A DNA stretch of 64,000 nucleotides, from positions 1 to 64,000 of the IMG/VR virus record IMGVR_UViG_3300033463_000032; one strand, written 5' to 3'. Positions 1 through 64,000 of the stretch are shown here, in pieces. The stretch comes from a virus (taxonomy: Duplodnaviria; Caudoviricetes). Positions within the stretch are counted from its first letter, which is position 1. The number at the start of each line of letters is the position of its first letter. The position numbers were made by a program, and so were the translations under genes. Below the pieces are notes generated by a model. It was not told the DNA's origin and ran no database searches. It worked only from the letters and a program-made list of their open reading frames with translations.

Positions 1-1113
1 GGTACGAATAGATTTAAGATTCTTACTTCTAGAGATGGTTATACTTATGTTGCCGGAGAAGGAATTGTATTAGGCAATACTGATATTTATATCCTTCTTC
101 TTGAAGAACCTGCTGACTGGTCTACAAATTATACTGATTATTATATTAAGGTTGGTGGTACATATACTGCTAATTCAGATCCTGTTTGGCATACTGATAC
201 TTATTATATTAAAGATACAGTTCCAAATAGTATAGCAGTTCAAGATTATTCTGCTTTGCTCAAAGGTGTTAAGATCAATGGTACTGCTTTGTCACCAGAT
301 TCTAATAATACTGTAAATATCCCTAAAGCTTCTGCTGATGATCTTGGTGTTATTAGGATTGGTGCTGGTCTTAATATTGATGAAGATGGTATTGTTAGTG
401 TTACCGGAGGTGGTGTTACAGAAGTTTTTATTCTTAAGAATACTTCTGCTAATTTTGATACACCTACATTAGATAAGACATATACTGAGATTGTAGATGC
501 TATTAAAGCTGGAATGGTGATTGTTTATGTACCATATAATGATTCACCTATTGATGAGATCTGGACAATTACATATGCAAAATATACAGGTTCTGGAATA
601 GTACTTCAATCAAATACTCACAACTATTCAACAATATGTTCTGCTGAAATAGATATTGGAAGTGATAGTTCAGCATCTGTAACTCTTTCATATACATACA
701 GTTTGCCAGGAGTAACTTCTTCTGATAGTGGTAAATCAGTATTTGTTAATAGTAATGGACAATGGGTAGCATCATATCCTAAGATATCCACATTAAAAGA
801 TGTTGATCTTACATCATTAGCAGATGGTCAGATCCTTAAATATGATATTGCTGATCATAAATGGAAACCTGCTAATGAATCTGGTGGTGGAGGAAGTTCT
901 ACTTTATCCGGACTTACAGATGTTGCGATCTCTTCACCTACTGCTGACCAAATTCTTAGATATGATAGTGTTAGTGGTAAATGGAAGAATAGCAATGAAA
1001 CCAAAGAATTACCTACTGTCACTAGTGCAGATGAAGGGAAATTCTTAACAGTTGATAGTAGCGGTAATTGGGTTGCTACTACTATCAGTGCATGGAATGG
1101 AGGAAACTTCTAA
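1..1113 (+). CDS. Tail fibre/virion structural protein, 5'-truncated (frame open from base 1)
   Basis: Frame of the 256..1113 ORF has no stop back to base 1; fibre-type motifs (LGVIRIGAGLNIDEDG, repeated L.DV....DGQILKYD....W, LP.VTS.D.GK). Confidence 0.75.
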   Translation, partial: GTNRFKILTSRDGYTYVAGEGIVLGNTDIYILLLEEPADWSTNYTDYYIKVGGTYTANSDPVWHTDTYYIKDTVPNSIAVQDYSALLKGVKINGTALSPDSNNTVNIPKASADDLGVIRIGAGLNIDEDGIVSVTGGGVTEVFILKNTSANFDTPTLDKTYTEIVDAIKAGMVIVYVPYNDSPIDEIWTITYAKYTGSGIVLQSNTHNYSTICSAEIDIGSDSSASVTLSYTYSLPGVTSSDSGKSVFVNSNGQWVASYPKISTLKDVDLTSLADGQILKYDIADHKWKPANESGGGGSSTLSGLTDVAISSPTADQILRYDSVSGKWKNSNETKELPTVTSADEGKFLTVDSSGNWVATTISAWNGGNF

Positions 1114-1144
1114 GTAAATATAAAATTTAAAGGAGAACAAATTT

Positions 1145-1378
1145 ATGAAACCAATGGTAGTAATTCCTATTTTAGATGAAAGAAACAAAATCATAGATAT
1201 CGTTGTTGTTGAGACCAATAAACCTTTAGTTGATGTTTGGAAAGAAGTCTATGATATTATTTGGAATAAAGCAGGTAAAGACAAAGAGGTGTTTTCTTTG
1301 TATGATGCAGAGAAATATTTTCCTAGTAACATGAGATTTCTTGATAGAGACGAGTGGGACACAATTCATTTTTATTGA
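1145..1378 (+). CDS. Hypothetical protein
   Basis: AAGGAG RBS, ATG. Confidence 0.7.
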   Translation: MKPMVVIPILDERNKIIDIVVVETNKPLVDVWKEVYDIIWNKAGKDKEVFSLYDAEKYFPSNMRFLDRDEWDTIHFY

Positions 1379-1397
1379 TTATAAAGGAGATTCAACT

Positions 1398-1667
1398 ATG
1401 ATTAGCGTATTAGAGAGTGCTGATGATACACGTTATGATATTTATTTTAAAGCAGACAAATATTGGCGTAATTATGATAAGTTTGTTGATAAAATAGGAG
1501 GTCTTATCCACTTTCAGAGAGGTTCGGATAACTTGGAAGATTCTATAAAGATATGTGATGAACTGAATAACGAATACATTCAGAAAAGAAAATCAAAGGG
1601 TGAAAGAACAAACGGACATTTTGTTGTTTGTTCTTCTAATGGTATTGAGTACGAATCAGAGAGGTAA
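1398..1667 (+). CDS. Hypothetical protein with MISVLES leader
   Basis: AAGGAG RBS before ATG 1398; leader matches the array consensus. Confidence 0.7.
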   Translation: MISVLESADDTRYDIYFKADKYWRNYDKFVDKIGGLIHFQRGSDNLEDSIKICDELNNEYIQKRKSKGERTNGHFVVCSSNGIEYESER

Positions 1668-1709
1668 ATACGTTTCCTACTTTCATAGAATAGACAAGGG
1701 AGAAAGTAT

Positions 1710-3170
1710 ATGTCAGTTAATTTAGTTAATGGCGATACATTAGATTTAGATTTCACAGCGATAGCCAATACGATAAGGACAAAGACAGGGAGTGCAGATA
1801 CCATTCCTTATTCTGTTGGTCATCCTGAAAATATTGTAAATCCGATAAAGACAATGATGGTTATGCCTACAAAGACGGCAAGTGGCTCTTTGCTTACAAT
1901 TTCTGATAGTGCAAACGATGTTCAACTCAAAGAGGGCAAATTCAATATTGACTATAACTCTAATGGTTTATCGTCAATGGCTATTACAAGGTGTAAAAAG
2001 AACTTCTTTAATATTGAAGGTGAAACACTAGGGGCATACCTTCTTTCTGACGGAACAATAAGAAACGACTCTACGGCTGTTTCGTGGAATTTGTCTGACT
2101 ATATTCCTGTTAAGGAAGGCGAAACATATTATTTCAATCCTAACACTACGGCAGGAAGTAGCGCAAAACACGGATATTACGACGCAAGTAAGGAATTTGT
2201 TTCGTCAATAAATAGTGGTGCGTCTTCTTTTACTATTCCTTCGGGTGTTTCGTTTATGCGTTTCTCTTACAGGAACACTTCAACGGATATTCAATTAGAA
2301 CTAGGCTCGACACCTTCAACTTACGAAGCCTATCAAGGCACGACATACCCTGTATCATTCGGTACGACTATTTACGGAGGTTACTTCGAAAGTGAGACAG
2401 GTGTGCTGACTTCGACAAAGGCAAGTGACGGAACAGACCTTGCTACCCCTGTTGAATATCAGTTATCAAAAATTGATATAATGCTGAAATCGGGATTAAA
2501 CAACCTCTTTTGTTCGACAGGCACAAGTGAGGTTGAATACTACACACCCAGTAGTGGTTCTGTAACTCCAATATTCTCTTCAACTGTACTGGTAGATAAT
2601 TCAGCACAGGACACTTCATTCACATTGTCTGATGATTATGAGAACTATGATTTCATAGAGTTTGAGATTACTTCATCAACCCTTGGTACAAAAAGAATTG
2701 TTACTATCCCCGAAGTAATCACAGATGCTTTTACTTACAGTTCAGGCAAGTTTAATCTGAACTTTTGGAATAGCAATAACTACTGTTGCTATTCTCATTC
2801 AGGCAATACTTGGACAAGAACAAATAACAGATACAGTAATATTACCAAAGTAACTGGAATAAAGTGTACCAATGCTACTGTTAGTAAGACAATGATTTTT
2901 GAGAAACAAAGTATATCAGCAACAGGTGGTGTAATTACATCAGCAACTTCTCTGTTTGACTATGACTATCTGTTTTTTGCAACTTGCACAGGTGATGCAA
3001 CGGAAACACAACCTTGCAATACACCTATCTGTATAGGGCAAAAAGAGATAATGGAAGGATGTACGTTTGTAGAAAATAAATACAATCAGTTAAATACCTT
3101 TACCATTACAGAATTTGCTGTTGATACTTGGGTATACTGGTTTATGTGTGTTGGTATTAAGTTTATTTAA
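1710..3170 (+). CDS. Putative tail fibre/receptor-binding protein
   Basis: S/T/G-rich; IANTIRTKTG N-terminus and IQLELGSTPSTYEAY motif typical of Firmicutes phage tail proteins. Confidence 0.65.
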   Translation: MSVNLVNGDTLDLDFTAIANTIRTKTGSADTIPYSVGHPENIVNPIKTMMVMPTKTASGSLLTISDSANDVQLKEGKFNIDYNSNGLSSMAITRCKKNFFNIEGETLGAYLLSDGTIRNDSTAVSWNLSDYIPVKEGETYYFNPNTTAGSSAKHGYYDASKEFVSSINSGASSFTIPSGVSFMRFSYRNTSTDIQLELGSTPSTYEAYQGTTYPVSFGTTIYGGYFESETGVLTSTKASDGTDLATPVEYQLSKIDIMLKSGLNNLFCSTGTSEVEYYTPSSGSVTPIFSSTVLVDNSAQDTSFTLSDDYENYDFIEFEITSSTLGTKRIVTIPEVITDAFTYSSGKFNLNFWNSNNYCCYSHSGNTWTRTNNRYSNITKVTGIKCTNATVSKTMIFEKQSISATGGVITSATSLFDYDYLFFATCTGDATETQPCNTPICIGQKEIMEGCTFVENKYNQLNTFTITEFAVDTWVYWFMCVGIKFI

Positions 3171-3182
3171 AGGAGAAGATAT

Positions 3183-3353
3183 ATGATGAAAGAAAGATTT
3201 GGAACGGCTGAATGGGTTCTTAATGATAACAATGAGTATGTTTGTTCGCAATGTGAAGCAAAGAAAGACTTACAGTATTACATAGATTTCTGTGGGAATT
3301 GTGGAGCAATGATGATGAATGTTGATGAACTTAATGAAGAAAGTGAGGAATAA
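3183..3353 (+). CDS. Small Zn-ribbon protein (CSQC...CGNCG)
   Basis: Read by eye; AAGGAG RBS; below the ORF-track cutoff. Confidence 0.65.
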   Translation: MMKERFGTAEWVLNDNNEYVCSQCEAKKDLQYYIDFCGNCGAMMMNVDELNEESEE

Positions 3354-3355
3354 AA

Positions 3356-3541
3356 GTGGAACGTGAAAAGATGATAGATTATTGGAACTCAAAAGATTTT
3401 GAACTTTCTAAGTGGAACGGAGTAAAATATTGCAATAAATACGGAGCAAAGGGAAATGTTTGTCTTGGTGCTGAATGTTATGGCTATAAAGACTGTATGA
3501 AAAACCAAACTAACATTAATGAAGAAAGTGAGGAAAACTAA
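3356..3541 (+). CDS. Small Cys-rich hypothetical protein
   Basis: GAGG RBS, GTG start. Confidence 0.6.
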   Translation: MEREKMIDYWNSKDFELSKWNGVKYCNKYGAKGNVCLGAECYGYKDCMKNQTNINEESEEN

Positions 3542-3770
3542 AATGAATGATGACATAGAATATATTTGTGATCTTTATTACCCTAATTGTGCAGAGTGTC
3601 CGTTTTATGAAGATTATTGTCCTTATGAAGAAGAGGACTGGTATTAATGAATATGACACTTGAAGAATGGATATTATTGATTTTTACAGTTACAATGGTT
3701 TTAATAATGTTTGCAATCATTTGTACTGATGGATATGATTACCATAAGAAATGAAAGGAGAAGAAAGATT

Positions 3771-4700
3771 ATGGCACAAGTAATAGATAAGGCAGTTGCT
3801 TGGTTAATAGATTTAGCAACTGATAATAGTCATGGATATTCTCAAAGTAATAGATGGGGACCAGATTATGATTGTAGTTCTAGTACAATTCAAGCCTTTC
3901 GTGAAGCTGGACTTAAGTTGGATGGTGCTACATATACTGGAAATATGAAAAATGTTTTTATTAATGAAGGTTTCAAAGCTATTCGATATAGTAAAAATAT
4001 TGTTCCACAAAAAGGAGACATATTTTTAAATGAACTTCATCATGTTGTAGTATATATTGGAGAAGGTAAAGTTGTTACTGCAAGTTCATCAGAAACTGGT
4101 GGAAAAACTGGCAAAACTGGAGATCAAACTGGAAAAGAAATATATATTAGAGATTTTTATATTCCAAAGAATTATATGTGGGATTACATTCTTCGCTATG
4201 TAGAAGATGAAGATATATCTACAAGTAATCCGTATAAAGAACCTACATCTTTATTAAGTATTGGTTCTACCGGAGTTGGCTGCTATTGGTTACAATGGGA
4301 ACTTAATGAAGCTGGTGCTTCATTACAACTGGATGGAGATTTTGGAAAACTTACGAAACAATCTCTTATGGACTTCCAAAAGGCAGTAGGTATTGAGGTA
4401 GACGGAATTCTTGGTCCAATATCCAGACAGAAATTAAAAGAAAATAAGTCTAAGGTTATTGGTGTTAAGCCAAAGAATCCATATAGTCATAACAATAAAC
4501 TGATCTTAAAAAAAGGTTCTAAGAATGAATCAGTAAAGTGGTTACAATGGGAACTTAACCAGAGAGGTAATTATGGACTTGCTATAGATGGTTCATTTGG
4601 TCCAGCTACATCTAAAGCACTTGCAGACTGGCAGAGTAAAAATGGACTGGTTGCTGATTCTATTTGTGGACCAAAGACATTTGCTAAACTAGAAAACTAA
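3771..4700 (+). CDS. Endolysin: NlpC/P60-type amidase plus two PG-binding domains
   Basis: GYSQ..RWGPDYDCSS catalytic Cys, HVVVY His; two WLQWELN...DG.FG..T PG_binding_1 repeats; RBS before ATG 3771. Confidence 0.9.
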   Translation: MAQVIDKAVAWLIDLATDNSHGYSQSNRWGPDYDCSSSTIQAFREAGLKLDGATYTGNMKNVFINEGFKAIRYSKNIVPQKGDIFLNELHHVVVYIGEGKVVTASSSETGGKTGKTGDQTGKEIYIRDFYIPKNYMWDYILRYVEDEDISTSNPYKEPTSLLSIGSTGVGCYWLQWELNEAGASLQLDGDFGKLTKQSLMDFQKAVGIEVDGILGPISRQKLKENKSKVIGVKPKNPYSHNNKLILKKGSKNESVKWLQWELNQRGNYGLAIDGSFGPATSKALADWQSKNGLVADSICGPKTFAKLEN

Positions 4701-4704
4701 TATT

Positions 4705-5184
4705 ATGAAACTAACTTTATTAGAAGAACAAAGACAACAAAAAATATTAGAGTTAGTAGAATCTGAATTTGGTACTGAAACATTACCATTTAGAGGTATA
4801 ACTTATATTATGCCAGATGGTAAGTTTTTGGATTTAAGACATTATACACATCATTCAGATGTAGAGAAGTTTCTTATAGATCAAGGATTATCTGAGTATG
4901 AATATAAAATAAACCAGGGTAGCCAGACAATGTTTGATCTGGGTTGTATAAGATGTGATACTACTAAATGGTATCTTGTATTACCGGAGAAACAACTTAC
5001 ATCTGAACAGTATAATTCTTTATTAGTATGGTTAGATCAGATTACCGGATATATTGAAGTTAATACATCTGATGGTCAGTCTAAGAAATATAATAGAAAA
5101 GATACCATATCTGATGATATTATAGATAAGATCAGAAGGTATTATATATTTGGTACATTGTATGAAAATAAGAAAGTGAGGTAA
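4705..5184 (+). CDS. Hypothetical protein (MKLTLLEE leader, YIMPDGKFLD motif)
   Basis: ORF track. Confidence 0.7.
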   Translation: MKLTLLEEQRQQKILELVESEFGTETLPFRGITYIMPDGKFLDLRHYTHHSDVEKFLIDQGLSEYEYKINQGSQTMFDLGCIRCDTTKWYLVLPEKQLTSEQYNSLLVWLDQITGYIEVNTSDGQSKKYNRKDTISDDIIDKIRRYYIFGTLYENKKVR

Positions 5185-5190
5185 TAAAAT

Positions 5191-6063
5191 ATTTGTAATG
5201 TAAAACCTTTTGGTTATGTTTATATAACAACCAATCTTATTGATGATAAAAAGTACATTGGACAACATGCTTTTTCTGAATTTAATGAAAATTATAAGGG
5301 TTCAGGAGTTTATTTACAAAAAGCAATCAAGAAATATGGAAAAGAAAATTTTAATGTGAAAGTTTTAGAGTGGTGTTATAATCAAAAGGAACTTGATGAA
5401 AGAGAAGTGTATTGGATTGATTTTTACCAAGCAGTAGAATCAGATACTTTTTATAATCTTGCTAAAGGTGGTGATGGTTGTAAAAAAGGCAGCAAATTAT
5501 CAGAAGAAGCCAAAAAACACATTTCAGAAGCACATCAAGATCCTAAACATAATATGTACGGAAAACATCATACGGCAGATGCAAAATTGAAAATGTCTAA
5601 AGCAAGAAAAGGAAAAAGACTTTCTGAGGAACACAAACTGCATTTGTCTTTTGCTTTGAAGAAAAGAAACATAAAACCATGGTTAGGGAAACACCATACA
5701 GAAGAAACTAAACAGAAACTGTCAAAAGTGTTAAAAGGGAGAACTTTTACAGAAGAACATAAAAAGAACATTTCTAAAAATCATGCAGATGTTTCTGGCT
5801 CTAAAAATCCTATGTATGGGGTTCATTTAAAAGGTGAGCTTAGTCATATGTATGGGAAACATCATTCTGAGGAAACAAAAAGGAAACTGTCTAAAACCCT
5901 AAGTGATGGGAGAAAAGCAGGAAAAAATCATCCCTTATATGGCAAAAAGTGGATAAATAATGGTATTGAAAACAAAGTAGTTTATGAATCTGAATTAAAT
6001 AAGTATTTGTCTTGTGGATGGAGAAAAGGTCAAATACATTATAAATGTTTGAAAGTGAGGTAA
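5191..6063 (+). CDS. Free-standing GIY-YIG homing endonuclease with NUMOD3 repeats; probable ATT start
   Basis: GYVYITTN...YIGQH lies in frame upstream of the tracked GTG 5356; GKHHSEETK repeats. Confidence 0.85.
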   Translation: MCNVKPFGYVYITTNLIDDKKYIGQHAFSEFNENYKGSGVYLQKAIKKYGKENFNVKVLEWCYNQKELDEREVYWIDFYQAVESDTFYNLAKGGDGCKKGSKLSEEAKKHISEAHQDPKHNMYGKHHTADAKLKMSKARKGKRLSEEHKLHLSFALKKRNIKPWLGKHHTEETKQKLSKVLKGRTFTEEHKKNISKNHADVSGSKNPMYGVHLKGELSHMYGKHHSEETKRKLSKTLSDGRKAGKNHPLYGKKWINNGIENKVVYESELNKYLSCGWRKGQIHYKCLKVR

Positions 6064-6069
6064 AACAAT

Positions 6070-6318
6070 ATGATTTTTAAGAATTCTAAAGTTTATGACA
6101 CTCTTAAGTGGATTGGTGGTGTAGTTCTTCCAGCACTTGCTACTCTTTGGTTAGGTTTAGCAAAACTTTGGGGATTTCCATATTCTTATGAGATTGCTGG
6201 AACAATAACTCTTGTTGATGCATTTCTTGGTGCCCTTCTTGGTATTAGTTCTATTACTTATGCTAAAGCAAATATAGAAACTAAATCTGATGATAATAGA
6301 AAAGTTCTTAATGAATAA
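6070..6318 (+). CDS. Holin (Dp-1-like)
   Basis: SKVYDTLKWI..VVLPALATL...GTIT.VDAFLGALLGISS; two TM helices. Confidence 0.85.
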   Translation: MIFKNSKVYDTLKWIGGVVLPALATLWLGLAKLWGFPYSYEIAGTITLVDAFLGALLGISSITYAKANIETKSDDNRKVLNE

Positions 6319-6320
6319 TT

Positions 6321-6602
6321 ATGATTAAAAGAATTAAGTTAAACAGATGCCAAGTTGTCACTATAGATGATATTCATAACACATTAATTACTGCCAGACA
6401 GGGATATGATTTTTGTAAGTATACCCTGTATGATGGTACGTTTTTGTCTGTAGAATTTCATAGAGATCAAACTTGTGAACTGGTAACTAATTCCAGAGAT
6501 ATGCTGCTTATCCGGGAAATGGAAGTAATAAGAAGATTACCATATAGAATTGATACTTTAGAAAAGTGGCTTTTCAGATGGATAGTAAAATTAAATAGGT
6601 GA
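6321..6602 (+). CDS. Hypothetical protein
   Basis: ORF track, closely coupled to the holin. Confidence 0.6.
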   Translation: MIKRIKLNRCQVVTIDDIHNTLITARQGYDFCKYTLYDGTFLSVEFHRDQTCELVTNSRDMLLIREMEVIRRLPYRIDTLEKWLFRWIVKLNR

Positions 6603-6606
6603 TACT

Positions 6607-7005
6607 ATGAAAGTTTTTATTGAAACTGATTTCAAAGAACACTACAAATTGGATATTAATATTACATATGTGCTTAAAACTAACCAGAATAGCCATAATT
6701 TGCGTTTGCCTACTTCTGTGTTTGATGATATTGGTTATGCATTAGAAAGCGTTCTGGAGCAAAATAAGAAGGAAATATGCAAAGATCTGAAAGTAAAAGA
6801 CTTTGATGTTTCTTTTTCCTCTTATGATCATAAGACTGATGTAATAAGTTTTGAAGTTTCTTTTGCTGAAAAGATCATAGGAAAATACTTTACAGATATG
6901 GTATCTAAACTTCTGGATGGTTGGGAATCTGAATTACAATACAATAACAAATCTGTTACATATATTGTCAAAGACGTTAATGCTATGCTAAGATATGTAG
7001 GCTAA
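6607..7005 (+). CDS. Hypothetical protein (MKVFIE leader)
   Basis: AGGTG RBS. Confidence 0.65.
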   Translation: MKVFIETDFKEHYKLDINITYVLKTNQNSHNLRLPTSVFDDIGYALESVLEQNKKEICKDLKVKDFDVSFSSYDHKTDVISFEVSFAEKIIGKYFTDMVSKLLDGWESELQYNNKSVTYIVKDVNAMLRYVG

Positions 7006-7031
7006 ATCAATTTTTATGAGGTGAATAGTCT

Positions 7032-7679
7032 ATGAATAAAACTTTTAGTATAGTTACATCTATTATTCTTTGTATATTTCTTTTAGGTTCTGTTTGCTAT
7101 GCAGATGAAACCACTTGGGAAGATATGACAGAAGAAGAACAATATAATGCATCTATGGAAGAACAAGCAGAAGCAGTTGATCTATCCGTAACTGAATTTG
7201 AATTCTTTGCAAGAGTTGTCCAAGCAGAATGTGACGGGACCTTAGATTATAATGATGGTAAACTTTATGTTGCTGCTTGTATCTGGGATCGAGTATTTAG
7301 TCCTAGTTGGCCAGATACAGTTACTGGTGTTTTAACACAATCCGGTCAATTTTCCACAGTATCTGGTGGTTGGTGTTCTTCAAAATATACAACTGCTAGT
7401 AGATGGGCAGTAATAAAAGCTAAGGAAGCGGTTCTTAAAGGTGAAGTTCCCCAAAATGTCATCTTCTTCAATTGCATTAGTTACAATGGTAATACTCCTT
7501 ATGGAGTGATCGGTGATAATTATTTTATGACTGTAGGTAATCCTACTTATTTTGATAATGCTTGTGCAGTTGCATTAGAAGATGGTTCATTCAGAATAAG
7601 AGAAACTTGTAATTTAACCATTATAAAAGAACTGGAATTGATGAAACATAGGAGAGGAGCTTGTGATATCAATGACTAA
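7032..7679 (+). CDS. SleB-like cell wall hydrolase (Hydrolase_2) with signal peptide
   Basis: ARVVQAE catalytic Glu, RV.SP.WPDTV..VLTQSGQFS. Confidence 0.85.
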   Translation: MNKTFSIVTSIILCIFLLGSVCYADETTWEDMTEEEQYNASMEEQAEAVDLSVTEFEFFARVVQAECDGTLDYNDGKLYVAACIWDRVFSPSWPDTVTGVLTQSGQFSTVSGGWCSSKYTTASRWAVIKAKEAVLKGEVPQNVIFFNCISYNGNTPYGVIGDNYFMTVGNPTYFDNACAVALEDGSFRIRETCNLTIIKELELMKHRRGACDIND

Positions 7680-7838
7680 TGTTACTAATGGCAATATGCT
7701 TAACAAAGCTCTTAGAGAGCATGACAAAGAACTTGAAGAATATATGAAGTGTTTATTTGAAGAATGGTGTAAAGAAAATAAAGAATCCAAGTATTCCAAT
7801 TCTTCAATGAGATACTGGAAATCTTTGAGGTATAACGG

Positions 7839-8120
7839 ATGATCAGACAGGAAAAGTGTGAAAAATGCGGAAAAGATAGTGTAACACTTTATGGTATGGA
7901 TAATGGTGAATTTTATTGTAAGGAGTGTGCTAATATTCCAAAAGAAATTGTACCATTAATAGATAGAGAAGAAGCTGTTTGGAAGATAAAATCATTTCTT
8001 ACTTCAAATCCTGATCTATTGCATTTTGATAAACTAGTGAATGAATTCTTTGAAAAAGAAAAACCATTTGAATTTAGAATTGAACTTACATCTAATGATA
8101 ATGGAACTGTTATTTGCTGA
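7839..8120 (+). CDS. Zn-finger hypothetical protein
   Basis: CEKC...CKEC. Confidence 0.6.
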   Translation: MIRQEKCEKCGKDSVTLYGMDNGEFYCKECANIPKEIVPLIDREEAVWKIKSFLTSNPDLLHFDKLVNEFFEKEKPFEFRIELTSNDNGTVIC

Positions 8121-8156
8121 TTTTTTTTTATAGATGAAAGAAAGGAACCACCATCT

Positions 8157-8438
8157 ATGGAATTTAGACCTTTAAAGGGAAATGCTATTGTTAAGTTAGC
8201 AAATGATATTAACAAAACTACTTCCGGTATACTTGTTAAAAGTTCTCAAACTGAAATTTGGGAAATTGTAGCATTACCAAAAGAACTTCCAGAATATCTC
8301 CAAGAACTTAAAGTAGGATCTAAGATATTAATCTGGAAGGGTTGGAAGGGTTTTGTTGTTAAGAAAGTAATAGAAGATGATAAGCAAATAGAATATATCT
8401 GTATGGACCTTCCTGATATTGCTGCTATTGTAGAATGA
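8157..8438 (+). CDS. GroES-like co-chaperonin (functional analogue of T4 gp31)
   Basis: FRPL.GN.IV......KTTSGILV, LKVGSKI, DIAAIVE C-terminus. Confidence 0.8.
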   Translation: MEFRPLKGNAIVKLANDINKTTSGILVKSSQTEIWEIVALPKELPEYLQELKVGSKILIWKGWKGFVVKKVIEDDKQIEYICMDLPDIAAIVE

Positions 8439-8496
8439 AATCTAAATTTCTTCTTTTGTGTTATAGAATATGAGAACACAATAAGGAGCAAAAGAA

Positions 8497-8820
8497 ATGA
8501 TCATTATAAATTCAAAACAAAAAGAACCATTAATCCTTGCAGGTTCAGAAGAGGATCTTTATTTTGAAGTTTGCTTAATCTTGTATGCATATGGAACTAG
8601 AATTTCTCCTAACGCAAAAGAAATTAATAATACAGACACTAATAGTAATAAGTTTATTGATCTTTGGTTGGAAACTATTAATCCACTTATTGCTGAGGCT
8701 GTTTTGTTGGCTATTGAAGAAAGAGAACCCAGTAATCATATGGATGGAAGTATGTCAGTTGATTTTTCCGGTCTTAACGAAGTGTTAAAAAAATTAAAAG
8801 AAGATGAGTCAGATTCTTGA
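8497..8820 (+). CDS. Hypothetical protein
   Basis: AAGGAG RBS. Confidence 0.65.
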   Translation: MIIINSKQKEPLILAGSEEDLYFEVCLILYAYGTRISPNAKEINNTDTNSNKFIDLWLETINPLIAEAVLLAIEEREPSNHMDGSMSVDFSGLNEVLKKLKEDESDS

Positions 8821-8893
8821 CATAAAAACAATGTATTTGATATATTTTCTTTCTTGACTTGTGTAAGATATGGTCAGTTCAAATGAAAGGAGA

Positions 8894-9247
8894 ATGTTTT
8901 ATATGATTCATTGTGAAACTAATCCTAATGATCCTACTAAGATCATTACAGACATTCAAGGTACTGGTTCAGATATAGACCAGGAAATGGTACATCTTCT
9001 TTTTTCTTATATCTGTCACAAAACAGAATTTTTAGAAGAAAAGTCTCTTATGTCATTGATAACAGATCATTCTTCTGGAAAGTATAAGGGTAATGGTGGA
9101 TATTTGGCTTTCATACATGATGTAATCGGTATCATAAAACCTATTACAGATGATGTGGGAATTGAAACTGTGAAGTTGGCCGTTGATCCTTCTACTGCTA
9201 ATTGTTATTCTGAGTTAATCAGACAGCCGGAAAACTTTGATATGTAA
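8894..9247 (+). CDS. Hypothetical protein
   Basis: AAAGGAG RBS; sigma70-like TTGACA near 8817. Confidence 0.6.
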   Translation: MFYMIHCETNPNDPTKIITDIQGTGSDIDQEMVHLLFSYICHKTEFLEEKSLMSLITDHSSGKYKGNGGYLAFIHDVIGIIKPITDDVGIETVKLAVDPSTANCYSELIRQPENFDM

Positions 9248-9260
9248 CAAAAATAAAATA

Positions 9261-9500
9261 GTGATGCTTACAGCAATTTATGTCGAAAAGTTTTTGGGTA
9301 CTGACTATAGCATCATGAATAAATAAAAACTTAATATGTGACTCTAACAGCAATCATTATTCATTATTGAAAATTTGATCTGCAAAAATCGAATCTAAAT
9401 GAGTCATGAATAAGTAAAAAATAATATGTGACTTTGACAGCAATATGCTTTTTTTTTGTAACACCTAAGCCATTATTTTAGGTTTAACACATAAAGTCAT
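9261..9500 (+). repeat. Three tandem stem-ACAGCAAT-variable loop-stem units (putative ncRNA array)
   Basis: Units 9261-9316, 9338-9407, 9428-9500; covarying closing stems TGATGCT/AGCATCA, TGACTC/GAGTCA, TGACTTT/AAAGTCA; similar A-rich spacers. Confidence 0.8.
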
Positions 9501-9524
9501 GACATTATTGAAAGGAGAACAAAA

Positions 9525-10982
9525 ATGGATTTTTCAAATGCCCTAAAGAATGAAAGTGCCAAGACATATACAGAAAATGGTGCTTTAGCTTTAAATACAA
9601 CTGGTACAAAGTGTTTGGACCTTTTTGGTTGTATAGGATCTTTGAGATCAAGGTCTACAATAGAAGTAGAAAGGTTGTTTGCTGATGCTTATGCTGAGGA
9701 TAAACTTCTTGCTACAAAGATCTTGTTTTATGCCAGAGATATTCTGGAAGGTTTGGGAGAACGTAAGGTTTTCCGGGATCTTCTTACCTATTGTGCTAAG
9801 TATCATCCGGAAGCTATTGAAAATAATCTGGATCTTATTGGCGTATATGGTAGATATGATGATCTGTATTCTCTTCTTGATACTCCACTTGAAGATAAGA
9901 TGTGGAGTGTGATGAAGGATCAGTTTGAAGATGATCGTAAGAATATGGCTAAGGGTAATACAATATCTCTTTTGGCTAAGTGGATAAAGACACCTGATGC
10001 TTCTTCAAGAACTACCAGGAAACTAGGTATCTTGACTGCTAATAAGTTGGGATATTCAGTTTATGAATTCAAGAGAATTCTTAGAGCTTTGAGAAAGCAT
10101 ATAGGTATCGTAGAAAGATTTATGTCTGCCGGAGAATGGGATAAGATCAAATACCCGGAAGTTCCTTCCAGAGCTATGATGATCTATCGTAATGCTTTTC
10201 AGAGACATGATGAATATAGGTTTTCTGAATTTACCAGAAAAGCCTTAACTGGTGAAGTAAAGGTTAATTCTAAAACTCTTTATCCATATGATATAGTGGA
10301 AAAGATATATCGGAGAACTGAACTGATGGATCTTCTTGAAGCTCAATGGAAACAGTTACCTAACTATGTAGAACCAGGTACTAATGCTATAGTAATGGCT
10401 GATGTTTCTGGATCTATGTGGGGTAGGCCAATATGTACTTCTGTGGGACTTGCTATATATTTTGCTGAAAGAAACACCGGAGCATATCATAATCTTTTTA
10501 TGACATTTTCTGGAGATCCTCACGTTGTTGCTCTTAAAGGTGAAACTTTAGCTCAGAAATATAAAGAAGTCTTTGATGCAGACTGGGGATTTAATACTGA
10601 TCTTGAAGCAGCATTTCATAAGGTTTTGCAGATAGCAATAGATAATCATGTTCCACCGGAAGAGATGGTAAAGTCTATTATTGTTATTTCAGACATGGAA
10701 ATTGATTCTGCTACTTATGGTGATGATTGGTTGTTCTATGATCTGATGAAAGCCAGATATGAACAGTATGGTTATCAAATTCCTAACATAGTGTTCTGGA
10801 ATGTTAATAGCAGACATGATGTATTTCATGCTGATGCTACAAGAAAAGGTGTTCAGTTGATTTCAGGAAGTTCTGTTACATCTTTTAAGCAGATCATGGA
10901 TTCTATCGGCTTAACTCCAGTAGAGATGATGTTAAAGGTGATTAATGCTAAACGTTATGAACCAATAACAATTAAAGATTGA
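9525..10982 (+). CDS. DUF2828-family Ro60/TROVE-like protein with C-terminal vWA domain
   Basis: TENGA.A..TT...CLDLF, RDI..GLGER, LLAKW, vWA MIDAS DVSGSM, ISDMEID, VFWNV. Confidence 0.85.
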   Translation: MDFSNALKNESAKTYTENGALALNTTGTKCLDLFGCIGSLRSRSTIEVERLFADAYAEDKLLATKILFYARDILEGLGERKVFRDLLTYCAKYHPEAIENNLDLIGVYGRYDDLYSLLDTPLEDKMWSVMKDQFEDDRKNMAKGNTISLLAKWIKTPDASSRTTRKLGILTANKLGYSVYEFKRILRALRKHIGIVERFMSAGEWDKIKYPEVPSRAMMIYRNAFQRHDEYRFSEFTRKALTGEVKVNSKTLYPYDIVEKIYRRTELMDLLEAQWKQLPNYVEPGTNAIVMADVSGSMWGRPICTSVGLAIYFAERNTGAYHNLFMTFSGDPHVVALKGETLAQKYKEVFDADWGFNTDLEAAFHKVLQIAIDNHVPPEEMVKSIIVISDMEIDSATYGDDWLFYDLMKARYEQYGYQIPNIVFWNVNSRHDVFHADATRKGVQLISGSSVTSFKQIMDSIGLTPVEMMLKVINAKRYEPITIKD

Positions 10983-11023
10983 TGTATGTTCGGTGGTGCC
11001 GGAACCGGTCGAATTACATAAAT

Positions 11024-11119
11024 TCAGCAGTGGCGGAATAGGTAGACGCTTAGGATAGTTAAAGGCACAGACTATCTATAAAAGAGTGCTATGTAAGGTG
11101 CAAATCCTTACCTGCTGAA
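11024..11119 (+). ncRNA. tRNA-like RNA with a Leu/Ser-type D arm and the anticodon arm replaced by a putative pseudoknot
   Basis: Acceptor TCAGCAG/CTGCTGA; D arm GCG-GAATAGGTAGA-CGC; T arm GTAAGG-TGCAAAT-CCTTAC; no canonical anticodon loop, no CCA. Confidence 0.7.
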
Positions 11120-11127
11120 TTAAATAT

Positions 11128-11202
11128 TGAGGTATCGCCAAGTGGTAAGGCATGGGACTTTGACTCCCACATTCATAGGTTCGAATCCTGTTACCTCAAC
11201 CA
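11128..11202 (+). tRNA. tRNA-Gln(TTG)
   Basis: Cloverleaf, TGGGA-CT TTG AC-TCCCA, CCA end. Confidence 0.95.
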
Positions 11203-11206
11203 ATAT

Positions 11207-11266
11207 CACCCTATGGTGTACGGATGCACAATAGAATGTGTAAGGTTCGAGTCCTTACTAGGGTGG
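11207..11266 (+). ncRNA. Mini tRNA-like RNA lacking the anticodon arm
   Basis: CACCCTA/TAGGGTG, D arm GTGT/GCAC, T arm GTAAGG-TTCGAGT-CCTTAC. Confidence 0.7.
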
Positions 11267-11553
11267 TTTAAATTTTTAGATCGGAGTGGTTATGGAATTG
11301 ATCATATTAGTCTTTGCCACAATAAATAAGAAAGGTCGATGGTCACTACGGGTTTGTAGATTTAGTAGTAGCGGATTAACAAAAGAAATCTACTTGCTAG
11401 TCAGTTAGCAAATTGAAGATAGCCGGAATGAATTTTGAAAAATTTATGCCGACATAAGCGAAAAGTGGTCCACTTGTTCATTCTGGTGTTGGAGATGAAG
11501 GGAACAAGGAAGTTTTGATCAGTTCTTTCTTGTTCCACACTGAATACTTATAT

Positions 11554-11697
11554 GACTTCATAGTTTAAGTGGGAAAACACACGGATCTAGAGCAATAAAA
11601 AGACGGCTTATGCTCAAAATCATGTAGAGGGGATTGCCGACACATAAACCTGTTTGAGAGCAGTGTAATCTTATAGGTTCGAATCCTATTGAAGTCA
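11554..11697 (+). ncRNA. tRNA-like RNA with ~80 nt insertion in the anticodon loop
   Basis: GACTTCA/TGAAGTC acceptor, D arm GTTT/AAAC, ACAC/GTGT stem, T arm ATAGG-TTCGAAT-CCTAT. Confidence 0.7.
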
Positions 11698-11829
11698 AAA
11701 ATAAAACTTTAGATAACGGACAAGGCTTAGGCATGTGAGTTTTTGATAAGAGTGGGAGATGATATCGTTAATACCACTAATTGATAAGATAACAAAATGG
11801 TGGGATGCGAGTGGTTATCTAAAGAATAT

Positions 11830-11904
11830 GTCCTTATAGTTTAATGGTAGAACAACAGACTTTTAATCTGTGAAATGGTGGTTCAATTCCACTTGAGGAC
11901 ACCA
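11830..11904 (+). tRNA. tRNA-Lys(TTT)
   Basis: ACAGA-CT TTT AA-TCTGT, CCA. Confidence 0.95.
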
Positions 11905-11967
11905 GTAAAGAAAGGAATTGTTGGATATGAGTTATACTTATTTAAGATGGTTGGAATTTTATAAAAT

Positions 11968-12052
11968 GGGTAGGTAGTAAATCGGCAACTACACCGGACT
12001 GTAAATCCGGCTCCTTCGGGAATAGTGGGATCGACACCCACCCTGCCCACCA
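11968..12052 (+). tRNA. tRNA-Tyr(GTA)
   Basis: CCGGA-CT GTA AA-TCCGG, long variable arm, CCA. Confidence 0.92.
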
Positions 12053-12177
12053 AAGCGGTCAGATGTCTGTTGGGGAAAATCAATGAGGTTCAATCGCTAT
12101 AGCAAATATTGAATGGTACTGTTAATACACTAACAGGAGTAAACTCCCGTGGTGATGTTCGAAAAACATTAAGGATT

Positions 12178-12264
12178 GGCTGTGTTCTTTTAATGAAGGG
12201 TGCATACTTTATTAAGAAATAGATACAATTTATAGCGCATAAATGGAAGAAGTATCTAACAGTC
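12178..12264 (+). ncRNA. Three-way-junction motif, copy 1 (immediately 5' of tRNA-Glu)
   Basis: GAAATAGATAC...AAGTATCTAACAGTC shared with copies 2 and 3. Confidence 0.55.
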
Positions 12265-12270
12265 ACAAAT

Positions 12271-12348
12271 GGCATGTTAGACAAAATGGTTAAAGTCACT
12301 ACCCTTTCAAGGTAGAACTTAAGGGTTCGAGTCCCTTACATGTCACCA
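12271..12348 (+). tRNA. tRNA-Glu(TTC)
   Basis: CTACC-CT TTC AA-GGTAG, CCA. Confidence 0.95.
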
Positions 12349-12480
12349 TAGCGGAGTTTTTGGTTCAACTGTGGAAATCCAGGCAACTTCTTTTGTACCG
12401 CTATACAAAGCAATAAGAAGGTAAGTCAGTACATTGGCGAAGGGGAAGATCCGGAGTTATGACCTAATCATATATGGTGT

Positions 12481-12584
12481 GACTGTTACCTGACTGATGG
12501 TAAAATGTGCGTTATCATTGGAAATAGATACTGCTTAATGAACATGATGAAGCTTTAAGTGTGAAGTAAGTAAGTCTAACAGTC
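12481..12584 (+). ncRNA. Three-way-junction motif, copy 2 (immediately 5' of tRNA-Asn)
   Basis: GACTGTTA/TAACAGTC closing stem; GAAATAGATACTGCTT...AAGTAAGTCTA. Confidence 0.6.
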
Positions 12585-12589
12585 AAAAT

Positions 12590-12666
12590 GGGGATTTAGC
12601 TCAGTTGGTTAGAGCAATTGACTGTTAATCAATAGGTCATAGGTTCGAATCCTATAATCCCCGCCA
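12590..12666 (+). tRNA. tRNA-Asn(GTT)
   Basis: ATTGA-CT GTT AA-TCAAT, CCA. Confidence 0.95.
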
Positions 12667-12670
12667 ATAT

Positions 12671-12758
12671 GCAGATATGGAGTAATGGTATCTCAAAGGA
12701 TTGCTAATCCTTCCTAGTAGAAATGCTAGTACAAGTTCGAATCTTGTTGTCTGCGCCA
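12671..12758 (+). tRNA. tRNA-Ser(GCT)
   Basis: AAGGA-TT GCT AA-TCCTT, long variable arm, CCA. Confidence 0.93.
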
Positions 12759-12761
12759 GAT

Positions 12762-12850
12762 GGAGAAATGTCCGAGTTGGTTTATGGTGCTGGTCTTGAA
12801 AACCAGTGGATGTAAAAGTCCCGTGGGTTCGAATCCTACTTTCTCTGCCA
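12762..12850 (+). tRNA. tRNA-Ser(TGA)
   Basis: CTGGT-CT TGA AA-ACCAG, long variable arm, CCA. Confidence 0.95.
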
Positions 12851-12958
12851 TAGAGGGTTTTAATGCTGAATTGATCTGAATGACTTTACCTCTATAAATA
12901 TTAAAGGTGTAGATGATCCGGTTTTTGAAAATTTATCGTTATTAAATTTTTAAGGATT

Positions 12959-13062
12959 TAACTGCATCCTTTCAGAAAGCAATATGCACATTAGGTACAT
13001 AGGGATCTAAGGTTGCTAATGAAAATAGATACTGCTTGGTGCATAAGTAAGTCTAGCAGTTA
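12959..13062 (+). ncRNA. Three-way-junction motif, copy 3
   Basis: TAACTGC/GCAGTTA; GAAAATAGATACTGCTT-GGTGCAT-AAGTAAGTCTA. Confidence 0.55.
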
Positions 13063-13067
13063 TATAA

Positions 13068-13187
13068 CGAGAAGTCGTCTAATGGCAGGACAGCAGACAC
13101 CAATATAAGTCATTATGTGACTTTTACAGCAATACTTTGGGAAAGTCTAATCTGCATATTTAGGTTCAATTCCTAACTTCTCGACCA
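13068..13187 (+). ncRNA. tRNA body with ~53 nt anticodon loop containing an ACAGCAA element
   Basis: CGAGAAG/CTTCTCG-ACCA, D arm GTCT/GGAC, GCAGA/TCTGC stem, T arm TTAGG-TTCAATT-CCTAA. Confidence 0.8.
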
Positions 13188-13214
13188 TATATGTCCTAGT
13201 ATTCCAATAGGTAG

Positions 13215-13350
13215 AGAATATAACTTACTAGTGGTTATATTTTTAGGAAATGTGAGGTTCTTTCCTTAGTTTAAAGTTGCCAGGTGGTGGCTAGACAACC
13301 TAGAAAACATTATGATCAAATTACACCTAGATTGTGATGTTGAACCTCAA
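13215..13350 (+). ncRNA. Four-hairpin multi-pseudoknot RNA, copy 1
   Basis: Covaries with the copy at 14414-14548. Confidence 0.75.
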
Positions 13351-13356
13351 TTTTAT

Positions 13357-13442
13357 ATGGGTGTGTTGGAATTGGTCTACAAGACGGACTTAAAATCCGT
13401 TGGGTTTTACCCTTACGAGTTCGAATCTCGTCACCCATACCA
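13357..13442 (+). tRNA. tRNA-Leu(TAA)
   Basis: ACGGA-CT TAA AA-TCCGT, CCA. Confidence 0.93.
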
Positions 13443-13549
13443 AAGTAGTACTGGGTAGCATAGAGTTGCAGCCTATGAGATAATAGTAGTTCCTAACTAC
13501 TAAGCCAGACTATTTAATTTTATTTAGTTATGTAGGAGATAACTTAATT

Positions 13550-14319
13550 ATGAAAGATCGTTTGGATATTTTAAATCGAAAAGCTGAAATTGAAAGTTGG
13601 TGTGATCAAGGTTTATCTAAATTTCAAATAGCAGATAATCTTCAATGTAATATTAAAACTCTTAGAAAGTACATGTCTATTCTTAATATTGAGTATTCTG
13701 GTAGACAAGATTGGAATAAAGGAAGAACTTTTAAAAAAGGTTTAGATTTTAAAACTTATACCGGAAGAGGTGGTGTTAGTAGGGGTGCAATAAAGAAAAA
13801 ATTATTACGAGAGCAATTAAAAGAATATAAGTGTGAATGTTGTGGACTTATTCTTGGATGAATTTACCCATTCCTTTAGAGTTACATCATATAGACGGAA
13901 ACCAGACAAATGTATCTTTAGATAATTTACAGCTATTGTGTCCGAATTGTCATACACTTACAGATAATTATCGAGGAAAGGGTGTAAAAATAAAATCAAA
14001 ACAAAAGTATTGTAAAGATTGTGGAAAGTTAATATCTAGGAAAGCTATTAGATGTTCTAAATGTGCAAACATAAAAACTGCACATTTAAGAGTTTTTTCT
14101 AGCAGTAAGCCAACAAAAACTGAGTTATTGTATTATTTGATTATATATAATAATTTTTTAAGAATAGGAAAAATATATGGAGTTTCTGATAATGCAGTAA
14201 GAAAATGGTGTGTTTCTTATAATTTGCCAAAAACCGCAAAATATTGGAAACATCAAACAGATTACTTTTTAGATTCTTTTGGGAATGTAGTAGCAGATAT
14301 GGAAGATGGAAACAACTAG
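13550..14319 (+). pseudogene. HNH homing endonuclease split by a frameshift near 13850
   Basis: First ORF ends YKCECCGL; second frame continues SW...IPLELHHIDGN..N...NLQLLCPNCH, which normally form one HNH domain. Confidence 0.8.
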
Positions 14320-14337
14320 GTAGAATATAGTATTTAT

Positions 14338-14413
14338 CGCTCTATGGTCTAATGGTTTAGGATGACTGATTGTCGATCAGTAGGTAGGGGTTCAATTCCC
14401 CTTAGAGTGGCCA
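14338..14413 (+). tRNA. tRNA-Asp(GTC)
   Basis: ACTGA-TT GTC GA-TCAGT, GCCA end. Confidence 0.88.
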
Positions 14414-14548
14414 GAAGATATACCTTACTAGTGGTTATATCTTTAGGGGATTGGAATTCTCCCCTCAGTTTAAAGCTATCAGGTGGTGACTAGGTAGCCT
14501 GAAAAACACAAGGATCGAGTACACCTAGATCTAAGTGTTGAATTCCAT
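14414..14548 (+). ncRNA. Four-hairpin multi-pseudoknot RNA, copy 2
   Basis: Covaries with the copy at 13215-13350. Confidence 0.75.
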
Positions 14549-14552
14549 TTAT

Positions 14553-14629
14553 GGTCACTTAGCCTAACTGGATAGGGCAACACCCTTCTAAGGTGTGGGT
14601 TACAGGTTCAAATCCTGTAGTGATCACCA
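14553..14629 (+). tRNA. tRNA-Arg(TCT)
   Basis: ACACC-CT TCT AA-GGTGT, CCA. Confidence 0.95.
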
Positions 14630-14730
14630 GAGTCACTTATCCACATAGTAGACTCCTGTTTTATTAACTTGCTTTATGTGAAATTCATAGCCAGATACTC
14701 CACTCATCTGATCGTTATAGTCGATAACAT

Positions 14731-14779
14731 CTTGATCTGTATGGTTGGGTACATATCCAGTTCAAGTCTGGAGATCAAG
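14731..14779 (+). ncRNA. Mini tRNA-like RNA (acceptor + T arm, no anticodon arm)
   Basis: CTTGATCT/AGATCAAG; T arm TCCAG-TTCAAGT-CTGGA. Confidence 0.55.
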
Positions 14780-14916
14780 TTTCATAAAGTCATAAACCAT
14801 CTTTGGGAAGTTTTATAAACATAATAATAGTATAACAATCAACATTCATAACATTAGTTCTCCTTTTTCCAAAGATGGTTTCTTATGACTTATTTAATAA
14901 AGATTAAAATATTTTA

Positions 14917-14950
14917 AAGACTAGATGAATACATTCTCTAGTCTTTTTCT
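14917..14950 (+). terminator. Intrinsic terminator ending the tRNA island
   Basis: AAAGACTAGA...TCTAGTCTTT followed by T run. Confidence 0.7.
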
Positions 14951-15019
14951 TTGTTGACATTACTGTAATTTATACTTAATCTATGGTTATCTAAATTAAT
15001 AGAAATGAGGTAATAAATT

Positions 15020-15424
15020 ATGGCAAAATTAGGTAGGCCTACTAAGGATGGTGTAAGTTTCAATTGTAAGTTAAGCAGCAAGATTTCAGAAGAACTGGAA
15101 TTTATATCTAAATTAGAAGGTAAGACAAAGACCAGTATTGTTGAAGATGCTATAGCAGAATATTTAAATCCTTATAGAAATTCTAAAGGTAATATTTCTT
15201 TTGTTCCGGCATATCTTTTAAGTGGTGCATCAGAATTGGAAAGAAGGGTTGCTGAAATAGAAGGTAGAGAAGTAGAGATAACAAAGGAAAAGTGTTTTAT
15301 TATTGAAGAAACCTCTATGTTTGGAGCTCCATATTATAAGATCTATAACCCGGAAATTAAGAACATAATGAAAGTACCTGCTAGTGATATTGAATTTATA
15401 GAACAAGTTGGTGGTAATAAATGA
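15020..15424 (+). CDS. Ribbon-helix-helix-type DNA-binding protein overlapping the terminase start
   Basis: GRPTK...SFNCKL...LEFISK..GKTKTSIVEDAI; TTGACA at ~14955. Confidence 0.65.
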   Translation: MAKLGRPTKDGVSFNCKLSSKISEELEFISKLEGKTKTSIVEDAIAEYLNPYRNSKGNISFVPAYLLSGASELERRVAEIEGREVEITKEKCFIIEETSMFGAPYYKIYNPEIKNIMKVPASDIEFIEQVGGNK

Positions 15425-18400
15425 CTTTAAATAATGAAAAGATAGATAAATTATTATCTACTCTTTCTGATAGTGAACAAGAATGTGTAAGAACTATTCT
15501 TAAAGAGTACACTAAAAAAGGATCTTCTGAATTATTAAATGGATTATATGAAAACGACTTTACGGAAGTTCCTGTCAGCATAGATGAATTTATTGAGTCT
15601 GATCAGTATGCCGGATGGTTTACTGGTAATGGTAAACAGATATTTCCTTATTGGAGAAAGAAACTAAGAGAAATCTTTGATGAAAAGAATAATTATTCAG
15701 AGATAGTACTTGGTGGTTGTCTTACAGGTGATACAGTAATTCCTTTACTTAATGGTAAAAAAGTAACTATGTCAGAATTGGTTGCTATAGGTGATCTAGA
15801 TGAGTATGTGTATTCTTATGACTTAGAAACAAACAGATATGTACCAGGACATTTGGTACAAGCATTTTCTACTGGCATAAAAGAAGTTTATGAAATAATT
15901 TTAGATGATGGTTCATCATTCAAAGCTACATCTACACATAAGTTTCTTACTAGAGATAAACATTGGAAATCAATAGATACTGGATTATCTATTGGTGATA
16001 GTTTAATGCCTTTATATAGAACTATAAATGAAAATGGATATGAAGTTATACAACATCCGCAAAAAGATGGTTCATATGTTGAAGAATTTACTCATAAGAT
16101 GGTTCTTAATAATAAAAGAGGTGATTCAGAAAATCTTTTTGTTACACATCATAGAGATGAAAATAAACTTAATAATGATCCTAGAAATTTATTAGCAGTT
16201 GATAGACATAAACATTGGTTATATCATGCACATCATGGTGGAACTCATTTTAAGAATTTTAATGATGATCGCAAAAATGGTAGGCTGTCTAGTGAACAAT
16301 ATGCTTACTTGTTAGAAAGTGCTAAAAAAGGTTGTATATCTAGATGGAGCATTGAAGAAGAACATCAAAAAATGTCCAACTTAACTACTAAGCGTATGAA
16401 TAGTGGTTTAGCAAAATATATGTCTGATAAGGCAAAATCTAGTGAATACTGTATAAAAAAGAGATCTGAAAAGATTTCTAAACAAAATACAGATTCTTCT
16501 ATGATATTTGCACAGCAAGTGGCAAAAGCTTGTAAAATATCTAGACTTGCAATAGATATATATGGTGAATTATCAGAACAAACTTATAATCAAATTCGTA
16601 AGGATTATGGTTTCAAGTGTGGCTATCCAGCATATAAGTCAATTATTGCTAGAATTTCAAATGAAGAATTATATGATAGAGCCGTTAATTATAATCATAG
16701 AATAGTTTCTATAACTAGGATTGGTTATGAAGAAGTTTATGATCTTACTGTAGAAAAGTATCATAATTTCTGTTTAGATTGTGGTATTGTAGCACATAAT
16801 TCAATCGGTTGCGGAAAGTCTACTATAGCAGTAATAGGACTTGCTTATTCTTTATACTGGTTGATGTGTCTTAAAGATCCTAATCCTTATTTTGGTTTAG
16901 GTAGAGGTGATACAATCTATATAGTATTCTTTAATGCTACACTTCAATTATCAAGGGGTGTTGCTTATTCTAAATTCCAGGATCTTTTACAACATTCTCC
17001 CTGGTTTCTTGCTAGAGGTACAATATCCGGTACTAAGTATCTTGAATACACTCCTAATAAAACTGAAAACTCTCATATAGCATTTACTGTAGGTTCACAA
17101 CCGGAACATAGCTTAGGTAAGGCTATTGCTGGAGGCATATTAGACGAGTGCAATTTTACGAAGGGAGCAAATATAGAGATTGAGAAATCTAAGATTATGG
17201 AAACATATACATCAGTACTTGCCAGAATTAAATCAAGATTCATAGTAGGTGGTAAGGTAAGAGGCAGATTGTTTCTTGTATCTTCTAAGAAATCTGAATA
17301 TGACTTTATTGAAGCATATGTAAGAAAAGTAAAAGGAAATCCGGGAGTTTATATAGCAGAAGCCAGACTTTATGAATTAAAAGCAGTTGCTTTTAGTGGT
17401 GAAAAGTTTAGAGTGGCCGTAGGAGGCTCTAATTTGCCCTCTAGGATCATTCCAGATGATGAAGATAGTGAAACATACATAGCACAAGGATATGAGATAG
17501 AAGCCGTTCCTATTGAGTTAAAACAGGACTTCCAATTGGATATGACCAGGGCATTAAGAGATCATTGTGGAATTGCTGTATCTGGTGTAACAAGATTTAT
17601 TGCGTATACATCACTTGAAAAATGTATTATTCCACAAAAGAATCCCTTTAAATCTAATGTTATATATGTTGGTATGTTAGATCAATTGAAATATGAAGAT
17701 TTCTTTGAACCTCATTTGGTTCCACAAGAAATCTATACTAAACCATTGTTTATTCATTTTGACTGTTCATTAACAGGTGATAGAACTGGTATAAGTTGTA
17801 TTGCTGTTTTAGGTTATACAAATAGAGAAGGCTATGATTCATTTACTGGTGAGCATGTGGAAATTAGAGAATTAGCATTTAGACAAGTATTTTCTCTTGG
17901 AATTCAATGTCCTAGTGGTAGTGAAATTTCTTTTAGAAAGAATAGAGAATTCATTTATTATCTTAAATATACTCTAGGTTGGAATATAAAAGGTATTTCT
18001 CTAGATTCATTCCAATCTGCTGATCTAAAACAAAGTTTTATTACTGCTGGTTTTGAAGATACTTCTATAGTATCTCTTGATAGAAAACCGGATGGTTATC
18101 AATTTTTTAAAACAGCATTAATAGAAAGAAGAATACAAGTATTATCTAATCAGCAAGAATTATTTAAAGAAATAGTTGATCTTAAACAAGACAATCTTAC
18201 TGGTAAAGTAGATCACCCTATAGATGGTTCTAAAGATATTGCAGATAGCTTTGCTGGTGCTATCTATAATGCTTCTTTACATGATGGTCAGTTTGCTTTT
18301 CATCTTGTTGATAATGCTATGTTATTCGGTGAAGTTAATGACGTTCCTTTAGATGATACTGTTGACTTTGTTAATGGTCTTATTTCTAATCCTAATAATG

Positions 18401-18513
18401 CTATTATGAATAGACCAAGACCTAATAACCAGAATAATAATCAGAACAATGGTAATGAAAATCTTTCTAATCCCTTTGCAGAAGATTCTATTAATGGTTT
18501 CTTAGCATGGTAA
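15421..18513 (+). CDS. Terminase large subunit containing an intein
   Basis: Spliced Walker A GG|SIGCGKST, Walker B ILDE, C-terminal nuclease (HFDCS, KVDHP..GSKDIADS). Confidence 0.92.
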   Translation: MTLNNEKIDKLLSTLSDSEQECVRTILKEYTKKGSSELLNGLYENDFTEVPVSIDEFIESDQYAGWFTGNGKQIFPYWRKKLREIFDEKNNYSEIVLGGCLTGDTVIPLLNGKKVTMSELVAIGDLDEYVYSYDLETNRYVPGHLVQAFSTGIKEVYEIILDDGSSFKATSTHKFLTRDKHWKSIDTGLSIGDSLMPLYRTINENGYEVIQHPQKDGSYVEEFTHKMVLNNKRGDSENLFVTHHRDENKLNNDPRNLLAVDRHKHWLYHAHHGGTHFKNFNDDRKNGRLSSEQYAYLLESAKKGCISRWSIEEEHQKMSNLTTKRMNSGLAKYMSDKAKSSEYCIKKRSEKISKQNTDSSMIFAQQVAKACKISRLAIDIYGELSEQTYNQIRKDYGFKCGYPAYKSIIARISNEELYDRAVNYNHRIVSITRIGYEEVYDLTVEKYHNFCLDCGIVAHNSIGCGKSTIAVIGLAYSLYWLMCLKDPNPYFGLGRGDTIYIVFFNATLQLSRGVAYSKFQDLLQHSPWFLARGTISGTKYLEYTPNKTENSHIAFTVGSQPEHSLGKAIAGGILDECNFTKGANIEIEKSKIMETYTSVLARIKSRFIVGGKVRGRLFLVSSKKSEYDFIEAYVRKVKGNPGVYIAEARLYELKAVAFSGEKFRVAVGGSNLPSRIIPDDEDSETYIAQGYEIEAVPIELKQDFQLDMTRALRDHCGIAVSGVTRFIAYTSLEKCIIPQKNPFKSNVIYVGMLDQLKYEDFFEPHLVPQEIYTKPLFIHFDCSLTGDRTGISCIAVLGYTNREGYDSFTGEHVEIRELAFRQVFSLGIQCPSGSEISFRKNREFIYYLKYTLGWNIKGISLDSFQSADLKQSFITAGFEDTSIVSLDRKPDGYQFFKTALIERRIQVLSNQQELFKEIVDLKQDNLTGKVDHPIDGSKDIADSFAGAIYNASLHDGQFAFHLVDNAMLFGEVNDVPLDDTVDFVNGLISNPNNAIMNRPRPNNQNNNQNNGNENLSNPFAEDSINGFLAW
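15718..16800 (+). mobile_element. Intein (361 aa) with HNH endonuclease, inserted in the terminase P-loop
   Basis: CLTGDT start, TSTHKF block B, HHRDENKLNNDPRNL, VYDLTVEKYHNF...HN|S end. Confidence 0.93.
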
Positions 18514-18693
18514 TATTTTTATTTTTATTTCCCTCTTGTTTACTTATACCTCACAATGTAATAATATAAGATTAATTCTATATCTATGCATTATGTTCCT
18601 TTTTCTTGTTCCTTTAATGCATATTTATTATTATTTCTTTATTTTTAATTATTATGTTGTTTATTCCTACTGTTTATAAGGAGTTTGTTTTAT

Positions 18694-20511
18694 ATGGCTA
18701 ATAACAGTTTTGCTAAATCATTCTTTGAAGATTTCCTTAAGATCCGTATTAAGGGTAAGCCAGGTAAGGAATCTGAAATAGGTATTGCTTCTCCTAAGAA
18801 CACTATTGCTAGTCAACTTGAAGAATTGTCAGATGCTGGTCAGTTTGTTAATACATCTGAATTCCAATCATTCCGTACATTAGGTTCTGATAGAAATGAA
18901 CAGTATAGAATGTTTGATGAAATGGCCAATGATTCTATTATAGCTTCTGCTTTGGAATTATATGCAGATGATAGTACACAGTATAATGCTAAAGGTCAGG
19001 TTATATGGGCAGAATCAGAAGATACTAATGTAGCAGCATTTGCTAATAGACTTCTTGAAGTGTTGAAGATCCAGGATAATGCTTGGTCACATATTTATAA
19101 CTTAGGTAAGTATGGTGATGTTTATATTCAGTTATTCAAAGATGATGAGGTATATGATGATCCATTGATTAAGAATATTAATAGAACCAATGTTGATACT
19201 GTTTCTAATAGAAAAGGTGCTATCTATGAAGAATATGTAGAAAGAGTATCAAATCCTGCAGAAATGTTTGATCTGTCTTTTAGAGGCAAAACAGTAGGAT
19301 ATGTTGGTGTAACACTCTATGATAATTCAGATCAACAGACTGTATTTCAACAATATCAATACAGTACCAATGATAATAATATCAGAGTGTATGATCCGGA
19401 TAAATTTATCCATATTATGCTTAATAATGATACTGATAGATTTCCGGAAAAGATGACATTAGATTTTGGTAGTACTTCTGAAAAAGAACTCAATGTATCT
19501 ACATACAATGTAAAACGTGGTAAATCAATTCTTCAAGATGTATATAAGATCTATAGAGAAATCCAGTTAATGGAAGATTCTCTTTTACTTAACCGTGTTA
19601 CAAGATCTTCTATTATCAGATTACTTCAAATAGAAGTAGGTGATATGCCTGAACCAAAGGTTAAGTTATTACTTGAAAGATTTAAGAGATTAATAGAACA
19701 AAAGAACTATCTGGATAAAGAAGGTGGTGGTAAGTTTTCTAATGCTGCTACACCAGGTCCTATAGATAATGTTCTTTATATCCCTACACATGATGGTAAA
19801 GGTGCTGTGTCTATGTCTAACCTTGGTGGTGATGTAGATGTTAAATCCATTACTGATGTAGATTACTTTAAGAATAAGCTTTATGGTGGTCTTAAGATTC
19901 CTAAACAATTCTTAGGTGATACTGATGATGCTGCCGGGTTTAGTGGTGGTACATCTCTTACTAAACTTGATAGCAGATATGCCAGAACAATTAAAAGAAT
20001 ACAAAATGCATATATAACAGGTATCACTACTCTTATTAATCTTTTTGCTTTAAATAGAGGATTCCCGGACTATATAAATAACTTTACCATTCGTATGGTA
20101 TCACCTGCTACAACAGAAGATGCTGAAAGAGATGAATCCTTAAGTACTAAGATTGATATAGCTGATAGGTTCTTAGGCCTTATCCCGGAAGATATGGTTA
20201 AACCTCAAACAAGAAAGGATATGCTTGTATTCTTAGTATCTAATTATCTTAGTGAACCAGAACTTGCACAAATGCTTGAAGAAGATACATTACTTCAAGA
20301 ACTTAAGGATGAAGAAGAACAGGAACTTGATATGACTTCTAATGGTGAAGGTGGTAGGGGTCCTAGTGGTCCATCATTTGATATGGACTTTGGTGGATCT
20401 GGTGAAGAAGATTTTGGAGAACCAGAAGGTTTTGGTGAAGAACCTGGTGGTACAGAAGAATTAGATTTAGGTGGAGAACCTGAATTGGATATGAGTGATA
20501 TAGAAATATAA
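18694..20511 (+). CDS. Portal protein (T4 gp20-like)
   Basis: IASALELYADD, LMEDSLLLNRVTRS, IEVGDMP, DVDYFKNKLYGGLKIPK; follows terminase. Confidence 0.9.
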   Translation: MANNSFAKSFFEDFLKIRIKGKPGKESEIGIASPKNTIASQLEELSDAGQFVNTSEFQSFRTLGSDRNEQYRMFDEMANDSIIASALELYADDSTQYNAKGQVIWAESEDTNVAAFANRLLEVLKIQDNAWSHIYNLGKYGDVYIQLFKDDEVYDDPLIKNINRTNVDTVSNRKGAIYEEYVERVSNPAEMFDLSFRGKTVGYVGVTLYDNSDQQTVFQQYQYSTNDNNIRVYDPDKFIHIMLNNDTDRFPEKMTLDFGSTSEKELNVSTYNVKRGKSILQDVYKIYREIQLMEDSLLLNRVTRSSIIRLLQIEVGDMPEPKVKLLLERFKRLIEQKNYLDKEGGGKFSNAATPGPIDNVLYIPTHDGKGAVSMSNLGGDVDVKSITDVDYFKNKLYGGLKIPKQFLGDTDDAAGFSGGTSLTKLDSRYARTIKRIQNAYITGITTLINLFALNRGFPDYINNFTIRMVSPATTEDAERDESLSTKIDIADRFLGLIPEDMVKPQTRKDMLVFLVSNYLSEPELAQMLEEDTLLQELKDEEEQELDMTSNGEGGRGPSGPSFDMDFGGSGEEDFGEPEGFGEEPGGTEELDLGGEPELDMSDIEI

Positions 20512-20575
20512 TTAGATAGATACCTGTCTATATGTTAAAGTATAGATGGGTATCAATGTATTATAGGTGGTTCAT

Positions 20576-21808
20576 ATGATAACTGTTTTAAATGAAATGG
20601 CTTGGATAGATTACAATGCTAATAAGGACAATGCTGTTAGAAAGGATTGTACTATCAGAGCATTATCTTTAGCCTATGACATTCCATATGAGAAAGTATC
20701 TAAAGAGTTCAGAGGACATGCTAGAGGTGAAAAATATCAATTCAATACTAAAGATAATTTGGAATGGTATATTTCAGAACATGGATATGAAGGTAAAGAA
20801 CCATTTGTTTTATCAGAACCAATGACAGTATCTGAATTTGAAGAAACACATCCAGATGGTACATATTTATTACTTACCGGAAGAGATGCTGTTTCTGGTC
20901 CTTCTTATGGAGCATATTACAGTCATATTGTTTGTTGTATCAATGGTAATGTTTATGATTCTTGGAATTCAGAAAATCAATATGTTAAGTATGTATGTAC
21001 TGTAGATGCCAATCATTCAGATCAAATAACTTCTGAAAGATATTCAAAAGAAGAAATAGAGTATCTTACTAAGCAAGTACTAGAGTTAGCAGTAAGGGAT
21101 TATCTGTTATCCAGAGATGGTAAGGATTTTAATTTAATCGATTATCAAGGTATCATTATCTATAGTGATAATACTCAATATAATTTTTACTACACCACTT
21201 ATATAAAATATATCAGAATTCCTAATGTTACTTGTTTTACAATTCGTTGTTCTGATCTATACACTTGTACTATTTACTATAAGATCAATACAGTTGCTGC
21301 TAAAGAAACGCCTATTTTTTTAAGTAGTGCTTTAAAACAAGAAGCACATGAAGGAACGATAGTTATTAAGTTTTCACCTAAGATGAATAATGATGATATT
21401 GGAAAGGAAATAGAAAAGAAAGTACCATCTGGTATAAAGAAGTTAGCCAAATTATTAACCAGTGAAGAAGAACTATATAGTAAGGCTACATCTGGCAGTA
21501 TGTGGGATGAATTTCCTTTATTAAACTATGATGCTTGTTATGGTAATGATAATCAGATTTATAAGTTATTAAAGAATTGTAGTGATGGTATTAAAGAAAA
21601 TGTAATTAGTGTTGAATATTCTAGTTATAACAAGGAATGGGATGTAATGATAAAACCAGATCCTAGTATTACTAAGTTTAATAAGATTCATTTGTTTGGT
21701 AAAAATGCTAAACAGATAAAAGCTTGTTATGATGACTATATGAAAGAAGTACAAGAAGGTAAGGTGTGGAGCAGTTATTACTATTATGATTTCATAAAGG
21801 GTGATTAA
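20576..21808 (+). CDS. MITVLNE-leader protein with N-terminal papain/C39-like domain
   Basis: DCTIRALS...HIVCC..G.VYDSW (Cys/His/Asp). Confidence 0.6.
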   Translation: MITVLNEMAWIDYNANKDNAVRKDCTIRALSLAYDIPYEKVSKEFRGHARGEKYQFNTKDNLEWYISEHGYEGKEPFVLSEPMTVSEFEETHPDGTYLLLTGRDAVSGPSYGAYYSHIVCCINGNVYDSWNSENQYVKYVCTVDANHSDQITSERYSKEEIEYLTKQVLELAVRDYLLSRDGKDFNLIDYQGIIIYSDNTQYNFYYTTYIKYIRIPNVTCFTIRCSDLYTCTIYYKINTVAAKETPIFLSSALKQEAHEGTIVIKFSPKMNNDDIGKEIEKKVPSGIKKLAKLLTSEEELYSKATSGSMWDEFPLLNYDACYGNDNQIYKLLKNCSDGIKENVISVEYSSYNKEWDVMIKPDPSITKFNKIHLFGKNAKQIKACYDDYMKEVQEGKVWSSYYYYDFIKGD

Positions 21809-21809
21809 T

Positions 21810-21974
21810 ATGATTGAAATACAGATTGAAGATTATTACATTCCTATGAAAGATTTTGATAAGTATGCTAAAGAAAGGGAAAGGTATCTTAATTCTATTG
21901 ATAAGGAATGTGGTACACAGTTTACTGTTAAGAACTGGAAACAGGTAATGAAGAAAGGGGATTCTGATAAATGA
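21810..21974 (+). CDS. Small protein (MIEIQIE leader)
   Basis: Read by eye; GGGTG RBS. Confidence 0.55.
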   Translation: MIEIQIEDYYIPMKDFDKYAKERERYLNSIDKECGTQFTVKNWKQVMKKGDSDK

Positions 21975-22492
21975 AAGATTTAGATTATGAAGATCATTTT
22001 GATGATAAGGAAGATGAGATAGAACCGGAAGAAGATGGTTACGAAGAAGATGATGTGCTTTTAGAAGAAGCTCCATATACTAACAAGGATCTTGCTTTAG
22101 CAGTAGTTGATATGTTTAATAGCGATCAAACTGAAATGTGGGAAGTTGCCGTATATGATCTTCTTGATTCCGGATTATTAGATGATATGTCTGATATGGA
22201 TTATGACAGATGGATAACAGATAATGATTCATCAGTCATTCAAGATTATATTGAAGATAATCCAGATATGGCCAAAGAGATCTTTAAGGTTGTAGCAAAT
22301 GCATATGGTTATAAGAATTATACAGACTATAAGACTTATAATGACTATGTATCTACAGAAGGTGAACAAGAAGAAATAGGAGCATTTAGGGAAGCAACTA
22401 ATTGTGGTGCTGTTGCTAATGTACCAGGAAAACATATTAGGATTGATATAGATGAAGATGAATATGATATTCCTGATGAACTGAATGATTAA
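21971..22492 (+). CDS. Highly acidic hypothetical protein
   Basis: ORF track. Confidence 0.7.
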   Translation: MKDLDYEDHFDDKEDEIEPEEDGYEEDDVLLEEAPYTNKDLALAVVDMFNSDQTEMWEVAVYDLLDSGLLDDMSDMDYDRWITDNDSSVIQDYIEDNPDMAKEIFKVVANAYGYKNYTDYKTYNDYVSTEGEQEEIGAFREATNCGAVANVPGKHIRIDIDEDEYDIPDELND

Positions 22493-22703
22493 ATATATTA
22501 ACATTTTCTTTTTTATATGATATAAAGGACTTAGAGAATATCTTTTCTTTATTTATATATTAGGACATTTAGAAATCCTAATTCTAAAAATAACCAATTA
22601 AATAACTCCTAATGATATATGGCGCAATATAACTAACTACTTTCTTAATCTCCTCCTTCTACTTAAGAAAGTAGTTTAGTTATATTTAATTGAGGTGGAT
22701 GGT

Positions 22704-22979
22704 ATGAAGATTAATTTAAGTGAAGGGAGTTCAACATATCCGGTTCCCTGGATGGATTATTATGTTGACATAATGAACCTTTTAGATCATGTTGCTTTAA
22801 GTGACAGAGATCTTACGGAAGAAGAAATTGACAGATTAGAATTTTTATCAGACCATGGTGGTGGAAATATCCCGGATATAGCTGATGCTAATGATTGTGG
22901 ATATTGTGATACCTGGGATGATCTTGTTTATGCATTAAGGGATTTACATAGAACCGGTGAAAGAATTTCGATTAATTAA
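22704..22979 (+). CDS. Acidic protein (MKINLSE leader)
   Basis: GAGGTG RBS. Confidence 0.65.
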   Translation: MKINLSEGSSTYPVPWMDYYVDIMNLLDHVALSDRDLTEEEIDRLEFLSDHGGGNIPDIADANDCGYCDTWDDLVYALRDLHRTGERISIN

Positions 22980-23014
22980 AAATAAAATATAAAATAAGGT
23001 AAAGGAAAAGAAAT

Positions 23015-23341
23015 ATGGACACACTTTCAAAAATAATCGATATTTGTCTTGCTGCTGGATTACCGGTTCTGGGTGGTGCAATGTGGATTGGTTTTAAGAT
23101 TGTTATTAAGAATGTTAAAGCAGTTAAGCTAGGTACACAAGCATCATTAAGAAATTCAATGGTACAGATGTGGGAAACCTATTCTGCATTAGGTTATGCT
23201 CCTATTCATGTTAAAGATGATTTTGAGAATGTATATCAGAATTATCACGCATTAGGGGTTAATGGAGTAATGGATAGTTTAAGAACAAAGTTTCTGGAAC
23301 TTCCTACCAGTCCTGATGATAAGACAGGTAATTTAGGATAA
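23015..23341 (+). CDS. Membrane-anchored, holin-associated-type phage protein
   Basis: N-terminal TM; LR....Y...GY......ENVYQNYHALGVNG motif. Confidence 0.6.
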   Translation: MDTLSKIIDICLAAGLPVLGGAMWIGFKIVIKNVKAVKLGTQASLRNSMVQMWETYSALGYAPIHVKDDFENVYQNYHALGVNGVMDSLRTKFLELPTSPDDKTGNLG

Positions 23342-23353
23342 GGAGTTATATAC

Positions 23354-23779
23354 ATGCTTAAGGTAGAAATTGAAACAACTAGAAAAGGCATAGATCAAAG
23401 AAGAAAGGATCTTTATGCCAGAACAAGACAGAAATTATCAGATATTGGTGATAGAGAACCCACTAATCTTGCCAGAGATTTAAGAGGTATCTTACCGGAT
23501 AATGATTATGATAATTATCGTAGAGAAACGGAAGAACTTAATTGTATTGATATGATCCATTCCATTCTCACATATTCAGATCCTAGTACTTGGACCGTAG
23601 ATGATATAATGGAAAACAGATACATAAAAAAGTACATTGATATATTAGGTAAGATCAGAGTTGCTACATTAATTCAAAAAGAGATAGCTGAATATATGGA
23701 TGTTGAAATAACCAAAGATACCTACATAGATAGTGAAGGTGTAGCATATAATTCAGTAAGGTTTAAAGATGATATTTAA
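23354..23779 (+). CDS. MLKVEIE-leader protein, paralog of the N-terminal domain of 39466-40485
   Basis: Shared CIDM.HSILTYSDP.TWTVD.I and Y.DSEG..YNSVRF.DD. Confidence 0.75.
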   Translation: MLKVEIETTRKGIDQRRKDLYARTRQKLSDIGDREPTNLARDLRGILPDNDYDNYRRETEELNCIDMIHSILTYSDPSTWTVDDIMENRYIKKYIDILGKIRVATLIQKEIAEYMDVEITKDTYIDSEGVAYNSVRFKDDI

Positions 23780-23796
23780 TAAGGTGGTAGTATTTT

Positions 23797-24114
23797 ATGA
23801 AACTTTATTTCACAGAAACAGGATTAGATAATATTTCTACTTGGCTTACCGGAACAGCAGCACAACAATCTACTGCTACATTTACTGAAACTGATGTAAT
23901 GGAAAAGACTTATTCATTTGACCAGTTAGATCAGGTATATGGTTTTATGGGTGAATGGTCTAGTGCTTCAAATGATCGTAAGAAAGAGATTGTTGCTATC
24001 CTTAATACATGGTATGTTGCTACATCTATTCCTAGTGCTGATGATATAGAAGATATGTATCATCAACAGATAATTAATGCTAGAGATAACTATACTTTAG
24101 GTGGTATAGTTTGA
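23797..24114 (+). CDS. Hypothetical protein (MKLYFTE leader)
   Basis: ORF track. Confidence 0.65.
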   Translation: MKLYFTETGLDNISTWLTGTAAQQSTATFTETDVMEKTYSFDQLDQVYGFMGEWSSASNDRKKEIVAILNTWYVATSIPSADDIEDMYHQQIINARDNYTLGGIV

Positions 24115-24207
24115 TTTTTGATATAAAAAGCAATGGATCTGATATATTCTATTGCTTTTATTTTATATATTAGAATTATTAATTTGTTTAAAAGGAGAAT
24201 AACTAGT

Positions 24208-24417
24208 ATGGTTAGAATTACGTTAGACGAAAGTAAAGCAATTGATGAGAGCAAGGTTATTATGCCTAAGTCTTATATTTCAAAGAAGATCCAGGATTTA
24301 AGTGATAGGGATTTTAAGAGGGTACAGGCTGTTTATGATATGGAAGGTACTGATGACTATGATTTATTATCTCCAGATGCTAAACTCCAAGTTTCAAGAA
24401 TTGTAAGAGGTTTCTAA
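24208..24417 (+). CDS. Small protein (MVRITLDES leader)
   Basis: AAGGAG RBS before ATG 24208. Confidence 0.65.
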   Translation: MVRITLDESKAIDESKVIMPKSYISKKIQDLSDRDFKRVQAVYDMEGTDDYDLLSPDAKLQVSRIVRGF

Positions 24418-24419
24418 TT

Positions 24420-25079
24420 ATGTACGCAAGAAATAACAACTCAGGTTATTTATCCGGTGATCCTAATGATTATCTTTATATGGATATTGATGATGCTTTT
24501 TCCGGATATAAAGAATGGCTTACTTATGATGAAATGCGTAAAGAAGCCAGTGGTTTGAAGTATGATTGTTTTACTGATGATACCTGTTATGGATATAACT
24601 GGGATTATGATATGGAGCATTACATACCTGCATTAAAAGAATATGCTAATGCTACATTCTATAATGATCAAAAAGGTGAAGTTGATTTCTTTGATATGTT
24701 CAAACAAGAACTTTCTTATGGTGATTTCCCAGATTTTGAAGATGATGAATGGTGGGATTATGATAATGAAATCATTCAAGAAGGTGAAGATCGATATAAT
24801 TACGGAAGTAATATAAAAGATACTGCTGAATTTGAAGAACAACTTCGTGATGCTCTTTTAGTAGATGATGATATTCAAGAATTAGCTAAAAATGCTTCCA
24901 TTGATTTTGAACAATTCTGTGATGAAATTGCTTGGGATGTATGTAATTCAGGATATAATTTCTTGTTAAGAGCAAATATAATGTCACCATCTTATAGAGT
25001 TGAAGTTGGTGGACAGCACTATGATGTAGATGCTGATCTTGTTTGGGATATAGCACAAAGTTTAGCAGATGTATATTAA
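24420..25079 (+). CDS. Highly acidic hypothetical protein (possible DNA mimic)
   Basis: D/E/Y-rich. Confidence 0.65.
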   Translation: MYARNNNSGYLSGDPNDYLYMDIDDAFSGYKEWLTYDEMRKEASGLKYDCFTDDTCYGYNWDYDMEHYIPALKEYANATFYNDQKGEVDFFDMFKQELSYGDFPDFEDDEWWDYDNEIIQEGEDRYNYGSNIKDTAEFEEQLRDALLVDDDIQELAKNASIDFEQFCDEIAWDVCNSGYNFLLRANIMSPSYRVEVGGQHYDVDADLVWDIAQSLADVY

Positions 25080-25098
25080 TTATTAAGAGGTGAATAAT

Positions 25099-25866
25099 AT
25101 GTCACATATAAGTATTTATCTTACCAATCTCGGTAAATACAATGAAGGTGAACTTGTAGGTGAATGGGTAGACCTTCCAGTATCTGATGAAGAACTCCAG
25201 GAAGTCTATAAGAGAATTGGTATTAGTGATGAACCGGATGAAGATGGTAATTACTATGAAGAATATTTCATTACTGATTATGAATCTGATATTCCTGGAT
25301 TACATATTGATGAATATGATTCTATTTCTAGTCTTAATGAATTAGCAGAGGCAGTAGATGATCTTGATGATTATGATCTTAAGATCTTTAAGAACGCAGT
25401 AGAAGCTGGTTACATTGATGCTGATGATATTGCTGATTTTGATCCTGATGATTTCTATCTTTATGAAGGTGTAGATTCTGATTCTGAATTAGGTGAAATT
25501 ATTATAGATGAACTTTACGGTTCTCCATCTGGATTGGATTCTGATACTCTTGAAAGATATTTTGACTATGATGCATATGGTAGAGATATTCGTTTAGAGT
25601 TTGATCCGTATTCTTGGGTTGATGATGAAGAAGAAGCTAAAGAACGTTTTGGTGTAGAAGATATTGGTGAGATTGATGCATATGATTATTTTGATGTTTC
25701 AAGTGATTATGCATTAGGTGAACATTTTGTTGATAATCTCTACGGTAGTCTTTCTGAATTAGGAAAAGACACATTGGAAAAATATTTTGATTATGATTCT
25801 TATGGTAGAGATTGTGCATATGATGGTTGTTATACCGAAGATGGTTTTCTTTGGGATAGGAGATAA
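25099..25866 (+). CDS. ardA: Antirestriction protein ArdA with duplicated C-terminal module
   Basis: IYLTNLGKYNEGELVGEW.DLP, YEEYFITDYE, YFDYD.YGRD twice. Confidence 0.9.
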   Translation: MSHISIYLTNLGKYNEGELVGEWVDLPVSDEELQEVYKRIGISDEPDEDGNYYEEYFITDYESDIPGLHIDEYDSISSLNELAEAVDDLDDYDLKIFKNAVEAGYIDADDIADFDPDDFYLYEGVDSDSELGEIIIDELYGSPSGLDSDTLERYFDYDAYGRDIRLEFDPYSWVDDEEEAKERFGVEDIGEIDAYDYFDVSSDYALGEHFVDNLYGSLSELGKDTLEKYFDYDSYGRDCAYDGCYTEDGFLWDRR

Positions 25867-25869
25867 TGT

Positions 25870-26070
25870 ATGAAAACATATAGTCTTTCTGTAGATCAAA
25901 TGAGGAATATGCTAGTAAATGATACAGCAGTAGTATCAGAAGAAGCAGTAGATCTTGTTTGCCAGATCAATGGTTATTCAGTAGATACAATGTATGACAT
26001 TTTATATGCTACTACTGGATATAGATCTTTTGGTCAATTAGCAGAAGAGTATGGTTTAAATGATTACTGA
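25870..26070 (+). CDS. Hypothetical protein
   Basis: ORF track. Confidence 0.6.
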   Translation: MKTYSLSVDQMRNMLVNDTAVVSEEAVDLVCQINGYSVDTMYDILYATTGYRSFGQLAEEYGLNDY

Positions 26071-26079
26071 TAGGAGATA

Positions 26080-26337
26080 ATGTTTATGACAGTTAGTGAT
26101 TTTTTAAATACCTGTGAGTATATAGACATTCCGGTTGGTATACTTGCTCAAACAGATGATATGGATATTTCATATGGTACAGATGAAGTGATCTTTGATT
26201 GTGAATCATATCCATGTGATATCCCGGAAAACCTCTTAAGTCTTGAAGTTGATTTCTTTATTGTAGAAGAATATCAAGGTAAGACTTATTTTAAGATCTT
26301 TACAAATGGATTAGCATCTAAACTTAGAAGATACTAA
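26080..26337 (+). CDS. Acidic hypothetical protein
   Basis: AGGAG RBS. Confidence 0.6.
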   Translation: MFMTVSDFLNTCEYIDIPVGILAQTDDMDISYGTDEVIFDCESYPCDIPENLLSLEVDFFIVEEYQGKTYFKIFTNGLASKLRRY

Positions 26338-26355
26338 TTAGAAAGGAAATAATAT

Positions 26356-26571
26356 ATGATTGAAGTTATAAACGAAGCAAATAATCTGGTTACAACAGAT
26401 GAAGAGATCATTCTTAAAAAGGGTCCTTGGACTTTAATAGCAGATACCACATTTGGTGATACCAATGAATATCTCATTCTTAAAGATGATGATGTTGTAA
26501 TGTCGGTAAGAGCTGATTCAGATGATAAGGCTATTGAAAGATTTAACAGATACCTTCAAAGAGGATATTAA
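26356..26571 (+). CDS. Small protein (MIEVINE leader)
   Basis: AAAGGA RBS. Confidence 0.65.
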   Translation: MIEVINEANNLVTTDEEIILKKGPWTLIADTTFGDTNEYLILKDDDVVMSVRADSDDKAIERFNRYLQRGY

Positions 26572-26594
26572 TTTAATGAAAGGTTGTTCATACT

Positions 26595-27071
26595 ATGAAG
26601 ACTATAAATAAGAATAGTGCATATGCATATCTCAATAGGATCAAAACAGAAAGTAATGGTAAGATAAATGTTTCTCATATGATGCATAAAGTAGCAGAGA
26701 ATACAGAAGTACCTACAGAAGTATTGATCTTTATTAACAGACATATAGGTTTACCGCAGTTATTCACATACAATGAGATATATGACAGAAGAAGAACATC
26801 ACCATTGTATAAGAACCTGGTAAATGAAAATCTGGATGATGAAAATAAGGCCATTGCTTTAAGTTCGTTATTAACACAAACATTCATACATTCTAAGCAA
26901 TTAGTAAATGAAGGAAAAAGATCAGATGCTATAGAATATGCTGAGATTATGAATGTTTCCACTATTACAGAAGCATTGAATGAGTATGCTGCCGGAGATC
27001 CTAAAAAGTTAAATGAGGTTTTCCAAGATGTTAGGAAAGTCTTTAAATATTTAGTAAATGAAAAAGCATAA
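26595..27071 (+). CDS. Hypothetical protein
   Basis: ORF track. Confidence 0.7.
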   Translation: MKTINKNSAYAYLNRIKTESNGKINVSHMMHKVAENTEVPTEVLIFINRHIGLPQLFTYNEIYDRRRTSPLYKNLVNENLDDENKAIALSSLLTQTFIHSKQLVNEGKRSDAIEYAEIMNVSTITEALNEYAAGDPKKLNEVFQDVRKVFKYLVNEKA

Positions 27072-27085
27072 AGGAGACTATATTT

Positions 27086-28163
27086 ATGTTAGTAGATGAA
27101 GTATTTGAAGCTATAGTTAATGAATCCGGTGAAGGCCTTAGTGATGAAGAGTTTCTTGATCTTATGGATATGCTTTTAAAACAGGCGAATACACTAGGCA
27201 GACATTACCAAACTGTAGGTGAATGGATTGATGAGTGTGTTGATGAGATTAGAGAAAATTTGGAAGGAGAGTATTAATTATGTCATATGGTAATATAACA
27301 CCAAAAGTTTATGAACAATGTAAGAAGGTTTATAAAGAACTTGATACATTAATTAAGCTTATAGGATTGGAATATGATTTTGATTCTGATGAATATATCT
27401 GTACTAACACAGATCAGGTAGATGAAGATTGGTGTGATAGAGAAATGTTATCAAGTATTGATACTGCATATGCTGATCTTAAATATTTTTTAAGTTAATG
27501 GAGAATAAAGAACATGGATCATTACAAATTTGAAGATGGTGAATATTTAGTTATTCTTTCTGATGAAAATGGAGACTATGATTGTTATACTTGCAATTCT
27601 GAAATAGAAGTGTTTGAGGTTCTTTCAAAAAGAATATTAGATGAACTGGAATATTTATTTTATGAAGAGGCATTTACAGATGAAATTTTCTGGACTGCTG
27701 ATGATAAGGATTTTGCAGAAACCATTAGGAACACTGGCGTAATTAAAGATTATGATGTAATTAAAGATGCATATGAAACATTCTTTGCTGATGGTTGGTC
27801 TTATCTTGTTATGGATGATTATGGTAGTGTTATTGCATCTAGGAGAATTTAATTATGAAAGATTTTAGTGTAAAAGGTAAAGATGGTTATTATTTCCTTA
27901 AGAGTAATGATGAAGGTTATTATCTTGAAACAGATCAGCATAGATATGATTTTTATGAATTAGTTCCTATAGGAGCAACAAAAGATATTACAAGTGATAT
28001 GGTTATGATTGTTTGTGATGATTATGATAAAAATCCAGATTCTTTTACTGAAATCATAGGTTGGGAATTTGGAGCTTTGGATTTTCCTAATACATATTCA
28101 TGGGATCATATTGCAGAAATGATAGAAAACTATGAAAAGACTGGTAAAGCAATGAGGATTTAA
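27086..28163 (+). CDS. Four tandem small acidic genes (27086-27277, 27280-27498, 27514-27852, 27855-28163)
   Basis: ORF track; GGAG RBSs; tightly packed. Confidence 0.65.
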
Positions 28164-28165
28164 TT

Positions 28166-28549
28166 ATGATCACAGTATTAGAAAGTAAAAACAAGTGGAA
28201 TTTCAAGTATGTAAATGAAGAATATACAGGTGGTGGAATTTCTCTTTTCTATGGTCAGTTAGCGGATGGTACTTACTTCTTAGGTGATGATGATATGTAT
28301 GATGTAAGATTACTTGATTCTGATCCACAAGCAGAAGCTAGAAATGGATATTATGATTTTGTATCTGATGATCCTGCTTGGCAAGAAGAACATCTTGTAA
28401 GAGATCTTAATACAGAAACAGAAAGTCCAGATTTTTGGTTAGCATTATATGATTTTTGTAAAAAGAATGATTCCATTACAAGTGCTTATGGTATTGATGA
28501 ACATATTGATGAAATAAAGGAATTAAAGAAAACACCAGGTTGGAGATAA
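28166..28549 (+). CDS. Acidic protein (MITVLES leader)
   Basis: EYTGGGI..FYGQL.DG motif. Confidence 0.7.
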   Translation: MITVLESKNKWNFKYVNEEYTGGGISLFYGQLADGTYFLGDDDMYDVRLLDSDPQAEARNGYYDFVSDDPAWQEEHLVRDLNTETESPDFWLALYDFCKKNDSITSAYGIDEHIDEIKELKKTPGWR

Positions 28550-28555
28550 TAAAGT

Positions 28556-29362
28556 ATGCTTAGAGTTATCATTGAAAAGATATCTGAAAATGATTATTCA
28601 CAATCTAAAAGAGGTATAGCATATAAGGTATTCAGGATAAAAGATGGTAAACTTTATCCACCAATGGTAGCTAATCCAGGTGGTGCTGATACTCCATTAG
28701 GCATATGGTTAGATGCAGAAGAAGGTGAATTTGCCGGATTATCCAAGACTGGTAGAAAACAAGTTAAATCTATTGGAAGTGGTAGTTTAGCATATAGACC
28801 TGGATGGCATTTAGGAGATACACCTAGAGCAAAGCAATTTGATAGATCTTTTGGTTGGGAAATAGTTAAACCAGTAGATGATAATCAGATAATGAAAATA
28901 ATCAATAAGTATTCTACATTTGTTAATAGGTATGCTAAGGCATCTAATGTTGGAAATATCTATTACATCAAAGATATAGATGCTTATATTCAGGTAACAA
29001 ATGATAATGCACCATATTTTCCTTATGATTTTATTTGGGCAGAATGTGAATATGTAATGGATATAGATTATCAAGATGAAGCTGATGAACAAGGTTATAT
29101 GAGAACCAATGCTGATGGTACATCTTATAGAAGTGATAAATATCAACATTCATTAGCAGGACTTCCTAGACTTCCTAAGAATGGTTATTACAAATATAGA
29201 ACTAATCCTGATCCTGATACAGTTCCGTGGGTAATCACCGGATCTATAAAAGTCACAAAGTTACTTGATGATTTTGATGTAGATAAGATATTAGGTGGTA
29301 ATGCTCCTGAAAGACAAGGTGGAAATAAAACCTTATCTGAATTAGGACTCACTCAGATATAA
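28556..29362 (+). CDS. MLRVIIE-leader protein with a domain like those in large polyvalent proteins
   Basis: AYKVF..KDGKLYPPM...LAYRPGWHLG..P...WAECEY..DYQ. Confidence 0.6.
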   Translation: MLRVIIEKISENDYSQSKRGIAYKVFRIKDGKLYPPMVANPGGADTPLGIWLDAEEGEFAGLSKTGRKQVKSIGSGSLAYRPGWHLGDTPRAKQFDRSFGWEIVKPVDDNQIMKIINKYSTFVNRYAKASNVGNIYYIKDIDAYIQVTNDNAPYFPYDFIWAECEYVMDIDYQDEADEQGYMRTNADGTSYRSDKYQHSLAGLPRLPKNGYYKYRTNPDPDTVPWVITGSIKVTKLLDDFDVDKILGGNAPERQGGNKTLSELGLTQI

Positions 29363-29479
29363 GGATATAGCCAAATTATGCTCTAGGATCAATTCTAAGA
29401 CGTTCTAGAGCATTAACTATAGAATTAAGTATAATAAACTTAGAAGTGCTTAGAAACGATTTTAGAAAGGAAATAGAAG

Positions 29480-29827
29480 ATGATTGATATTTTGAATGAA
29501 TCTAAAAAAGAAACGATTAAATATAAACTTTATGATGAAGTTTATGATTTAGGGTTATATACTGATACATATGCAGGTAATGGTAATCTATATATAGGAT
29601 TAGTTGATGCAGAAACTGGTGAAGAGTTTGCTGATCTTTCAATTAATATAGAACCATTACCGGATGACTGTATTTGTCTTAGTGATGATTTCCGTAAAGA
29701 ACACATAGCACTTATTAAGAAATACAAATTAGGTACATTTACAGGTGAATATGCTTATAGTGGTTATGGCCAATATCCTATTTATCAGATGAATATGGAT
29801 AATGTAAGAAAATACCTGGTTAATTAA
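29480..29827 (+). CDS. DUF4313-like protein (MIDILNES leader)
   Basis: Y..NGNLYIGL....GE.FADLSINI...TG....SGY..YP. Confidence 0.65.
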   Translation: MIDILNESKKETIKYKLYDEVYDLGLYTDTYAGNGNLYIGLVDAETGEEFADLSINIEPLPDDCICLSDDFRKEHIALIKKYKLGTFTGEYAYSGYGQYPIYQMNMDNVRKYLVN

Positions 29828-29847
29828 ACAGAAAGGATTACTAGAAT

Positions 29848-30678
29848 ATGCTTAAAGTATTTATTGAAGCTGATAAGAGTGAAGAATTTGATACTACATT
29901 TGGTGATGTAGATGATATTCAACTTACCGGAGATGTAGAAAAGGATTTTGATACATTGATCGATACATTACAGCAAAACAGTTTTGAAGAACTGGGAGAT
30001 GAGCTTAATGATGTAGTTAATGATCCTAAACTCTATGATCTTCTTTCTATGGGTTTTGGTGATGGTGAGCTTGCTGATGTTAAGATGAGTTCTACACCTA
30101 CAAGTCTTTATGTTACATCTTTACTTCCATCACAGTCTGAAATCGGTTTGGATAATTCTCTTTCTTATCCTCTTAAGCAAGATTGTTCACATTTGTTTGT
30201 AGATGAACCGATTAAGATCGTAGCACCTATTGTTACATATAGAAAGACTTTCATTGTTGACGGACACCACAGATGGTCCCAGTTATATATGATCAATCCT
30301 AATGCTAAGATTGAGGCTATTAATTTTAACTATGAACAACCATCACCTTATAGAGCATTAAGGAATTTCCAGGGAGCTATTGCCGTTGCTAATAAAGATG
30401 TACCTAAGTCTTACAGCAAGGTAAACAATGTATATGAAATGTCAGAAGGTGCTATTAGAAAGTATGTTGCTGCTAACATTCAAGATGTATGTTGGAAATC
30501 TTTAGTTAAGGTTGGTGTATGTAAGGATAAAGAAAGTGCTATTGATTACATCACTAAAAATGCAATGACTTTGAAGAGAGATAACTTTCCACCTGCTAAT
30601 GCACCAGATAGAGAGTATATGCCACAGACTGATGATAAGTCTATTAACATTGCTAAAAAAGGACAAACTAATATATGA
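29848..30678 (+). CDS. ParB/Srx-like domain protein (MLKVFIE leader)
   Basis: L.PSQSEI...IVDGHHRWSQ. Confidence 0.7.
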   Translation: MLKVFIEADKSEEFDTTFGDVDDIQLTGDVEKDFDTLIDTLQQNSFEELGDELNDVVNDPKLYDLLSMGFGDGELADVKMSSTPTSLYVTSLLPSQSEIGLDNSLSYPLKQDCSHLFVDEPIKIVAPIVTYRKTFIVDGHHRWSQLYMINPNAKIEAINFNYEQPSPYRALRNFQGAIAVANKDVPKSYSKVNNVYEMSEGAIRKYVAANIQDVCWKSLVKVGVCKDKESAIDYITKNAMTLKRDNFPPANAPDREYMPQTDDKSINIAKKGQTNI

Positions 30679-31049
30679 TCAAGGTTAAGTTGGAGCATAA
30701 TGTAGATTTATCCGGAATCCCGGAAGAAAATCAACATGGTGATTGTTTTGTTCAAGCATTACATCAGTTCCTTAAAAATCCTAAGAGATATACATTGGTA
30801 CATGGAGTTGTAACTGGCCAAGGTGCTATAGAAGGAATTGAACATAACCATGCTTGGGTAATAGATGAAAAGAATGAACAAGTAATTGATAATACTTTAC
30901 CTGGCAATAAAAGAATTCCTATAGGAATTTATTACTGGGTTGGTAAGATTTCTATTACCAGAGAATATAAAGAAAAAGAAGTTATGGAAATGATAGATAA
31001 GTATGGAACATATGGTCCTTGGGATGAAGTGTTCAATGATTATCCGTAA
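30675..31049 (+). CDS. Transglutaminase/papain-fold protein (MIKVKLE leader)
   Basis: GDCF...LVHG...HAWV...ID. Confidence 0.55.
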   Translation: MIKVKLEHNVDLSGIPEENQHGDCFVQALHQFLKNPKRYTLVHGVVTGQGAIEGIEHNHAWVIDEKNEQVIDNTLPGNKRIPIGIYYWVGKISITREYKEKEVMEMIDKYGTYGPWDEVFNDYP

Positions 31050-31057
31050 GAGGTGAT

Positions 31058-33814
31058 GTGATGGTAGTTTTTTATAACACAAGGAATTTACCCAGACAGG
31101 ATTATACGATCATATCTTATATGGATAAGCCGGGAAGATGGACTGGTCAAGCATTGATACAACATTCAATGAATCCAATGTATACACCTGAAAGAGAAAT
31201 AACAGCATATCAACTGGAAGGTGAAGATGGTGAAGTATACTGGGTAGATGCTAATACATTATTAATGGCTATGATGCACCATAGTATTTCAATTACTAAT
31301 GGTAGAGTTGTAGGATATACAATTAGATATTATTAATTTGTGAGGCAAAAGATTATGATTGAACGTAAATGGTATGTAGGAGAAGATCGTCAAGGTGGTT
31401 CATTTGGTATGATTTATGGTTCTATGACTGCTGATGAGTGGTTAGACGTTGCTACAGGCTGGATGGATGATGACGGTGCTTTTGATGATGAAGATGGTGA
31501 AACTGAGGAAGAATATAGAGCATACTGGCAAAAGGTAATTGATAGAGATCCACAAGAGTTTATTGATTATTTTGATGATGCTTGGGAACTTACAATGGTT
31601 GAAGGTGAAAAACCAAGAGATCTTGAAGATTATAGTAATCTGTATTATCTGGCTTGGTATAACGGAGAACAGTTTAATGAATATGATTATGAAGAAGATG
31701 CTATTACTGATCTTAAGAACACAATAAACAACCAGATTAAAAAAGATCCATATCAGATTGATTTTTCTGAATGTTATGTAGAAAGTCGTCTTGTATGGGA
31801 TGAAGATGGTAATAGTGCAGAAGTTTGCTATATAGCAGATGGTGATCCAGAATATTCAAAATATATTGAATAAGGAATAAGTTTTATGATCAGAGTAATA
31901 ATAGAATCAAAAACATCTATAGAGGATTTAATGATTTTAGTATTTAGAAATGAATATGAAAATTGTAATGATACTGGTAAGAAGATGTTTAATGATGATT
32001 ATCCGGATTGGAATAATAAAGAAAATATCCGTAATTACTTTTATAATGCATTTGAAGTAGAAGATGAAATCAAATCATATTTCAGATTAGCAGATAAGAA
32101 AGATAAGAAAGGATTACAAGAATTATTAGATCTTGGAACATTACCACCTTATGAAACTTATTTAGTAAATGCATTGTTAAGTGTTATTAGTTAAGGAATT
32201 GCTATGATTAGAATTTTGATTGAAGAACAAAATCATCCAGAACTAACATGTATTTCTTCTGTAGAGTATGAAGAAATAAAAGAGGATTTGTTAAAAGATG
32301 CTCAAGCATTTTGTAATTATAATGGCTATTGGTGTGTTTGTGTTGCTATAAGAAAGTTTCCAAATTGGTATTTAGTTAATTTAGATACTGGATATCTTTT
32401 TACTGCTAACTCTTTAGAAGAGTATAGACACACTTTAAAAGACTGGGGTTTTTCTGAAAATCTAGTACAGTCTGTATATGGAAAGCAAAATGATTTTGAA
32501 AATAAATAATAAAGGAGAAACATAACACATGGATAGAGATGAACTTATTCGTATTGTAGAAGAATTTAAAGCAGATAAATACCCGGATGGTGTGTATGAA
32601 ATCTATGCTGACTATAGGGATGAACTTTCTGATAAACAAGCATTAAAGATTATCAAATCTAAAGATCCTTCCACTACATTCTATGAAATTCTTGAAGAAA
32701 GTTATCTATACACAGATTCTTATTATCAAGATGCTTTAGACAAAGAATTTGAAGATTGGTGTGAATATCATGATTATGATGTAACCATTGATGATCTTCG
32801 TAGTGAAGATGTTTATCTGGATGAATACATTACATTTGAACTTCCATATGACCATTTCTTAGATCAGGAATATTACTGTAGATTGATCGTGGATAATGGT
32901 GATGCTAATTATGATTTCACCAGAAATCCTAACCAGGATAATGGTTATCAGATTGAAAGTGGAGCAGGTATTATCTGGTTAGGTGAACAGTTAGGATATA
33001 CAGTAGAGCAGATGCAACAAGCATTAGATTCTGCTATTAATCCTGATGAATATCCGATAGATCATAAGTTAGGTAAGGATAAGTTCTTAGACAGTCTTAT
33101 TCAAGAAGCAGCAAATGCATTTGGTTGTCCGGCACTTACATTCCTTTGTAAGATGAGTCTTAAGGATTTGATTAAAGTTGCAGAAAACCATGCAGATGTA
33201 AAAGTAGAACTCAATGATATGGGTTGTGGTTTCTTTGATGGTTACAATGGTGGTGGCAGTGTTCTTGAACTTGAATGTGGTAAGAAAGATATCATCATAC
33301 CAAATGATAAGATCTATCAGCTTGTACCGGATATCAAATGTAATGGTATGTATTCGGTAGATGAAGTATATGGCCTTTGGAAAGGTGCATATGCTGATGC
33401 AGAAGCTATTTAATAAATAAAGGAGAAAACAGTATGATTACGTTTTTAAAAGAATTTGTAAGTCCGGAAAGAGAAGAAGCTTGGAAACTTATAGATAAGT
33501 ATCAAGAACGTGAATTTGGTGAAGTTCTTTATTCAGAAGGTGCTAGTGCGATTCTAGTAATGGCACTTCCTTTTAATACATATTCTGAGTTTGATGATGA
33601 AATGTATGAAGGTACATGTAGTGCTATCATAGACCTTATGCATTACACATTAAATTTTACAGCTTATGATGCAGCAAAGGATAAAGATTTTTATGATTCT
33701 ATTCAATATAATAATCTTGAAGATATGATTAACAAACTCCTTAAGCCTATGGCAGATGGTAAAATCACAGAAGAAGATTTTAAAGATCTGTTAGAAACTC
33801 ACATTATAGTTTAA
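31058..33814 (+). CDS. Six tandem hypothetical genes (31058-31336, 31340-31873, 31886-32194, 32204-32509, 32529-33413, 33434-33814), mostly acidic, four with the leader
   Basis: ORF track; RBSs; MRQKIMIE, MIRVIIES, MIRILIEE, MITFLKE starts. Confidence 0.65.
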
Positions 33815-33846
33815 TAGAAATTACCAAATACTATAAATAATAAATA

Positions 33847-33884
33847 AAACCATATCTTAGTAATTTACATTAAGGTATGGTTTT
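33847..33884 (+). terminator. Hairpin terminator
   Basis: AAAACCATATCTTA...TAAGGTATGGTTTT. Confidence 0.6.
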
Positions 33885-34006
33885 AATAAAATAAAAGTAT
33901 TAGGAGTTATCTATATGTCAGAAGAAGAACTGGAAATGTTTGTTACCAGATATTTAGATGAGAAACATGAAGAAACTAAATCTGAAAATATGGAGAAATA
34001 AATAAG

Positions 34007-36833
34007 ATGGTTAAGATTAATTTGAATGAAGATATTAATTCGTATTCATATACAGGACCTGGATTTGCTGATGATAGAATTGACTTAGCAAGCTTTTCAA
34101 ATGATGATGGTTATGTAGAACTAGTTAATGATGGATTTGATTGCTATGTTACTTCTCAATCATTCTTAGGCGATTATGACTTTTATCGTGAATATAAAAT
34201 GTCTAATATTGATGCTGCAATTAAAGATTTTAATACAGAAGTAAAGCATTTTGGAGATACTAGATCTCTTACTCGTAGATTTATAGATCAAGTATTATCT
34301 GAATATGGTAAGTCATTAAGTGATTATGAACCTGGTGGTTTTTATGATAATTTAAGAAAGGGGAAATAAAGATTATGATTACTAAAATTCCATTAAATGA
34401 ATGGAATCGTGGAGATTTTAATGGTTTAGGAACTTCTAATGATCCTAATGATAAAAGAACTAATTACAAGTTTACAGATCTGTATATTCCGGGTAATGAT
34501 GCTGCACCAGATGAATTATTCCAACAAGTAATGAATAATTACATTACAGATCGTGGAGAGTTAGAATCCATTCAGAAGATTCTTGAAAGAAATGGATGGA
34601 AAGAAGAAGCCAAAATTGTTGGTTACTTTATTGATGAGATTGATGAAGAAAAACAGTATGGTGATGATTATTCCATTAGTAGAATGAAGATTGATATTGC
34701 TGATGATTATAAACATGCTGGGTTTAAAGATGCTACTTGGGGCAAGGTAGAATGGGGATTAGATTGTTACTTAGATGGTGATTATGTAATTATTGTTCTT
34801 ACTGATCCAGAAACCTGGGAATCTGATAGCGATAGAGTACCAGTTGAAGAATTTATGAATATGACTAGAGATGACTTTGATAGTTGGGTAGGTCAATTGC
34901 GTTTTTATGGTGATTTTGAACCAGAGGAAGAAGAATAATTAAGGAGAAACTAGTTTATGAATGATACTTATAATTCTGATCTTCAAGAAGCAATTGATTT
35001 AATAACTGCTTATTATGAAGTAGAGTTTGGGGAAGATGTTGATTATCCAAATGAATATTCTTCCGGTAGTGATAATGTTTATCCTCTAATGTATACATCT
35101 GTAGATGGTTCTGATGGATATGAGCATGATATCCAGGTAAGTGCAGATTTAGATGCTTCTGAAATGGTTTATTACGTTGATAATGCTATAGTTTATAGAC
35201 AGAGATATAAAAATCTTCGTGAAATGATCGATAAAGAATTATTTGATTTTGAAGAAAATGCAGATCAGATATTTGATTACTATTATGGTAAGTGTATTAG
35301 ATTTGTAGATTAATGATAGGAGAAATGTTTTTATGTACCAGGAACATTATTTTGAAGTAACTAATTGTGCGTTTCGTACATATCTTTATGATGAAACTGC
35401 AAAAGATAATCGTGGAGATAGAGTAGCCTATTGGTACCCTACAGGTAAGAATAGAATAAGCCGTAATTCTTTTGTAGACTGTGTAAAACAATACATATAT
35501 GCTCCTTTTTCGGAAAATCCTACAGATTGGCAATTTGATAGCGAAAGGAATAAGATAGTGATTTCTGTATTATCTTCCCGTCCTTGTGGTTCATATGCCA
35601 GAGATGGTTTTGCTAAGAAACCTACTAAAAAGGAACTTGCTGATTTCGAAAAAGGTAAAGGTGAGTTGTATATAGTAGAATTTGAAGCAAATGTAGAAGA
35701 AATCTCTATCACTAGCATTACAGAAGAACTTGCCAGAGCAGAAGGTCTGGAAATAATATAAAAATAAACAAGCCTTAGATTGAGTTCTAAGGCTTTCCTT
35801 GTAGGAAATGACTGATTATATTAATTTCTATAAGGTAAGTCTTAGAAAGGCAAATAGAAAGGAATTAGGTTATGATTACTGTTCTTAATGAAAGTAATAT
35901 TAAGCATAACGGTGATGGTACAGTTTGGTGTACTTGTATAAAGTGTACTTATAATGAACCATTCAAGATGCGTAAACATAAAGATCCGGACTTTGGGAAT
36001 GTTGAATGGTATGCAGTATGTCCTAGATGTGGAACTGAATATACAGAATTGTTAGAAAGATGAGGTAATAGAATTATGGATGAACAGGCTGTAAAAAATA
36101 TAATTCGTGATACAATGGCATGGAAACTGACAGAAGAAACCATTAATGGTAAAAAAGTTTGGTGTTATTCCAGAGGTAATGGCGATTATATACCAGTTAA
36201 ATATATTTCCGAAGATGAAAGAGATATATTAATAAATAGTTGTTGGGATGATGTTGAACTTGAACTTGGTGAAATAGATGACATAGACCTTTTTGATGAT
36301 TGGTTTGATGATGTTTTCTATGATGAATTTATGTAATTCTTAAGAGGTAACTAATTATGGCAAGAATACATCTTAATGAAGATTATGATGATTTATATGA
36401 TCTTGTGAAACAATCACAAGATGATGAAATATATGATATCACTCAAGGTAAAATAAAGGATTATATTGATGACCAGGGTAGGTATCTTGATGACGAAGAT
36501 ATCTTGGATGAAATCTTCTGGGAAGATATTGATGATGGTCTGGCATATGATATTGCTAATTCCTGGGTAGATAAACAAAAAGAAGATCCTACATTCATAG
36601 ATAGAATTTATGAAGAAGGTGCTAAGGATTTTGAGAAAATCTGGAAAGCCTTTTTAGATAAGTTTGATGAAATCACCATACAGGGTGAAGATTATGTGAG
36701 AATTGATTCCTTTAGCACATGGTTCTTAAATGGTGATGATTATGATGATCTTTTAGATAATAAAGATGAATTCATTAAGAAACAAATTCAAAGAGTGTTA
36801 GAAGATACTAAAGATCTTACAAAGTATATGTAA
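34007..36833 (+). CDS. Seven tandem hypothetical genes (34007-34369, 34375-34938, 34957-35313, 35333-35761, 35872-36063, 36076-36336, 36357-36833)
   Basis: ORF track; MVKINLNE, MITKIPLNE, MITVLNES, MARIHLNE starts; 35872 is a Zn ribbon; 34957 resembles 33434 (EA..LI..Y...EFGE). Confidence 0.65.
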
Positions 36834-36834
36834 T

Positions 36835-38259
36835 ATGGAAAAATATCTGGTAGAAAATTTAGAAATACATGACACATTAAATCCTAAATTGTGGGATTCT
36901 AATGATAAGCTTATTCCTGATGTAAGGGATAAGATATTAGAAATAGTGGAAGAGTTCAAGAAGAATGTTAAGGAAATGACTGATCTTGAACTTAATCCGC
37001 TTGATATTTATATTGTTGGGTCCAATGCATCATATAATTACACAAGTCATTCTGATGTAGATGTTCATATAGTAATTAATTTTGATACCATTGATGAAAA
37101 TTCCGGGTTAGTTCAATCACTTATGAATTTTCAAAAATCAAGTTTCAATAGTGGATATGACATATCTATTCATGGTATTGATGTAGAACTTTATGTTGAA
37201 GATCTTAATTCTACTGCTTTAAGTAATGGTGTATTTTCCGTTATGCAGGATCAATGGATTAAGAAACCGGAAAAGATAGAAGTAGAAGAAATTGATATCA
37301 ATGATGATGTTGATGAATGGAAAGAAAAAATAAATGCTGCTTTAGATAGTAAATCCGCAGATGATATTGGAAAAGTAATTGATGATCTTTATATTCTTCG
37401 TAAGAACTCCTTACTAAGTGGCGGTGAATTTAGTGAAGGTAATTTAGTTTTTAAATCTATACGAGATTTAGAGTTGTTGCAAGACCTTAAGGATTCGTAT
37501 ACAAAATTAAGATCCAAAGAACTTTCTCTTGAGAATTGGAAGAAGCCACATAAGGTTACTGAGGTTTTTTCTGCATATATAGGTCGTTATGTTGAATGTC
37601 CTAATTGTGGATATGATACTGTTTATATTGGAACTGTTTCAAATGATGGTGCGTTAGTTGTATGTGATGAATGTGGTACAGAATTTGAACCATCATTAAT
37701 TGTGAATGATCAAGGTAAGACAGAGTTAAAGTTATTATCTTTAGAAAAGAAAGGAGTATCAAAAGGTATGAAGATAAATCTTACCGAAAGTGTAAATGAT
37801 TTGTGGTTCAATTCTATTGAAAGAGAAGAAGAAGCTATACCAGATGCAATTCAATATGGTGTATCTGATAGTAAGATTGATAGAATGATTAGTACTTATG
37901 ATAATGTTGTAAGACTTCTTAAGGCTAATAGATCAGAAGTTGTATTTACTACCATGTATAACATAGATGATATAGTAGCACCTGATTTCCTTAGAAACTT
38001 TAAACCAGTTAAGACTATTCAGAAATACAACTTAACATTAAGAAAAGATGATAAAGGAAATCAAATTGTTACAGAACCATCTTATGGTACTATGACACTT
38101 TATTTTGCTAGTGAAGATATTGCTAAAGATATTATTAGTCAATATGAATTTGACTGGGATAATTATGATGATGAATATACACCTAGTTCCACTTATGGAG
38201 ATTATAGCCCTAGTGATCCCTGGAACGCACCTGGAATGTCAAAACAGGACTTTATTTAA
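36835..38259 (+). CDS. Pol-beta-superfamily nucleotidyltransferase + Zn ribbon + extra module
   Basis: IVGSNASYNY...SDVDVH, DVELYVED; CPNC...CDEC; internal MKINLTES at 37768. Confidence 0.8.
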   Translation: MEKYLVENLEIHDTLNPKLWDSNDKLIPDVRDKILEIVEEFKKNVKEMTDLELNPLDIYIVGSNASYNYTSHSDVDVHIVINFDTIDENSGLVQSLMNFQKSSFNSGYDISIHGIDVELYVEDLNSTALSNGVFSVMQDQWIKKPEKIEVEEIDINDDVDEWKEKINAALDSKSADDIGKVIDDLYILRKNSLLSGGEFSEGNLVFKSIRDLELLQDLKDSYTKLRSKELSLENWKKPHKVTEVFSAYIGRYVECPNCGYDTVYIGTVSNDGALVVCDECGTEFEPSLIVNDQGKTELKLLSLEKKGVSKGMKINLTESVNDLWFNSIEREEEAIPDAIQYGVSDSKIDRMISTYDNVVRLLKANRSEVVFTTMYNIDDIVAPDFLRNFKPVKTIQKYNLTLRKDDKGNQIVTEPSYGTMTLYFASEDIAKDIISQYEFDWDNYDDEYTPSSTYGDYSPSDPWNAPGMSKQDFI

Positions 38260-38293
38260 TAAATAATAAATTTAATTATAAGGAGTTTTTATT

Positions 38294-39031
38294 ATGGGTT
38301 ACACTAACTATTGGAAAAGAACTGATAAAGAGTATGATAGTGATTTTGTCGAACTTGTAAAAGATGTATATGCAGATTGCAAGAACAAGGGAATTACTTT
38401 AGGTGATAACTGGGGAGAAGGTGAACCAGTTGCTGATCTTTTGGAGATTGCTTTTAATGGTGACGCTTCTAAAGATTTAGATCATGAAACATTCTATCTT
38501 CCTAATACAGATAATGAGTATTTTAAAGAGGGTTTTAATTTCTGTAAAACAGCAGCTAAACCTTATGACTATGCAGTAAAGGAAGTACTTAGACTTGCTG
38601 AGAAGTATGGATATGTTACTGATGTATCTGATGATGGTGAAGTAGATATTATTTCTGATGCAGAGTATTTAGGAGAATCATATTAGACAGAGAGTAAAAG
38701 TCTTAAAGAGTGGAATGATTGGAATATAGAAGCAATGACTGGTTATAAACCAAAGACTACATTCTATATGGATTTTTCTATTGCAGACAGATTTGGTGCT
38801 AATGCAATTAAAGATACATACAATAGAGCTATGAGAGAGTGGATAGATGATATTGAGTATGTAACTGAATTGTATATGGTCCTTAACTGGAAGATTTGGG
38901 AGCATTATGAAGATAACCCTGAGTATGGTGAACTTTATCAAACTCTTTGGGATAAGTGTGAAAGAGAGATATCTAAGCATTATAGAAATGATAAGGAAGC
39001 AATGAATTATTTTTATAAGACAACAGATTAA
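38294..39031 (+). CDS. Two in-frame ORFs (38294-38686, 38735-39031) separated by one TAG
   Basis: Linker after the TAG is open and reads TESKSLKEW. Confidence 0.65.
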
Positions 39032-39043
39032 GTGAGGTAGCAA

Positions 39044-39469
39044 ATGATTACTGTATTAGAAGCTACAAAGAAACCAGATTTCTTATCAGACATAAATGGT
39101 AGAACTTTTTGGAGAAGATATGCACCAGATATGCAGGAGTTTTCTAGGAAGTTCAAAAGTTGGGTAAAGAAGATCGCAAAAGAGAATGGTTGGGAAGTAG
39201 TAAATTATGGTTATTCTGTAGACCATTTTTCCGGGTTCTTTAAATGTGGTGATACATATATATATTTTGCATATGATCTTCCTTGGGAAGAACCAGTAGA
39301 TGTAACATTGCCTGGAGCTCATTATGGTGTTCTTTATAGAACTGCTAAAGATGATAAAGATTATACAGGTGGTCATAATTGTTTTAGCAGCTTAGAAGAT
39401 TTCCCGGAAGATGTAGCATTTGAAATGAACAGGTTACTTAGAATAAAAGAAAGGAATAATACACTATGA
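39044..39469 (+). CDS. Hypothetical protein (MITVLEA leader)
   Basis: LYRTAKDDKDYTGG.N motif. Confidence 0.7.
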   Translation: MITVLEATKKPDFLSDINGRTFWRRYAPDMQEFSRKFKSWVKKIAKENGWEVVNYGYSVDHFSGFFKCGDTYIYFAYDLPWEEPVDVTLPGAHYGVLYRTAKDDKDYTGGHNCFSSLEDFPEDVAFEMNRLLRIKERNNTL

Positions 39470-40485
39470 TTACTATTCTTAATGAAACAACAAGAAAAGA
39501 AATAGATCAAAGAAATAAACAGATGTGGAATGATATCAGACAATCATTGAAAGATCATGGTGATTCTGATTGGAATAATGCTATTGGTTATATGAATAGA
39601 CTTCCTAAAGAGAAGTCAGATGAGTTTTATAGGTACAGCAGAGAAACTGCTTGTATTGATATGTTGCACTCTATTCTTACTTATTCAGATCCAGAAACCT
39701 GGACAGTAGATAATATTCTTAAAGATCATTATATGCAACAGTATATTAAAGAGTTGGGAAAGGATACTGTAGCGAATCTTATTCAACAAGAAATTGCCGA
39801 GTATCAAGATGCTACTATTGATTATAATTCTTATACAGATAGTGAAGGCCTTTCTTATAACTCTGTAAGATTTAGGGATGATAAATCATATAAAAGAGAA
39901 TCAGTACATACAGATTTAGTAGACCAATTTTTTGCAGATGTTCAAGATGTTGTAGATTATTTTAGATATCACAATAAGAATCTTAATAAGACACAAGATT
40001 ATCTTTTATACGATTTGGAAGATGCTTTAGATAGTAGATCAACATTAGCAGCGAGAGAAGCAATTGCTAATTTGAAGAATCACTCTAAAGGTATGAATAA
40101 CACGCAAAGTTCTATGATTGAAGAATTATATGGAGAGTTATTTGCTAGTGGTGAATACAAAGATATTGGTAGACCATCTTATGATGAATCATATAAGAGA
40201 GAATCAGTTGATGGTAAGCAAACATTAGCAGATTGGATATCTAACCCTAGAAATCAGAGAAGATATGGTAATGATGAAATAATGGTTGTTTGTATGAACC
40301 CTTATTTAGATGATCCTGATGATTGTCCGGGAGTACTGTTTGATGGTACATTTGATGAACTTAAGAACGGTACAGGTGATAATTATATTTCTGATAGTTA
40401 TGATATTTGGGTGGTAACAGGTACTACTTATAAGAGATATGGTGGTACTGATTTCCTTGAAATTAGTGTTGATTCTATTCATTAA
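39466..40485 (+). CDS. Three-module protein (MITILNE leader; SYKRESV linkers)
   Basis: SYKRESV occurs twice, between unrelated modules. Confidence 0.7.
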   Translation: MITILNETTRKEIDQRNKQMWNDIRQSLKDHGDSDWNNAIGYMNRLPKEKSDEFYRYSRETACIDMLHSILTYSDPETWTVDNILKDHYMQQYIKELGKDTVANLIQQEIAEYQDATIDYNSYTDSEGLSYNSVRFRDDKSYKRESVHTDLVDQFFADVQDVVDYFRYHNKNLNKTQDYLLYDLEDALDSRSTLAAREAIANLKNHSKGMNNTQSSMIEELYGELFASGEYKDIGRPSYDESYKRESVDGKQTLADWISNPRNQRRYGNDEIMVVCMNPYLDDPDDCPGVLFDGTFDELKNGTGDNYISDSYDIWVVTGTTYKRYGGTDFLEISVDSIH

Positions 40486-40507
40486 AAAGTAAGTGAGGTA
40501 GTGAGAT

Positions 40508-41419
40508 ATGATAACTAATTTAAATGAATCTGCTAACTATGATACAAAGCTAATTGCTAAGTGGCTTAAAGCAAAGTTTGATGATGAAGCATTTGGTACA
40601 GCAAAAACAATGCATGGTACATCAGATGCAGAGAGATATATGAACAGAAATAATCTTGTATATAATTCTGCTACAAAGATAGTTGGTGTATATCAAGGTA
40701 GTGATTGGAGAAATCCTACACCAATTTATAAAGTAATTCCTCAGTATGGTTCTAAGAAAGTACAAGGTACTTATGCACCTAAACTTCCTAAAATCATACC
40801 TATTGATGAGTACAATTCTATGTATGGTGAATCATATGTGAAAGAATCTTCACATACAGATTTAGTTAATAAGATATATTCAGTAATGGCAAATTATGAA
40901 TATGGTTATGATCCTGATATGTCTGATATAAATGCTATGCTACAAGAATTAGTCATAAATAATGGAATAGATGATATTAAGTCTAATGCATTTAAAAAGG
41001 CTTGGATTTCAGCTCATAATAAAGCAGAAAGAAAAGTTTGGGGCAGATCAGGTGATGCTATGAAATATGACGATCTTACTCCTGGTGAACAAGATGCTAT
41101 AGATAATTTTGATGAAGATTATTGGAAAAGATGGCGTAAACACTCAAAAACTGAATCAAAGAGATTGGTTAAAGAATCTTTTGATGATGATTGGACAGTA
41201 TCAACAACTTCTCAATTTTATGATGGTAGAAAACAAACACTTAGAAAGTTTACTAGAGAACTAGATGGTCATAAAATTCTTGTATGTCCTAAATACAATG
41301 AAAAATTTGATCAGATAGACTGGACTGTTTTCTTAGATGGTGAAAAGAAAGAAGTTTTTGAAACATCATATGATGCAATAGACTTTGTAGATTATGAATT
41401 AGCAGACTTGTATCTTTAA
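40508..41419 (+). CDS. Three-module protein (MITNLNES leader; ESYVKES and TESKRLVKES linkers)
   Basis: ORF track. Confidence 0.7.
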   Translation: MITNLNESANYDTKLIAKWLKAKFDDEAFGTAKTMHGTSDAERYMNRNNLVYNSATKIVGVYQGSDWRNPTPIYKVIPQYGSKKVQGTYAPKLPKIIPIDEYNSMYGESYVKESSHTDLVNKIYSVMANYEYGYDPDMSDINAMLQELVINNGIDDIKSNAFKKAWISAHNKAERKVWGRSGDAMKYDDLTPGEQDAIDNFDEDYWKRWRKHSKTESKRLVKESFDDDWTVSTTSQFYDGRKQTLRKFTRELDGHKILVCPKYNEKFDQIDWTVFLDGEKKEVFETSYDAIDFVDYELADLYL

Positions 41420-41428
41420 CAGTAAATA

Positions 41429-41462
41429 AAAGGCATTTGTACTATATGGTGTAAATGCCTTT
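41429..41462 (+). terminator. Hairpin terminator ending the array
   Basis: AAAGGCATTT...AAATGCCTTT. Confidence 0.65.
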
Positions 41463-41556
41463 AATCTATGTTCTAAGGCTTTTATTAAAAAGATAGGAAA
41501 AGTATCATAAGAAGAATTAGAAAGCATTAGAAACGAAAATAGAGGGGTTACAGAGT

Positions 41557-41922
41557 ATGAATGATAACATATTAGAAATAAAACGTGGTACAACACCTAC
41601 CATTACAATGAATATGCCGGAAGAAATACCTCTTGTTGAAGTAGTTGATATCTGGGTATCTATTAGTCAAATCACTAGAACATCAGTTCCGGTAATTAAC
41701 AAGACAATGAATGATTGTACCATTGATTATGATAATAAAATAATTTCAGTTCTATTATCACAGGAAGATACTCTTAGACTTCTTCCTACACAGAATACCG
41801 GAGTACAATATAATCTTTCTACTTATATTGAGATCAGTCTTAAGTTTAGTGATGGTAGTAGAGCAACATCAAATAAACAGTTAATAACTGTATTAGATAA
41901 TGTAAAGGAAGGGGTAATGTAA
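41557..41922 (+). CDS. BppU-N-like virion adaptor protein
   Basis: IKRGTTPT...LSQEDTL.L. Confidence 0.6.
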   Translation: MNDNILEIKRGTTPTITMNMPEEIPLVEVVDIWVSISQITRTSVPVINKTMNDCTIDYDNKIISVLLSQEDTLRLLPTQNTGVQYNLSTYIEISLKFSDGSRATSNKQLITVLDNVKEGVM

Positions 41923-41923
41923 T

Positions 41924-42418
41924 ATGCCAGATATAAATTTCACTCCTAAGTTTGATACAAAAATAGAAGTTACCACTAGTGGTGAAGGTGCTATTAAATC
42001 AATAAGTCTTAATGGTAAACCAATTCCTCCAGATGAAAATGGTAATGTTGATCTGGGTCTTTTCTACACTATTCATGGAACCTATGAGGGAAGCATATAT
42101 AGGAATACCTCTGGTAATATAGGAATATCTGAGACAGTAGAAGAGTCAGCAGAAGATGTCTTTAAAGCATTAGAAGATGGAAAGATCCTTTATTTTGATT
42201 TACTTCATGATGAATCTGGTAAGGCTATTACTACCAGATTTTCTTGCAGTATGCATACTCATGGTATATTCAGTGATGATGGTGTGGATTATTGTGCAGA
42301 TGGAATAATTTTTAATGGGAAGGAAGGATGTTTAGTTACACTATCTGTTTGGATTCTTAGATCTCTTGAAGGAGAATTTATAGAATTTAATACCAGTATT
42401 AGTGTTAAAGAAATTTAA
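41924..42418 (+). CDS. Putative fibre-associated protein
   Basis: IKSISLNGKPIPPDENGNVDL motif, also seen in ORF 1-1113. Confidence 0.55.
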   Translation: MPDINFTPKFDTKIEVTTSGEGAIKSISLNGKPIPPDENGNVDLGLFYTIHGTYEGSIYRNTSGNIGISETVEESAEDVFKALEDGKILYFDLLHDESGKAITTRFSCSMHTHGIFSDDGVDYCADGIIFNGKEGCLVTLSVWILRSLEGEFIEFNTSISVKEI

Positions 42419-42624
42419 AATAACTTTCTATTTGTATATATTTATATCCATCAATGAATTGTGTCTTTACAATAAAAACAAATATATTTAAAATAAAAGA
42501 GAATTAGATGTATATCAATATGTCCGATTCTAATTTAACCATTCCTAAAAAGTATTATCACAGATTGATATAAGATCCTGTGGTAATACTTTAAAACTAT
42601 GTAATTAAATAACATAGAGGTGAA

Positions 42625-43776
42625 TTGATAGTGAATACCTATGGATATGTCTATATGACAACCAATTTAATAAATGGTAAAAGATATATAGGACAACATG
42701 CATATTCAGTATTTAATGAAAACTATAAAGGATCTGGAACTTATTTAACTAATGCTATAAAAAAGTATGGTGTTGAAAATTTTAAAACAGAACTTATAGA
42801 ATGGTGTGAAACACAAGAAAAGTTAGATGAAAGAGAAAGATATTGGATTGCATATTATAATGCAGTAGAATCTGATGATTTTTATAATCTTGCTACTGGT
42901 GGTATTAATGGCAATCCTAGAAAGGGTACTAAATTTTCTTTAGAAGCAAGAAAGAAAATGTCTAGTAGGGTTTCTGGTGCTGGTAATCCTATGTATGGTA
43001 AAAATCATACTGAGAACTCCAGGAAAAAGATTTCTGAAAATCATGCTAACTTTAAAGGTGAACATTCACCTAGTTATAATAGAATTGCTATTAATGATGG
43101 TATAAAGATTAAATATGTGCGATCAGAAGATTTAGAAAGATATCTTTCTAAAGGCTGGATAATAGGTATTACAGAGGAAAGAAAACAAATACAATCTAAA
43201 TCATTTAAAGGAAGGAAACACACAGAAGATTATAAAAAGAAACAGTCAGAACGTATGTCTGGTAAAAATAATCCTATGTATGGAAGAAAAGCTTCAAAAG
43301 AAACTAAAAGTCTTATGACACAGCAAAGACTTGGAAGAAGATGGATTAACAATGGTAAAGAAAATAAATTTGTTAAACCAGATGATTTGGAATCTTTATT
43401 AAATGAAGGTTGGGTTTTAGGAAAACTAGTAAACCTTAGTACAGAAATTCGAAAGAAACAAGGAGAAAGTGGTAAAGGAAAAGTTTGGATTAATAATGGA
43501 GCAGAAACCATCAGAATTATGCCAGAATTTTTAGAATCTTATTTTTTAGATGGGTGGGTGTTAGGTCTTTCTGAAAGCTATAAGAATAAGATTTCTGTTT
43601 CACGATTAGGCAAAAAACAATCACTTGATCAAATTAAGGCTAGATCTAAAACTTTTAAAGGTAGAATTTGGATAAATAATGGAATAGAAAATAAATGGGT
43701 ACAACCTATGGAACTAGAAAATTATTTGTCTAATGGTTATGTTAAAGGTAAACTAGTAAAAGGCAAAGCATCATAA
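42625..43776 (+). CDS. Free-standing GIY-YIG homing endonuclease (Seg-like) with NUMOD3 and WINNG repeats
   Basis: GYVYMTTN...YIGQH, FYNLA.GG. Confidence 0.9.
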   Translation: MIVNTYGYVYMTTNLINGKRYIGQHAYSVFNENYKGSGTYLTNAIKKYGVENFKTELIEWCETQEKLDERERYWIAYYNAVESDDFYNLATGGINGNPRKGTKFSLEARKKMSSRVSGAGNPMYGKNHTENSRKKISENHANFKGEHSPSYNRIAINDGIKIKYVRSEDLERYLSKGWIIGITEERKQIQSKSFKGRKHTEDYKKKQSERMSGKNNPMYGRKASKETKSLMTQQRLGRRWINNGKENKFVKPDDLESLLNEGWVLGKLVNLSTEIRKKQGESGKGKVWINNGAETIRIMPEFLESYFLDGWVLGLSESYKNKISVSRLGKKQSLDQIKARSKTFKGRIWINNGIENKWVQPMELENYLSNGYVKGKLVKGKAS

Positions 43777-43792
43777 TAAAGAAGGTGTTATT

Positions 43793-45361
43793 TTGAGTAT
43801 ATTATTAACAGAAAAAGTAGGTTGTCTTGAAAATGCTGGTTCTCCAATGAATCCTAATTGTTTAGGCCATCTTGCAGGAATTGGAGGAGACTTAAGAAAA
43901 CCTACTAGAAATGGTAGATTATACAATCAAGAACTTTGGGAAAAGGTAATGGCTTCTGATGATTTCAAGGAAATGATGGAATCCAAAACTTGTTTCTGCG
44001 AAGCTAATCATCCAACTGACCGTATTGATACGGACATTCGGGAAGTGTGTGCAGTTCTTACTAATATGGAAATTAGAAAGGATGAGGGAATTCTTTGGGT
44101 AGAGTTTGATATTCTTGATACACCACAAGGAAGAATTCTTAAATCTCTTGTAGACTATGGTTGTAAGATTGGAGTTTCTTCCAGAGGACTTGGTGATGAA
44201 ATTCAAAGAAATGGTGAAATAATCATAGATCCTGATACATATAGTTATTATGGTCATGATATGGTAGTACAACCGGCAGTTAAATCAGCAAGACCGGATG
44301 TAGTTGAATCAAAGGCCAGAGCAAAGGTAACAGATGTATTTAGGAAAGAAATAGAAAATGCTACAACTCAATCTGAATTAGTAGGATTGAAGAGATTAGC
44401 AGAATCGGTAAATGTACCAAATCTGGATTTAATAACTGAATCCATTGATAATAAACTTTCTAGTGGTTCTTTAAGTGGAAATAATATTTCTGAACACTTA
44501 GAAGATGATTTGGGTAGACTTGCAGAAGAGAATGAACAACTCAAAACTCAGGTTGAAAATCTTAAAAAGGCTAATAATATTGGTGCTAAGAGAAGTAAGC
44601 AATTAACTGAGACATTTGAAAGTGAAGCTAAAACTGCAAGAAGAACATTGAGAAAACTTGAAGTTCAAACAGAAAGATTAGAAAGAACTAATCAGGATTT
44701 GAATGACGAGTTGGATCAGAAGAACATTCAGTTAGAAAGGCTTGAAAGAGTTAATAAAAGAAAAACTGAATCATTAGAGCAACAACTTGAAGATGCATTG
44801 AAAAAGATTTCTTCTCTTGAAAGAAAAGTCAAATCACTTAATGAAAGTTATGATGCTGTTATTAGTGAGAATGATGATCTTAAAGATGAGATCACAAGGT
44901 TATCTGAATCTTGTGATAGGAGTAATTCAAGGGTTATTGAATTGGAGAATGAAATTTCAAATAAATCTAATGAGTTGAATTCTCTTTATGAAGAGAATGA
45001 TCTGCTTAATGGTGAGTTTGAAAAAGTTAATTCAAAACAAGCATTAACTGAAAACAAAGTACAAGATGTATCTAATGAACTTAATGAATCAAAGAAGCAA
45101 ATTTCTGAGGTTCTTGTTAAGTATCTTGATGCTAAATGCGTGTCAGAAGGAATTGACAGGAATAGAGCATCATCAATGTTGAATGGTAGATATACTACTA
45201 AAGACATTGATATGGTGGTAGAAAAGTTGGCAGATGAAAAGAAGAGGTTGAATAAACTTCCTATTGCTCTTAATGGTAGTATTTCTGCTAAACTTGAATC
45301 CTATTCCGGTTTAAACCCGGAAGATGCTCAAACAATGAAATTCCTTACTGGTTTTAAATAA
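43793..45361 (+). CDS. Prohead protease (T4 gp21-like) fused to a coiled-coil scaffold
   Basis: TRNGRLY, E.NHP, DTPQGRIL, GVSSRGLG; long C-terminal heptad region. Confidence 0.9.
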   Translation: MSILLTEKVGCLENAGSPMNPNCLGHLAGIGGDLRKPTRNGRLYNQELWEKVMASDDFKEMMESKTCFCEANHPTDRIDTDIREVCAVLTNMEIRKDEGILWVEFDILDTPQGRILKSLVDYGCKIGVSSRGLGDEIQRNGEIIIDPDTYSYYGHDMVVQPAVKSARPDVVESKARAKVTDVFRKEIENATTQSELVGLKRLAESVNVPNLDLITESIDNKLSSGSLSGNNISEHLEDDLGRLAEENEQLKTQVENLKKANNIGAKRSKQLTETFESEAKTARRTLRKLEVQTERLERTNQDLNDELDQKNIQLERLERVNKRKTESLEQQLEDALKKISSLERKVKSLNESYDAVISENDDLKDEITRLSESCDRSNSRVIELENEISNKSNELNSLYEENDLLNGEFEKVNSKQALTENKVQDVSNELNESKKQISEVLVKYLDAKCVSEGIDRNRASSMLNGRYTTKDIDMVVEKLADEKKRLNKLPIALNGSISAKLESYSGLNPEDAQTMKFLTGFK

Positions 45362-45388
45362 TATAAAATTTGAAAGGAATTAATTACT

Positions 45389-48300
45389 ATGGCTATCGCA
45401 AGTATGATGAATCAAAAGTCACAGTACCTCATTGGTAAGTATGCCAAGAGGATTAAGATGGTAGAGAGTGTTCAGGGTAAGCCTCTCTCCTATGAAAAGA
45501 AAGTAGTTCTTGCTAACTGCTTAGAGAATACAGCAGATCGTATTAAGGCATTTGAAGCTACTAACCCTGGTCAGATCGGTAAACAACTTGCCGCATAATA
45601 TGGTAACATATTATGGAAAACCTAGTGAATTGCTGGAAACTCCTAATATTTAATATCTCGGTGTTAGGACAATCAGCAGCTTTATATCAATAATAAGGTA
45701 GGACAGTAGGTTCGAAACTATTTCTTACTACCCTTAATGGTAAGATTACTACCTCATTATATAGATTAAATCTTTAAGGGAGATTTAAGATATGTATGGA
45801 TATATTTATTTAATAACCAATAAAGTAAATGGTAAAAAGTACATAGGACAAAGAACAGCGGATTTTAAAACTGATTCTAAATACTTAGGATCTGGAACTC
45901 TTATTAAGAAAGCAGTTGCTAAGTATGGTACAGAAAGTTTTAATAAAGAACTTCTTGAAGAATGTAATTCAAAAGAAGAATTAGATGATAAAGAAAAGTT
46001 CTGGATTTTAAAATTTAATGCTATAGAAGATGAATCATTTTATAATCTTGCAAATGGAGCTAATGGTTCTACTAAAGGTTCTAAAAGATCAGAAGAAACT
46101 AAACGTAAGCAATCTGAGAAAGCAAAACTTAGAAGTATAGATGAAGATACTAGAAAGAAAATATCTAAGACAATATCTTCACAATGTTGGGTTAATGATG
46201 GTCATATAGAAACTAAGGCAACAAAAGAAACATTAGATGAATACTTAAATAAAGGATTTGTTTTAGGTAGATTACCATTTAGTGAAGATACTAAACATAA
46301 CATGAGTGTTTCATTTACCAGAAGAACTCATACAGAAGAAACTAAGCAACATATAAGTAAAATTACTTCTGGTGATCATAATCCTTTTTATGGTAAGAAA
46401 CATTCTGAAATTAGTAAAAAGAAAATGTCTGAAAGAGCTAAAGGTAGAAAAGCATCTACACAGACAAAACAAATACTATCAAGTCAAAGACTTGGAAGAA
46501 AATGGATTAACAATGGTAAAGAAAATAAATTTGTTAAACCAGATGATTTAGAAAAGTATTTACTTGATGGTTGGTTATTAGGAATATATCATTGATATGA
46601 AGTTCAACGACTATCGAAAGCATAATGTAAGAGAAAGACTTACATGAAGAAGCGAGTAGAGTAAGGTTCAAGTGAACTCAAGTGCTAGGGTTCTTAATAA
46701 TGGTAACAGTTATTAAGAATGTGATATAGTCTGAACTCTATAGTAATATAGAGAAAATAAACGGAAACGGTTTATTTGTAACATAATTGCAGTATAAGAG
46801 ATATGCATTGGACTTAGTTACGGCTACATTGCCGAATCTTATTGCATTTGATCTTTATGCAGTACAGCCTATGGATAATAGGATCGGTAAACAATCTGCC
46901 GCTTAAGTTAGTGATAACTTAAGAAAACTCGGTGAAAACAGGGGAAACCTTATATTTGAGGTAAGATATAAGACAATCCTGTGCGAAGTCTTACAATTAA
47001 ATATTACTTATTACTTTATGATATAATCTAAGGTAATAAGGTAGGACAGTAGGTTCGAAACTATTTCTTACTACCTCTTATTTAGTGAGATTACTACCTT
47101 GTTAAATATAAACTTAATCTTAAGAGGAGATTAAAAGTATGTATGGTTATATTTATATGACTACTGATATTACCAATAATAAAAAATATATTGGTAAGCA
47201 CAAAGCTAGTGAATTTACTACTAAGTATGTAGGTTCTGGAAAGTGTCTATTAAGAGCAATAAAACAACACGGAAAAGAAAATTTTAAAGTTGTTATGTTA
47301 GAAGCTTGTAATACTTTAGAAGAACTTAATGAAAAGGAAAAATTCTATATTGCTAAATATGATGCATTGAACTCTAAAGATTTTTATAATATACACCCTG
47401 GCGGTGATGGTGGTGACATTGCATTGTATTTATCAAAATCTAAACTGACTCATATAAGAAAAGAACATTCTAAATATATTTTAGATAGACTTAAAACTGA
47501 TGAGGAATTTCATAGTAGATTTGCTGGTGCTAAGAAAGGTCACAAGTGTTATCAAGGCACTAAGGACAAAATAGGTTCTGCTCAAAAGAATTATTGGAGC
47601 AGAACACCGTATGAAATTAAACATGAAAGACTTTCTAGGAGTGCAACTACTAGATGTACTGGTAGAATCTGGATAACTAATGAAGTTATTGATAAATTTA
47701 TAAAACCAGAACATTTAGATGAGTTTTTAGCAGTAGGCTTTAGAATAGGTAGGAAGTTTCAAAAACGTAATAGACCTTGTAAGAAACGTTAAACGACTAT
47801 CGAAAACACTATCAATGAGAAAGACATTGAATAGGAAGTGAGTAGAGTACATTCTAAGTAGAATGGAAGTGCCGAGCATCTTATTAGTGGTAAAAGTTAA
47901 TAAGATGATGATATAGTCTGAACTCTATGGTGACATAGAGAGTTATATTGGAAACGAATATAACGTAACATAAATTGATGATCAATTACCTTGATTACAC
48001 ATACCAGTCAAATAAGGGTGATGTAGTAAATGGTCAGGTATTTAATGGAGCTCTTAAGGGTTCTTTCTCTGATAAGGATTACACATCTGCATTTGTAAAT
48101 GGTGAGAAGTTTGTAGGTGATGGTTCTAACAAGGTATTTAATCTTGCTTGGACACCGGTTGACACAAGAGTAACAACCCAGATTGGTGAGTCTGTTCTTC
48201 CGATCATTACAGTTGGTGGATCTCCGGTTACTGTAGAGATTGATAATGGCCAGACAAATCCTGGTGCATTAGTATCTGCTAGTGGTGTAGTTACATTTGA

Positions 48301-51062
48301 TACTGCTCCGAGCAATAATGCAGAAGTAGTTGTTAAGTATTGGTTCTTGAATGAAGATGTAAGATCTAATGGTTTTGGTGCATTTGGTGGTCCTAACAAT
48401 GGCAATCAGGCTATTGACGGAGCTAGAGGTGCTGCTGGATTTACAAATGTTCCGGAAATGGGCCTTAAGATGCAGACAGTACCTGTAGAGGCTAAGGCTA
48501 GAACACTTAGAGCATATTGGGCCTTTGATGCTCAGTATGAGCTTTCTAAGGAATATGGCCAGTCTATTGAGGATCTGTTAGCTACACAGGCTTCTGGTGA
48601 AATTGCCCATAGACGTTTTGTGGCATAATATATAAATAAGGTTAATAGTGTGATAGAATAAAAAAAAGAAACAAAACATTCAACATTTTAAATTTGATTG
48701 TTTTGTGGGACAGTAGGTTCGAAACTATTTCTACATTCCTTAACAATGTAGATTACCACAATTCAAATATAAAAATTAGTTAAGGTGATTTTTATGGCAA
48801 AGAAAAATTCTAAATGTTACACAGATGGAAAACAAAACATCTATATAAGTGAAGGGATGGAAATACCGGAAGGTTTTTATAAAGGCTTTGCTTATAAATC
48901 AGAAAGTACATTAAAGAATAGGGTTCAAAAAACTGCTAAGACAAAATTAGACCGTTATGGATCTGAAACTTATAATAATTCTGAAAAGAGTAAGCAAACG
49001 TGTTTAACCAGATATGGTACAGAAAATCCTTTAAAGTCTGAACAAATAAAAGATAAGATCAGACAAACAAACTTAGATAGATATGGTGTTGAAAATCCAT
49101 TTCAAAACAAAGAAGTTAAAACCAAAGTAAAGCAAACATTGTTAGAAAAGTATGGTGTTGAAAACATAGCACAAACAGAAAGTCACAAACAAAAGGTAAG
49201 TGATTTCTGGAAAAACATTTCTGAGGATCGTTTGGTTGAAATTTCTGATAAGAAAAGAAAAACTTGTTTAGAAAAATATGGTAAACAATCTGTAGGGCAA
49301 GTACCGGAGTTCCGGGAAAAGATAGAAAAGACTTGCATAGAAAGATATGGTGTACCGACATATTTAATGACAGAAGAAGTCAGATTAACAACATCTAATG
49401 ATTCTGGTCCTAATCAAGATTTTGAAAACAAACTTAAAGAAGTTGGTTTAGCTTTTAGCAGAGAATATCATATTGATAGAAAGAGTTATGATTTTCTTTG
49501 TAGTGATACATTAATAGAGATCAATCCATATGCAACACATAATTCAACATGGGGCATATTTGGTAGAGATCCTTTAGATAAGAGATATCATTACGAAAAA
49601 ACAAGACTTGCAAAAAGAAATGGATTTAGATGTATAAATATTTGGGACTGGGATGATAAAGATAAAGTATTATCTTTGATAACACCTAAATCAAAAATAT
49701 ATGCCAGAAAGTGTAAGATTTTAGAAATATCTTCTGAGGCCAGTAAAGATTATCTTAACACCTGGCATTTACAAGGTAATGTTAATTCTGATATTAGGGT
49801 TGCATTAATCTATGAAGATCAAATAGTATCATTAATGACATTTGGTAAGAGTAGATACAATAAAAAGTATCAATATGAATTGTTACGTTATTGTTCAAGT
49901 AAATGTGTAATTGGTGGATCAGAAAAACTTTTTAAGTATTTTTTGAAAACCTATAAGCCGGAAAGTATTATAAGTTATTGTGATCTTTCTAAGTTTACAG
50001 GAACTGTATATGGTAAGTTAGGATTTACTTACAAAACTTATACAATAGGTAAGCATTGGTATAATCCTAAAACACAAACACATATTACAGATAACTTATT
50101 AAGGCAAAGAGGTTTTGATCAACTGCTAGGAAAAACTTATGGATGTTTTGGAAAAGGAACAAGTAATGAACAGTTAATGCTACAACATGGTTTCGTTGAA
50201 ATTTATGATTGTGGTCAAGCTACATATACTTGGAGCATTAAATAACCTTATGAAATTATTATGAAAACCTCGTTAATTGCTGGAAACTCTTAAAGACTTA
50301 TCACCTTTAAGACAATCAGCAACTATATATCGATTATGATATGTAGCTCAGAGACTATCGAAAGCATAATGTAAGAGAAAGACTTACATGAAGAAGCGAG
50401 TAGAGTAAGGTTCAAGTGAACTTGAAATGCGAGGGTTCTTATTAATGGTAACAGTTAATGAGAACGTGATATAGTCCGATCTTTATGGTGACATAAAGAA
50501 TTATGATGGAAACGATCATAATGTAACATAAATGGAAATTGATAATGAGCTTACAATCGATCTTCTTACGACCGCTATTGGCAATACAAATCCTGAGCTT
50601 TATATGAGATCTTGGTCTAAGGTACAGCCTACGGGTGTATCTCTTGCAGATCACTATGATGGTTTCATTGAGAAGATCATTGATTGTTCTAATGCTATTA
50701 ACGCAGCAACAAGAAAAGTATCTGCAAACTTTATGGTATGTGGACTTGGAGTTGCTACTGTTGTTAAGGTAATGAGAACATTCCAGGCTTCTGGTAACAT
50801 TGCAAATGGTCCTTACTATCTTGGAACTCTTGGTGATATCAAGGTTTATGTAAACCCTGATTATCCGGCAGATTATTTTGTAATGGGTTATAAGGGTACT
50901 AACATGTTTGATGCTGGTGCTTTCTATCTCCCTTATATGCCTGTAACATCAACAGATACGATCATGACTGCTGATTTCCGTGGTGAGAAGGCTTGGGCAA
51001 CAATGTATGCTAAGAAGATTCTCAATAAGGATATGTATGTTGCTGGTCAGATTACTAAGTAA
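45389..51062 (+). CDS. Major capsid protein (T4 gp23-like), 4 exons: 45389-45580, 46790-46888, 47978-48610, 50535-51062 (483 aa)
   Basis: Exons join in frame; PNLIAFDLYAVQPM, VEAKARTLRA.W, EIAH|EIDNE, FYLPYMP. Confidence 0.93.
45581..46789 (+). mobile_element. Group I intron 1 in MCP
   Basis: Exon ends in U (ATCGGT), P1 with TTGCCG, core AATTGCTGGAA/AATCAGCAG/GACTATCG/GATATAGTC, ends in G. Confidence 0.9.
45792..46595 (+). CDS. Intron-encoded GIY-YIG endonuclease
   Basis: MYGYIYLITN...YIGQ; NUMOD3. Confidence 0.9.
   Translation: MYGYIYLITNKVNGKKYIGQRTADFKTDSKYLGSGTLIKKAVAKYGTESFNKELLEECNSKEELDDKEKFWILKFNAIEDESFYNLANGANGSTKGSKRSEETKRKQSEKAKLRSIDEDTRKKISKTISSQCWVNDGHIETKATKETLDEYLNKGFVLGRLPFSEDTKHNMSVSFTRRTHTEETKQHISKITSGDHNPFYGKKHSEISKKKMSERAKGRKASTQTKQILSSQRLGRKWINNGKENKFVKPDDLEKYLLDGWLLGIYH
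46889..47977 (+). mobile_element. Group I intron 2 in MCP
   Basis: After ATCGGT; P7 GACTAT/ATAGTC; ends GTAACATAAATTG. Confidence 0.9.
47139..47792 (+). CDS. Intron-encoded GIY-YIG endonuclease
   Basis: MYGYIYMTT...YIGKH. Confidence 0.9.
   Translation: MYGYIYMTTDITNNKKYIGKHKASEFTTKYVGSGKCLLRAIKQHGKENFKVVMLEACNTLEELNEKEKFYIAKYDALNSKDFYNIHPGGDGGDIALYLSKSKLTHIRKEHSKYILDRLKTDEEFHSRFAGAKKGHKCYQGTKDKIGSAQKNYWSRTPYEIKHERLSRSATTRCTGRIWITNEVIDKFIKPEHLDEFLAVGFRIGRKFQKRNRPCKKR
48611..50534 (+). mobile_element. Group I intron 3 in MCP
   Basis: After GCCCAT; catalytic core lies downstream of the ORF; ends GTAACATAAATG. Confidence 0.88.
48794..50245 (+). CDS. Intron-encoded putative endonuclease (T.L.RYG.EN repeats + PD-(D/E)XK/Hef-like domain)
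   Basis: YDF...LIEIN...H...; ARKC...HLQG; YCD.S...G..Y. Confidence 0.75.
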   Translation: MAKKNSKCYTDGKQNIYISEGMEIPEGFYKGFAYKSESTLKNRVQKTAKTKLDRYGSETYNNSEKSKQTCLTRYGTENPLKSEQIKDKIRQTNLDRYGVENPFQNKEVKTKVKQTLLEKYGVENIAQTESHKQKVSDFWKNISEDRLVEISDKKRKTCLEKYGKQSVGQVPEFREKIEKTCIERYGVPTYLMTEEVRLTTSNDSGPNQDFENKLKEVGLAFSREYHIDRKSYDFLCSDTLIEINPYATHNSTWGIFGRDPLDKRYHYEKTRLAKRNGFRCINIWDWDDKDKVLSLITPKSKIYARKCKILEISSEASKDYLNTWHLQGNVNSDIRVALIYEDQIVSLMTFGKSRYNKKYQYELLRYCSSKCVIGGSEKLFKYFLKTYKPESIISYCDLSKFTGTVYGKLGFTYKTYTIGKHWYNPKTQTHITDNLLRQRGFDQLLGKTYGCFGKGTSNEQLMLQHGFVEIYDCGQATYTWSIK

Positions 51063-51078
51063 TCTTAAGTAATATAAA

Positions 51079-51108
51079 CTCTAGGCTAGGATAAAACTTA
51101 GCCTAGAG
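51079..51108 (+). terminator. Hairpin after MCP
   Basis: CTCTAGGCTA/TAGCCTAGAG. Confidence 0.65.
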
Positions 51109-51144
51109 ATATTCTTATAATTTAAAGAAAGGAAAATAATACTT

Positions 51145-51348
51145 ATGGCATCTATTGATTATTCTAGTGTTGCTACAGCAACTATCGTAAATAATGGTAC
51201 TGCTGATATTACGGTTCAGCTCTACAGAGTAAATCTTTGGGCAACTGTTAAGGCCGGTGATACTCTTATTTTGAAGATTTCAGAAGCAGAAGAAGCTGTT
51301 TATTACGATTCACTTAATACTGAAACTCTTTCTGTTACTATTGCTTAA
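51145..51348 (+). CDS. Putative capsid decoration protein
   Basis: Directly after MCP; paralog of the next gene. Confidence 0.6.
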   Translation: MASIDYSSVATATIVNNGTADITVQLYRVNLWATVKAGDTLILKISEAEEAVYYDSLNTETLSVTIA

Positions 51349-51366
51349 TAGAAAGGGGACCCAGAT

Positions 51367-51753
51367 ATGGCAGTAATAGACTATTCTAATGTTACAAAAG
51401 CAACTCTTACAAACATAAGTACGGCCAATGTAACGTTTCAGATGTATAGAGTAAATCTTTGGGAAACACTTATTCCCGGAGATTCTATAGTTCTTAACAT
51501 TGATACATCAGAGGAAGCAGTTTACTATGCTAGTCTTGGTGGTTATCCGTCATCTGTTACGGAAGATGTATATACACTTCTTACAGAAGAACCAGATGAC
51601 TGGTCAACCAACTATACAGACTATTATGTAAAATCCGGTGATGATTTTGTAGAGAATTCTGATTCCACTTGGGCAACTGATACTTTCTATGCAAAGTCAG
51701 AAGTAACCAAGTATGATAGCATTGGATCAGTACTTTCTGTAGAGATTGGTTAA
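51367..51753 (+). CDS. Putative decoration protein paralog with inserted module
   Basis: IDYS.V..AT..N...Q.YRVNLW...EEAVYY shared with 51145. Confidence 0.65.
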   Translation: MAVIDYSNVTKATLTNISTANVTFQMYRVNLWETLIPGDSIVLNIDTSEEAVYYASLGGYPSSVTEDVYTLLTEEPDDWSTNYTDYYVKSGDDFVENSDSTWATDTFYAKSEVTKYDSIGSVLSVEIG

Positions 51754-52057
51754 ACAAATAATCATTTAGGTTTTTGGGGCATTTCCTAAATGATTGACTC
51801 CATAGATGGTGGTTCTGGGTAGGTAGGGTGTAGTCTCTCTTGATAAGAAAAAGTTACAACAACCTCCTGTATTTTTTAAAGTCCATTTGCATCCTACCTA
51901 CCTCACTATCTAAAAGCACTCTAAATTCAATTCTAAGACACATCATAGTTTATGTATGTGCTTATATTATTTTTATAATGAAACGCATTAGAAACGAAAC
52001 TGGTGTGAAATAGACATATATTAGAGTAAATATTTAAGAAAGGAGTGATAAAAGAAA

Positions 52058-52303
52058 ATGTTTACTGATAAGTATGACTTTCGTAAGAAGAGATTAGTTG
52101 AAGTTCCTGTTGTTAAGGAAGAAAAGAAAGTTCTTAAGGAAGTCCCGGAAGTAAAAGAAGATCCTAAGAAGGAAGTTCTTGTAGAAAAGGTTGTAGAAAC
52201 AATAGAAGAACCTGTAGCAGAAACAGTAGTTGAAGAAGCTAAGGTAGAAGAAGTTGTAGAAACACCTAAGAAGAAAACTACAAAGAAAAAGAAAGTAGAG
52301 TAA
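52058..52303 (+). CDS. E/K/V-rich low-complexity protein
   Basis: AAGGAG RBS. Confidence 0.7.
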   Translation: MFTDKYDFRKKRLVEVPVVKEEKKVLKEVPEVKEDPKKEVLVEKVVETIEEPVAETVVEEAKVEEVVETPKKKTTKKKKVE

Positions 52304-52307
52304 TGAT

Positions 52308-53009
52308 ATGGCTAGAACCGGATTAAGAATGGAAGATTATGTATCTTATATTGAGATAAGTCTTGGAGCTCCGGTTGTATGGTTGGAAATACAAGACATG
52401 CTTCCTGGTATTGTTAATATGGCATTTCAGGAATTAAAAAGTTACATGGCTGACGTAGAAACAATGACGGTTCCATATCAAAATGTAATTGATCTGACAG
52501 GAAAGAAAGTAAGTCATATACACTATTTGATGAGAGCGCAGCAGAATATATCTGTAGCAGGTTTACAAGATATGATGTATATCTATACTTCAAGAAATAG
52601 ATCCAGTTTTCCGAATAACTCCTTTACTCTTGGTGATTATGCCAGAGGATTAATGGTTCAACAAAACAAACAAGCATTGTCAACGGATCTGGAATTCTAC
52701 TTTGATAAAAGAGAAGAAAAACTCTATGTTTATGCTCAACAAGTTTTACCTGCTTCTATTACGTTAGTGTATACACCTGATTATGAATCAGTAGAAGAAA
52801 TTATCGAACCATTCTGGCAGAACTTATTAAAGAGATTATCCCTTGCATTAACTAAAGAAACTTTAGGTAGAGTAAGAGGTAAGTATACTTTAAATTCTGC
52901 TACATATAACTTAGATGCAGATCAATTGCTAAGTGAGGCTCAAACAGAGCTGACAGAAATTAGAACTTATTTAAATAATAATAAGGACCTTCTGTTACCA
53001 CTTGATTAA
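52308..53009 (+). CDS. Neck/head-completion protein (gp13-like)
   Basis: LGAPVV.LE; LGRVRGKY...L.AD.LLSEA..E. Confidence 0.7.
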   Translation: MARTGLRMEDYVSYIEISLGAPVVWLEIQDMLPGIVNMAFQELKSYMADVETMTVPYQNVIDLTGKKVSHIHYLMRAQQNISVAGLQDMMYIYTSRNRSSFPNNSFTLGDYARGLMVQQNKQALSTDLEFYFDKREEKLYVYAQQVLPASITLVYTPDYESVEEIIEPFWQNLLKRLSLALTKETLGRVRGKYTLNSATYNLDADQLLSEAQTELTEIRTYLNNNKDLLLPLD

Positions 53010-53076
53010 TTAATAACATTGTCAATGATATTGAAATGTCAAAATAAAAAATATTATTAAAAGGAGATTGCTAAAA

Positions 53077-54450
53077 ATGGCAAGTATTTTTGAAAAGACA
53101 ATGAGAGCTTGTTTAGAGAGCAAGAAAACTGTAGCTCCTAAGACAGCAAACACAAACAAGAAACTTGTTGAGAAAAAGGTTGTTTCAAAGAAGATCAAGA
53201 CAGAATCAGAAGAAGATGATTTTGAAAAGTTTGATGATGTTCAAGATGATGAGACAATGGAATTTGCTGATGATATCGCAGTAGTAGTAGATCCTAATCT
53301 TGATGCTGATGAAATGACACCTGTTGCTAAGGGTTTCCAGGATATCATTGATGATACACCTGCAAATGAAATTCCTGAGACTGATGAATACATTGATCAA
53401 CAGATCTATGGTTGCCCTATTTGTGGCCAGACATTCTTTTCTGATAAGGAAATGGTTGATGGTGATACATGTCCGGTTTGTGGTGAAGAAGCAAATGGAT
53501 TTGTACTTGGTGGCATAGTTGTTGATGCTGATGAAGCTCAGGGTGAAGATACATCTGGTGAAGATAAAGATGACTTTGATTTTGATGGTGAGGAACTTGA
53601 TGATGTAGAAGTTGTTGGTGAGCCGGATGAAAAGGATTCAAAAGAAGATGATGAAGATCTTGATGAGTCCAAAAAGGCTACTAAGGTTCGTAGAGAAAGA
53701 AGAACCATTCGTAGACCTATTCGTAGAGAAGGTAGAATTGCAAGAAAGACAATGCCTAGAGTAAGAAAGGTTGCTGAATCAACTCTTAATCTTGATGAAA
53801 AGTCTTTCAATGTTTACCTTAATAGGTTCGTAAGAGAAAACTACAACAATGCTAGATCATTTAATGTAGTTAATGCTAGATTTCAACCTAAGACCAGAAT
53901 ACTTACACTTGAGGGTGTAATCACATTCAAGTCTGGTAAGAAGTCTAGAGCTAATCTTGTATGTAAGTACAATAGAGCTTCTAACATTATGATGGCTAAG
54001 GATAATGGTATTTTTAAGGTTGAATCCAAGAAAACACCGTTTATCTTTAATATCCGTACAGTAGGTAATGTCATTAAGTGTGAAGGTCTTAAGTATGACT
54101 TCAAGACTAGTGCTATTGTAGAAGGTAAGAAAACTCCTGTAAGAGTACATTCTGCTCCGCTTACTGAGGGTAGATCTGTAGTTCGTAGACCTACAACAAG
54201 AAGAACTGTTGAGGGAAGAAGAATTGCTCGTAGACCTGCCAGAAGAATGGAAGCAACAAGAAGAACTCTTGGTAGACCTGCAACTAAAATGTCTGCTGTA
54301 GAAGGTAGAAGAATTGCCAGGAAACCTTTAGCCAGAAGAACTGTAAGAACTGTAGAGGCAAAAAGGAGAGTAATTCGTAGACCGGCTACTCGTACAGTAG
54401 AGGCTAGAAGAAGTATTCGTAGACCTTCTGATCGTAGAAACATAAGATAA
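53077..54450 (+). CDS. Putative core protein: acidic/Zn-ribbon N-half, Arg-rich repeat C-terminus
   Basis: CPICG...CPVCG; repeats (VE)(G/A)RR..RRP..RR. Confidence 0.75.
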   Translation: MASIFEKTMRACLESKKTVAPKTANTNKKLVEKKVVSKKIKTESEEDDFEKFDDVQDDETMEFADDIAVVVDPNLDADEMTPVAKGFQDIIDDTPANEIPETDEYIDQQIYGCPICGQTFFSDKEMVDGDTCPVCGEEANGFVLGGIVVDADEAQGEDTSGEDKDDFDFDGEELDDVEVVGEPDEKDSKEDDEDLDESKKATKVRRERRTIRRPIRREGRIARKTMPRVRKVAESTLNLDEKSFNVYLNRFVRENYNNARSFNVVNARFQPKTRILTLEGVITFKSGKKSRANLVCKYNRASNIMMAKDNGIFKVESKKTPFIFNIRTVGNVIKCEGLKYDFKTSAIVEGKKTPVRVHSAPLTEGRSVVRRPTTRRTVEGRRIARRPARRMEATRRTLGRPATKMSAVEGRRIARKPLARRTVRTVEAKRRVIRRPATRTVEARRSIRRPSDRRNIR

Positions 54451-54474
54451 TATAGAATGAAGGGGAGTGATTGT

Positions 54475-55224
54475 ATGATAACAACAAAAGAACACAATCA
54501 CTCTCTTCACTATATTTCAGAATTGAATCGAAGAGAGTTGGTTTTAAAAAGTCTTAATCAATCACCTGAAAGGGTTGCCAGAAGTCAAGAGTATCACATA
54601 ACAGGAAAGATGCAGATTAATGTGGATCAGTTTATATTTACTGATAGGATTACTGTAGAGATTCCGGTTAATCAATACACTTGTACTATTGAATTCAATA
54701 ATGTAATTGAAACGATAGCTCAAATGGCTGACAGACAACACAGAGGTAATGTTAATTTTGATACTGTAGAAGCAGCATTAAATAAATCATTAGATGATGA
54801 AAAAGACTTAAAAGTTAATTGCACATGTCCTGACTTCTATTATAGATTCTCTTATGTGGCTACTAAAAATGGCTATAAGAATGGTAAGAAACAAAGGAGA
54901 CCAGCACCTATAAGAAACCCTAAAGATAATAAGGGTTCATTCTGTAAGCATTTGTTAATGATCTTAAAGAATAAAAAGTGGGTAAGAAAACTGGCATCTG
55001 TAGTGAATTACCTGATTAAAGAATATTACTATGATATTCTTCAAATCTATGAATTAGATGCATCTAACTTTTACATTAATCGTAGTGGACAACACAATGA
55101 TCCGGTACATGGAACAAGACCACAACCAGGTAGAAGTAAACTTAACAAGAATAAATTTGTTAATAACAATGATGAAGAAAATGATATAGATAATGAAGAA
55201 GAATTAGAGTTGAGAATAGATTAA
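54475..55224 (+). CDS. SWIM-type Zn-finger protein
   Basis: VNCTCPDF...GSFCKHL. Confidence 0.7.
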   Translation: MITTKEHNHSLHYISELNRRELVLKSLNQSPERVARSQEYHITGKMQINVDQFIFTDRITVEIPVNQYTCTIEFNNVIETIAQMADRQHRGNVNFDTVEAALNKSLDDEKDLKVNCTCPDFYYRFSYVATKNGYKNGKKQRRPAPIRNPKDNKGSFCKHLLMILKNKKWVRKLASVVNYLIKEYYYDILQIYELDASNFYINRSGQHNDPVHGTRPQPGRSKLNKNKFVNNNDEENDIDNEEELELRID

Positions 55225-55290
55225 AGAGTTTGGGTTTGATAGCAGAATAATAGCAGTATCTTGGAGTGAAGAAAGTGAGGTGATGGTTTG

Positions 55291-55839
55291 ATGGGATATT
55301 TAACTGAAAGAGACGTAACATTATATAGAAGTTGGTTCAAGGAAATGTCTCGTCTTTAGGTGCTTCGTGGAATACCTGTTCTTTATCAATATCCTATTGA
55401 ACTTGATCCAACCATTCATTCAGAAATGCTTACAGAATTATCTGAACCAATGGAAATGGATATTATCTTTGATAGTAATCCTAAGACTTCCACATTAAAG
55501 AAGTTACACTGGGTAAGTGAATTTCCGGATGATAAACCATATATTGCTATATTACCATTTGATGCACCTAATCTTTGTACTGAATGTGTACTGTCAATTA
55601 AACCAATTGATTCATTAAATAATCAGTACAGAAAGTTTAAGATAACATCAATAAATACTATTTTGGAATATCCTGATAGTTGGACCTGTGTTATAGCACC
55701 TATCTTTGAAACTTTGGATAATACACCTAAGAATGACTATTCTGATAGTAACTTCAATTACATAGATGAAAGTAAGACTACTAATCCAGATGAGTATTCT
55801 TACATTAATCCTAAAAAGAGTACAACCAATGGAAATTAA
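55291..55839 (+). CDS. Putative neck/head-closure protein with in-frame TAG at codon 23
   Basis: Strong GAGGTG RBS before ATG 55291; TAG at 55357 then open frame. Confidence 0.6.
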
Positions 55840-56284
55840 TTTTACATTAGATGAAGAAGAACTTTATGATAAAGACTTACTTGCTAAGTTTTGTGATAAG
55901 GTTGTAGAAAGCTTAAGAACGGATATAAAGAATGGTTTAATTCCTACTAAATATCCGTTACTTGAAGAAGGTTTATTAAATGCTACATGGATAACATGGA
56001 CTGATAAACCTAAAACAATCAATGTAGAAAGTGTAATTGATAAGATCTTAGAATGTATTACTTGGAGACAAAGAAGATTAACATATCAGATATATATAAG
56101 AACTGATGTGATGCTTCCATATACAGTTAATACTACTTTAGAAAGTGTTGCTAGGTTTATTGATAAAGGAAACAATGTAACCAAGTATTCAACTTTATTG
56201 AGTAGAGAATTTAACAGATATGAAAAGAATATGGAAGATTATTGGAAAACATATAAGGAATTCGGTTACATCTTAGATGTATGA
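55829..56284 (+). CDS. Hypothetical virion protein
   Basis: Position in the neck/tail cluster. Confidence 0.6.
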   Translation: MEINFTLDEEELYDKDLLAKFCDKVVESLRTDIKNGLIPTKYPLLEEGLLNATWITWTDKPKTINVESVIDKILECITWRQRRLTYQIYIRTDVMLPYTVNTTLESVARFIDKGNNVTKYSTLLSREFNRYEKNMEDYWKTYKEFGYILDV

Positions 56285-56301
56285 CAGAAAGGAAAAGATA
56301 A

Positions 56302-56898
56302 ATGTTTTATTTGTATGATACAGCATTAGTAAATGATCTAAGAAGTATCTTTTCTGATGGTAGAATATTTATCTGTCCTCCGGATAGGGTATTTGCTACT
56401 ATAGGCAGACTTAATGAAGATGATGTTAAGATGCCTATGATATCAGTCTTAAGAACCGGGACTTCTTTAGGTAATTCACAACACCCTATGAGGTTTACTG
56501 GTGAACTCTTATCTATAGATCCGGAAACTAATGTCAATGTAAAAGTACAGGCAATTCCGATTACTATTAATTGGCAGATAGATGTGTGGTCTAAACATAG
56601 AGAAGAAAATGACAATATAGTAAGAGAATTAATTTTCTACTATATGACACACCCTACTTTGTTAGTCGATATTCCTTATGGAACTAATCTAAAGCATAAC
56701 TTCAACATATTCTTTGACAGTAACATTGAAGATAATTCTGATATATCAGATCATGTTAATAGGGGTGAATACTTTAGACAAACATTATCAGTTTATTCTG
56801 ATGATGCTTATCTTTGGAAGAGTATGGCGAATAAACCTACATACTTTGGTGGTGTTGATCTTTATATTAAGGATGGTGATAAATACGTTCAGGATTAA
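56302..56898 (+). CDS. Tail terminator/completion protein (gp15-like)
   Basis: MPMISVLR...AIPITINWQIDVW; precedes sheath. Confidence 0.65.
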   Translation: MFYLYDTALVNDLRSIFSDGRIFICPPDRVFATIGRLNEDDVKMPMISVLRTGTSLGNSQHPMRFTGELLSIDPETNVNVKVQAIPITINWQIDVWSKHREENDNIVRELIFYYMTHPTLLVDIPYGTNLKHNFNIFFDSNIEDNSDISDHVNRGEYFRQTLSVYSDDAYLWKSMANKPTYFGGVDLYIKDGDKYVQD

Positions 56899-57142
56899 AA
56901 ATCTAACTAATGGTTATATTCCATTTAAGGGATTTTCTTTAAAGGCTAAAGAAGTGAAAAACATAGATTCTGGTTTGTTTGAAACTAATAAATCTATGAT
57001 CCTATCTTTAGAACGTGAAAGAAAGATTTCCTTTAATATTGTAAAGATACAGGTTGTTGAACAACCTATTGAACAAGAAGTAACTCCCTCTACTTCTTCA
57101 AATAAAAGAGGAAGAAAATCTAAATCTAAAAAAGGAGATTAA
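56873..57142 (+). CDS. Small basic protein preceding sheath
   Basis: ORF track, probable start at 56873. Confidence 0.55.
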   Translation: MVINTFRIKNLTNGYIPFKGFSLKAKEVKNIDSGLFETNKSMILSLERERKISFNIVKIQVVEQPIEQEVTPSTSSNKRGRKSKSKKGD

Positions 57143-57146
57143 GTAA

Positions 57147-58820
57147 ATGCCGAGAGTCATTATAAATGAAATTGACAGAACTCAGTACAATGTTACTACA
57201 AATGAGTCAGACAATATTGTTTATGTACCAGGTGCTGCTATTACAGGACCGGTAGATCAGGCTTATCTTTGCAGAAGTCTTACAGAGTTTCAAGCAATGT
57301 TTGGTGGTTACAGTCCAAACTATGAAGAAACTACAATGAGTGCTTGGGAGTATGCTTGCAATCTGTTACTTAATGGTTTTCCTGTATTATTCAGAAGAAT
57401 CGTTGGTACATACGATAGTGAAACTGATGATTATGATCTTTCACATAAAGCATCTGTTGTCTTTGCTGACAATTCCACTCCTGCGGTAACACAGTTTACA
57501 GTAACGGCAATTGAAACAGGTTCTACTGGTAATGATGTTGTTATCACTATGGTTAAGCCTACTTATACTATTGAATCTGATGCAGTAACAGTAGCAGGTG
57601 AGATTGGTATTAAGATTAATGGTGTTGGTGAACCTCTTTCTATCACAGTAGGAATGACAACAACAGAAGTTGATGAAGCTTTTAAGGCCTATCTTGACGG
57701 TATTGAAAGTGATCTTGTTAAGATCGTTACCGAAACTTCTTTTGCTATCAATAGTGACTGGTTCTCTACTGGTACAGAACCTGATAAGACATATCCGCTT
57801 ACTGGTGGTGTAGATCCTACAGAACCGGAAATTATGACTTGGTTAGGTAGTAATGCAGAAGATGTTTTCAAGGAACTTAGAGATAAGGATATCCATGATG
57901 TTAAATTCCTTACTCTTGGTGGTAAGTATGCAAGTACTACAGATGCAGAAACAGAGGCTACTGATAAACTTGCTATTACAGAATTGGTAAAGATTGCTGC
58001 AGTTTATAGAAGGGATTGTCTTGTACTTCCTGATGTTCCGTATACTTTAGATGGTGATGAAATAGTAAATCCTTCTACTAAGGAAACATATTTTGATTCC
58101 ATTATGGAACAGTTTGATACAGAAGGTGCTGGATCTTCTTATGCTACTTCTGTAGCACCTTGGCTCTATCTTAGAGTTCCGCTTATTACAGTATCTGCAT
58201 CAAGAAATACTGCTGGTGAGAAGTTAGTTCCTAGTTCATTTATCTGGTTGTATGAACTTGCTAAGTCATTAAAGAATGGTAATCCTATTTGGTTAGCACC
58301 TGCCGGTGTAAACAGAGCGTCTGTACCGGAAGCTATCAAGGCTTACTTTGAAGTAGGTTCTATTATGGCAGAAGAATGGCAGACAGCACCTAGATATATC
58401 AATCCTATTCGTAAGATCAGAAACTATGGTTATGTTATCTTTGGCCAGAAAACTCTTTATAAGGTTGATGGTACAACAGATAGAAGAAGTGCTTTCCAGG
58501 ATCTTTCAGTTCGTATTACAGCAAATGAGATTAAGAGAAAGATTCGTGATATTTCCATATCACTTACTTTTGAAAACAACAATCTTAAGACTTGGAATGA
58601 GTTTAGAGCTCAATTAGATCCTTATCTTACATCTATTGCTGCTGATGGTGCTTTAGAGAACTATAAGATCATAATGGATTCAACAACTACAACAGATGAA
58701 GATATTAATAACAATACCATTAGAGGTACTATTATTGTTCAGTTAGCTAGAGCAGCAGAAAACTTTAATATTGACTTCATTGTTACTAATAGTTCTGCTG
58801 AATTTGAAGAGTCATACTAA
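57147..58820 (+). CDS. Tail sheath protein
   Basis: MPRV.INEID, W.APAGVNR, INPIR...GQKTL, FE.N...TW. Confidence 0.93.
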   Translation: MPRVIINEIDRTQYNVTTNESDNIVYVPGAAITGPVDQAYLCRSLTEFQAMFGGYSPNYEETTMSAWEYACNLLLNGFPVLFRRIVGTYDSETDDYDLSHKASVVFADNSTPAVTQFTVTAIETGSTGNDVVITMVKPTYTIESDAVTVAGEIGIKINGVGEPLSITVGMTTTEVDEAFKAYLDGIESDLVKIVTETSFAINSDWFSTGTEPDKTYPLTGGVDPTEPEIMTWLGSNAEDVFKELRDKDIHDVKFLTLGGKYASTTDAETEATDKLAITELVKIAAVYRRDCLVLPDVPYTLDGDEIVNPSTKETYFDSIMEQFDTEGAGSSYATSVAPWLYLRVPLITVSASRNTAGEKLVPSSFIWLYELAKSLKNGNPIWLAPAGVNRASVPEAIKAYFEVGSIMAEEWQTAPRYINPIRKIRNYGYVIFGQKTLYKVDGTTDRRSAFQDLSVRITANEIKRKIRDISISLTFENNNLKTWNEFRAQLDPYLTSIAADGALENYKIIMDSTTTTDEDINNNTIRGTIIVQLARAAENFNIDFIVTNSSAEFEESY

Positions 58821-58839
58821 TAGAAAGGAGTGAATACTA

Positions 58840-59448
58840 ATGGCTGATTATTCTTTAAACTATAATCTTGGTACTTACCATATGGTAGGTAAAGACTCCT
58901 TTGAGCCACAAAGAACCAATAACTTTGAACTCCAGATTACCGGACTTCAAGATTATTATGAGTTTGATTCCAATGATAAGGGTATTGGTAAGAATAAACT
59001 TGCATCTAATGTAGGAAATCTTCTTACTCTTTCAGTATCAGACTTTACAGCACCTAATATTGAAATGTCTAATATTGAAGTTCCTTATGCAAACAACAAA
59101 GTAAAGTATGCTGGTGTTCCTAACTTTGGTGGTGGTAATATTACATTCAATGACTTTCTTGGAATTGATACAGAAAAGATCTTATCTTCTTGGTTTAAGG
59201 AAGTTTATAATGTAAGATCTCAAAAAGTAGGTAGGGCATCCAGATATAAGAGAACGGCATATCTTATTGAGTATGATCCTTCCGGTGAATCTGCAAGAGT
59301 TTGGCAGTTAAACGGTTGCTGGATTTCTTCTCTTGATCTTGGTCAGTTTGCTCAGGGTACCAATGATGTAAGAAAGATTTCTTGTTCTTTCACATATGAT
59401 AACTGTTATCCTACAGATATGTTTAACAACACATACAAAAATCAATAA
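58840..59448 (+). CDS. Tail tube protein (gp19-like)
   Basis: EPQRTNNF, VKYAG, W.L.GCW...D; follows sheath. Confidence 0.88.
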   Translation: MADYSLNYNLGTYHMVGKDSFEPQRTNNFELQITGLQDYYEFDSNDKGIGKNKLASNVGNLLTLSVSDFTAPNIEMSNIEVPYANNKVKYAGVPNFGGGNITFNDFLGIDTEKILSSWFKEVYNVRSQKVGRASRYKRTAYLIEYDPSGESARVWQLNGCWISSLDLGQFAQGTNDVRKISCSFTYDNCYPTDMFNNTYKNQ

Positions 59449-59540
59449 TTATGTTTTATAATGAAAAGGTAGTACTCGTTTAGGGTACTACCTATCATTA
59501 TATTTATCATCATCTATATTTTATTTAGGAGGAAATCAAA

Positions 59541-60296
59541 ATGTCTGAAAGAGTTGCTTATGAAGAAACTTATCAAATCCCCGGATATGCTCTTTATGAT
59601 CCTAAGATTGTGGCCAGAGACTTTACACTTAGAGCAATGACTACTAAGGAAGAAAAGTTAAGAGTTTCTTCTATTGGAATGAAAACAATATCTAAGATCA
59701 TCAAGAATTGTCTGGTATCTCATCCTGATCTTGATGTAAATCAACTTAGGTTGTTTGATCTTCAATACTTGATGTATAAACTTAGAATAGTAACATATGG
59801 TAGTGATTACAATGTAAGTTTTGTATGTCCATACTGTAATAAAGTAACAACTACTACAGTAGATCTGGATAAGCTTAATGTGGTAGAAGTACCAGAAGAT
59901 TTTGAAGAACCTTTTGAAATAGGACCATTACCTATGTCAAAAGATACAATTCAATGTAGACTTCTGACTGCACAAGATGTAGAAGATATCTTTGCTGAAA
60001 GTAAAAAGAAGTTAGAGAAGTTTCCGGAAATGGAAGAAGATCCTTCATTTATTATTGAACAGCAACATAAGATCATATCAGTTAATGATCAGCAGTTAGT
60101 TCCACAGATGTTACAGAATTATATTGAAGGATTACATGCCAGAGATTTCCAATACTTTAGTTCAAAGTACGAAGAAAAGTCAGAAGGTTTTGGAATAGAT
60201 AAGAATGTAACATGTACTTGTAAGCATTGTAAGAAAGAGTTCACAAGAGAACTTCCAATGACAGAAGAGTTTTTTCGACCATCCTACCATGACTGA
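59541..60296 (+). CDS. Baseplate hub assembly protein (gp26-like)
   Basis: LRAMTTKEEK, D.QYL...LR..TYG, CPYC, C..C, FFRP. Confidence 0.8.
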   Translation: MSERVAYEETYQIPGYALYDPKIVARDFTLRAMTTKEEKLRVSSIGMKTISKIIKNCLVSHPDLDVNQLRLFDLQYLMYKLRIVTYGSDYNVSFVCPYCNKVTTTTVDLDKLNVVEVPEDFEEPFEIGPLPMSKDTIQCRLLTAQDVEDIFAESKKKLEKFPEMEEDPSFIIEQQHKIISVNDQQLVPQMLQNYIEGLHARDFQYFSSKYEEKSEGFGIDKNVTCTCKHCKKEFTRELPMTEEFFRPSYHD

Positions 60297-60483
60297 TGAA
60301 GGTAGGTTGAGTACTCAAATCTTTTATGACAATGTAGTAAAACAACAAGTGCAGATCAGTTATTATTGTAACGGTATCACATTATCTGATACTGATGAAA
60401 TCAGTCCTTATGATAGAAATCTGATCTATAAAACAATAACGGAGATCAAAAAACAAGAAGCAGATTTAATGAAGGCTAAATAA
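60289..60483 (+). CDS. Baseplate hub chaperone (gp51-like)
   Basis: Size, position, ITLSD...I.PYDR. Confidence 0.55.
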   Translation: MTDEGRLSTQIFYDNVVKQQVQISYYCNGITLSDTDEISPYDRNLIYKTITEIKKQEADLMKAK

Positions 60484-60627
60484 AAGGAGAGGGTTCTGAT
60501 TGGTAAAAGGTCTAAAAAGCACCAAATACCTCTCAGAACTCTTTTGTTTAATTCAGAATGAAATTATACTAAGAAACATTTGAAGTGTCTTAGAATTGAT
60601 TCTAGATAGGTTATAGGAGAAGTTACA

Positions 60628-63246
60628 ATGGCTAAGAAGTCAGGAAATGAATTTACCAATGCTAAATTCACAAATGCACAGTTTATAGGTAATAACAGTT
60701 CTAGGAGTAGATATATTGATAACTCCAAGTCTGTTAGTGATCTTAATGGTGTAAATAAACAAACTCAAGAATCAGTACATAGTAATAACAAGACCACTTT
60801 AGATGAATATACAGATTTATATAAATCTCTTGTAGGTTTACATAAAACAGAATATCTGGATAAGATTTCTAAGAATGAGAAGGAACATTATACTAAGCTC
60901 CTTGCTCCTAATACTAATGGTTTTATTTATAACTCTTATGATAAGCTTTATAGAGCATTAGAAGAAAGACACCAGAAATATCTTGATGCTATTAGTGGTG
61001 GTAGGGTAGAAACTGATGTAGAACCAGGAAAAGAACAAAAGCCACAAGAAGATTCTACTTCTGCTATTATTACTAATATTTATAAGGCACTTACTGAACT
61101 TGATGCCGGACAAGACACTACCATTAATCTTGTTAAACAGAATTTAAATCTTAGTACTGCTATGGCTACTTTTCTTGTTGCCTATGGTAAGACAAATGAA
61201 AAATTAGCAAATGCACAAAGAGATTTACAAACTGCAATAGACAAAACAGATACTGTATCTGGTAAAGATCCTGAAAACAAATCTGATAAAAAAGGAAAAA
61301 AGAACACCAATGAATTTTTAAAAGATATCTATGGCGGTATTCAGGAATTTACAAAGACAACTGTAGATAACTTAGTAGTTGGTAAGAGTAATCAAAAACT
61401 GATGAGAGATGTTTTTGATATTATTCGTGTGTTCCAAAAACAAGAATCAGTTACCAGTTCTATTGTAGAACTGATAATGATTGCCGTTAGAGAAGTTACA
61501 TCATTTATTGGTGAATCCATTACAGAGCATTATCAAACTCAGGAAAATACATACAGTCAATTTGGTTTGTATTTAATGAGAGCAGATGACTACTATGAAC
61601 AAAATGCTTTGTATAACAATGAAATGGCTTCTAAGATTTCTGATCTGTATGGATTAGAATTGCAGAACAATGTTAAATCTACAGAATGGTGGACAAAGCA
61701 AGTTGAACTGTTATCTAAAGGCTTTAGTGCAGAAGATAGCAGATCTGCAGCATTACAAAGCATCATACTTAATAAAGTTGCACCTAATTTAGATACATCT
61801 TCAAGTATCTTTATGGATTTGCAACAGTATGGTATGAATGAGATCATTCATAGTTTAGGTGGACTTGTAGAAGCTACCAGAGAAAATGCCGGAACTTCTA
61901 GGATTACAATGGGTAGTATGAGTACCATTGTAGATAAATTAGCTCCTATTGAACTGTATGCTAAAAAAGGATTATTAAACGAAAAAGCATCTGCTATGTT
62001 ATCAGCACTTGAAGATAGTGGTATGGCAACAGAAGATGCTTTGAACTTAGTAACAACAGCAAGTGGTGTATGGAGTGATGTTTATGGAAAACTTACAAGT
62101 GGTTCTGCTGCTGAAAGACTTGCTGCTACTAGGATCTTAAGTGGTGATTATACAGATTTTGCTGATACAGTCTTAGGAATGTATGGCCAAAGTGCTGGGA
62201 TGCTTTCTGGTGTTCCCGGAAAAGGCACTCCTACTGGTGCTTTACTTACTGGTGGTGTGTCTAGTGCTATGGGTTATAGTTGGATAAATGCTTGGTCTAA
62301 TCCTAGTATCATTGATGCAGAATTTCAAAGAAAATATAATGAATATCTTGGAAATGGTGTATCACCAGACAGAGCATATAAATCATTAGAAGATCTGTTA
62401 AGAGAAGATTTCTTACAGACCGGAGATCAATTATTAGAAAATCAGCAGAATAATTTAACTATTGCTACTCAAATAAATGGTTTCTTACAAATGATGGCCT
62501 TAGATATTTCTAAGATTGTAAGTTATTTTGCTTTGTTGTTAGAAGATAGGGATATTAGTTATTATACAGCAGATGCTAATGCTACTCTTAAAAACTTAGA
62601 ACAACAAGTTAAACTGGGTACAATATCTCAGGAAGATTACAATAAAGAAGTTGCTAAGTGGAAAGAGCAAGAAACTAAAGGCCAAGAACAGTACATGGAG
62701 TATGAAAAAAGCAAAAATGCAACCATTGGTACTGCATTAGGTGTTGGACTTGGCATAGTAACTGGAAGTCCGGTGTTTGGTCTTGCAACTAAAGGACTTG
62801 TAAGTGGAGCAGGCTATTTAGGATTTGGTGGATATTCAACAGACTATAGCAGTATTAATAGTACTGCTAATCAATTATATGGTGCTTACGGAAAGGTATC
62901 TTCCAATACTGCTGAACAACAAATGAAAAATGCAGGTATTCCTGGATATGCAATAGGTGGTTATGTAAAGAATAAACAATTAGCTTGGGTTGCAGAACAA
63001 CAGCCAGAGATCATTACACCTATACCTCAATTAGCAAGTGCAGTAATGCAAGGTGTTAATTTAAGTAATCAAAACAGAGATTATACACCAATCATTACTG
63101 CTATTAATGTAGTAGGATCTGCGATAGTAGAAGCTATTAAGGATGGAAAAGATACTGTTTCATTCCGTCTTGATAGATCAACCGGATTACTTAGTGATGG
63201 TAATAAAAAACAATATACTAGTTTAAGGCCAATAATGAGGAGATAA
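60628..63246 (+). CDS. Tape-measure-like protein
   Basis: Long helical protein; YAIGGYV...AWVAEQQPEII.P C-terminal motif. Confidence 0.7.
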   Translation: MAKKSGNEFTNAKFTNAQFIGNNSSRSRYIDNSKSVSDLNGVNKQTQESVHSNNKTTLDEYTDLYKSLVGLHKTEYLDKISKNEKEHYTKLLAPNTNGFIYNSYDKLYRALEERHQKYLDAISGGRVETDVEPGKEQKPQEDSTSAIITNIYKALTELDAGQDTTINLVKQNLNLSTAMATFLVAYGKTNEKLANAQRDLQTAIDKTDTVSGKDPENKSDKKGKKNTNEFLKDIYGGIQEFTKTTVDNLVVGKSNQKLMRDVFDIIRVFQKQESVTSSIVELIMIAVREVTSFIGESITEHYQTQENTYSQFGLYLMRADDYYEQNALYNNEMASKISDLYGLELQNNVKSTEWWTKQVELLSKGFSAEDSRSAALQSIILNKVAPNLDTSSSIFMDLQQYGMNEIIHSLGGLVEATRENAGTSRITMGSMSTIVDKLAPIELYAKKGLLNEKASAMLSALEDSGMATEDALNLVTTASGVWSDVYGKLTSGSAAERLAATRILSGDYTDFADTVLGMYGQSAGMLSGVPGKGTPTGALLTGGVSSAMGYSWINAWSNPSIIDAEFQRKYNEYLGNGVSPDRAYKSLEDLLREDFLQTGDQLLENQQNNLTIATQINGFLQMMALDISKIVSYFALLLEDRDISYYTADANATLKNLEQQVKLGTISQEDYNKEVAKWKEQETKGQEQYMEYEKSKNATIGTALGVGLGIVTGSPVFGLATKGLVSGAGYLGFGGYSTDYSSINSTANQLYGAYGKVSSNTAEQQMKNAGIPGYAIGGYVKNKQLAWVAEQQPEIITPIPQLASAVMQGVNLSNQNRDYTPIITAINVVGSAIVEAIKDGKDTVSFRLDRSTGLLSDGNKKQYTSLRPIMRR

Positions 63247-63250
63247 GATT

Positions 63251-64000
63251 ATGAATCTTAACTATGGTGATACAAATCTTGAAGTAAGATATCTTGAAGC
63301 ATTTCTTCAAAATGAATACAGTTCTACTTTAAGAGTTAGTGGAATATATGATGCATATACACATGAAACTCTTATTGAGTATAATAATCTTCCAAAAGTT
63401 GAAGATGCTAATTCTTTTTATATTCATGTAATGAATGATTTTGGAGAATACTTAAGTAACTTTAAAGTTGCCATTCTGTCTGATTCCATTACATTTCTTT
63501 CTAAATCTGTATCACAATTGCCTGAATTAGATGATGATATGGAAGCATTAAGGAAGAATGATATTTTTCAGTATGTAAGAAAGTATGGTTGGTCCATAAC
63601 TCAATTTGTATCATATGTATCTAATACAGAAAGATATATGATACAGATAAGTAAAGATACTAGGAAAAATCTTATTCCAGCAGATGCTATTTCATTAATA
63701 AATCTTTCTACATCAAATATTCTTACTGGTACAAAATTAGATCAGAATTCACCAATGATAAAGAAGGATTCTACTAATGCTAAATGCTGTATGATAGTGC
63801 CTTGTTTACCAGATACAGAATACATATTGATACATAGATTTGCTACTGAATATGATCCATTAGATCCTACAGTTCCTATTTACCCAGAAATAGTAGTTGG
63901 TTCTTCACCATATCAATATCCAAATCTGAAAGAACTTTCTAACAATATTAAGAACAATGAATTAATCCAGGTAGAACAAGGAGTACCTACCATATATAAG
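63251..64000 (+). CDS. Baseplate/tail protein with N-terminal PG-binding-like motif, 3'-truncated
   Basis: LNYGD...EV..L..FL......L.VSG.YD..T; appears open to the window end. Confidence 0.55.
   Translation, partial: MNLNYGDTNLEVRYLEAFLQNEYSSTLRVSGIYDAYTHETLIEYNNLPKVEDANSFYIHVMNDFGEYLSNFKVAILSDSITFLSKSVSQLPELDDDMEALRKNDIFQYVRKYGWSITQFVSYVSNTERYMIQISKDTRKNLIPADAISLINLSTSNILTGTKLDQNSPMIKKDSTNAKCCMIVPCLPDTEYILIHRFATEYDPLDPTVPIYPEIVVGSSPYQYPNLKELSNNIKNNELIQVEQGVPTIYK

Follow-up and report, generated by a model that had tools for sequence, protein, structure and literature searches.

Why does a cattle-rumen phage carry two related ~135-nt sequences among its tRNA genes, and are they structured RNAs? 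The window analysed here (64,000 nucleotides, positions 1 to 64,000 of IMG/VR record IMGVR_UViG_3300033463_000032, Caudoviricetes) was described in an original prediction, made from the letters alone, as containing two copies of a compact, pseudoknotted RNA wedged between tRNA genes. Both copies are present at the predicted places. They lie at 13212-13352 and 14412-14550 on the + strand; BLAST gives 77% identity over 113 nt, and they are the only two copies of the ~135-nt RNA in the phage genome (128,410 bp).

Copy 1, counted from P1 through its 3' pseudoknot strand, occupies 13214..13349 (+) and is followed by a 7-nt tail, AUUUUAU, and directly by tRNA-Leu (UAA; 13357..13442, +). Copy 2 (14414..14547, +) begins directly after the encoded CCA of tRNA-Asp (GUC; 14338..14413, +) and is followed by a 5-nt tail, UUUAU, and directly by tRNA-Arg (UCU; 14553..14629, +). 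The predicted placement between tRNA genes holds for copy 2, which sits flush between tRNA-Asp (ends 14413) and tRNA-Arg (starts 14553). For copy 1 it holds on one side: tRNA-Leu starts 7 nt on, but the upstream neighbour is a tRNA-shaped RNA (13068-13187) that is not called by ARAGORN and ends ~25 nt before the copy.

Several G-U pairs identify the + strand, which is the tRNA strand, as the RNA strand, and the - strand of the copies gives a less stable fold. No ORF is conserved across both copies. Between them lie tRNA-Leu, a frameshifted HNH endonuclease gene (13550-14319), which is the sole ORF of this interval, and tRNA-Asp. The surrounding 4-kb tRNA/small-RNA island (10983-15019) extends from a Ro60-like gene at its start (DUF2828/DUF7788, Ro60/TROVE-like; 9525-10982) to the terminase gene. 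A promoter/terminator scan gave signal no higher than shuffles. Four DNA runs from bovine gut, belonging to two studies, contain the same sequence with zero variants inside the copies, so that there is no population-level covariation; the listed sequencing runs containing the phage DNA include no RNA run.

Covariation and fold of the two copies

The two copies differ in 38 of 141 aligned columns. The two-row alignment was scored against a 53-pair structure, with 500 shuffles and slid partners as controls. All 53 proposed pairs are kept in both copies (106/106 cells, 100%, are standard pairs). Twelve pairs carry double changes, two carry one-sided but compatible changes, and none is broken. No shuffle was as good as the observed alignment on any measure (0/500), and when the 3' partners were moved by 1-3 columns, 24-49% of cells stayed paired, with at most two double changes. 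Of the 38 unlike columns, 26 fall in paired columns, and all 26 are compensated. The clear covariation claimed at the outset is thus borne out.

P1 (13214-13225 with 13233-13244 in copy 1, +; equivalent hairpin at 14414-14444 in copy 2, +) has 11 pairs with one double and one single change, and its loop, L1, contains the invariant UUACUAGUG with the palindromic centre ACUAGU. P2 (13245-13250 with 13261-13266, +; 14445-14450 with 14460-14465, +) has 6 pairs with two double changes; its strands, AGGAAA/TTTCCT versus AGGGGA/TCCCCT, are those given in the original prediction. The P2 loop (13253-13260 in copy 1, 14452-14459 in copy 2, +) pairs with the 3' strand GAACCUCA of copy 1 (13342..13349, +) or GAAUUCCA of copy 2 (14540-14547, +) in a helix of 8 pairs with three double changes, and the strings predicted for it (TGAGGTTC/GAACCTCA versus TGGAATTC/GAATTCCA) were found. 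The central arm (13267..13302, +; 14466-14501 in copy 2) has four double changes in its helices P2b (13267-13269 with 13300-13302, +) and P3 (13276-13281 with 13289-13290 and 13296-13299, +). Invariant in it are the junction UUUAAAG, L3 AGGUGGU (13282-13288) and the bulge CUAG (13291-13294). P4 (13306-13317 with 13330-13341, +; 14505-14539 in copy 2, +) has 10 pairs with two double changes, contains the invariant UACACCUA within its loop L4, and is separated from the 3' pseudoknot strand by 0 nt.

Covariation supports P1, P2, the P2-loop/3'-tail helix, P2b, P3 and P4. One H-type pseudoknot, formed by P2 and the P2-loop/3'-tail helix, is well supported: the two helices use separate nucleotides, loop 1 measures 1-2 nt and loop 2 measures 0 nt, and the strands run in the order P2-5', PK-5', P2-3', two hairpins, PK-3'. 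Three pseudoknots had been proposed, and this is the one that covaries. AGGTG and CACCT are present in both copies, and TTACTAGTGG and AGTTTAAAG are invariant, as originally read. The other two pairings, L3-L4 (5 bp) and L1-CUAG (4 bp), consist of bases that are invariant in both copies, and are candidate pseudoknots that the alignment neither supports nor contradicts.

A shared blueprint in five units upstream of tRNAs

The two copies are the closest pair in a paralogous family of five units, U1-U5, in which copy 1 is U4 and copy 2 is U5. All five follow one blueprint: a P1 hairpin, a P2 hairpin with a loop complementary to the last 7-8 bases of the RNA and pairing with them, a P4 hairpin abutting that strand, and then a tail of 4-7 nt and a tRNA or tRNA-shaped gene. 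U1 (12154..12265, +) has P1 GAUGUU/AACAUU, P2 AAGGAU/GUUCUU, the pseudoknot UGGCUGU/ACAGUCA and P4 UAGAUAC/GUAUCUA; its tail CAAAU leads to tRNA-Glu at 12271 (+). U2 (12458..12585, +) has a weak P2 (GGU/ACC) and a pseudoknot/closing helix UGACUGUU/AACAGUCA, with the tail AAAU before tRNA-Asn at 12590 (+). U3 (12927..13062, +) has P2 AAGGAU/AUCCUU, the pseudoknot UAACUGC/GCAGUUA and a loop-loop complement AUGCAC/GUGCAU, with the tail UAUAA before the tRNA-shaped RNA at 13068 (+).

The strand order of U1-U3 is that of the copies, with 0-nt junctions between the P2-loop and P2-3' strands and between P4 and the PK-3' strand. Pairs were counted across U1-U5 by script; a MAFFT alignment misplaced the 3' ends, so no family-wide model was made. 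At a given position, the pseudoknot helix has as many as four different pair types among U1-U5, and covariance model R1 aligns full length to U3 (15.8 bits). The architecture is conserved in U1-U5 and the loop sequences are not. The tails are rich in A and U, and four of the five end in U at -1; canonical RNase P substrates favour U at this position. A descriptor that takes tRNA 5' ends as its anchor detected the architecture before tRNA-Glu, tRNA-Leu and tRNA-Arg of the phage genome and, in a set of 153 tRNAs (1.38 Mb, own genome included), before none of the tRNAs of other phage sequences. As judged from sequence, the family is so far known from a single rumen phage, and the comparative evidence consists of paralogs of one genome. 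The original prediction had overlooked the wider family of five and the position of each member immediately 5' of a tRNA or tRNA-shaped gene.

Comparison with known RNAs

No RNA family catalogued in Rfam shares the fold, and U1-U3 and the five-member blueprint are new here. Rfam 15 (4227 models) gave only tRNA matches in the region at the gathering score, and nothing overlapping 13212-13352 or 14412-14550 at E<=10, in agreement with the earlier reading of a compact pseudoknotted RNA outside known families. INPHARED phages, searched by megablast and blastn, returned chance matches only; a 21-nt exact match in LR756501 was rejected as a homolog because it falls in coding sequence. IMG/VR was searched with several patterns. 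TTACTAGTGG..AGTTTAAAG gave 8 matches, all chance, CAGGTGGTGNCTAG..TACACCTAG gave none, and CTAGTGG..GTTTAAAG..AGGTGG gave one, also chance. The U1-U3 motif AATAGATAC..TCTARCAGT is too loose a pattern (at least 115 matches, none beside a tRNA). A pattern for the ACAGCAAT handle gave 45 loci with Ro60-type RNAs, none with the ~135-nt RNA. Scans of JGI metagenomes and GTDB genomes yielded 10 and 12 chance matches, respectively, the latter including an SMC-type coding sequence in four MAGs. Model R1 gave no credible match on 4 Ro60 loci, 31 portal loci and nine whole related virus records; the closest portal relatives, P0001 (87% identity) and P0002 (79%; Logan, ENA), lay outside this search. A search of the phage genome for sites that the invariant loops could bind as antisense brought up only chance 7-8-mers.

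Annotated stable RNAs of T5 (RNAI, RNAIII, RNA1, RNA2, RNA2H, RNAIV; NC_005859) and T4 (rnaC/rnaD, the species 1 and 2 RNAs; NC_000866) (PMC3014915) resemble the phage units in that they are small (103-172 nt) and non-coding; they come from large lytic phages, where they lie between the tRNA genes or next to them. The copies, too, are encoded on the tRNA strand inside a tRNA cluster, and homing endonuclease genes (segB, hegC, hegD) occur in the clusters of T4 and T5. In T5, RNAIII lies directly against tRNA-His on the 5' side, as the phage units precede tRNAs, whereas T4 rnaC/rnaD lie after the last tRNA. R1, run with filters off on NC_000866 69500-73500 and NC_005859 29500-34000, gave no credible match (best 12.2 bits, in a T4 coding region), and the anchored pseudoknot descriptor found nothing before T5 tRNAs.

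With bacterial and phage Y RNAs of the YrlA type, the partners of Ro60/Rsr, the phage RNA shares its setting, as a Ro60-like gene stands at the head of its small-RNA island; Y RNA, YrlA and tRNA models gave no match on the copies at E<=10, and no tRNA-like module was detected. Type III antitoxins (ToxI-like) are tandem pseudoknot repeats of ~34-36 nt beside an endoribonuclease toxin gene, whereas the copies are ~135 nt long, 1.2 kb apart and not tandem, and the only ORF between them encodes the HNH endonuclease. ROOL has ~580 nt, and an RNA of ~135 nt is at most about a quarter of its size. GOLLD often exceeds 800 nt (PMC12286853), and no ROOL or GOLLD model of Rfam matched the ~135-nt phage RNA. 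ROOL and GOLLD resemble it as phage or prophage RNAs, often near tRNA islands, with multiple pseudoknots and conserved kissing loops, and ROOL was first discovered in rumen samples (PMC12286853). Theta ribozymes are also small and pseudoknotted and adjoin tRNA genes in gut or rumen Caudoviricetes; they lie 3' of the tRNA and form a nested double pseudoknot (P1-P2-P3-P1.1-P4) with a catalytic C (PMC10879173), whereas the phage RNA lies 5' of a tRNA. In the copies the P2-loop strand continues into the P2 3' strand at 0 nt, with no P3/L3 between 5' strands as in HDV-like and theta ribozymes, and no HDV-type Rfam model matched.

Processing and possible roles

The finding of five family members upstream of tRNAs shifts the reading towards tRNA-punctuated processing. 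The explanation that we favour, with about even confidence, is that the two copies are paralogous genes for a ~135-nt structured non-coding RNA, which, like the other family members, would be cut from a tRNA-punctuated transcript and locked at the 3' end by a pseudoknot; transcription, processing sites and stability are here inferred from the DNA. The island would be transcribed as one or few long precursors, with the tRNAs as punctuation. Cutting by RNase P where the downstream tRNA begins would make the 3' end of each RNA, and 3'-end processing of the upstream tRNA would release its 5' end. With the 3' end held in the pseudoknot and followed by a short AU-rich overhang, 3'-to-5' exonucleases would be slowed and the RNA would accumulate. 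Copy 2 lies flush after the encoded CCA, where a resistant RNA would hinder exonucleolytic 3' maturation of tRNA-Asp, so an endonuclease cut is assumed. The invariant loops (UUACUAGUG, UUUAAAG, AGGUGGU and UACACCUA) may make tertiary contacts or be what a partner binds; that partner, most plausibly a protein, could be a host factor titrated by the RNA or the phage's own Ro60-like protein. Two roles suggested in the original prediction bear on this scheme. That of a nuclease-resistant RNA fits the modelled anatomy, the last 7-8 bases before the tail being predicted to lie locked in the pseudoknot in 5/5 members, and that of a protein decoy is possible.

In MALAT1/MEN-beta, with mascRNA, RNase P cuts at a tRNA-like structure to make the 3' end, which is protected by a triple helix. 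The proposed phage scheme would resemble this in principle only, in that a downstream tRNA-type structure sets the 3' end of a non-coding RNA and the end is buried. MALAT1/MEN-beta are eukaryotic, use a U-A-U triple helix where the phage RNA has an H-type pseudoknot, and share no homology with it; the elements downstream of the phage units are real tRNAs rather than tRNA-like structures, and their processing is putative.

All five units stand 4-7 nt 5' of a tRNA-type gene in fixed geometry and keep their architecture but not their loop sequences, which would also suit a cis-acting pre-tRNA leader module whose pseudoknotted domain merely serves the downstream tRNA. Such a module might prevent pairing between leader and tRNA body in a dense array, leave RNase P a short single-stranded leader to act on, or stabilise the precursor. 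We regard this as rather unlikely, as a plain hairpin would be enough for insulation and two tRNA-Ser and the tRNA-Asp of the island are without such a leader; moreover, copies 1 and 2 keep four loop/junction sequences while their stems drift, which suggests selection on the loops. So complex a fold is compatible with a purely cis role in handling the pre-tRNA and is no proof of it. It is improbable that the RNA is a partner or client of the Ro60-like protein (9525-10982), acting as cofactor or as substrate passed to exonucleases. The handle of the putative partners, ACAGCAAT, occurs at 9270, 9347, 9437 and 13126 and is absent from both copies, and phages with related Ro60-like genes (62-66% identity) are without the ~135-nt RNA. 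A helix with a short single-stranded 3' tail, as expected after an RNase P cut, would nevertheless have the geometry that Ro60 rings accept, and it is the DUF2828/DUF7788 (Ro60/TROVE-like) gene that opens the island.

Self-assembly would place the uncertain loop pairings between molecules: by analogy with the phage-associated ROOL and GOLLD RNAs, for which RNA-only assemblies have been shown, the L1 palindrome (ACUAGU in a 9-nt loop) and the AGGUG/CACCU pair could join RNAs into dimers or larger forms. Both copies have the same L1, L3 and L4, which makes homo- and hetero-pairs possible, and should P1, P2, the pseudoknot helix and P4 stack end to end through their 0-nt junctions, one P3 arm would hardly reach both L1 and L4 in the same molecule. 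Loop pairings in ROOL and GOLLD, first taken as tertiary, turned out to be intermolecular (PMC12286853). Zero covariation in L1, L3 and L4, the frequency of short palindromes (CUAG, UUUAAA) in AT-rich DNA and the failure of ROOL/GOLLD models to match the copies make self-assembly decidedly improbable. A modular platform formed by the five units, speculative and itself improbable, would combine several of these elements: a constant, exonuclease-resistant, RNase P-matured pseudoknot chassis would show variable loops, with the palindromic L1 and L3/L4 of the copies pairing intermolecularly into RNA-only dimers or larger assemblies, or docking on the Ro60-like ring, as a miniature counterpart of the ROOL/GOLLD cages known from phage tRNA islands. 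The ribozyme suggested in the original prediction found no support: no ribozyme covariance model matched (Rfam ribozyme families, E<=10) and the strand order is neither HDV-like nor that of pistol. A small self-cleaving ribozyme trimming the neighbouring tRNA would have a precedent in the theta (HDV-like) ribozymes on the 3' trailers of gut-phage tRNAs (PMC10879173), and the compact pseudoknotted fold and the start of copy 2 immediately 3' of the tRNA-Asp CCA would suit it. We consider it very unlikely, because the P3/L3 hairpin required between the two 5' strands of the HDV-like nested double pseudoknot is absent (PMC10879173), copy 1 is separated from the upstream RNA by ~25 nt, and no candidate catalytic core sequence is common to the five units. 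DNA-level direct repeats, such as recombination or homing sites flanking the HNH cassette (13550-14319), would fit two copies that bracket tRNA-Leu, the frameshifted HNH gene and tRNA-Asp. Twelve compensatory double changes, none disruptive, together with strand-specific G-U pairs indicate selection on RNA pairing rather than on DNA sequence, and U1-U3 have the same fold and are not associated with the HNH gene, which leaves this origin hardly credible.

Small RNAs in the tRNA clusters of T4 and T5 have been known for decades, their function is still unexplained, and large phages pack such RNAs. The present locus is an unusually clean case, combining a fold read from compensatory changes, five paralogs, one blueprint and a fixed geometry to tRNA 5' ends. 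This geometry directly predicts that RNase P makes the 3' end and that the pseudoknot protects it afterwards. If the favoured explanation is true, the phage would use tRNA punctuation to manufacture stable non-coding RNAs, and its units would be a compact scaffold of natural origin with which RNAs could be stabilised in bacteria.

Fold of the two copies

The two copies of the RNA lie at 13212–13352 (copy 1) and 14412–14550 (copy 2), share 77% identity by BLAST and have no further counterpart in the genome. All strings quoted in the original prediction were found in the sequence. The fold was scored as 53 pairs in nine helices on a two-row alignment of the copies, which are paralogs within one genome. 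The covariation claimed for it was confirmed, with standard pairs in 106 of 106 cells, 12 double changes, 2 compatible single changes and no broken pair. None of 500 shuffles reached the observed value, whichever measure was used, and sliding the 3' partners by 1–3 columns gave 24–49% pairing and at most 2 double changes. The copies differ at 38 columns; 26 of these are paired, and all 26 are compensated. Judged from this substitution pattern, drift after duplication cannot account for the differences; selection for one RNA fold has therefore acted on both copies. Identical between the copies are L1 and L3 (the loops of the P1 and P3 hairpins), UACACCUA of L4 (the P4 loop), the CUAG bulge of P3 and a UUUAAAG junction. 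No ORF common to both copies was found. Its G-U pairs, together with a + strand that folds more stably than the − strand, place the RNA on the tRNA strand; nearly all genes have the + orientation too.

Covariation supports P1 (1 double change), P2 (2), the helix between the P2 loop and the 3' end (3), P2b, a 3 bp helix closing the central arm (1), P3 (3) and P4 (2). P2 and the P2-loop/3'-end helix use separate nucleotides, the first loop is 1–2 nt and the second is absent; together they therefore make an H-type pseudoknot of the classical kind, with P3 and P4 carried in its long third loop. The predicted pseudoknot between the P2 loop and the 3' tail is thus backed by covariation in both component helices. 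The two other predicted pseudoknots, L3 AGGUG/L4 CACCU and L1 CUAG/P3 bulge CUAG, involve invariant bases only, so the data are neutral, neither for nor against them. ACUAGU at the centre of L1 is a palindrome within a 9-nt loop.

Further units and their association with tRNA starts

A covariance model built from both copies (R1), run with speed filters off, aligned over its full length to 12925–13066 (15.8 bits, E ~0.002–0.02 depending on the stretch searched). A blueprint is common to this unit (U3, ~12927–13062), to U1 (~12154–12265) and U2 (~12458–12585), and to copies 1 and 2 (U4 and U5), all on the + strand. The P1 hairpin joins the P2 5' strand directly, and a 0–2-nt linker and a 7–8-nt strand are followed immediately by the P2 3' strand. 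The P3 arm, a GAAA-containing linker and the P4 hairpin come next; the P2-loop complement abuts P4 with a 0 nt gap, and an AU-rich tail of 4–7 nt leads to the 5' end of a tRNA or tRNA-shaped RNA.

In U1 the pseudoknot is UGGCUGU/ACAGUCA and P2 is AAGGAU/GUUCUU, ahead of tRNA-Glu; in U2, ahead of tRNA-Asn, they are UGACUGUU/AACAGUCA and a weak GGU/ACC. U3 pairs UAACUGC/GCAGUUA and AAGGAU/AUCCUU before a tRNA-shaped RNA at 13068. U4 has UGAGGUUC/GAACCUCA and AGGAAA/UUUCCU before tRNA-Leu, and U5 UGGAAUUC/GAAUUCCA and AGGGGA/UCCCCU before tRNA-Arg. Up to four pair types occur per position of the pseudoknot helix. Where the copies have AGGUG/CACCU, U3 has the loop-loop complement AUGCAC/GUGCAU; judged by eye, U1 and U2 have only 4-bp complements. 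The sole family-wide sequence features are the GAAA run before P4 (5/5 units) and, where P1 meets P2, UUAGG or UAAGG (4/5). The five-unit alignment was made by hand, as MAFFT misaligned the 3' ends. On shared architecture and a weak model score, U1–U3 are probably related to the copies, with convergence within the island a residual possibility.

A descriptor of the architecture was anchored on the 5' ends of tRNAs called by ARAGORN (153 in 1.38 Mb of phage sequence), and matched only at tRNA-Glu, tRNA-Leu and tRNA-Arg of this genome. It missed U3, whose downstream gene is not called by ARAGORN, and U2, whose P2 is weak. Without the anchor, a strict descriptor gave a few chance matches per genome, so the significance comes from the association with tRNA starts.

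Genomic setting and relatives

The window covers the first half of the phage genome, which has 128,410 bp, ~32% G+C and direct terminal repeats; the sequence is present in bovine gut metagenome contigs from two studies. The units lie in an island (10983–15019) nearly without ORFs. It is bordered upstream by a Ro60/TROVE-like gene (9525–10982; Pfam DUF2828 and DUF7788) and downstream by a 1030-aa ORF (15421–18513) with a weak terminase large subunit match and an intein (residues 108–460, Pfam Intein_splicing) with an HNH-like insert, followed by a T4-gp20-type portal gene. Inteins also occur in some portal homologs of the protein collection (P0042, P0096). Ten island tRNAs were called by ARAGORN and Rfam, and one more, with a large insertion, by Rfam. 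Three ACAGCAAT-containing units (9261–9520) precede the Ro60/TROVE-like gene, a fourth lies inside the tRNA-shaped RNA at 13068–13187, and the pattern TGTGACTNTNACAGCAAT is common to 45 IMG/VR loci. A small CCUAG..CUAGG-like hairpin (13195–13211) may form in the 25-nt spacer between that RNA and copy 1 (13188–13213), with no counterpart ahead of copy 2. Another structured RNA, at 11698–11829 (11-bp closing stem CUUUAGAUAAC/GUUAUCUAAAG), likewise ends just ahead of a tRNA (5 nt before tRNA-Lys), but its fold differs. Between the copies, an HNH endonuclease gene (13550–14319) is split by a frameshift into ORFs at 13550–13861 (ending ...YKCECCGLILG*) and, in a different frame, 13837–14319 (HNH motif LELHHIDGN, with matches to Pfam HNH_3 and HNH that each fall slightly short of the cut-off). 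Either a homing endonuclease is decaying here or the assembly is in error.

The family was not recognised in the original prediction, and Rfam bore this out, with no match at gathering score or E≤10. INPHARED phages gave chance matches only, and so did exact-pattern scans of IMG/VR (five), JGI metagenomes (one) and GTDB genomes (one), judged by visual inspection and R1. Applied to the surroundings of related Ro60-like genes (4) and portal genes (31), and to nine whole related virus records, R1 gave no credible hit. The closest complete IMG/VR relative (127 kb, portal 62% identical) has 0 of 5 units but shares other island RNAs, so the island is mosaic. These include a 177-nt stretch at 100% identity (11026–11202; 5442–5618 of the relative's record, L025) with a tRNA mimic and tRNA-Gln. 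Its tRNA-Ser is 94% identical and two other island RNAs are 78–80% identical; the 11698–11829 RNA is 80% conserved (L025 6153–6256). The island's RNA modules apparently pass from phage to phage. Within the DNA searched, the pseudoknot family is lineage-specific; the protein collection contains two closer relatives (portals 87% and 79% identical).

Proposed processing and alternatives

From the fold, family and position of the units we infer, at about even probability, stable RNAs cut from a tRNA-punctuated precursor, with an RNase P-made 3' end held in the pseudoknot. A long precursor would be punctuated by tRNAs, RNase P cleaving at the downstream tRNA to give the 3' end (U is at −1 in 4/5 tails) and processing of the upstream tRNA freeing the 5' end. 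With its 3' end locked up in the pseudoknot and just a short overhang left free, the RNA should withstand 3' exonucleases; the MALAT1/mascRNA system uses the same principle of 3'-end protection. The invariant loops may provide tertiary contacts or a binding surface.

Since each unit directly precedes a tRNA or tRNA-shaped RNA, it could instead be a pre-tRNA leader with a cis role only, which we regard as unlikely. The neighbouring Ro60-like protein might have the RNAs as partners or clients, but the island's ACAGCAAT handle is missing from both copies and this is quite unlikely. An RNA-only assembly, held together by the palindromic and the complementary loops, is very unlikely. Kissing loops, some intermolecular, occur in ROOL and GOLLD RNAs near phage tRNA islands (PMC12286853), but these RNAs are severalfold longer, and the models for them give no match. 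Theta ribozymes are also small knotted RNAs beside phage tRNAs (PMC10879173), but they lie downstream of the tRNA and require a P3 hairpin between two 5' strands, where the present RNAs have 0 nt. With no Rfam match at E≤10 either, the earlier suggestion of a ribozyme was not upheld, and self-cleavage is highly improbable. The copies do flank the HNH cassette and also differ by compensated changes; that they are DNA repeats bordering it is scarcely credible.

The favoured reading, of stable RNAs released from between tRNAs, has parallels in the same kind of locus in T4, where rnaC (139 nt) and rnaD (119 nt) adjoin tRNA-Arg, and in T5, where six "stable RNAs with unknown functions" (103–172 nt) lie among tRNAs and RNAIII abuts tRNA-His. 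Both clusters hold homing endonuclease genes. A T4 review gives the roles of RNAC and RNAD as unknown (PMC3014915). R1 detected no homology to T4 rnaC and rnaD or to the six T5 RNAs, and the present family therefore represents a new fold at a known kind of locus.

Follow-up and report, generated by a model that had tools for sequence, protein, structure and literature searches.

What does it mean that a run of otherwise unrelated phage genes opens with the same short peptide? The question arises in the complete, 128-kb genome of an uncultured T4-like phage (IMGVR_UViG_3300033463_000032), whose first 64,000 nucleotides form the stretch analyzed here (the window). Profile matches identified a T4-type head module with an S77 protease, a PF07230 portal and a gp23-type major capsid protein, and within this module lies a 21-kb array of tagged genes: the stretch from portal to protease contains ~41 genes, 22–23 of which carry the tag M-(I/L/V)-x-(V/I)-(L/I)-x-E. 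A sequence-only reading of this DNA had located the array between the portal and protease genes, and this placement holds, with two small genes (untagged or weakly tagged) and a GIY-YIG endonuclease gene separating the array from the protease. The landmarks are as follows (a slash follows the glutamate of each tag or site).

18694..20511, + strand: portal protein, T4 gp20 type (PF07230 Portal_T4, E 2e-53); upstream boundary of the array
20519..20554, + strand: hairpin with a 15-bp stem, immediately 3′ of the portal gene
41429..41462, + strand: hairpin with a 15-bp stem, immediately 3′ of the last tagged gene
41557..41922, + strand: small gene in the array–protease interval, MNDNILE/I (I-L-E at residues 5–7), phrog_15594; its product is a possible head or core component
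43793..45361, + strand: prohead protease, S77 gp21 family, fused to a coiled-coil scaffold (PF03420, 35.7 bits against a cutoff of 27; phrog_207, E 7e-32)
45389..51062, + strand: major capsid protein, gp23 type, four exons; propeptide with KMVE/S, CLE/N and KAFE/A

When gene starts were chosen by their Shine-Dalgarno (SD) context, the N-termini reported earlier were found where they had been placed, with a few corrections. The leader is indeed shared, but the original count of ~25 proteins falls to 22–23. For MRQKIMIE the start at 31340 is probably wrong, given that an SD sequence backs 31355 instead and that the orthologue in the metagenomic relative L044 begins MSERKWY, without a tag; MKLTLLEE (4705) is present but lacks an SD sequence; and MEKYLVE (36835) is a borderline case. 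The tagged genes are listed below.

20576..21808, + strand: MITVLNE/M, 410 aa; phrog_3754, homologous domain from about residue 9
21810..21974, + strand: MIEIQIE/D, 54 aa; tag kept in the L044 and L046 orthologues
22704..22979, + strand: MKINLSE/G, 91 aa
23354..23779, + strand: MLKVEIE/T, 141 aa; paralogue of the N-terminal part of 39466
23797..24114, + strand: MKLYFTE/T, 105 aa
24208..24417, + strand: MVRITLDE/S, 69 aa
26356..26571, + strand: MIEVINE/A, 71 aa
28166..28549, + strand: MITVLE/S, 127 aa
28556..29362, + strand: MLRVIIE/K, 268 aa; phrog_30118, E 9e-33
29480..29827, + strand: MIDILNE/S, 115 aa, DUF4313 (PF14190, E 2e-17); best-documented add-on tag
29848..30678, + strand: MLKVFIE/A, 276 aa
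30675..31049, + strand: MIKVKLE/H, 124 aa
31886..32194, + strand: MIRVIIE/S, 102 aa
32204..32509, + strand: MIRILIE/E, 101 aa
33434..33814, + strand: MITFLKE/F, 126 aa
34007..34369, + strand: MVKINLNE/D, 120 aa
34375..34938, + strand: MITKIPLNE/W, 187 aa
35872..36063, + strand: MITVLNE/S, 63 aa
36357..36833, + strand: MARIHLNE/D, 158 aa
36835..38259, + strand: MEKYLVE/N (borderline), 474 aa; nucleotidyltransferase (NTase) domain and zinc ribbon
39044..39469, + strand: MITVLE/A, 141 aa
39466..40485, + strand: MITILNE/T, 339 aa; residues 1–8 unstructured in a low-confidence model
40508..41419, + strand: MITNLNE/S, 303 aa; final array gene
1398..1667, + strand: MISVLE/S, 89 aa, outside the array
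6607..7005, + strand: MKVFIE/T, 132 aa, outside the array

The motif proved more frequent in the array than in the rest of the genome, with Fisher tests giving p values from 1e-7 to 3e-10: a loose version, [ILVF]-x-E ending by residue 10, occurs in 20/41 array genes and 13/140 others (p 1.3e-7), and a strict, strand-like version in 18/41 and 4/140 (p 2.9e-10). The strict pattern heads 11 proteins and has only 5 internal occurrences in 35,624 residues, a ~400-fold specificity for the N-terminus. Across 23 tags the glutamate is invariant and P3 is L, I or V in 18 and F in 2, while in MIEIQIE, MLKVEIE and MIKVKLE the hydrophobic residue (I or L) stands at P2 instead; P1′ is S, A, T or G in 13 of the 23 (p 7e-4).

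A shared start of this kind could reflect a signal in the nucleic acid, either a context for initiating translation or a cassette through which recombination shuffles gene starts, and both the A/T-rich codons that follow the ATG and a 5′-UTR motif, TTAGAAACGA, common to three units would fit such a signal. However, as the sequence-only reading had noted, the tag is conserved as peptide and not as DNA: synonymous codons vary among copies (ATA/ATT/ATC, GTT/GTA, TTA/TTG/CTT) around a constant amino-acid pattern, and the flanking DNA is unconserved. Moreover, tag changes in the L044 orthologues are conservative at the peptide level, and other genes of the same AT-rich genome do not show the pattern, leaving a nucleic-acid signal highly improbable.

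The tag might instead be an ordinary structural feature, a first β-strand that small proteins have in common, or a trace of shared ancestry in paralogues that evolve quickly. It is hydrophobic and strand-like, and although the tagged proteins are otherwise unrelated at the BLASTP level, as had been claimed, there is a single exception, 23354 against the N-terminal part of 39466 (53% identity); because many array proteins are orphans, more distant paralogy lies beyond the power of BLAST to exclude. Against both ideas, the tag lies external to the conserved domain in three families with outside homologues, and beyond the predicted fold. The DUF4313 member (29480..29827) has an N-terminus 9 residues longer than the median of its family (~150 homologues), in which a tag-like N-terminus is found in only 2 of 149 homologues, an 80% relative beginning MITPLNES; its AlphaFold2 model (pLDDT 93.7) places the fold from residue 13 onward, with residues 1–12 as coil of lower confidence. 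Likewise, the conserved domains of the NTase (36835..38259; phrog_36119, E 9e-37, with weak Pfam NTase matches; domain from about residue 12) and of the 20576 protein begin after the tag. By family alignment and structural modelling, the tag is a modular add-on, with a leader predicted to be dispensable for the fold. The tag is also nearly absent from the other 140 genes. An origin as strand or ancestral remnant, which would leave the invariant glutamate and the small P1′ residue unexplained, is thus very unlikely.

Equivalent, variable arrays that include tagged genes occur in metagenomic relatives (55–87% identity in the portal), where tags head 9/84 downstream genes versus 1/71 upstream genes (p 0.02). 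Gene content of the array differs even between close relatives (the window versus L044, L047 and L048), and the L047 orthologue of the gene at 21810..21974 has no tag. Streptococcus phage GXN1 has four tagged genes starting MRL(V/I)(K/R)L(N/T)E(S/D), three of them beside the capsid gene; the four are essentially unrelated, with one weak similarity over 41 residues (E 0.009). Relatives of the lineage are of Firmicutes type, and those in culture infect Streptococcus, Bacillus and Listeria. Together, these comparisons establish a tag that is specific to the N-terminus, selected as peptide, grafted onto unrelated domains and recurrent across the lineage.

The cleavage sites of the head module offer a clue to what such a tag might do. 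As the sequence-only reading had pointed out, the protease itself starts with a tag-like hydrophobic-x-E (MSILLTE/K), and its scaffold half is rich in L-x-E-S (4 observed versus 0.5 expected), containing LAES, ITES, LNES twice and LSES. The broader [LIVMF]-x-E-[SA] occurs 5 times in the scaffold domain of the window phage (1.7 expected) and 10–13 times in those of GXN1, HSE3 and SP-15 (~2.4 expected; p ≤ 0.0007), and the proteases of four phages have a hydrophobic-x-E site near the start, as does T4 gp21 (LIE-9; PMC9026906). The capsid propeptide and scaffold carry sites of the tag's type, and the tag ends in L-x-E followed by S or A, a type over-represented in the scaffold domains of this phage group, the agreement being one of motif alone. 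Internal sites in the candidate cargo were depleted only as a trend (p 0.15).

We considered whether a modifying enzyme might recognize the tag, as happens in RiPP-like systems. Searches of the complete genome with Radical_SAM (PF04055) and SPASM (PF13186) found no such enzyme alongside the tagged genes, and the tag has only 7 residues and matches a protease site type, so that this explanation is extremely improbable.

We think it reasonably likely, by analogy with T4, that the tag is a capsid-targeting sequence (CTS), clipped by the protease and marking proteins for injection. By this analogy, tagged proteins would bind the protease–scaffold core during prohead assembly on the portal; the S77 protease would then cut after the glutamate of the tag, as it would in the scaffold and capsid propeptide; and the mature proteins, retained in the head, would reach the host together with the DNA and act there as first-wave effectors. 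That tagged proteins bind the core, are cleaved and packaged, are injected and act against host defences is our inference from T4. The earlier proposal of a T4-like leader removed by a gp21-family protease fits every indirect test that we ran, but parts of its functional gloss failed. No ParB-like domain was found among the cargo, and peptidase-like cargo is reduced to a weak lead, the possibly endopeptidase-like N-terminal domain of the 20576 protein. The supposed acidic, DNA-mimic-like tagged cargo fared no better, in that four hyper-acidic array proteins and the one recognizable anti-defence gene of the array, given here, all lack the tag.

25099..25866, + strand: ArdA anti-restriction protein, untagged (PF07275, E 2.4e-37, 129 bits against a cutoff of 27; net charge about −61)

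With ArdA and the most acidic array proteins untagged, not every array gene would encode cargo, and early genes may be among them; scans for sigma-70-type and TATAAATA elements were uninformative on expression timing. The untagged ArdA and untagged acidic proteins count against the capsid-targeting reading, as do the acidity of the tag-bearing candidates (median pI 4.6), the P2 tags, the trend-only site depletion and the untagged L047 orthologue.

Some of the same observations bear on a further alternative, in which the tag directs proteins to dock with, or be processed by, some shared partner that is not the capsid interior, with neither packaging nor injection: the protease might clip proteins late in infection to activate or inactivate them, or the tag might dock them to a common hub. 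A modular, protease-site-like tag says nothing of where a protein goes, the cargo is acidic, and the untagged ArdA suggests that some array genes, at least, act early and in the cytoplasm. Yet the prohead protease acts inside proheads, the protease–scaffold protein is itself headed by a tag, the tagged genes of GXN1 lie in the head module, and in gp21-family systems such tags are known only for capsid targeting (PMC9026906). We regard a role away from the capsid, in either form, as unlikely.

If the tag is a capsid-targeting sequence, how does it compare with known ones? Shared with T4 are a short N-terminal leader on otherwise unrelated, non-essential proteins, ending in hydrophobic-x-Glu, together with a gp21-family protease, a gp20-type portal, a site-rich scaffold, a protease N-terminus that fits the motif and genes in a variable hotspot. 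Unlike the 10-residue CTS of T4, the tag here has 6–9 residues (mostly 7), and it is not known to resemble the T4 leader in sequence. Differing in both length and residues, the two therefore share an analogous logic with no demonstrable homology. The candidates here are acidic, whereas T4 IPII and IPIII are basic; their genes form an array of 21 kb within the head module, between portal and protease; protease and scaffold are one fusion protein; and the lineage has Firmicutes-type relatives. One genome contains ~22 candidates, compared with 3 in T4 and ~10 across T-evens (PMC12373910).

The CTS on IPI, IPII and IPIII and its processing by gp21 are described by Mullaney and Black (1996) and in reviews (PMC9026906, PMC3012670): the 10-residue leader is all that the unrelated internal proteins have in common, and cleavage is at L/I-x-E (PMC9026906, PMC3012670, PMC12373910). 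All three inhibit GmrSD restriction enzymes (PMC12373910), making the injected proteins of T4 exactly those that disarm first-line defences; the GmrSD targets, type IV enzymes, have no demonstrated counterpart here. Recognizing internal proteins by a shared leader is not new, as ~10 are known from T-evens in this way (PMC12373910, citing Repoila et al., 1994). These polymorphic ip loci, so far as later accounts relay them (PMC12373910, PMC3012670), are likewise hypervariable, with unrelated genes known only by their leader, and differ in scale and genomic position. The giant phages phiKZ, 201phi2-1 and SPN3US (PMC5694885, PMC7411985, PMC10052503) package and eject numerous proteins, and many of their head-internal proteins are cut after Glu by a diverged gp21 homologue; in contrast to the uniform short tag, their propeptides are long, many of the proteins belong to paralogous families, and they are documented by mass spectrometry. 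For P1 DarB (PMC9024508) an N-terminal signal is enough to bring an anti-restriction protein into the capsid, although Dar proteins have no shared consensus, the signal used had ~30 residues and no cleavage of gp21 type forms part of the described logic. The literature that we searched describes no such system in phages of Streptococcus, Bacillus or Listeria.

If the tag works as in T4, sequence alone would list the proteins injected with the phage DNA, and that list would be ~seven times that of T4, nearly all from unknown families and turning over between close relatives; at seven residues, the tag would also be shorter than any capsid-loading signal yet known. That this lineage loads at least 20 different proteins per capsid by one such tag, injecting them as a combinatorial first-strike arsenal, is a more tentative proposal, plausible but somewhat doubtful. 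Were it true, the tag would serve as a computational label for discovering the injected effectors of Gram-positive-type phages, and as a minimal, portable signal by which such phages could deliver proteins.

Gene starts picked by Shine-Dalgarno context gave 22–23 genes, out of ~41 on the + strand between 20576 and 41419, that open with M-(I/L/V)-x-(V/I)-(L/I)-x-E, the glutamate falling at position 6–9 and mostly at 7. The proposal of the sequence-only reading that many genes of this array, which lies between the portal and prohead protease genes, share an N-terminal leader (here called the tag) was thereby borne out, with the loss of one listed member, 31340 (MRQKIMIE), whose start was probably mis-called. 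When tag frequency was compared with that in the remaining 140 genes, a loose form of the motif was found in 20 of 41 array genes as opposed to 13 of 140 others (p = 1.3e-7), and a strict form in 18 of 41 as opposed to 4 of 140 (p = 2.9e-10); two genes outside the array, 1398 and 6607, also carry the tag, as had been reported. A strict tag pattern occurred at 11 N termini and only five times internally in 35,624 residues. Because the tag codons differ synonymously between copies and the upstream DNA shows no conservation, selection acts on the peptide, in agreement with the earlier claim that the tag is conserved as peptide and not as DNA. Paralogy of the tagged proteins, which would account for a common N terminus by descent, was rejected at the BLAST level: all-against-all BLASTP returned a single paralogous pair (23354 and the N-terminal part of 39466), the sole exception to their description as otherwise unrelated.

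The DUF4313 protein encoded at 29480 illustrates how the tag relates to the protein behind it. Scoring it with HMMER against all 1.84 billion cluster representatives yielded 301 matching proteins (a word-indexed homologue search had yielded only two), and family members typically aligned from their own residue 2–5 to residue 11–14 of 29480, leaving it with an N-terminal extension of median length 9 residues. Tag-like starts were seen in only 2 of 149 homologues; the relative at 80% identity begins MITPLNES. In an AlphaFold model (56-sequence alignment, mean pLDDT 93.7) the fold begins at residue 13, and residues 1–12 are modelled as coil with lower confidence; a Foldseek search of the PDB with this model found no match. 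Likewise, the conserved domains that the nucleotidyltransferase (36835) and the 20576 protein have in common with phage homologues start only at about residue 9–12, and in two of three rows the structural-atlas matches for 20576 start at residue 9. Together, these results establish with high confidence that the tag is a modular, grafted N-terminal unit.

The array lies in the leading half of a virus record of 128,410 bp that has direct terminal repeats, is rated complete, has a GC content of about 32% and carries nearly all of its genes from 1 to 77.8 kb on the + strand. Its head module is T4-like, with a terminase, a gp20-type portal, an S77 protease-scaffold and a gp23-type capsid gene:

15421–18513, large terminase with an intein
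18694–20511, gp20-type portal (PF07230, E = 2e-53)
43793–45361, Peptidase_S77 (gp21-family) protease, its domain at about residues 1–180, joined in one protein to a long coiled-coil scaffold (Pfam 35.7 bits, cutoff 27; phrog_207, E = 7e-32)
45389–51062, gp23-type major capsid gene of four exons (about 45389–45590, 46790–46891, 47978–48613 and 50535–51062) and three introns

PDB sequence searches with the prohead protease as query did not reach T4 gp21. The terminase intein holds an HNH endonuclease domain (PF14890, E = 5e-21), all three capsid-gene introns encode homing endonucleases, of the GIY-YIG type at 45792 and at 47139 and of the HNH type at 48794, and a free-standing GIY-YIG/NUMOD3 endonuclease gene (42631–43776) separates the protease gene from the small head genes. 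Directly 3′ of the capsid gene are two adjacent small paralogous genes, 51145–51348 (MASIDYSSV) and 51367–51753 (MAVIDYSNV), which possibly encode decoration proteins.

In T4, gp21 cleaves after the glutamate of L/I-x-E, the capsid targeting sequence comprises residues 1–10 of the internal protein IPIII (targeting at residues 4 and 7, processing at 8 and 10), and gp21 itself carries a conforming N-terminal site, LIE-9 (reviewed in PMC9026906). Judged by its sequence, the tag looks like a substrate of this phage's own S77 protease. Its P3 residue is L, I or V in 18 of 23 cases, and the residue after the glutamate is S, A, T or G in 13 of 23 (p = 7e-4). The scaffold half of the protease protein had been described as rich in LxES sites, and it does contain LAES, ITES, LNES twice and LSES, with L-x-E-S found 4 times against 0.5 expected and the broader [LIVMF]-x-E-[SA] 5 times against 1.7; the scaffold domains of the cultured phages GXN1, HSE3 and SP-15 contain 10–13 of the latter against about 2.4 expected (p ≤ 0.0007). 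Putative capsid propeptide sites read KMVE/S, CLE/N and KAFE/A (slash, cut point), and in four phages a hydrophobic-x-Glu site falls within the first 7–10 residues of the protease. The candidate cargo proteins showed no significant depletion of internal sites of this kind.

Pfam and PHROGs searches left most array proteins without annotation. No ParB-like domain was found among them in these searches, so the suggested ParB-like cargo falls away, and of the peptidase-like cargo there remains a weak peptidase lead for 20576 in the structural atlas; an atlas search with 40508 gave no match. The array is very acidic overall, more so than the remaining genome, with a median pI of 4.05 for untagged array proteins and 4.6 for mature tagged ones, versus 5.3 for proteins encoded elsewhere in the genome. 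ArdA, the product of the only recognisable anti-defence gene of the array, and four other strongly acidic proteins have net charges of −35 to −61 and a pI of about 4.1, making them candidate DNA mimics:

25099–25866, ArdA (PF07275, E = 2e-37), untagged
21971–22492, acidic protein, untagged
24420–25079, acidic protein, untagged
31355–31873, acidic protein, untagged
32529–33413, acidic protein, untagged

The four besides ArdA range from −35 to −43. Acidic DNA-mimic-like proteins had been counted among the tagged cargo; since all five lack the tag, the array is a mix of tagged and untagged genes and probably also holds early proteins that act in the cytoplasm.

Matches to sigma-70-type promoters were under-represented in both regions scanned, the array and the presumed early block, and the T4-type late promoter TATAAATA showed neither strand bias nor preferred placement. 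A common 5′ motif, TTAGAAACGA, was present at three sites only (29392–29460, 41527–41536 and 51930–51997), which precede array gene 29480 and head gene 41557 by 30 nt each and gene 52058 by 70 nt; ATTCTAAGAC occurs further upstream at two of the three. The motif may be a common regulatory or processing signal. Hairpins with 15-bp stems bracket the array, at 20519–20554 directly after the portal gene and at 41429–41462 directly after the last tagged gene.

By portal sequence the nearest cultured relatives, at 34–41% identity, are Streptococcus phage GXN1, Bacillus phages SP-15 and HSE3 and Listeria phage LIS04. Searching the phage collection at the DNA level, in near and distant modes, gave no match, and an IMG/VR portal scan found relatives only at 35% identity or less; a portal-based search recovered hundreds of metagenomic relatives. 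In one of these (L044, an 87% relative) the array is syntenic, the orthologues keep their tags with conservative changes, and three further tagged genes, absent from this phage, are present. In relatives at 55–63% identity the tagged proteins differ from those found here and the portal-to-protease gap holds from 6 to more than 20 genes. A tag model trained on the window detected 9 of 84 downstream genes in relatives versus 1 of 71 upstream (p = 0.02). Four GXN1 genes (98803, 132585, 132841 and 134401 in its record), three of which adjoin its capsid gene, begin MRL(V/I)(K/R)L(N/T)E(S/D). Apart from the tag they show essentially no relationship: the sole similarity is that two of them align weakly over 41 residues, tag included (E = 0.009). 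HSE3 has two tagged genes, at 12927 and 13195, which are adjacent. On these sequence comparisons, the tag system is common to the phage lineage.

The Thornevirus phages (SP-15, HSE3 and LIS04) carry ribonucleotide reductase genes at the equivalent junction, which marks it as a plastic site. In two metagenomic relatives, leucine-rich-repeat proteins of ~1000 residues (L046:11963–15025 and L048:11988–14933) follow the portal and one short ORF, in the place occupied here by the tagged array. Relatives also have terminase inteins, some of them portal inteins as well, and two have a TnpB/IS605 OrfB-type gene a short way upstream of the portal (L047:4781–5869 and L051:8748–9851).

Homologues of the 36835 nucleotidyltransferase (L010:1495–2208, L011:1501–2214 and L013 near 1501) start MNLES and MKKLISE in the T4-like cyanophages DSL-LC03 and S-CREM2, respectively, and MELNE in a Lak phage. 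Because in all three this hydrophobic-x-Glu start precedes the conserved domain, members of the nucleotidyltransferase family may also be carried as cargo in the capsids of other T4-type phages.

A radical-SAM-linked tag was tested in this genome and excluded. The best-supported mechanism, which we regard as moderately probable, is that the tag would serve as a capsid-targeting sequence and be clipped by this phage's S77 protease. The concept of unrelated internal proteins that have only a leader in common is already established for T-even phages, of which about 10 such proteins are known, three of them in T4 (PMC12373910, PMC3012670). What stands out in the present system is the brevity of the tag, the size of the repertoire, its location inside the head module and its occurrence in a Firmicutes-type lineage.
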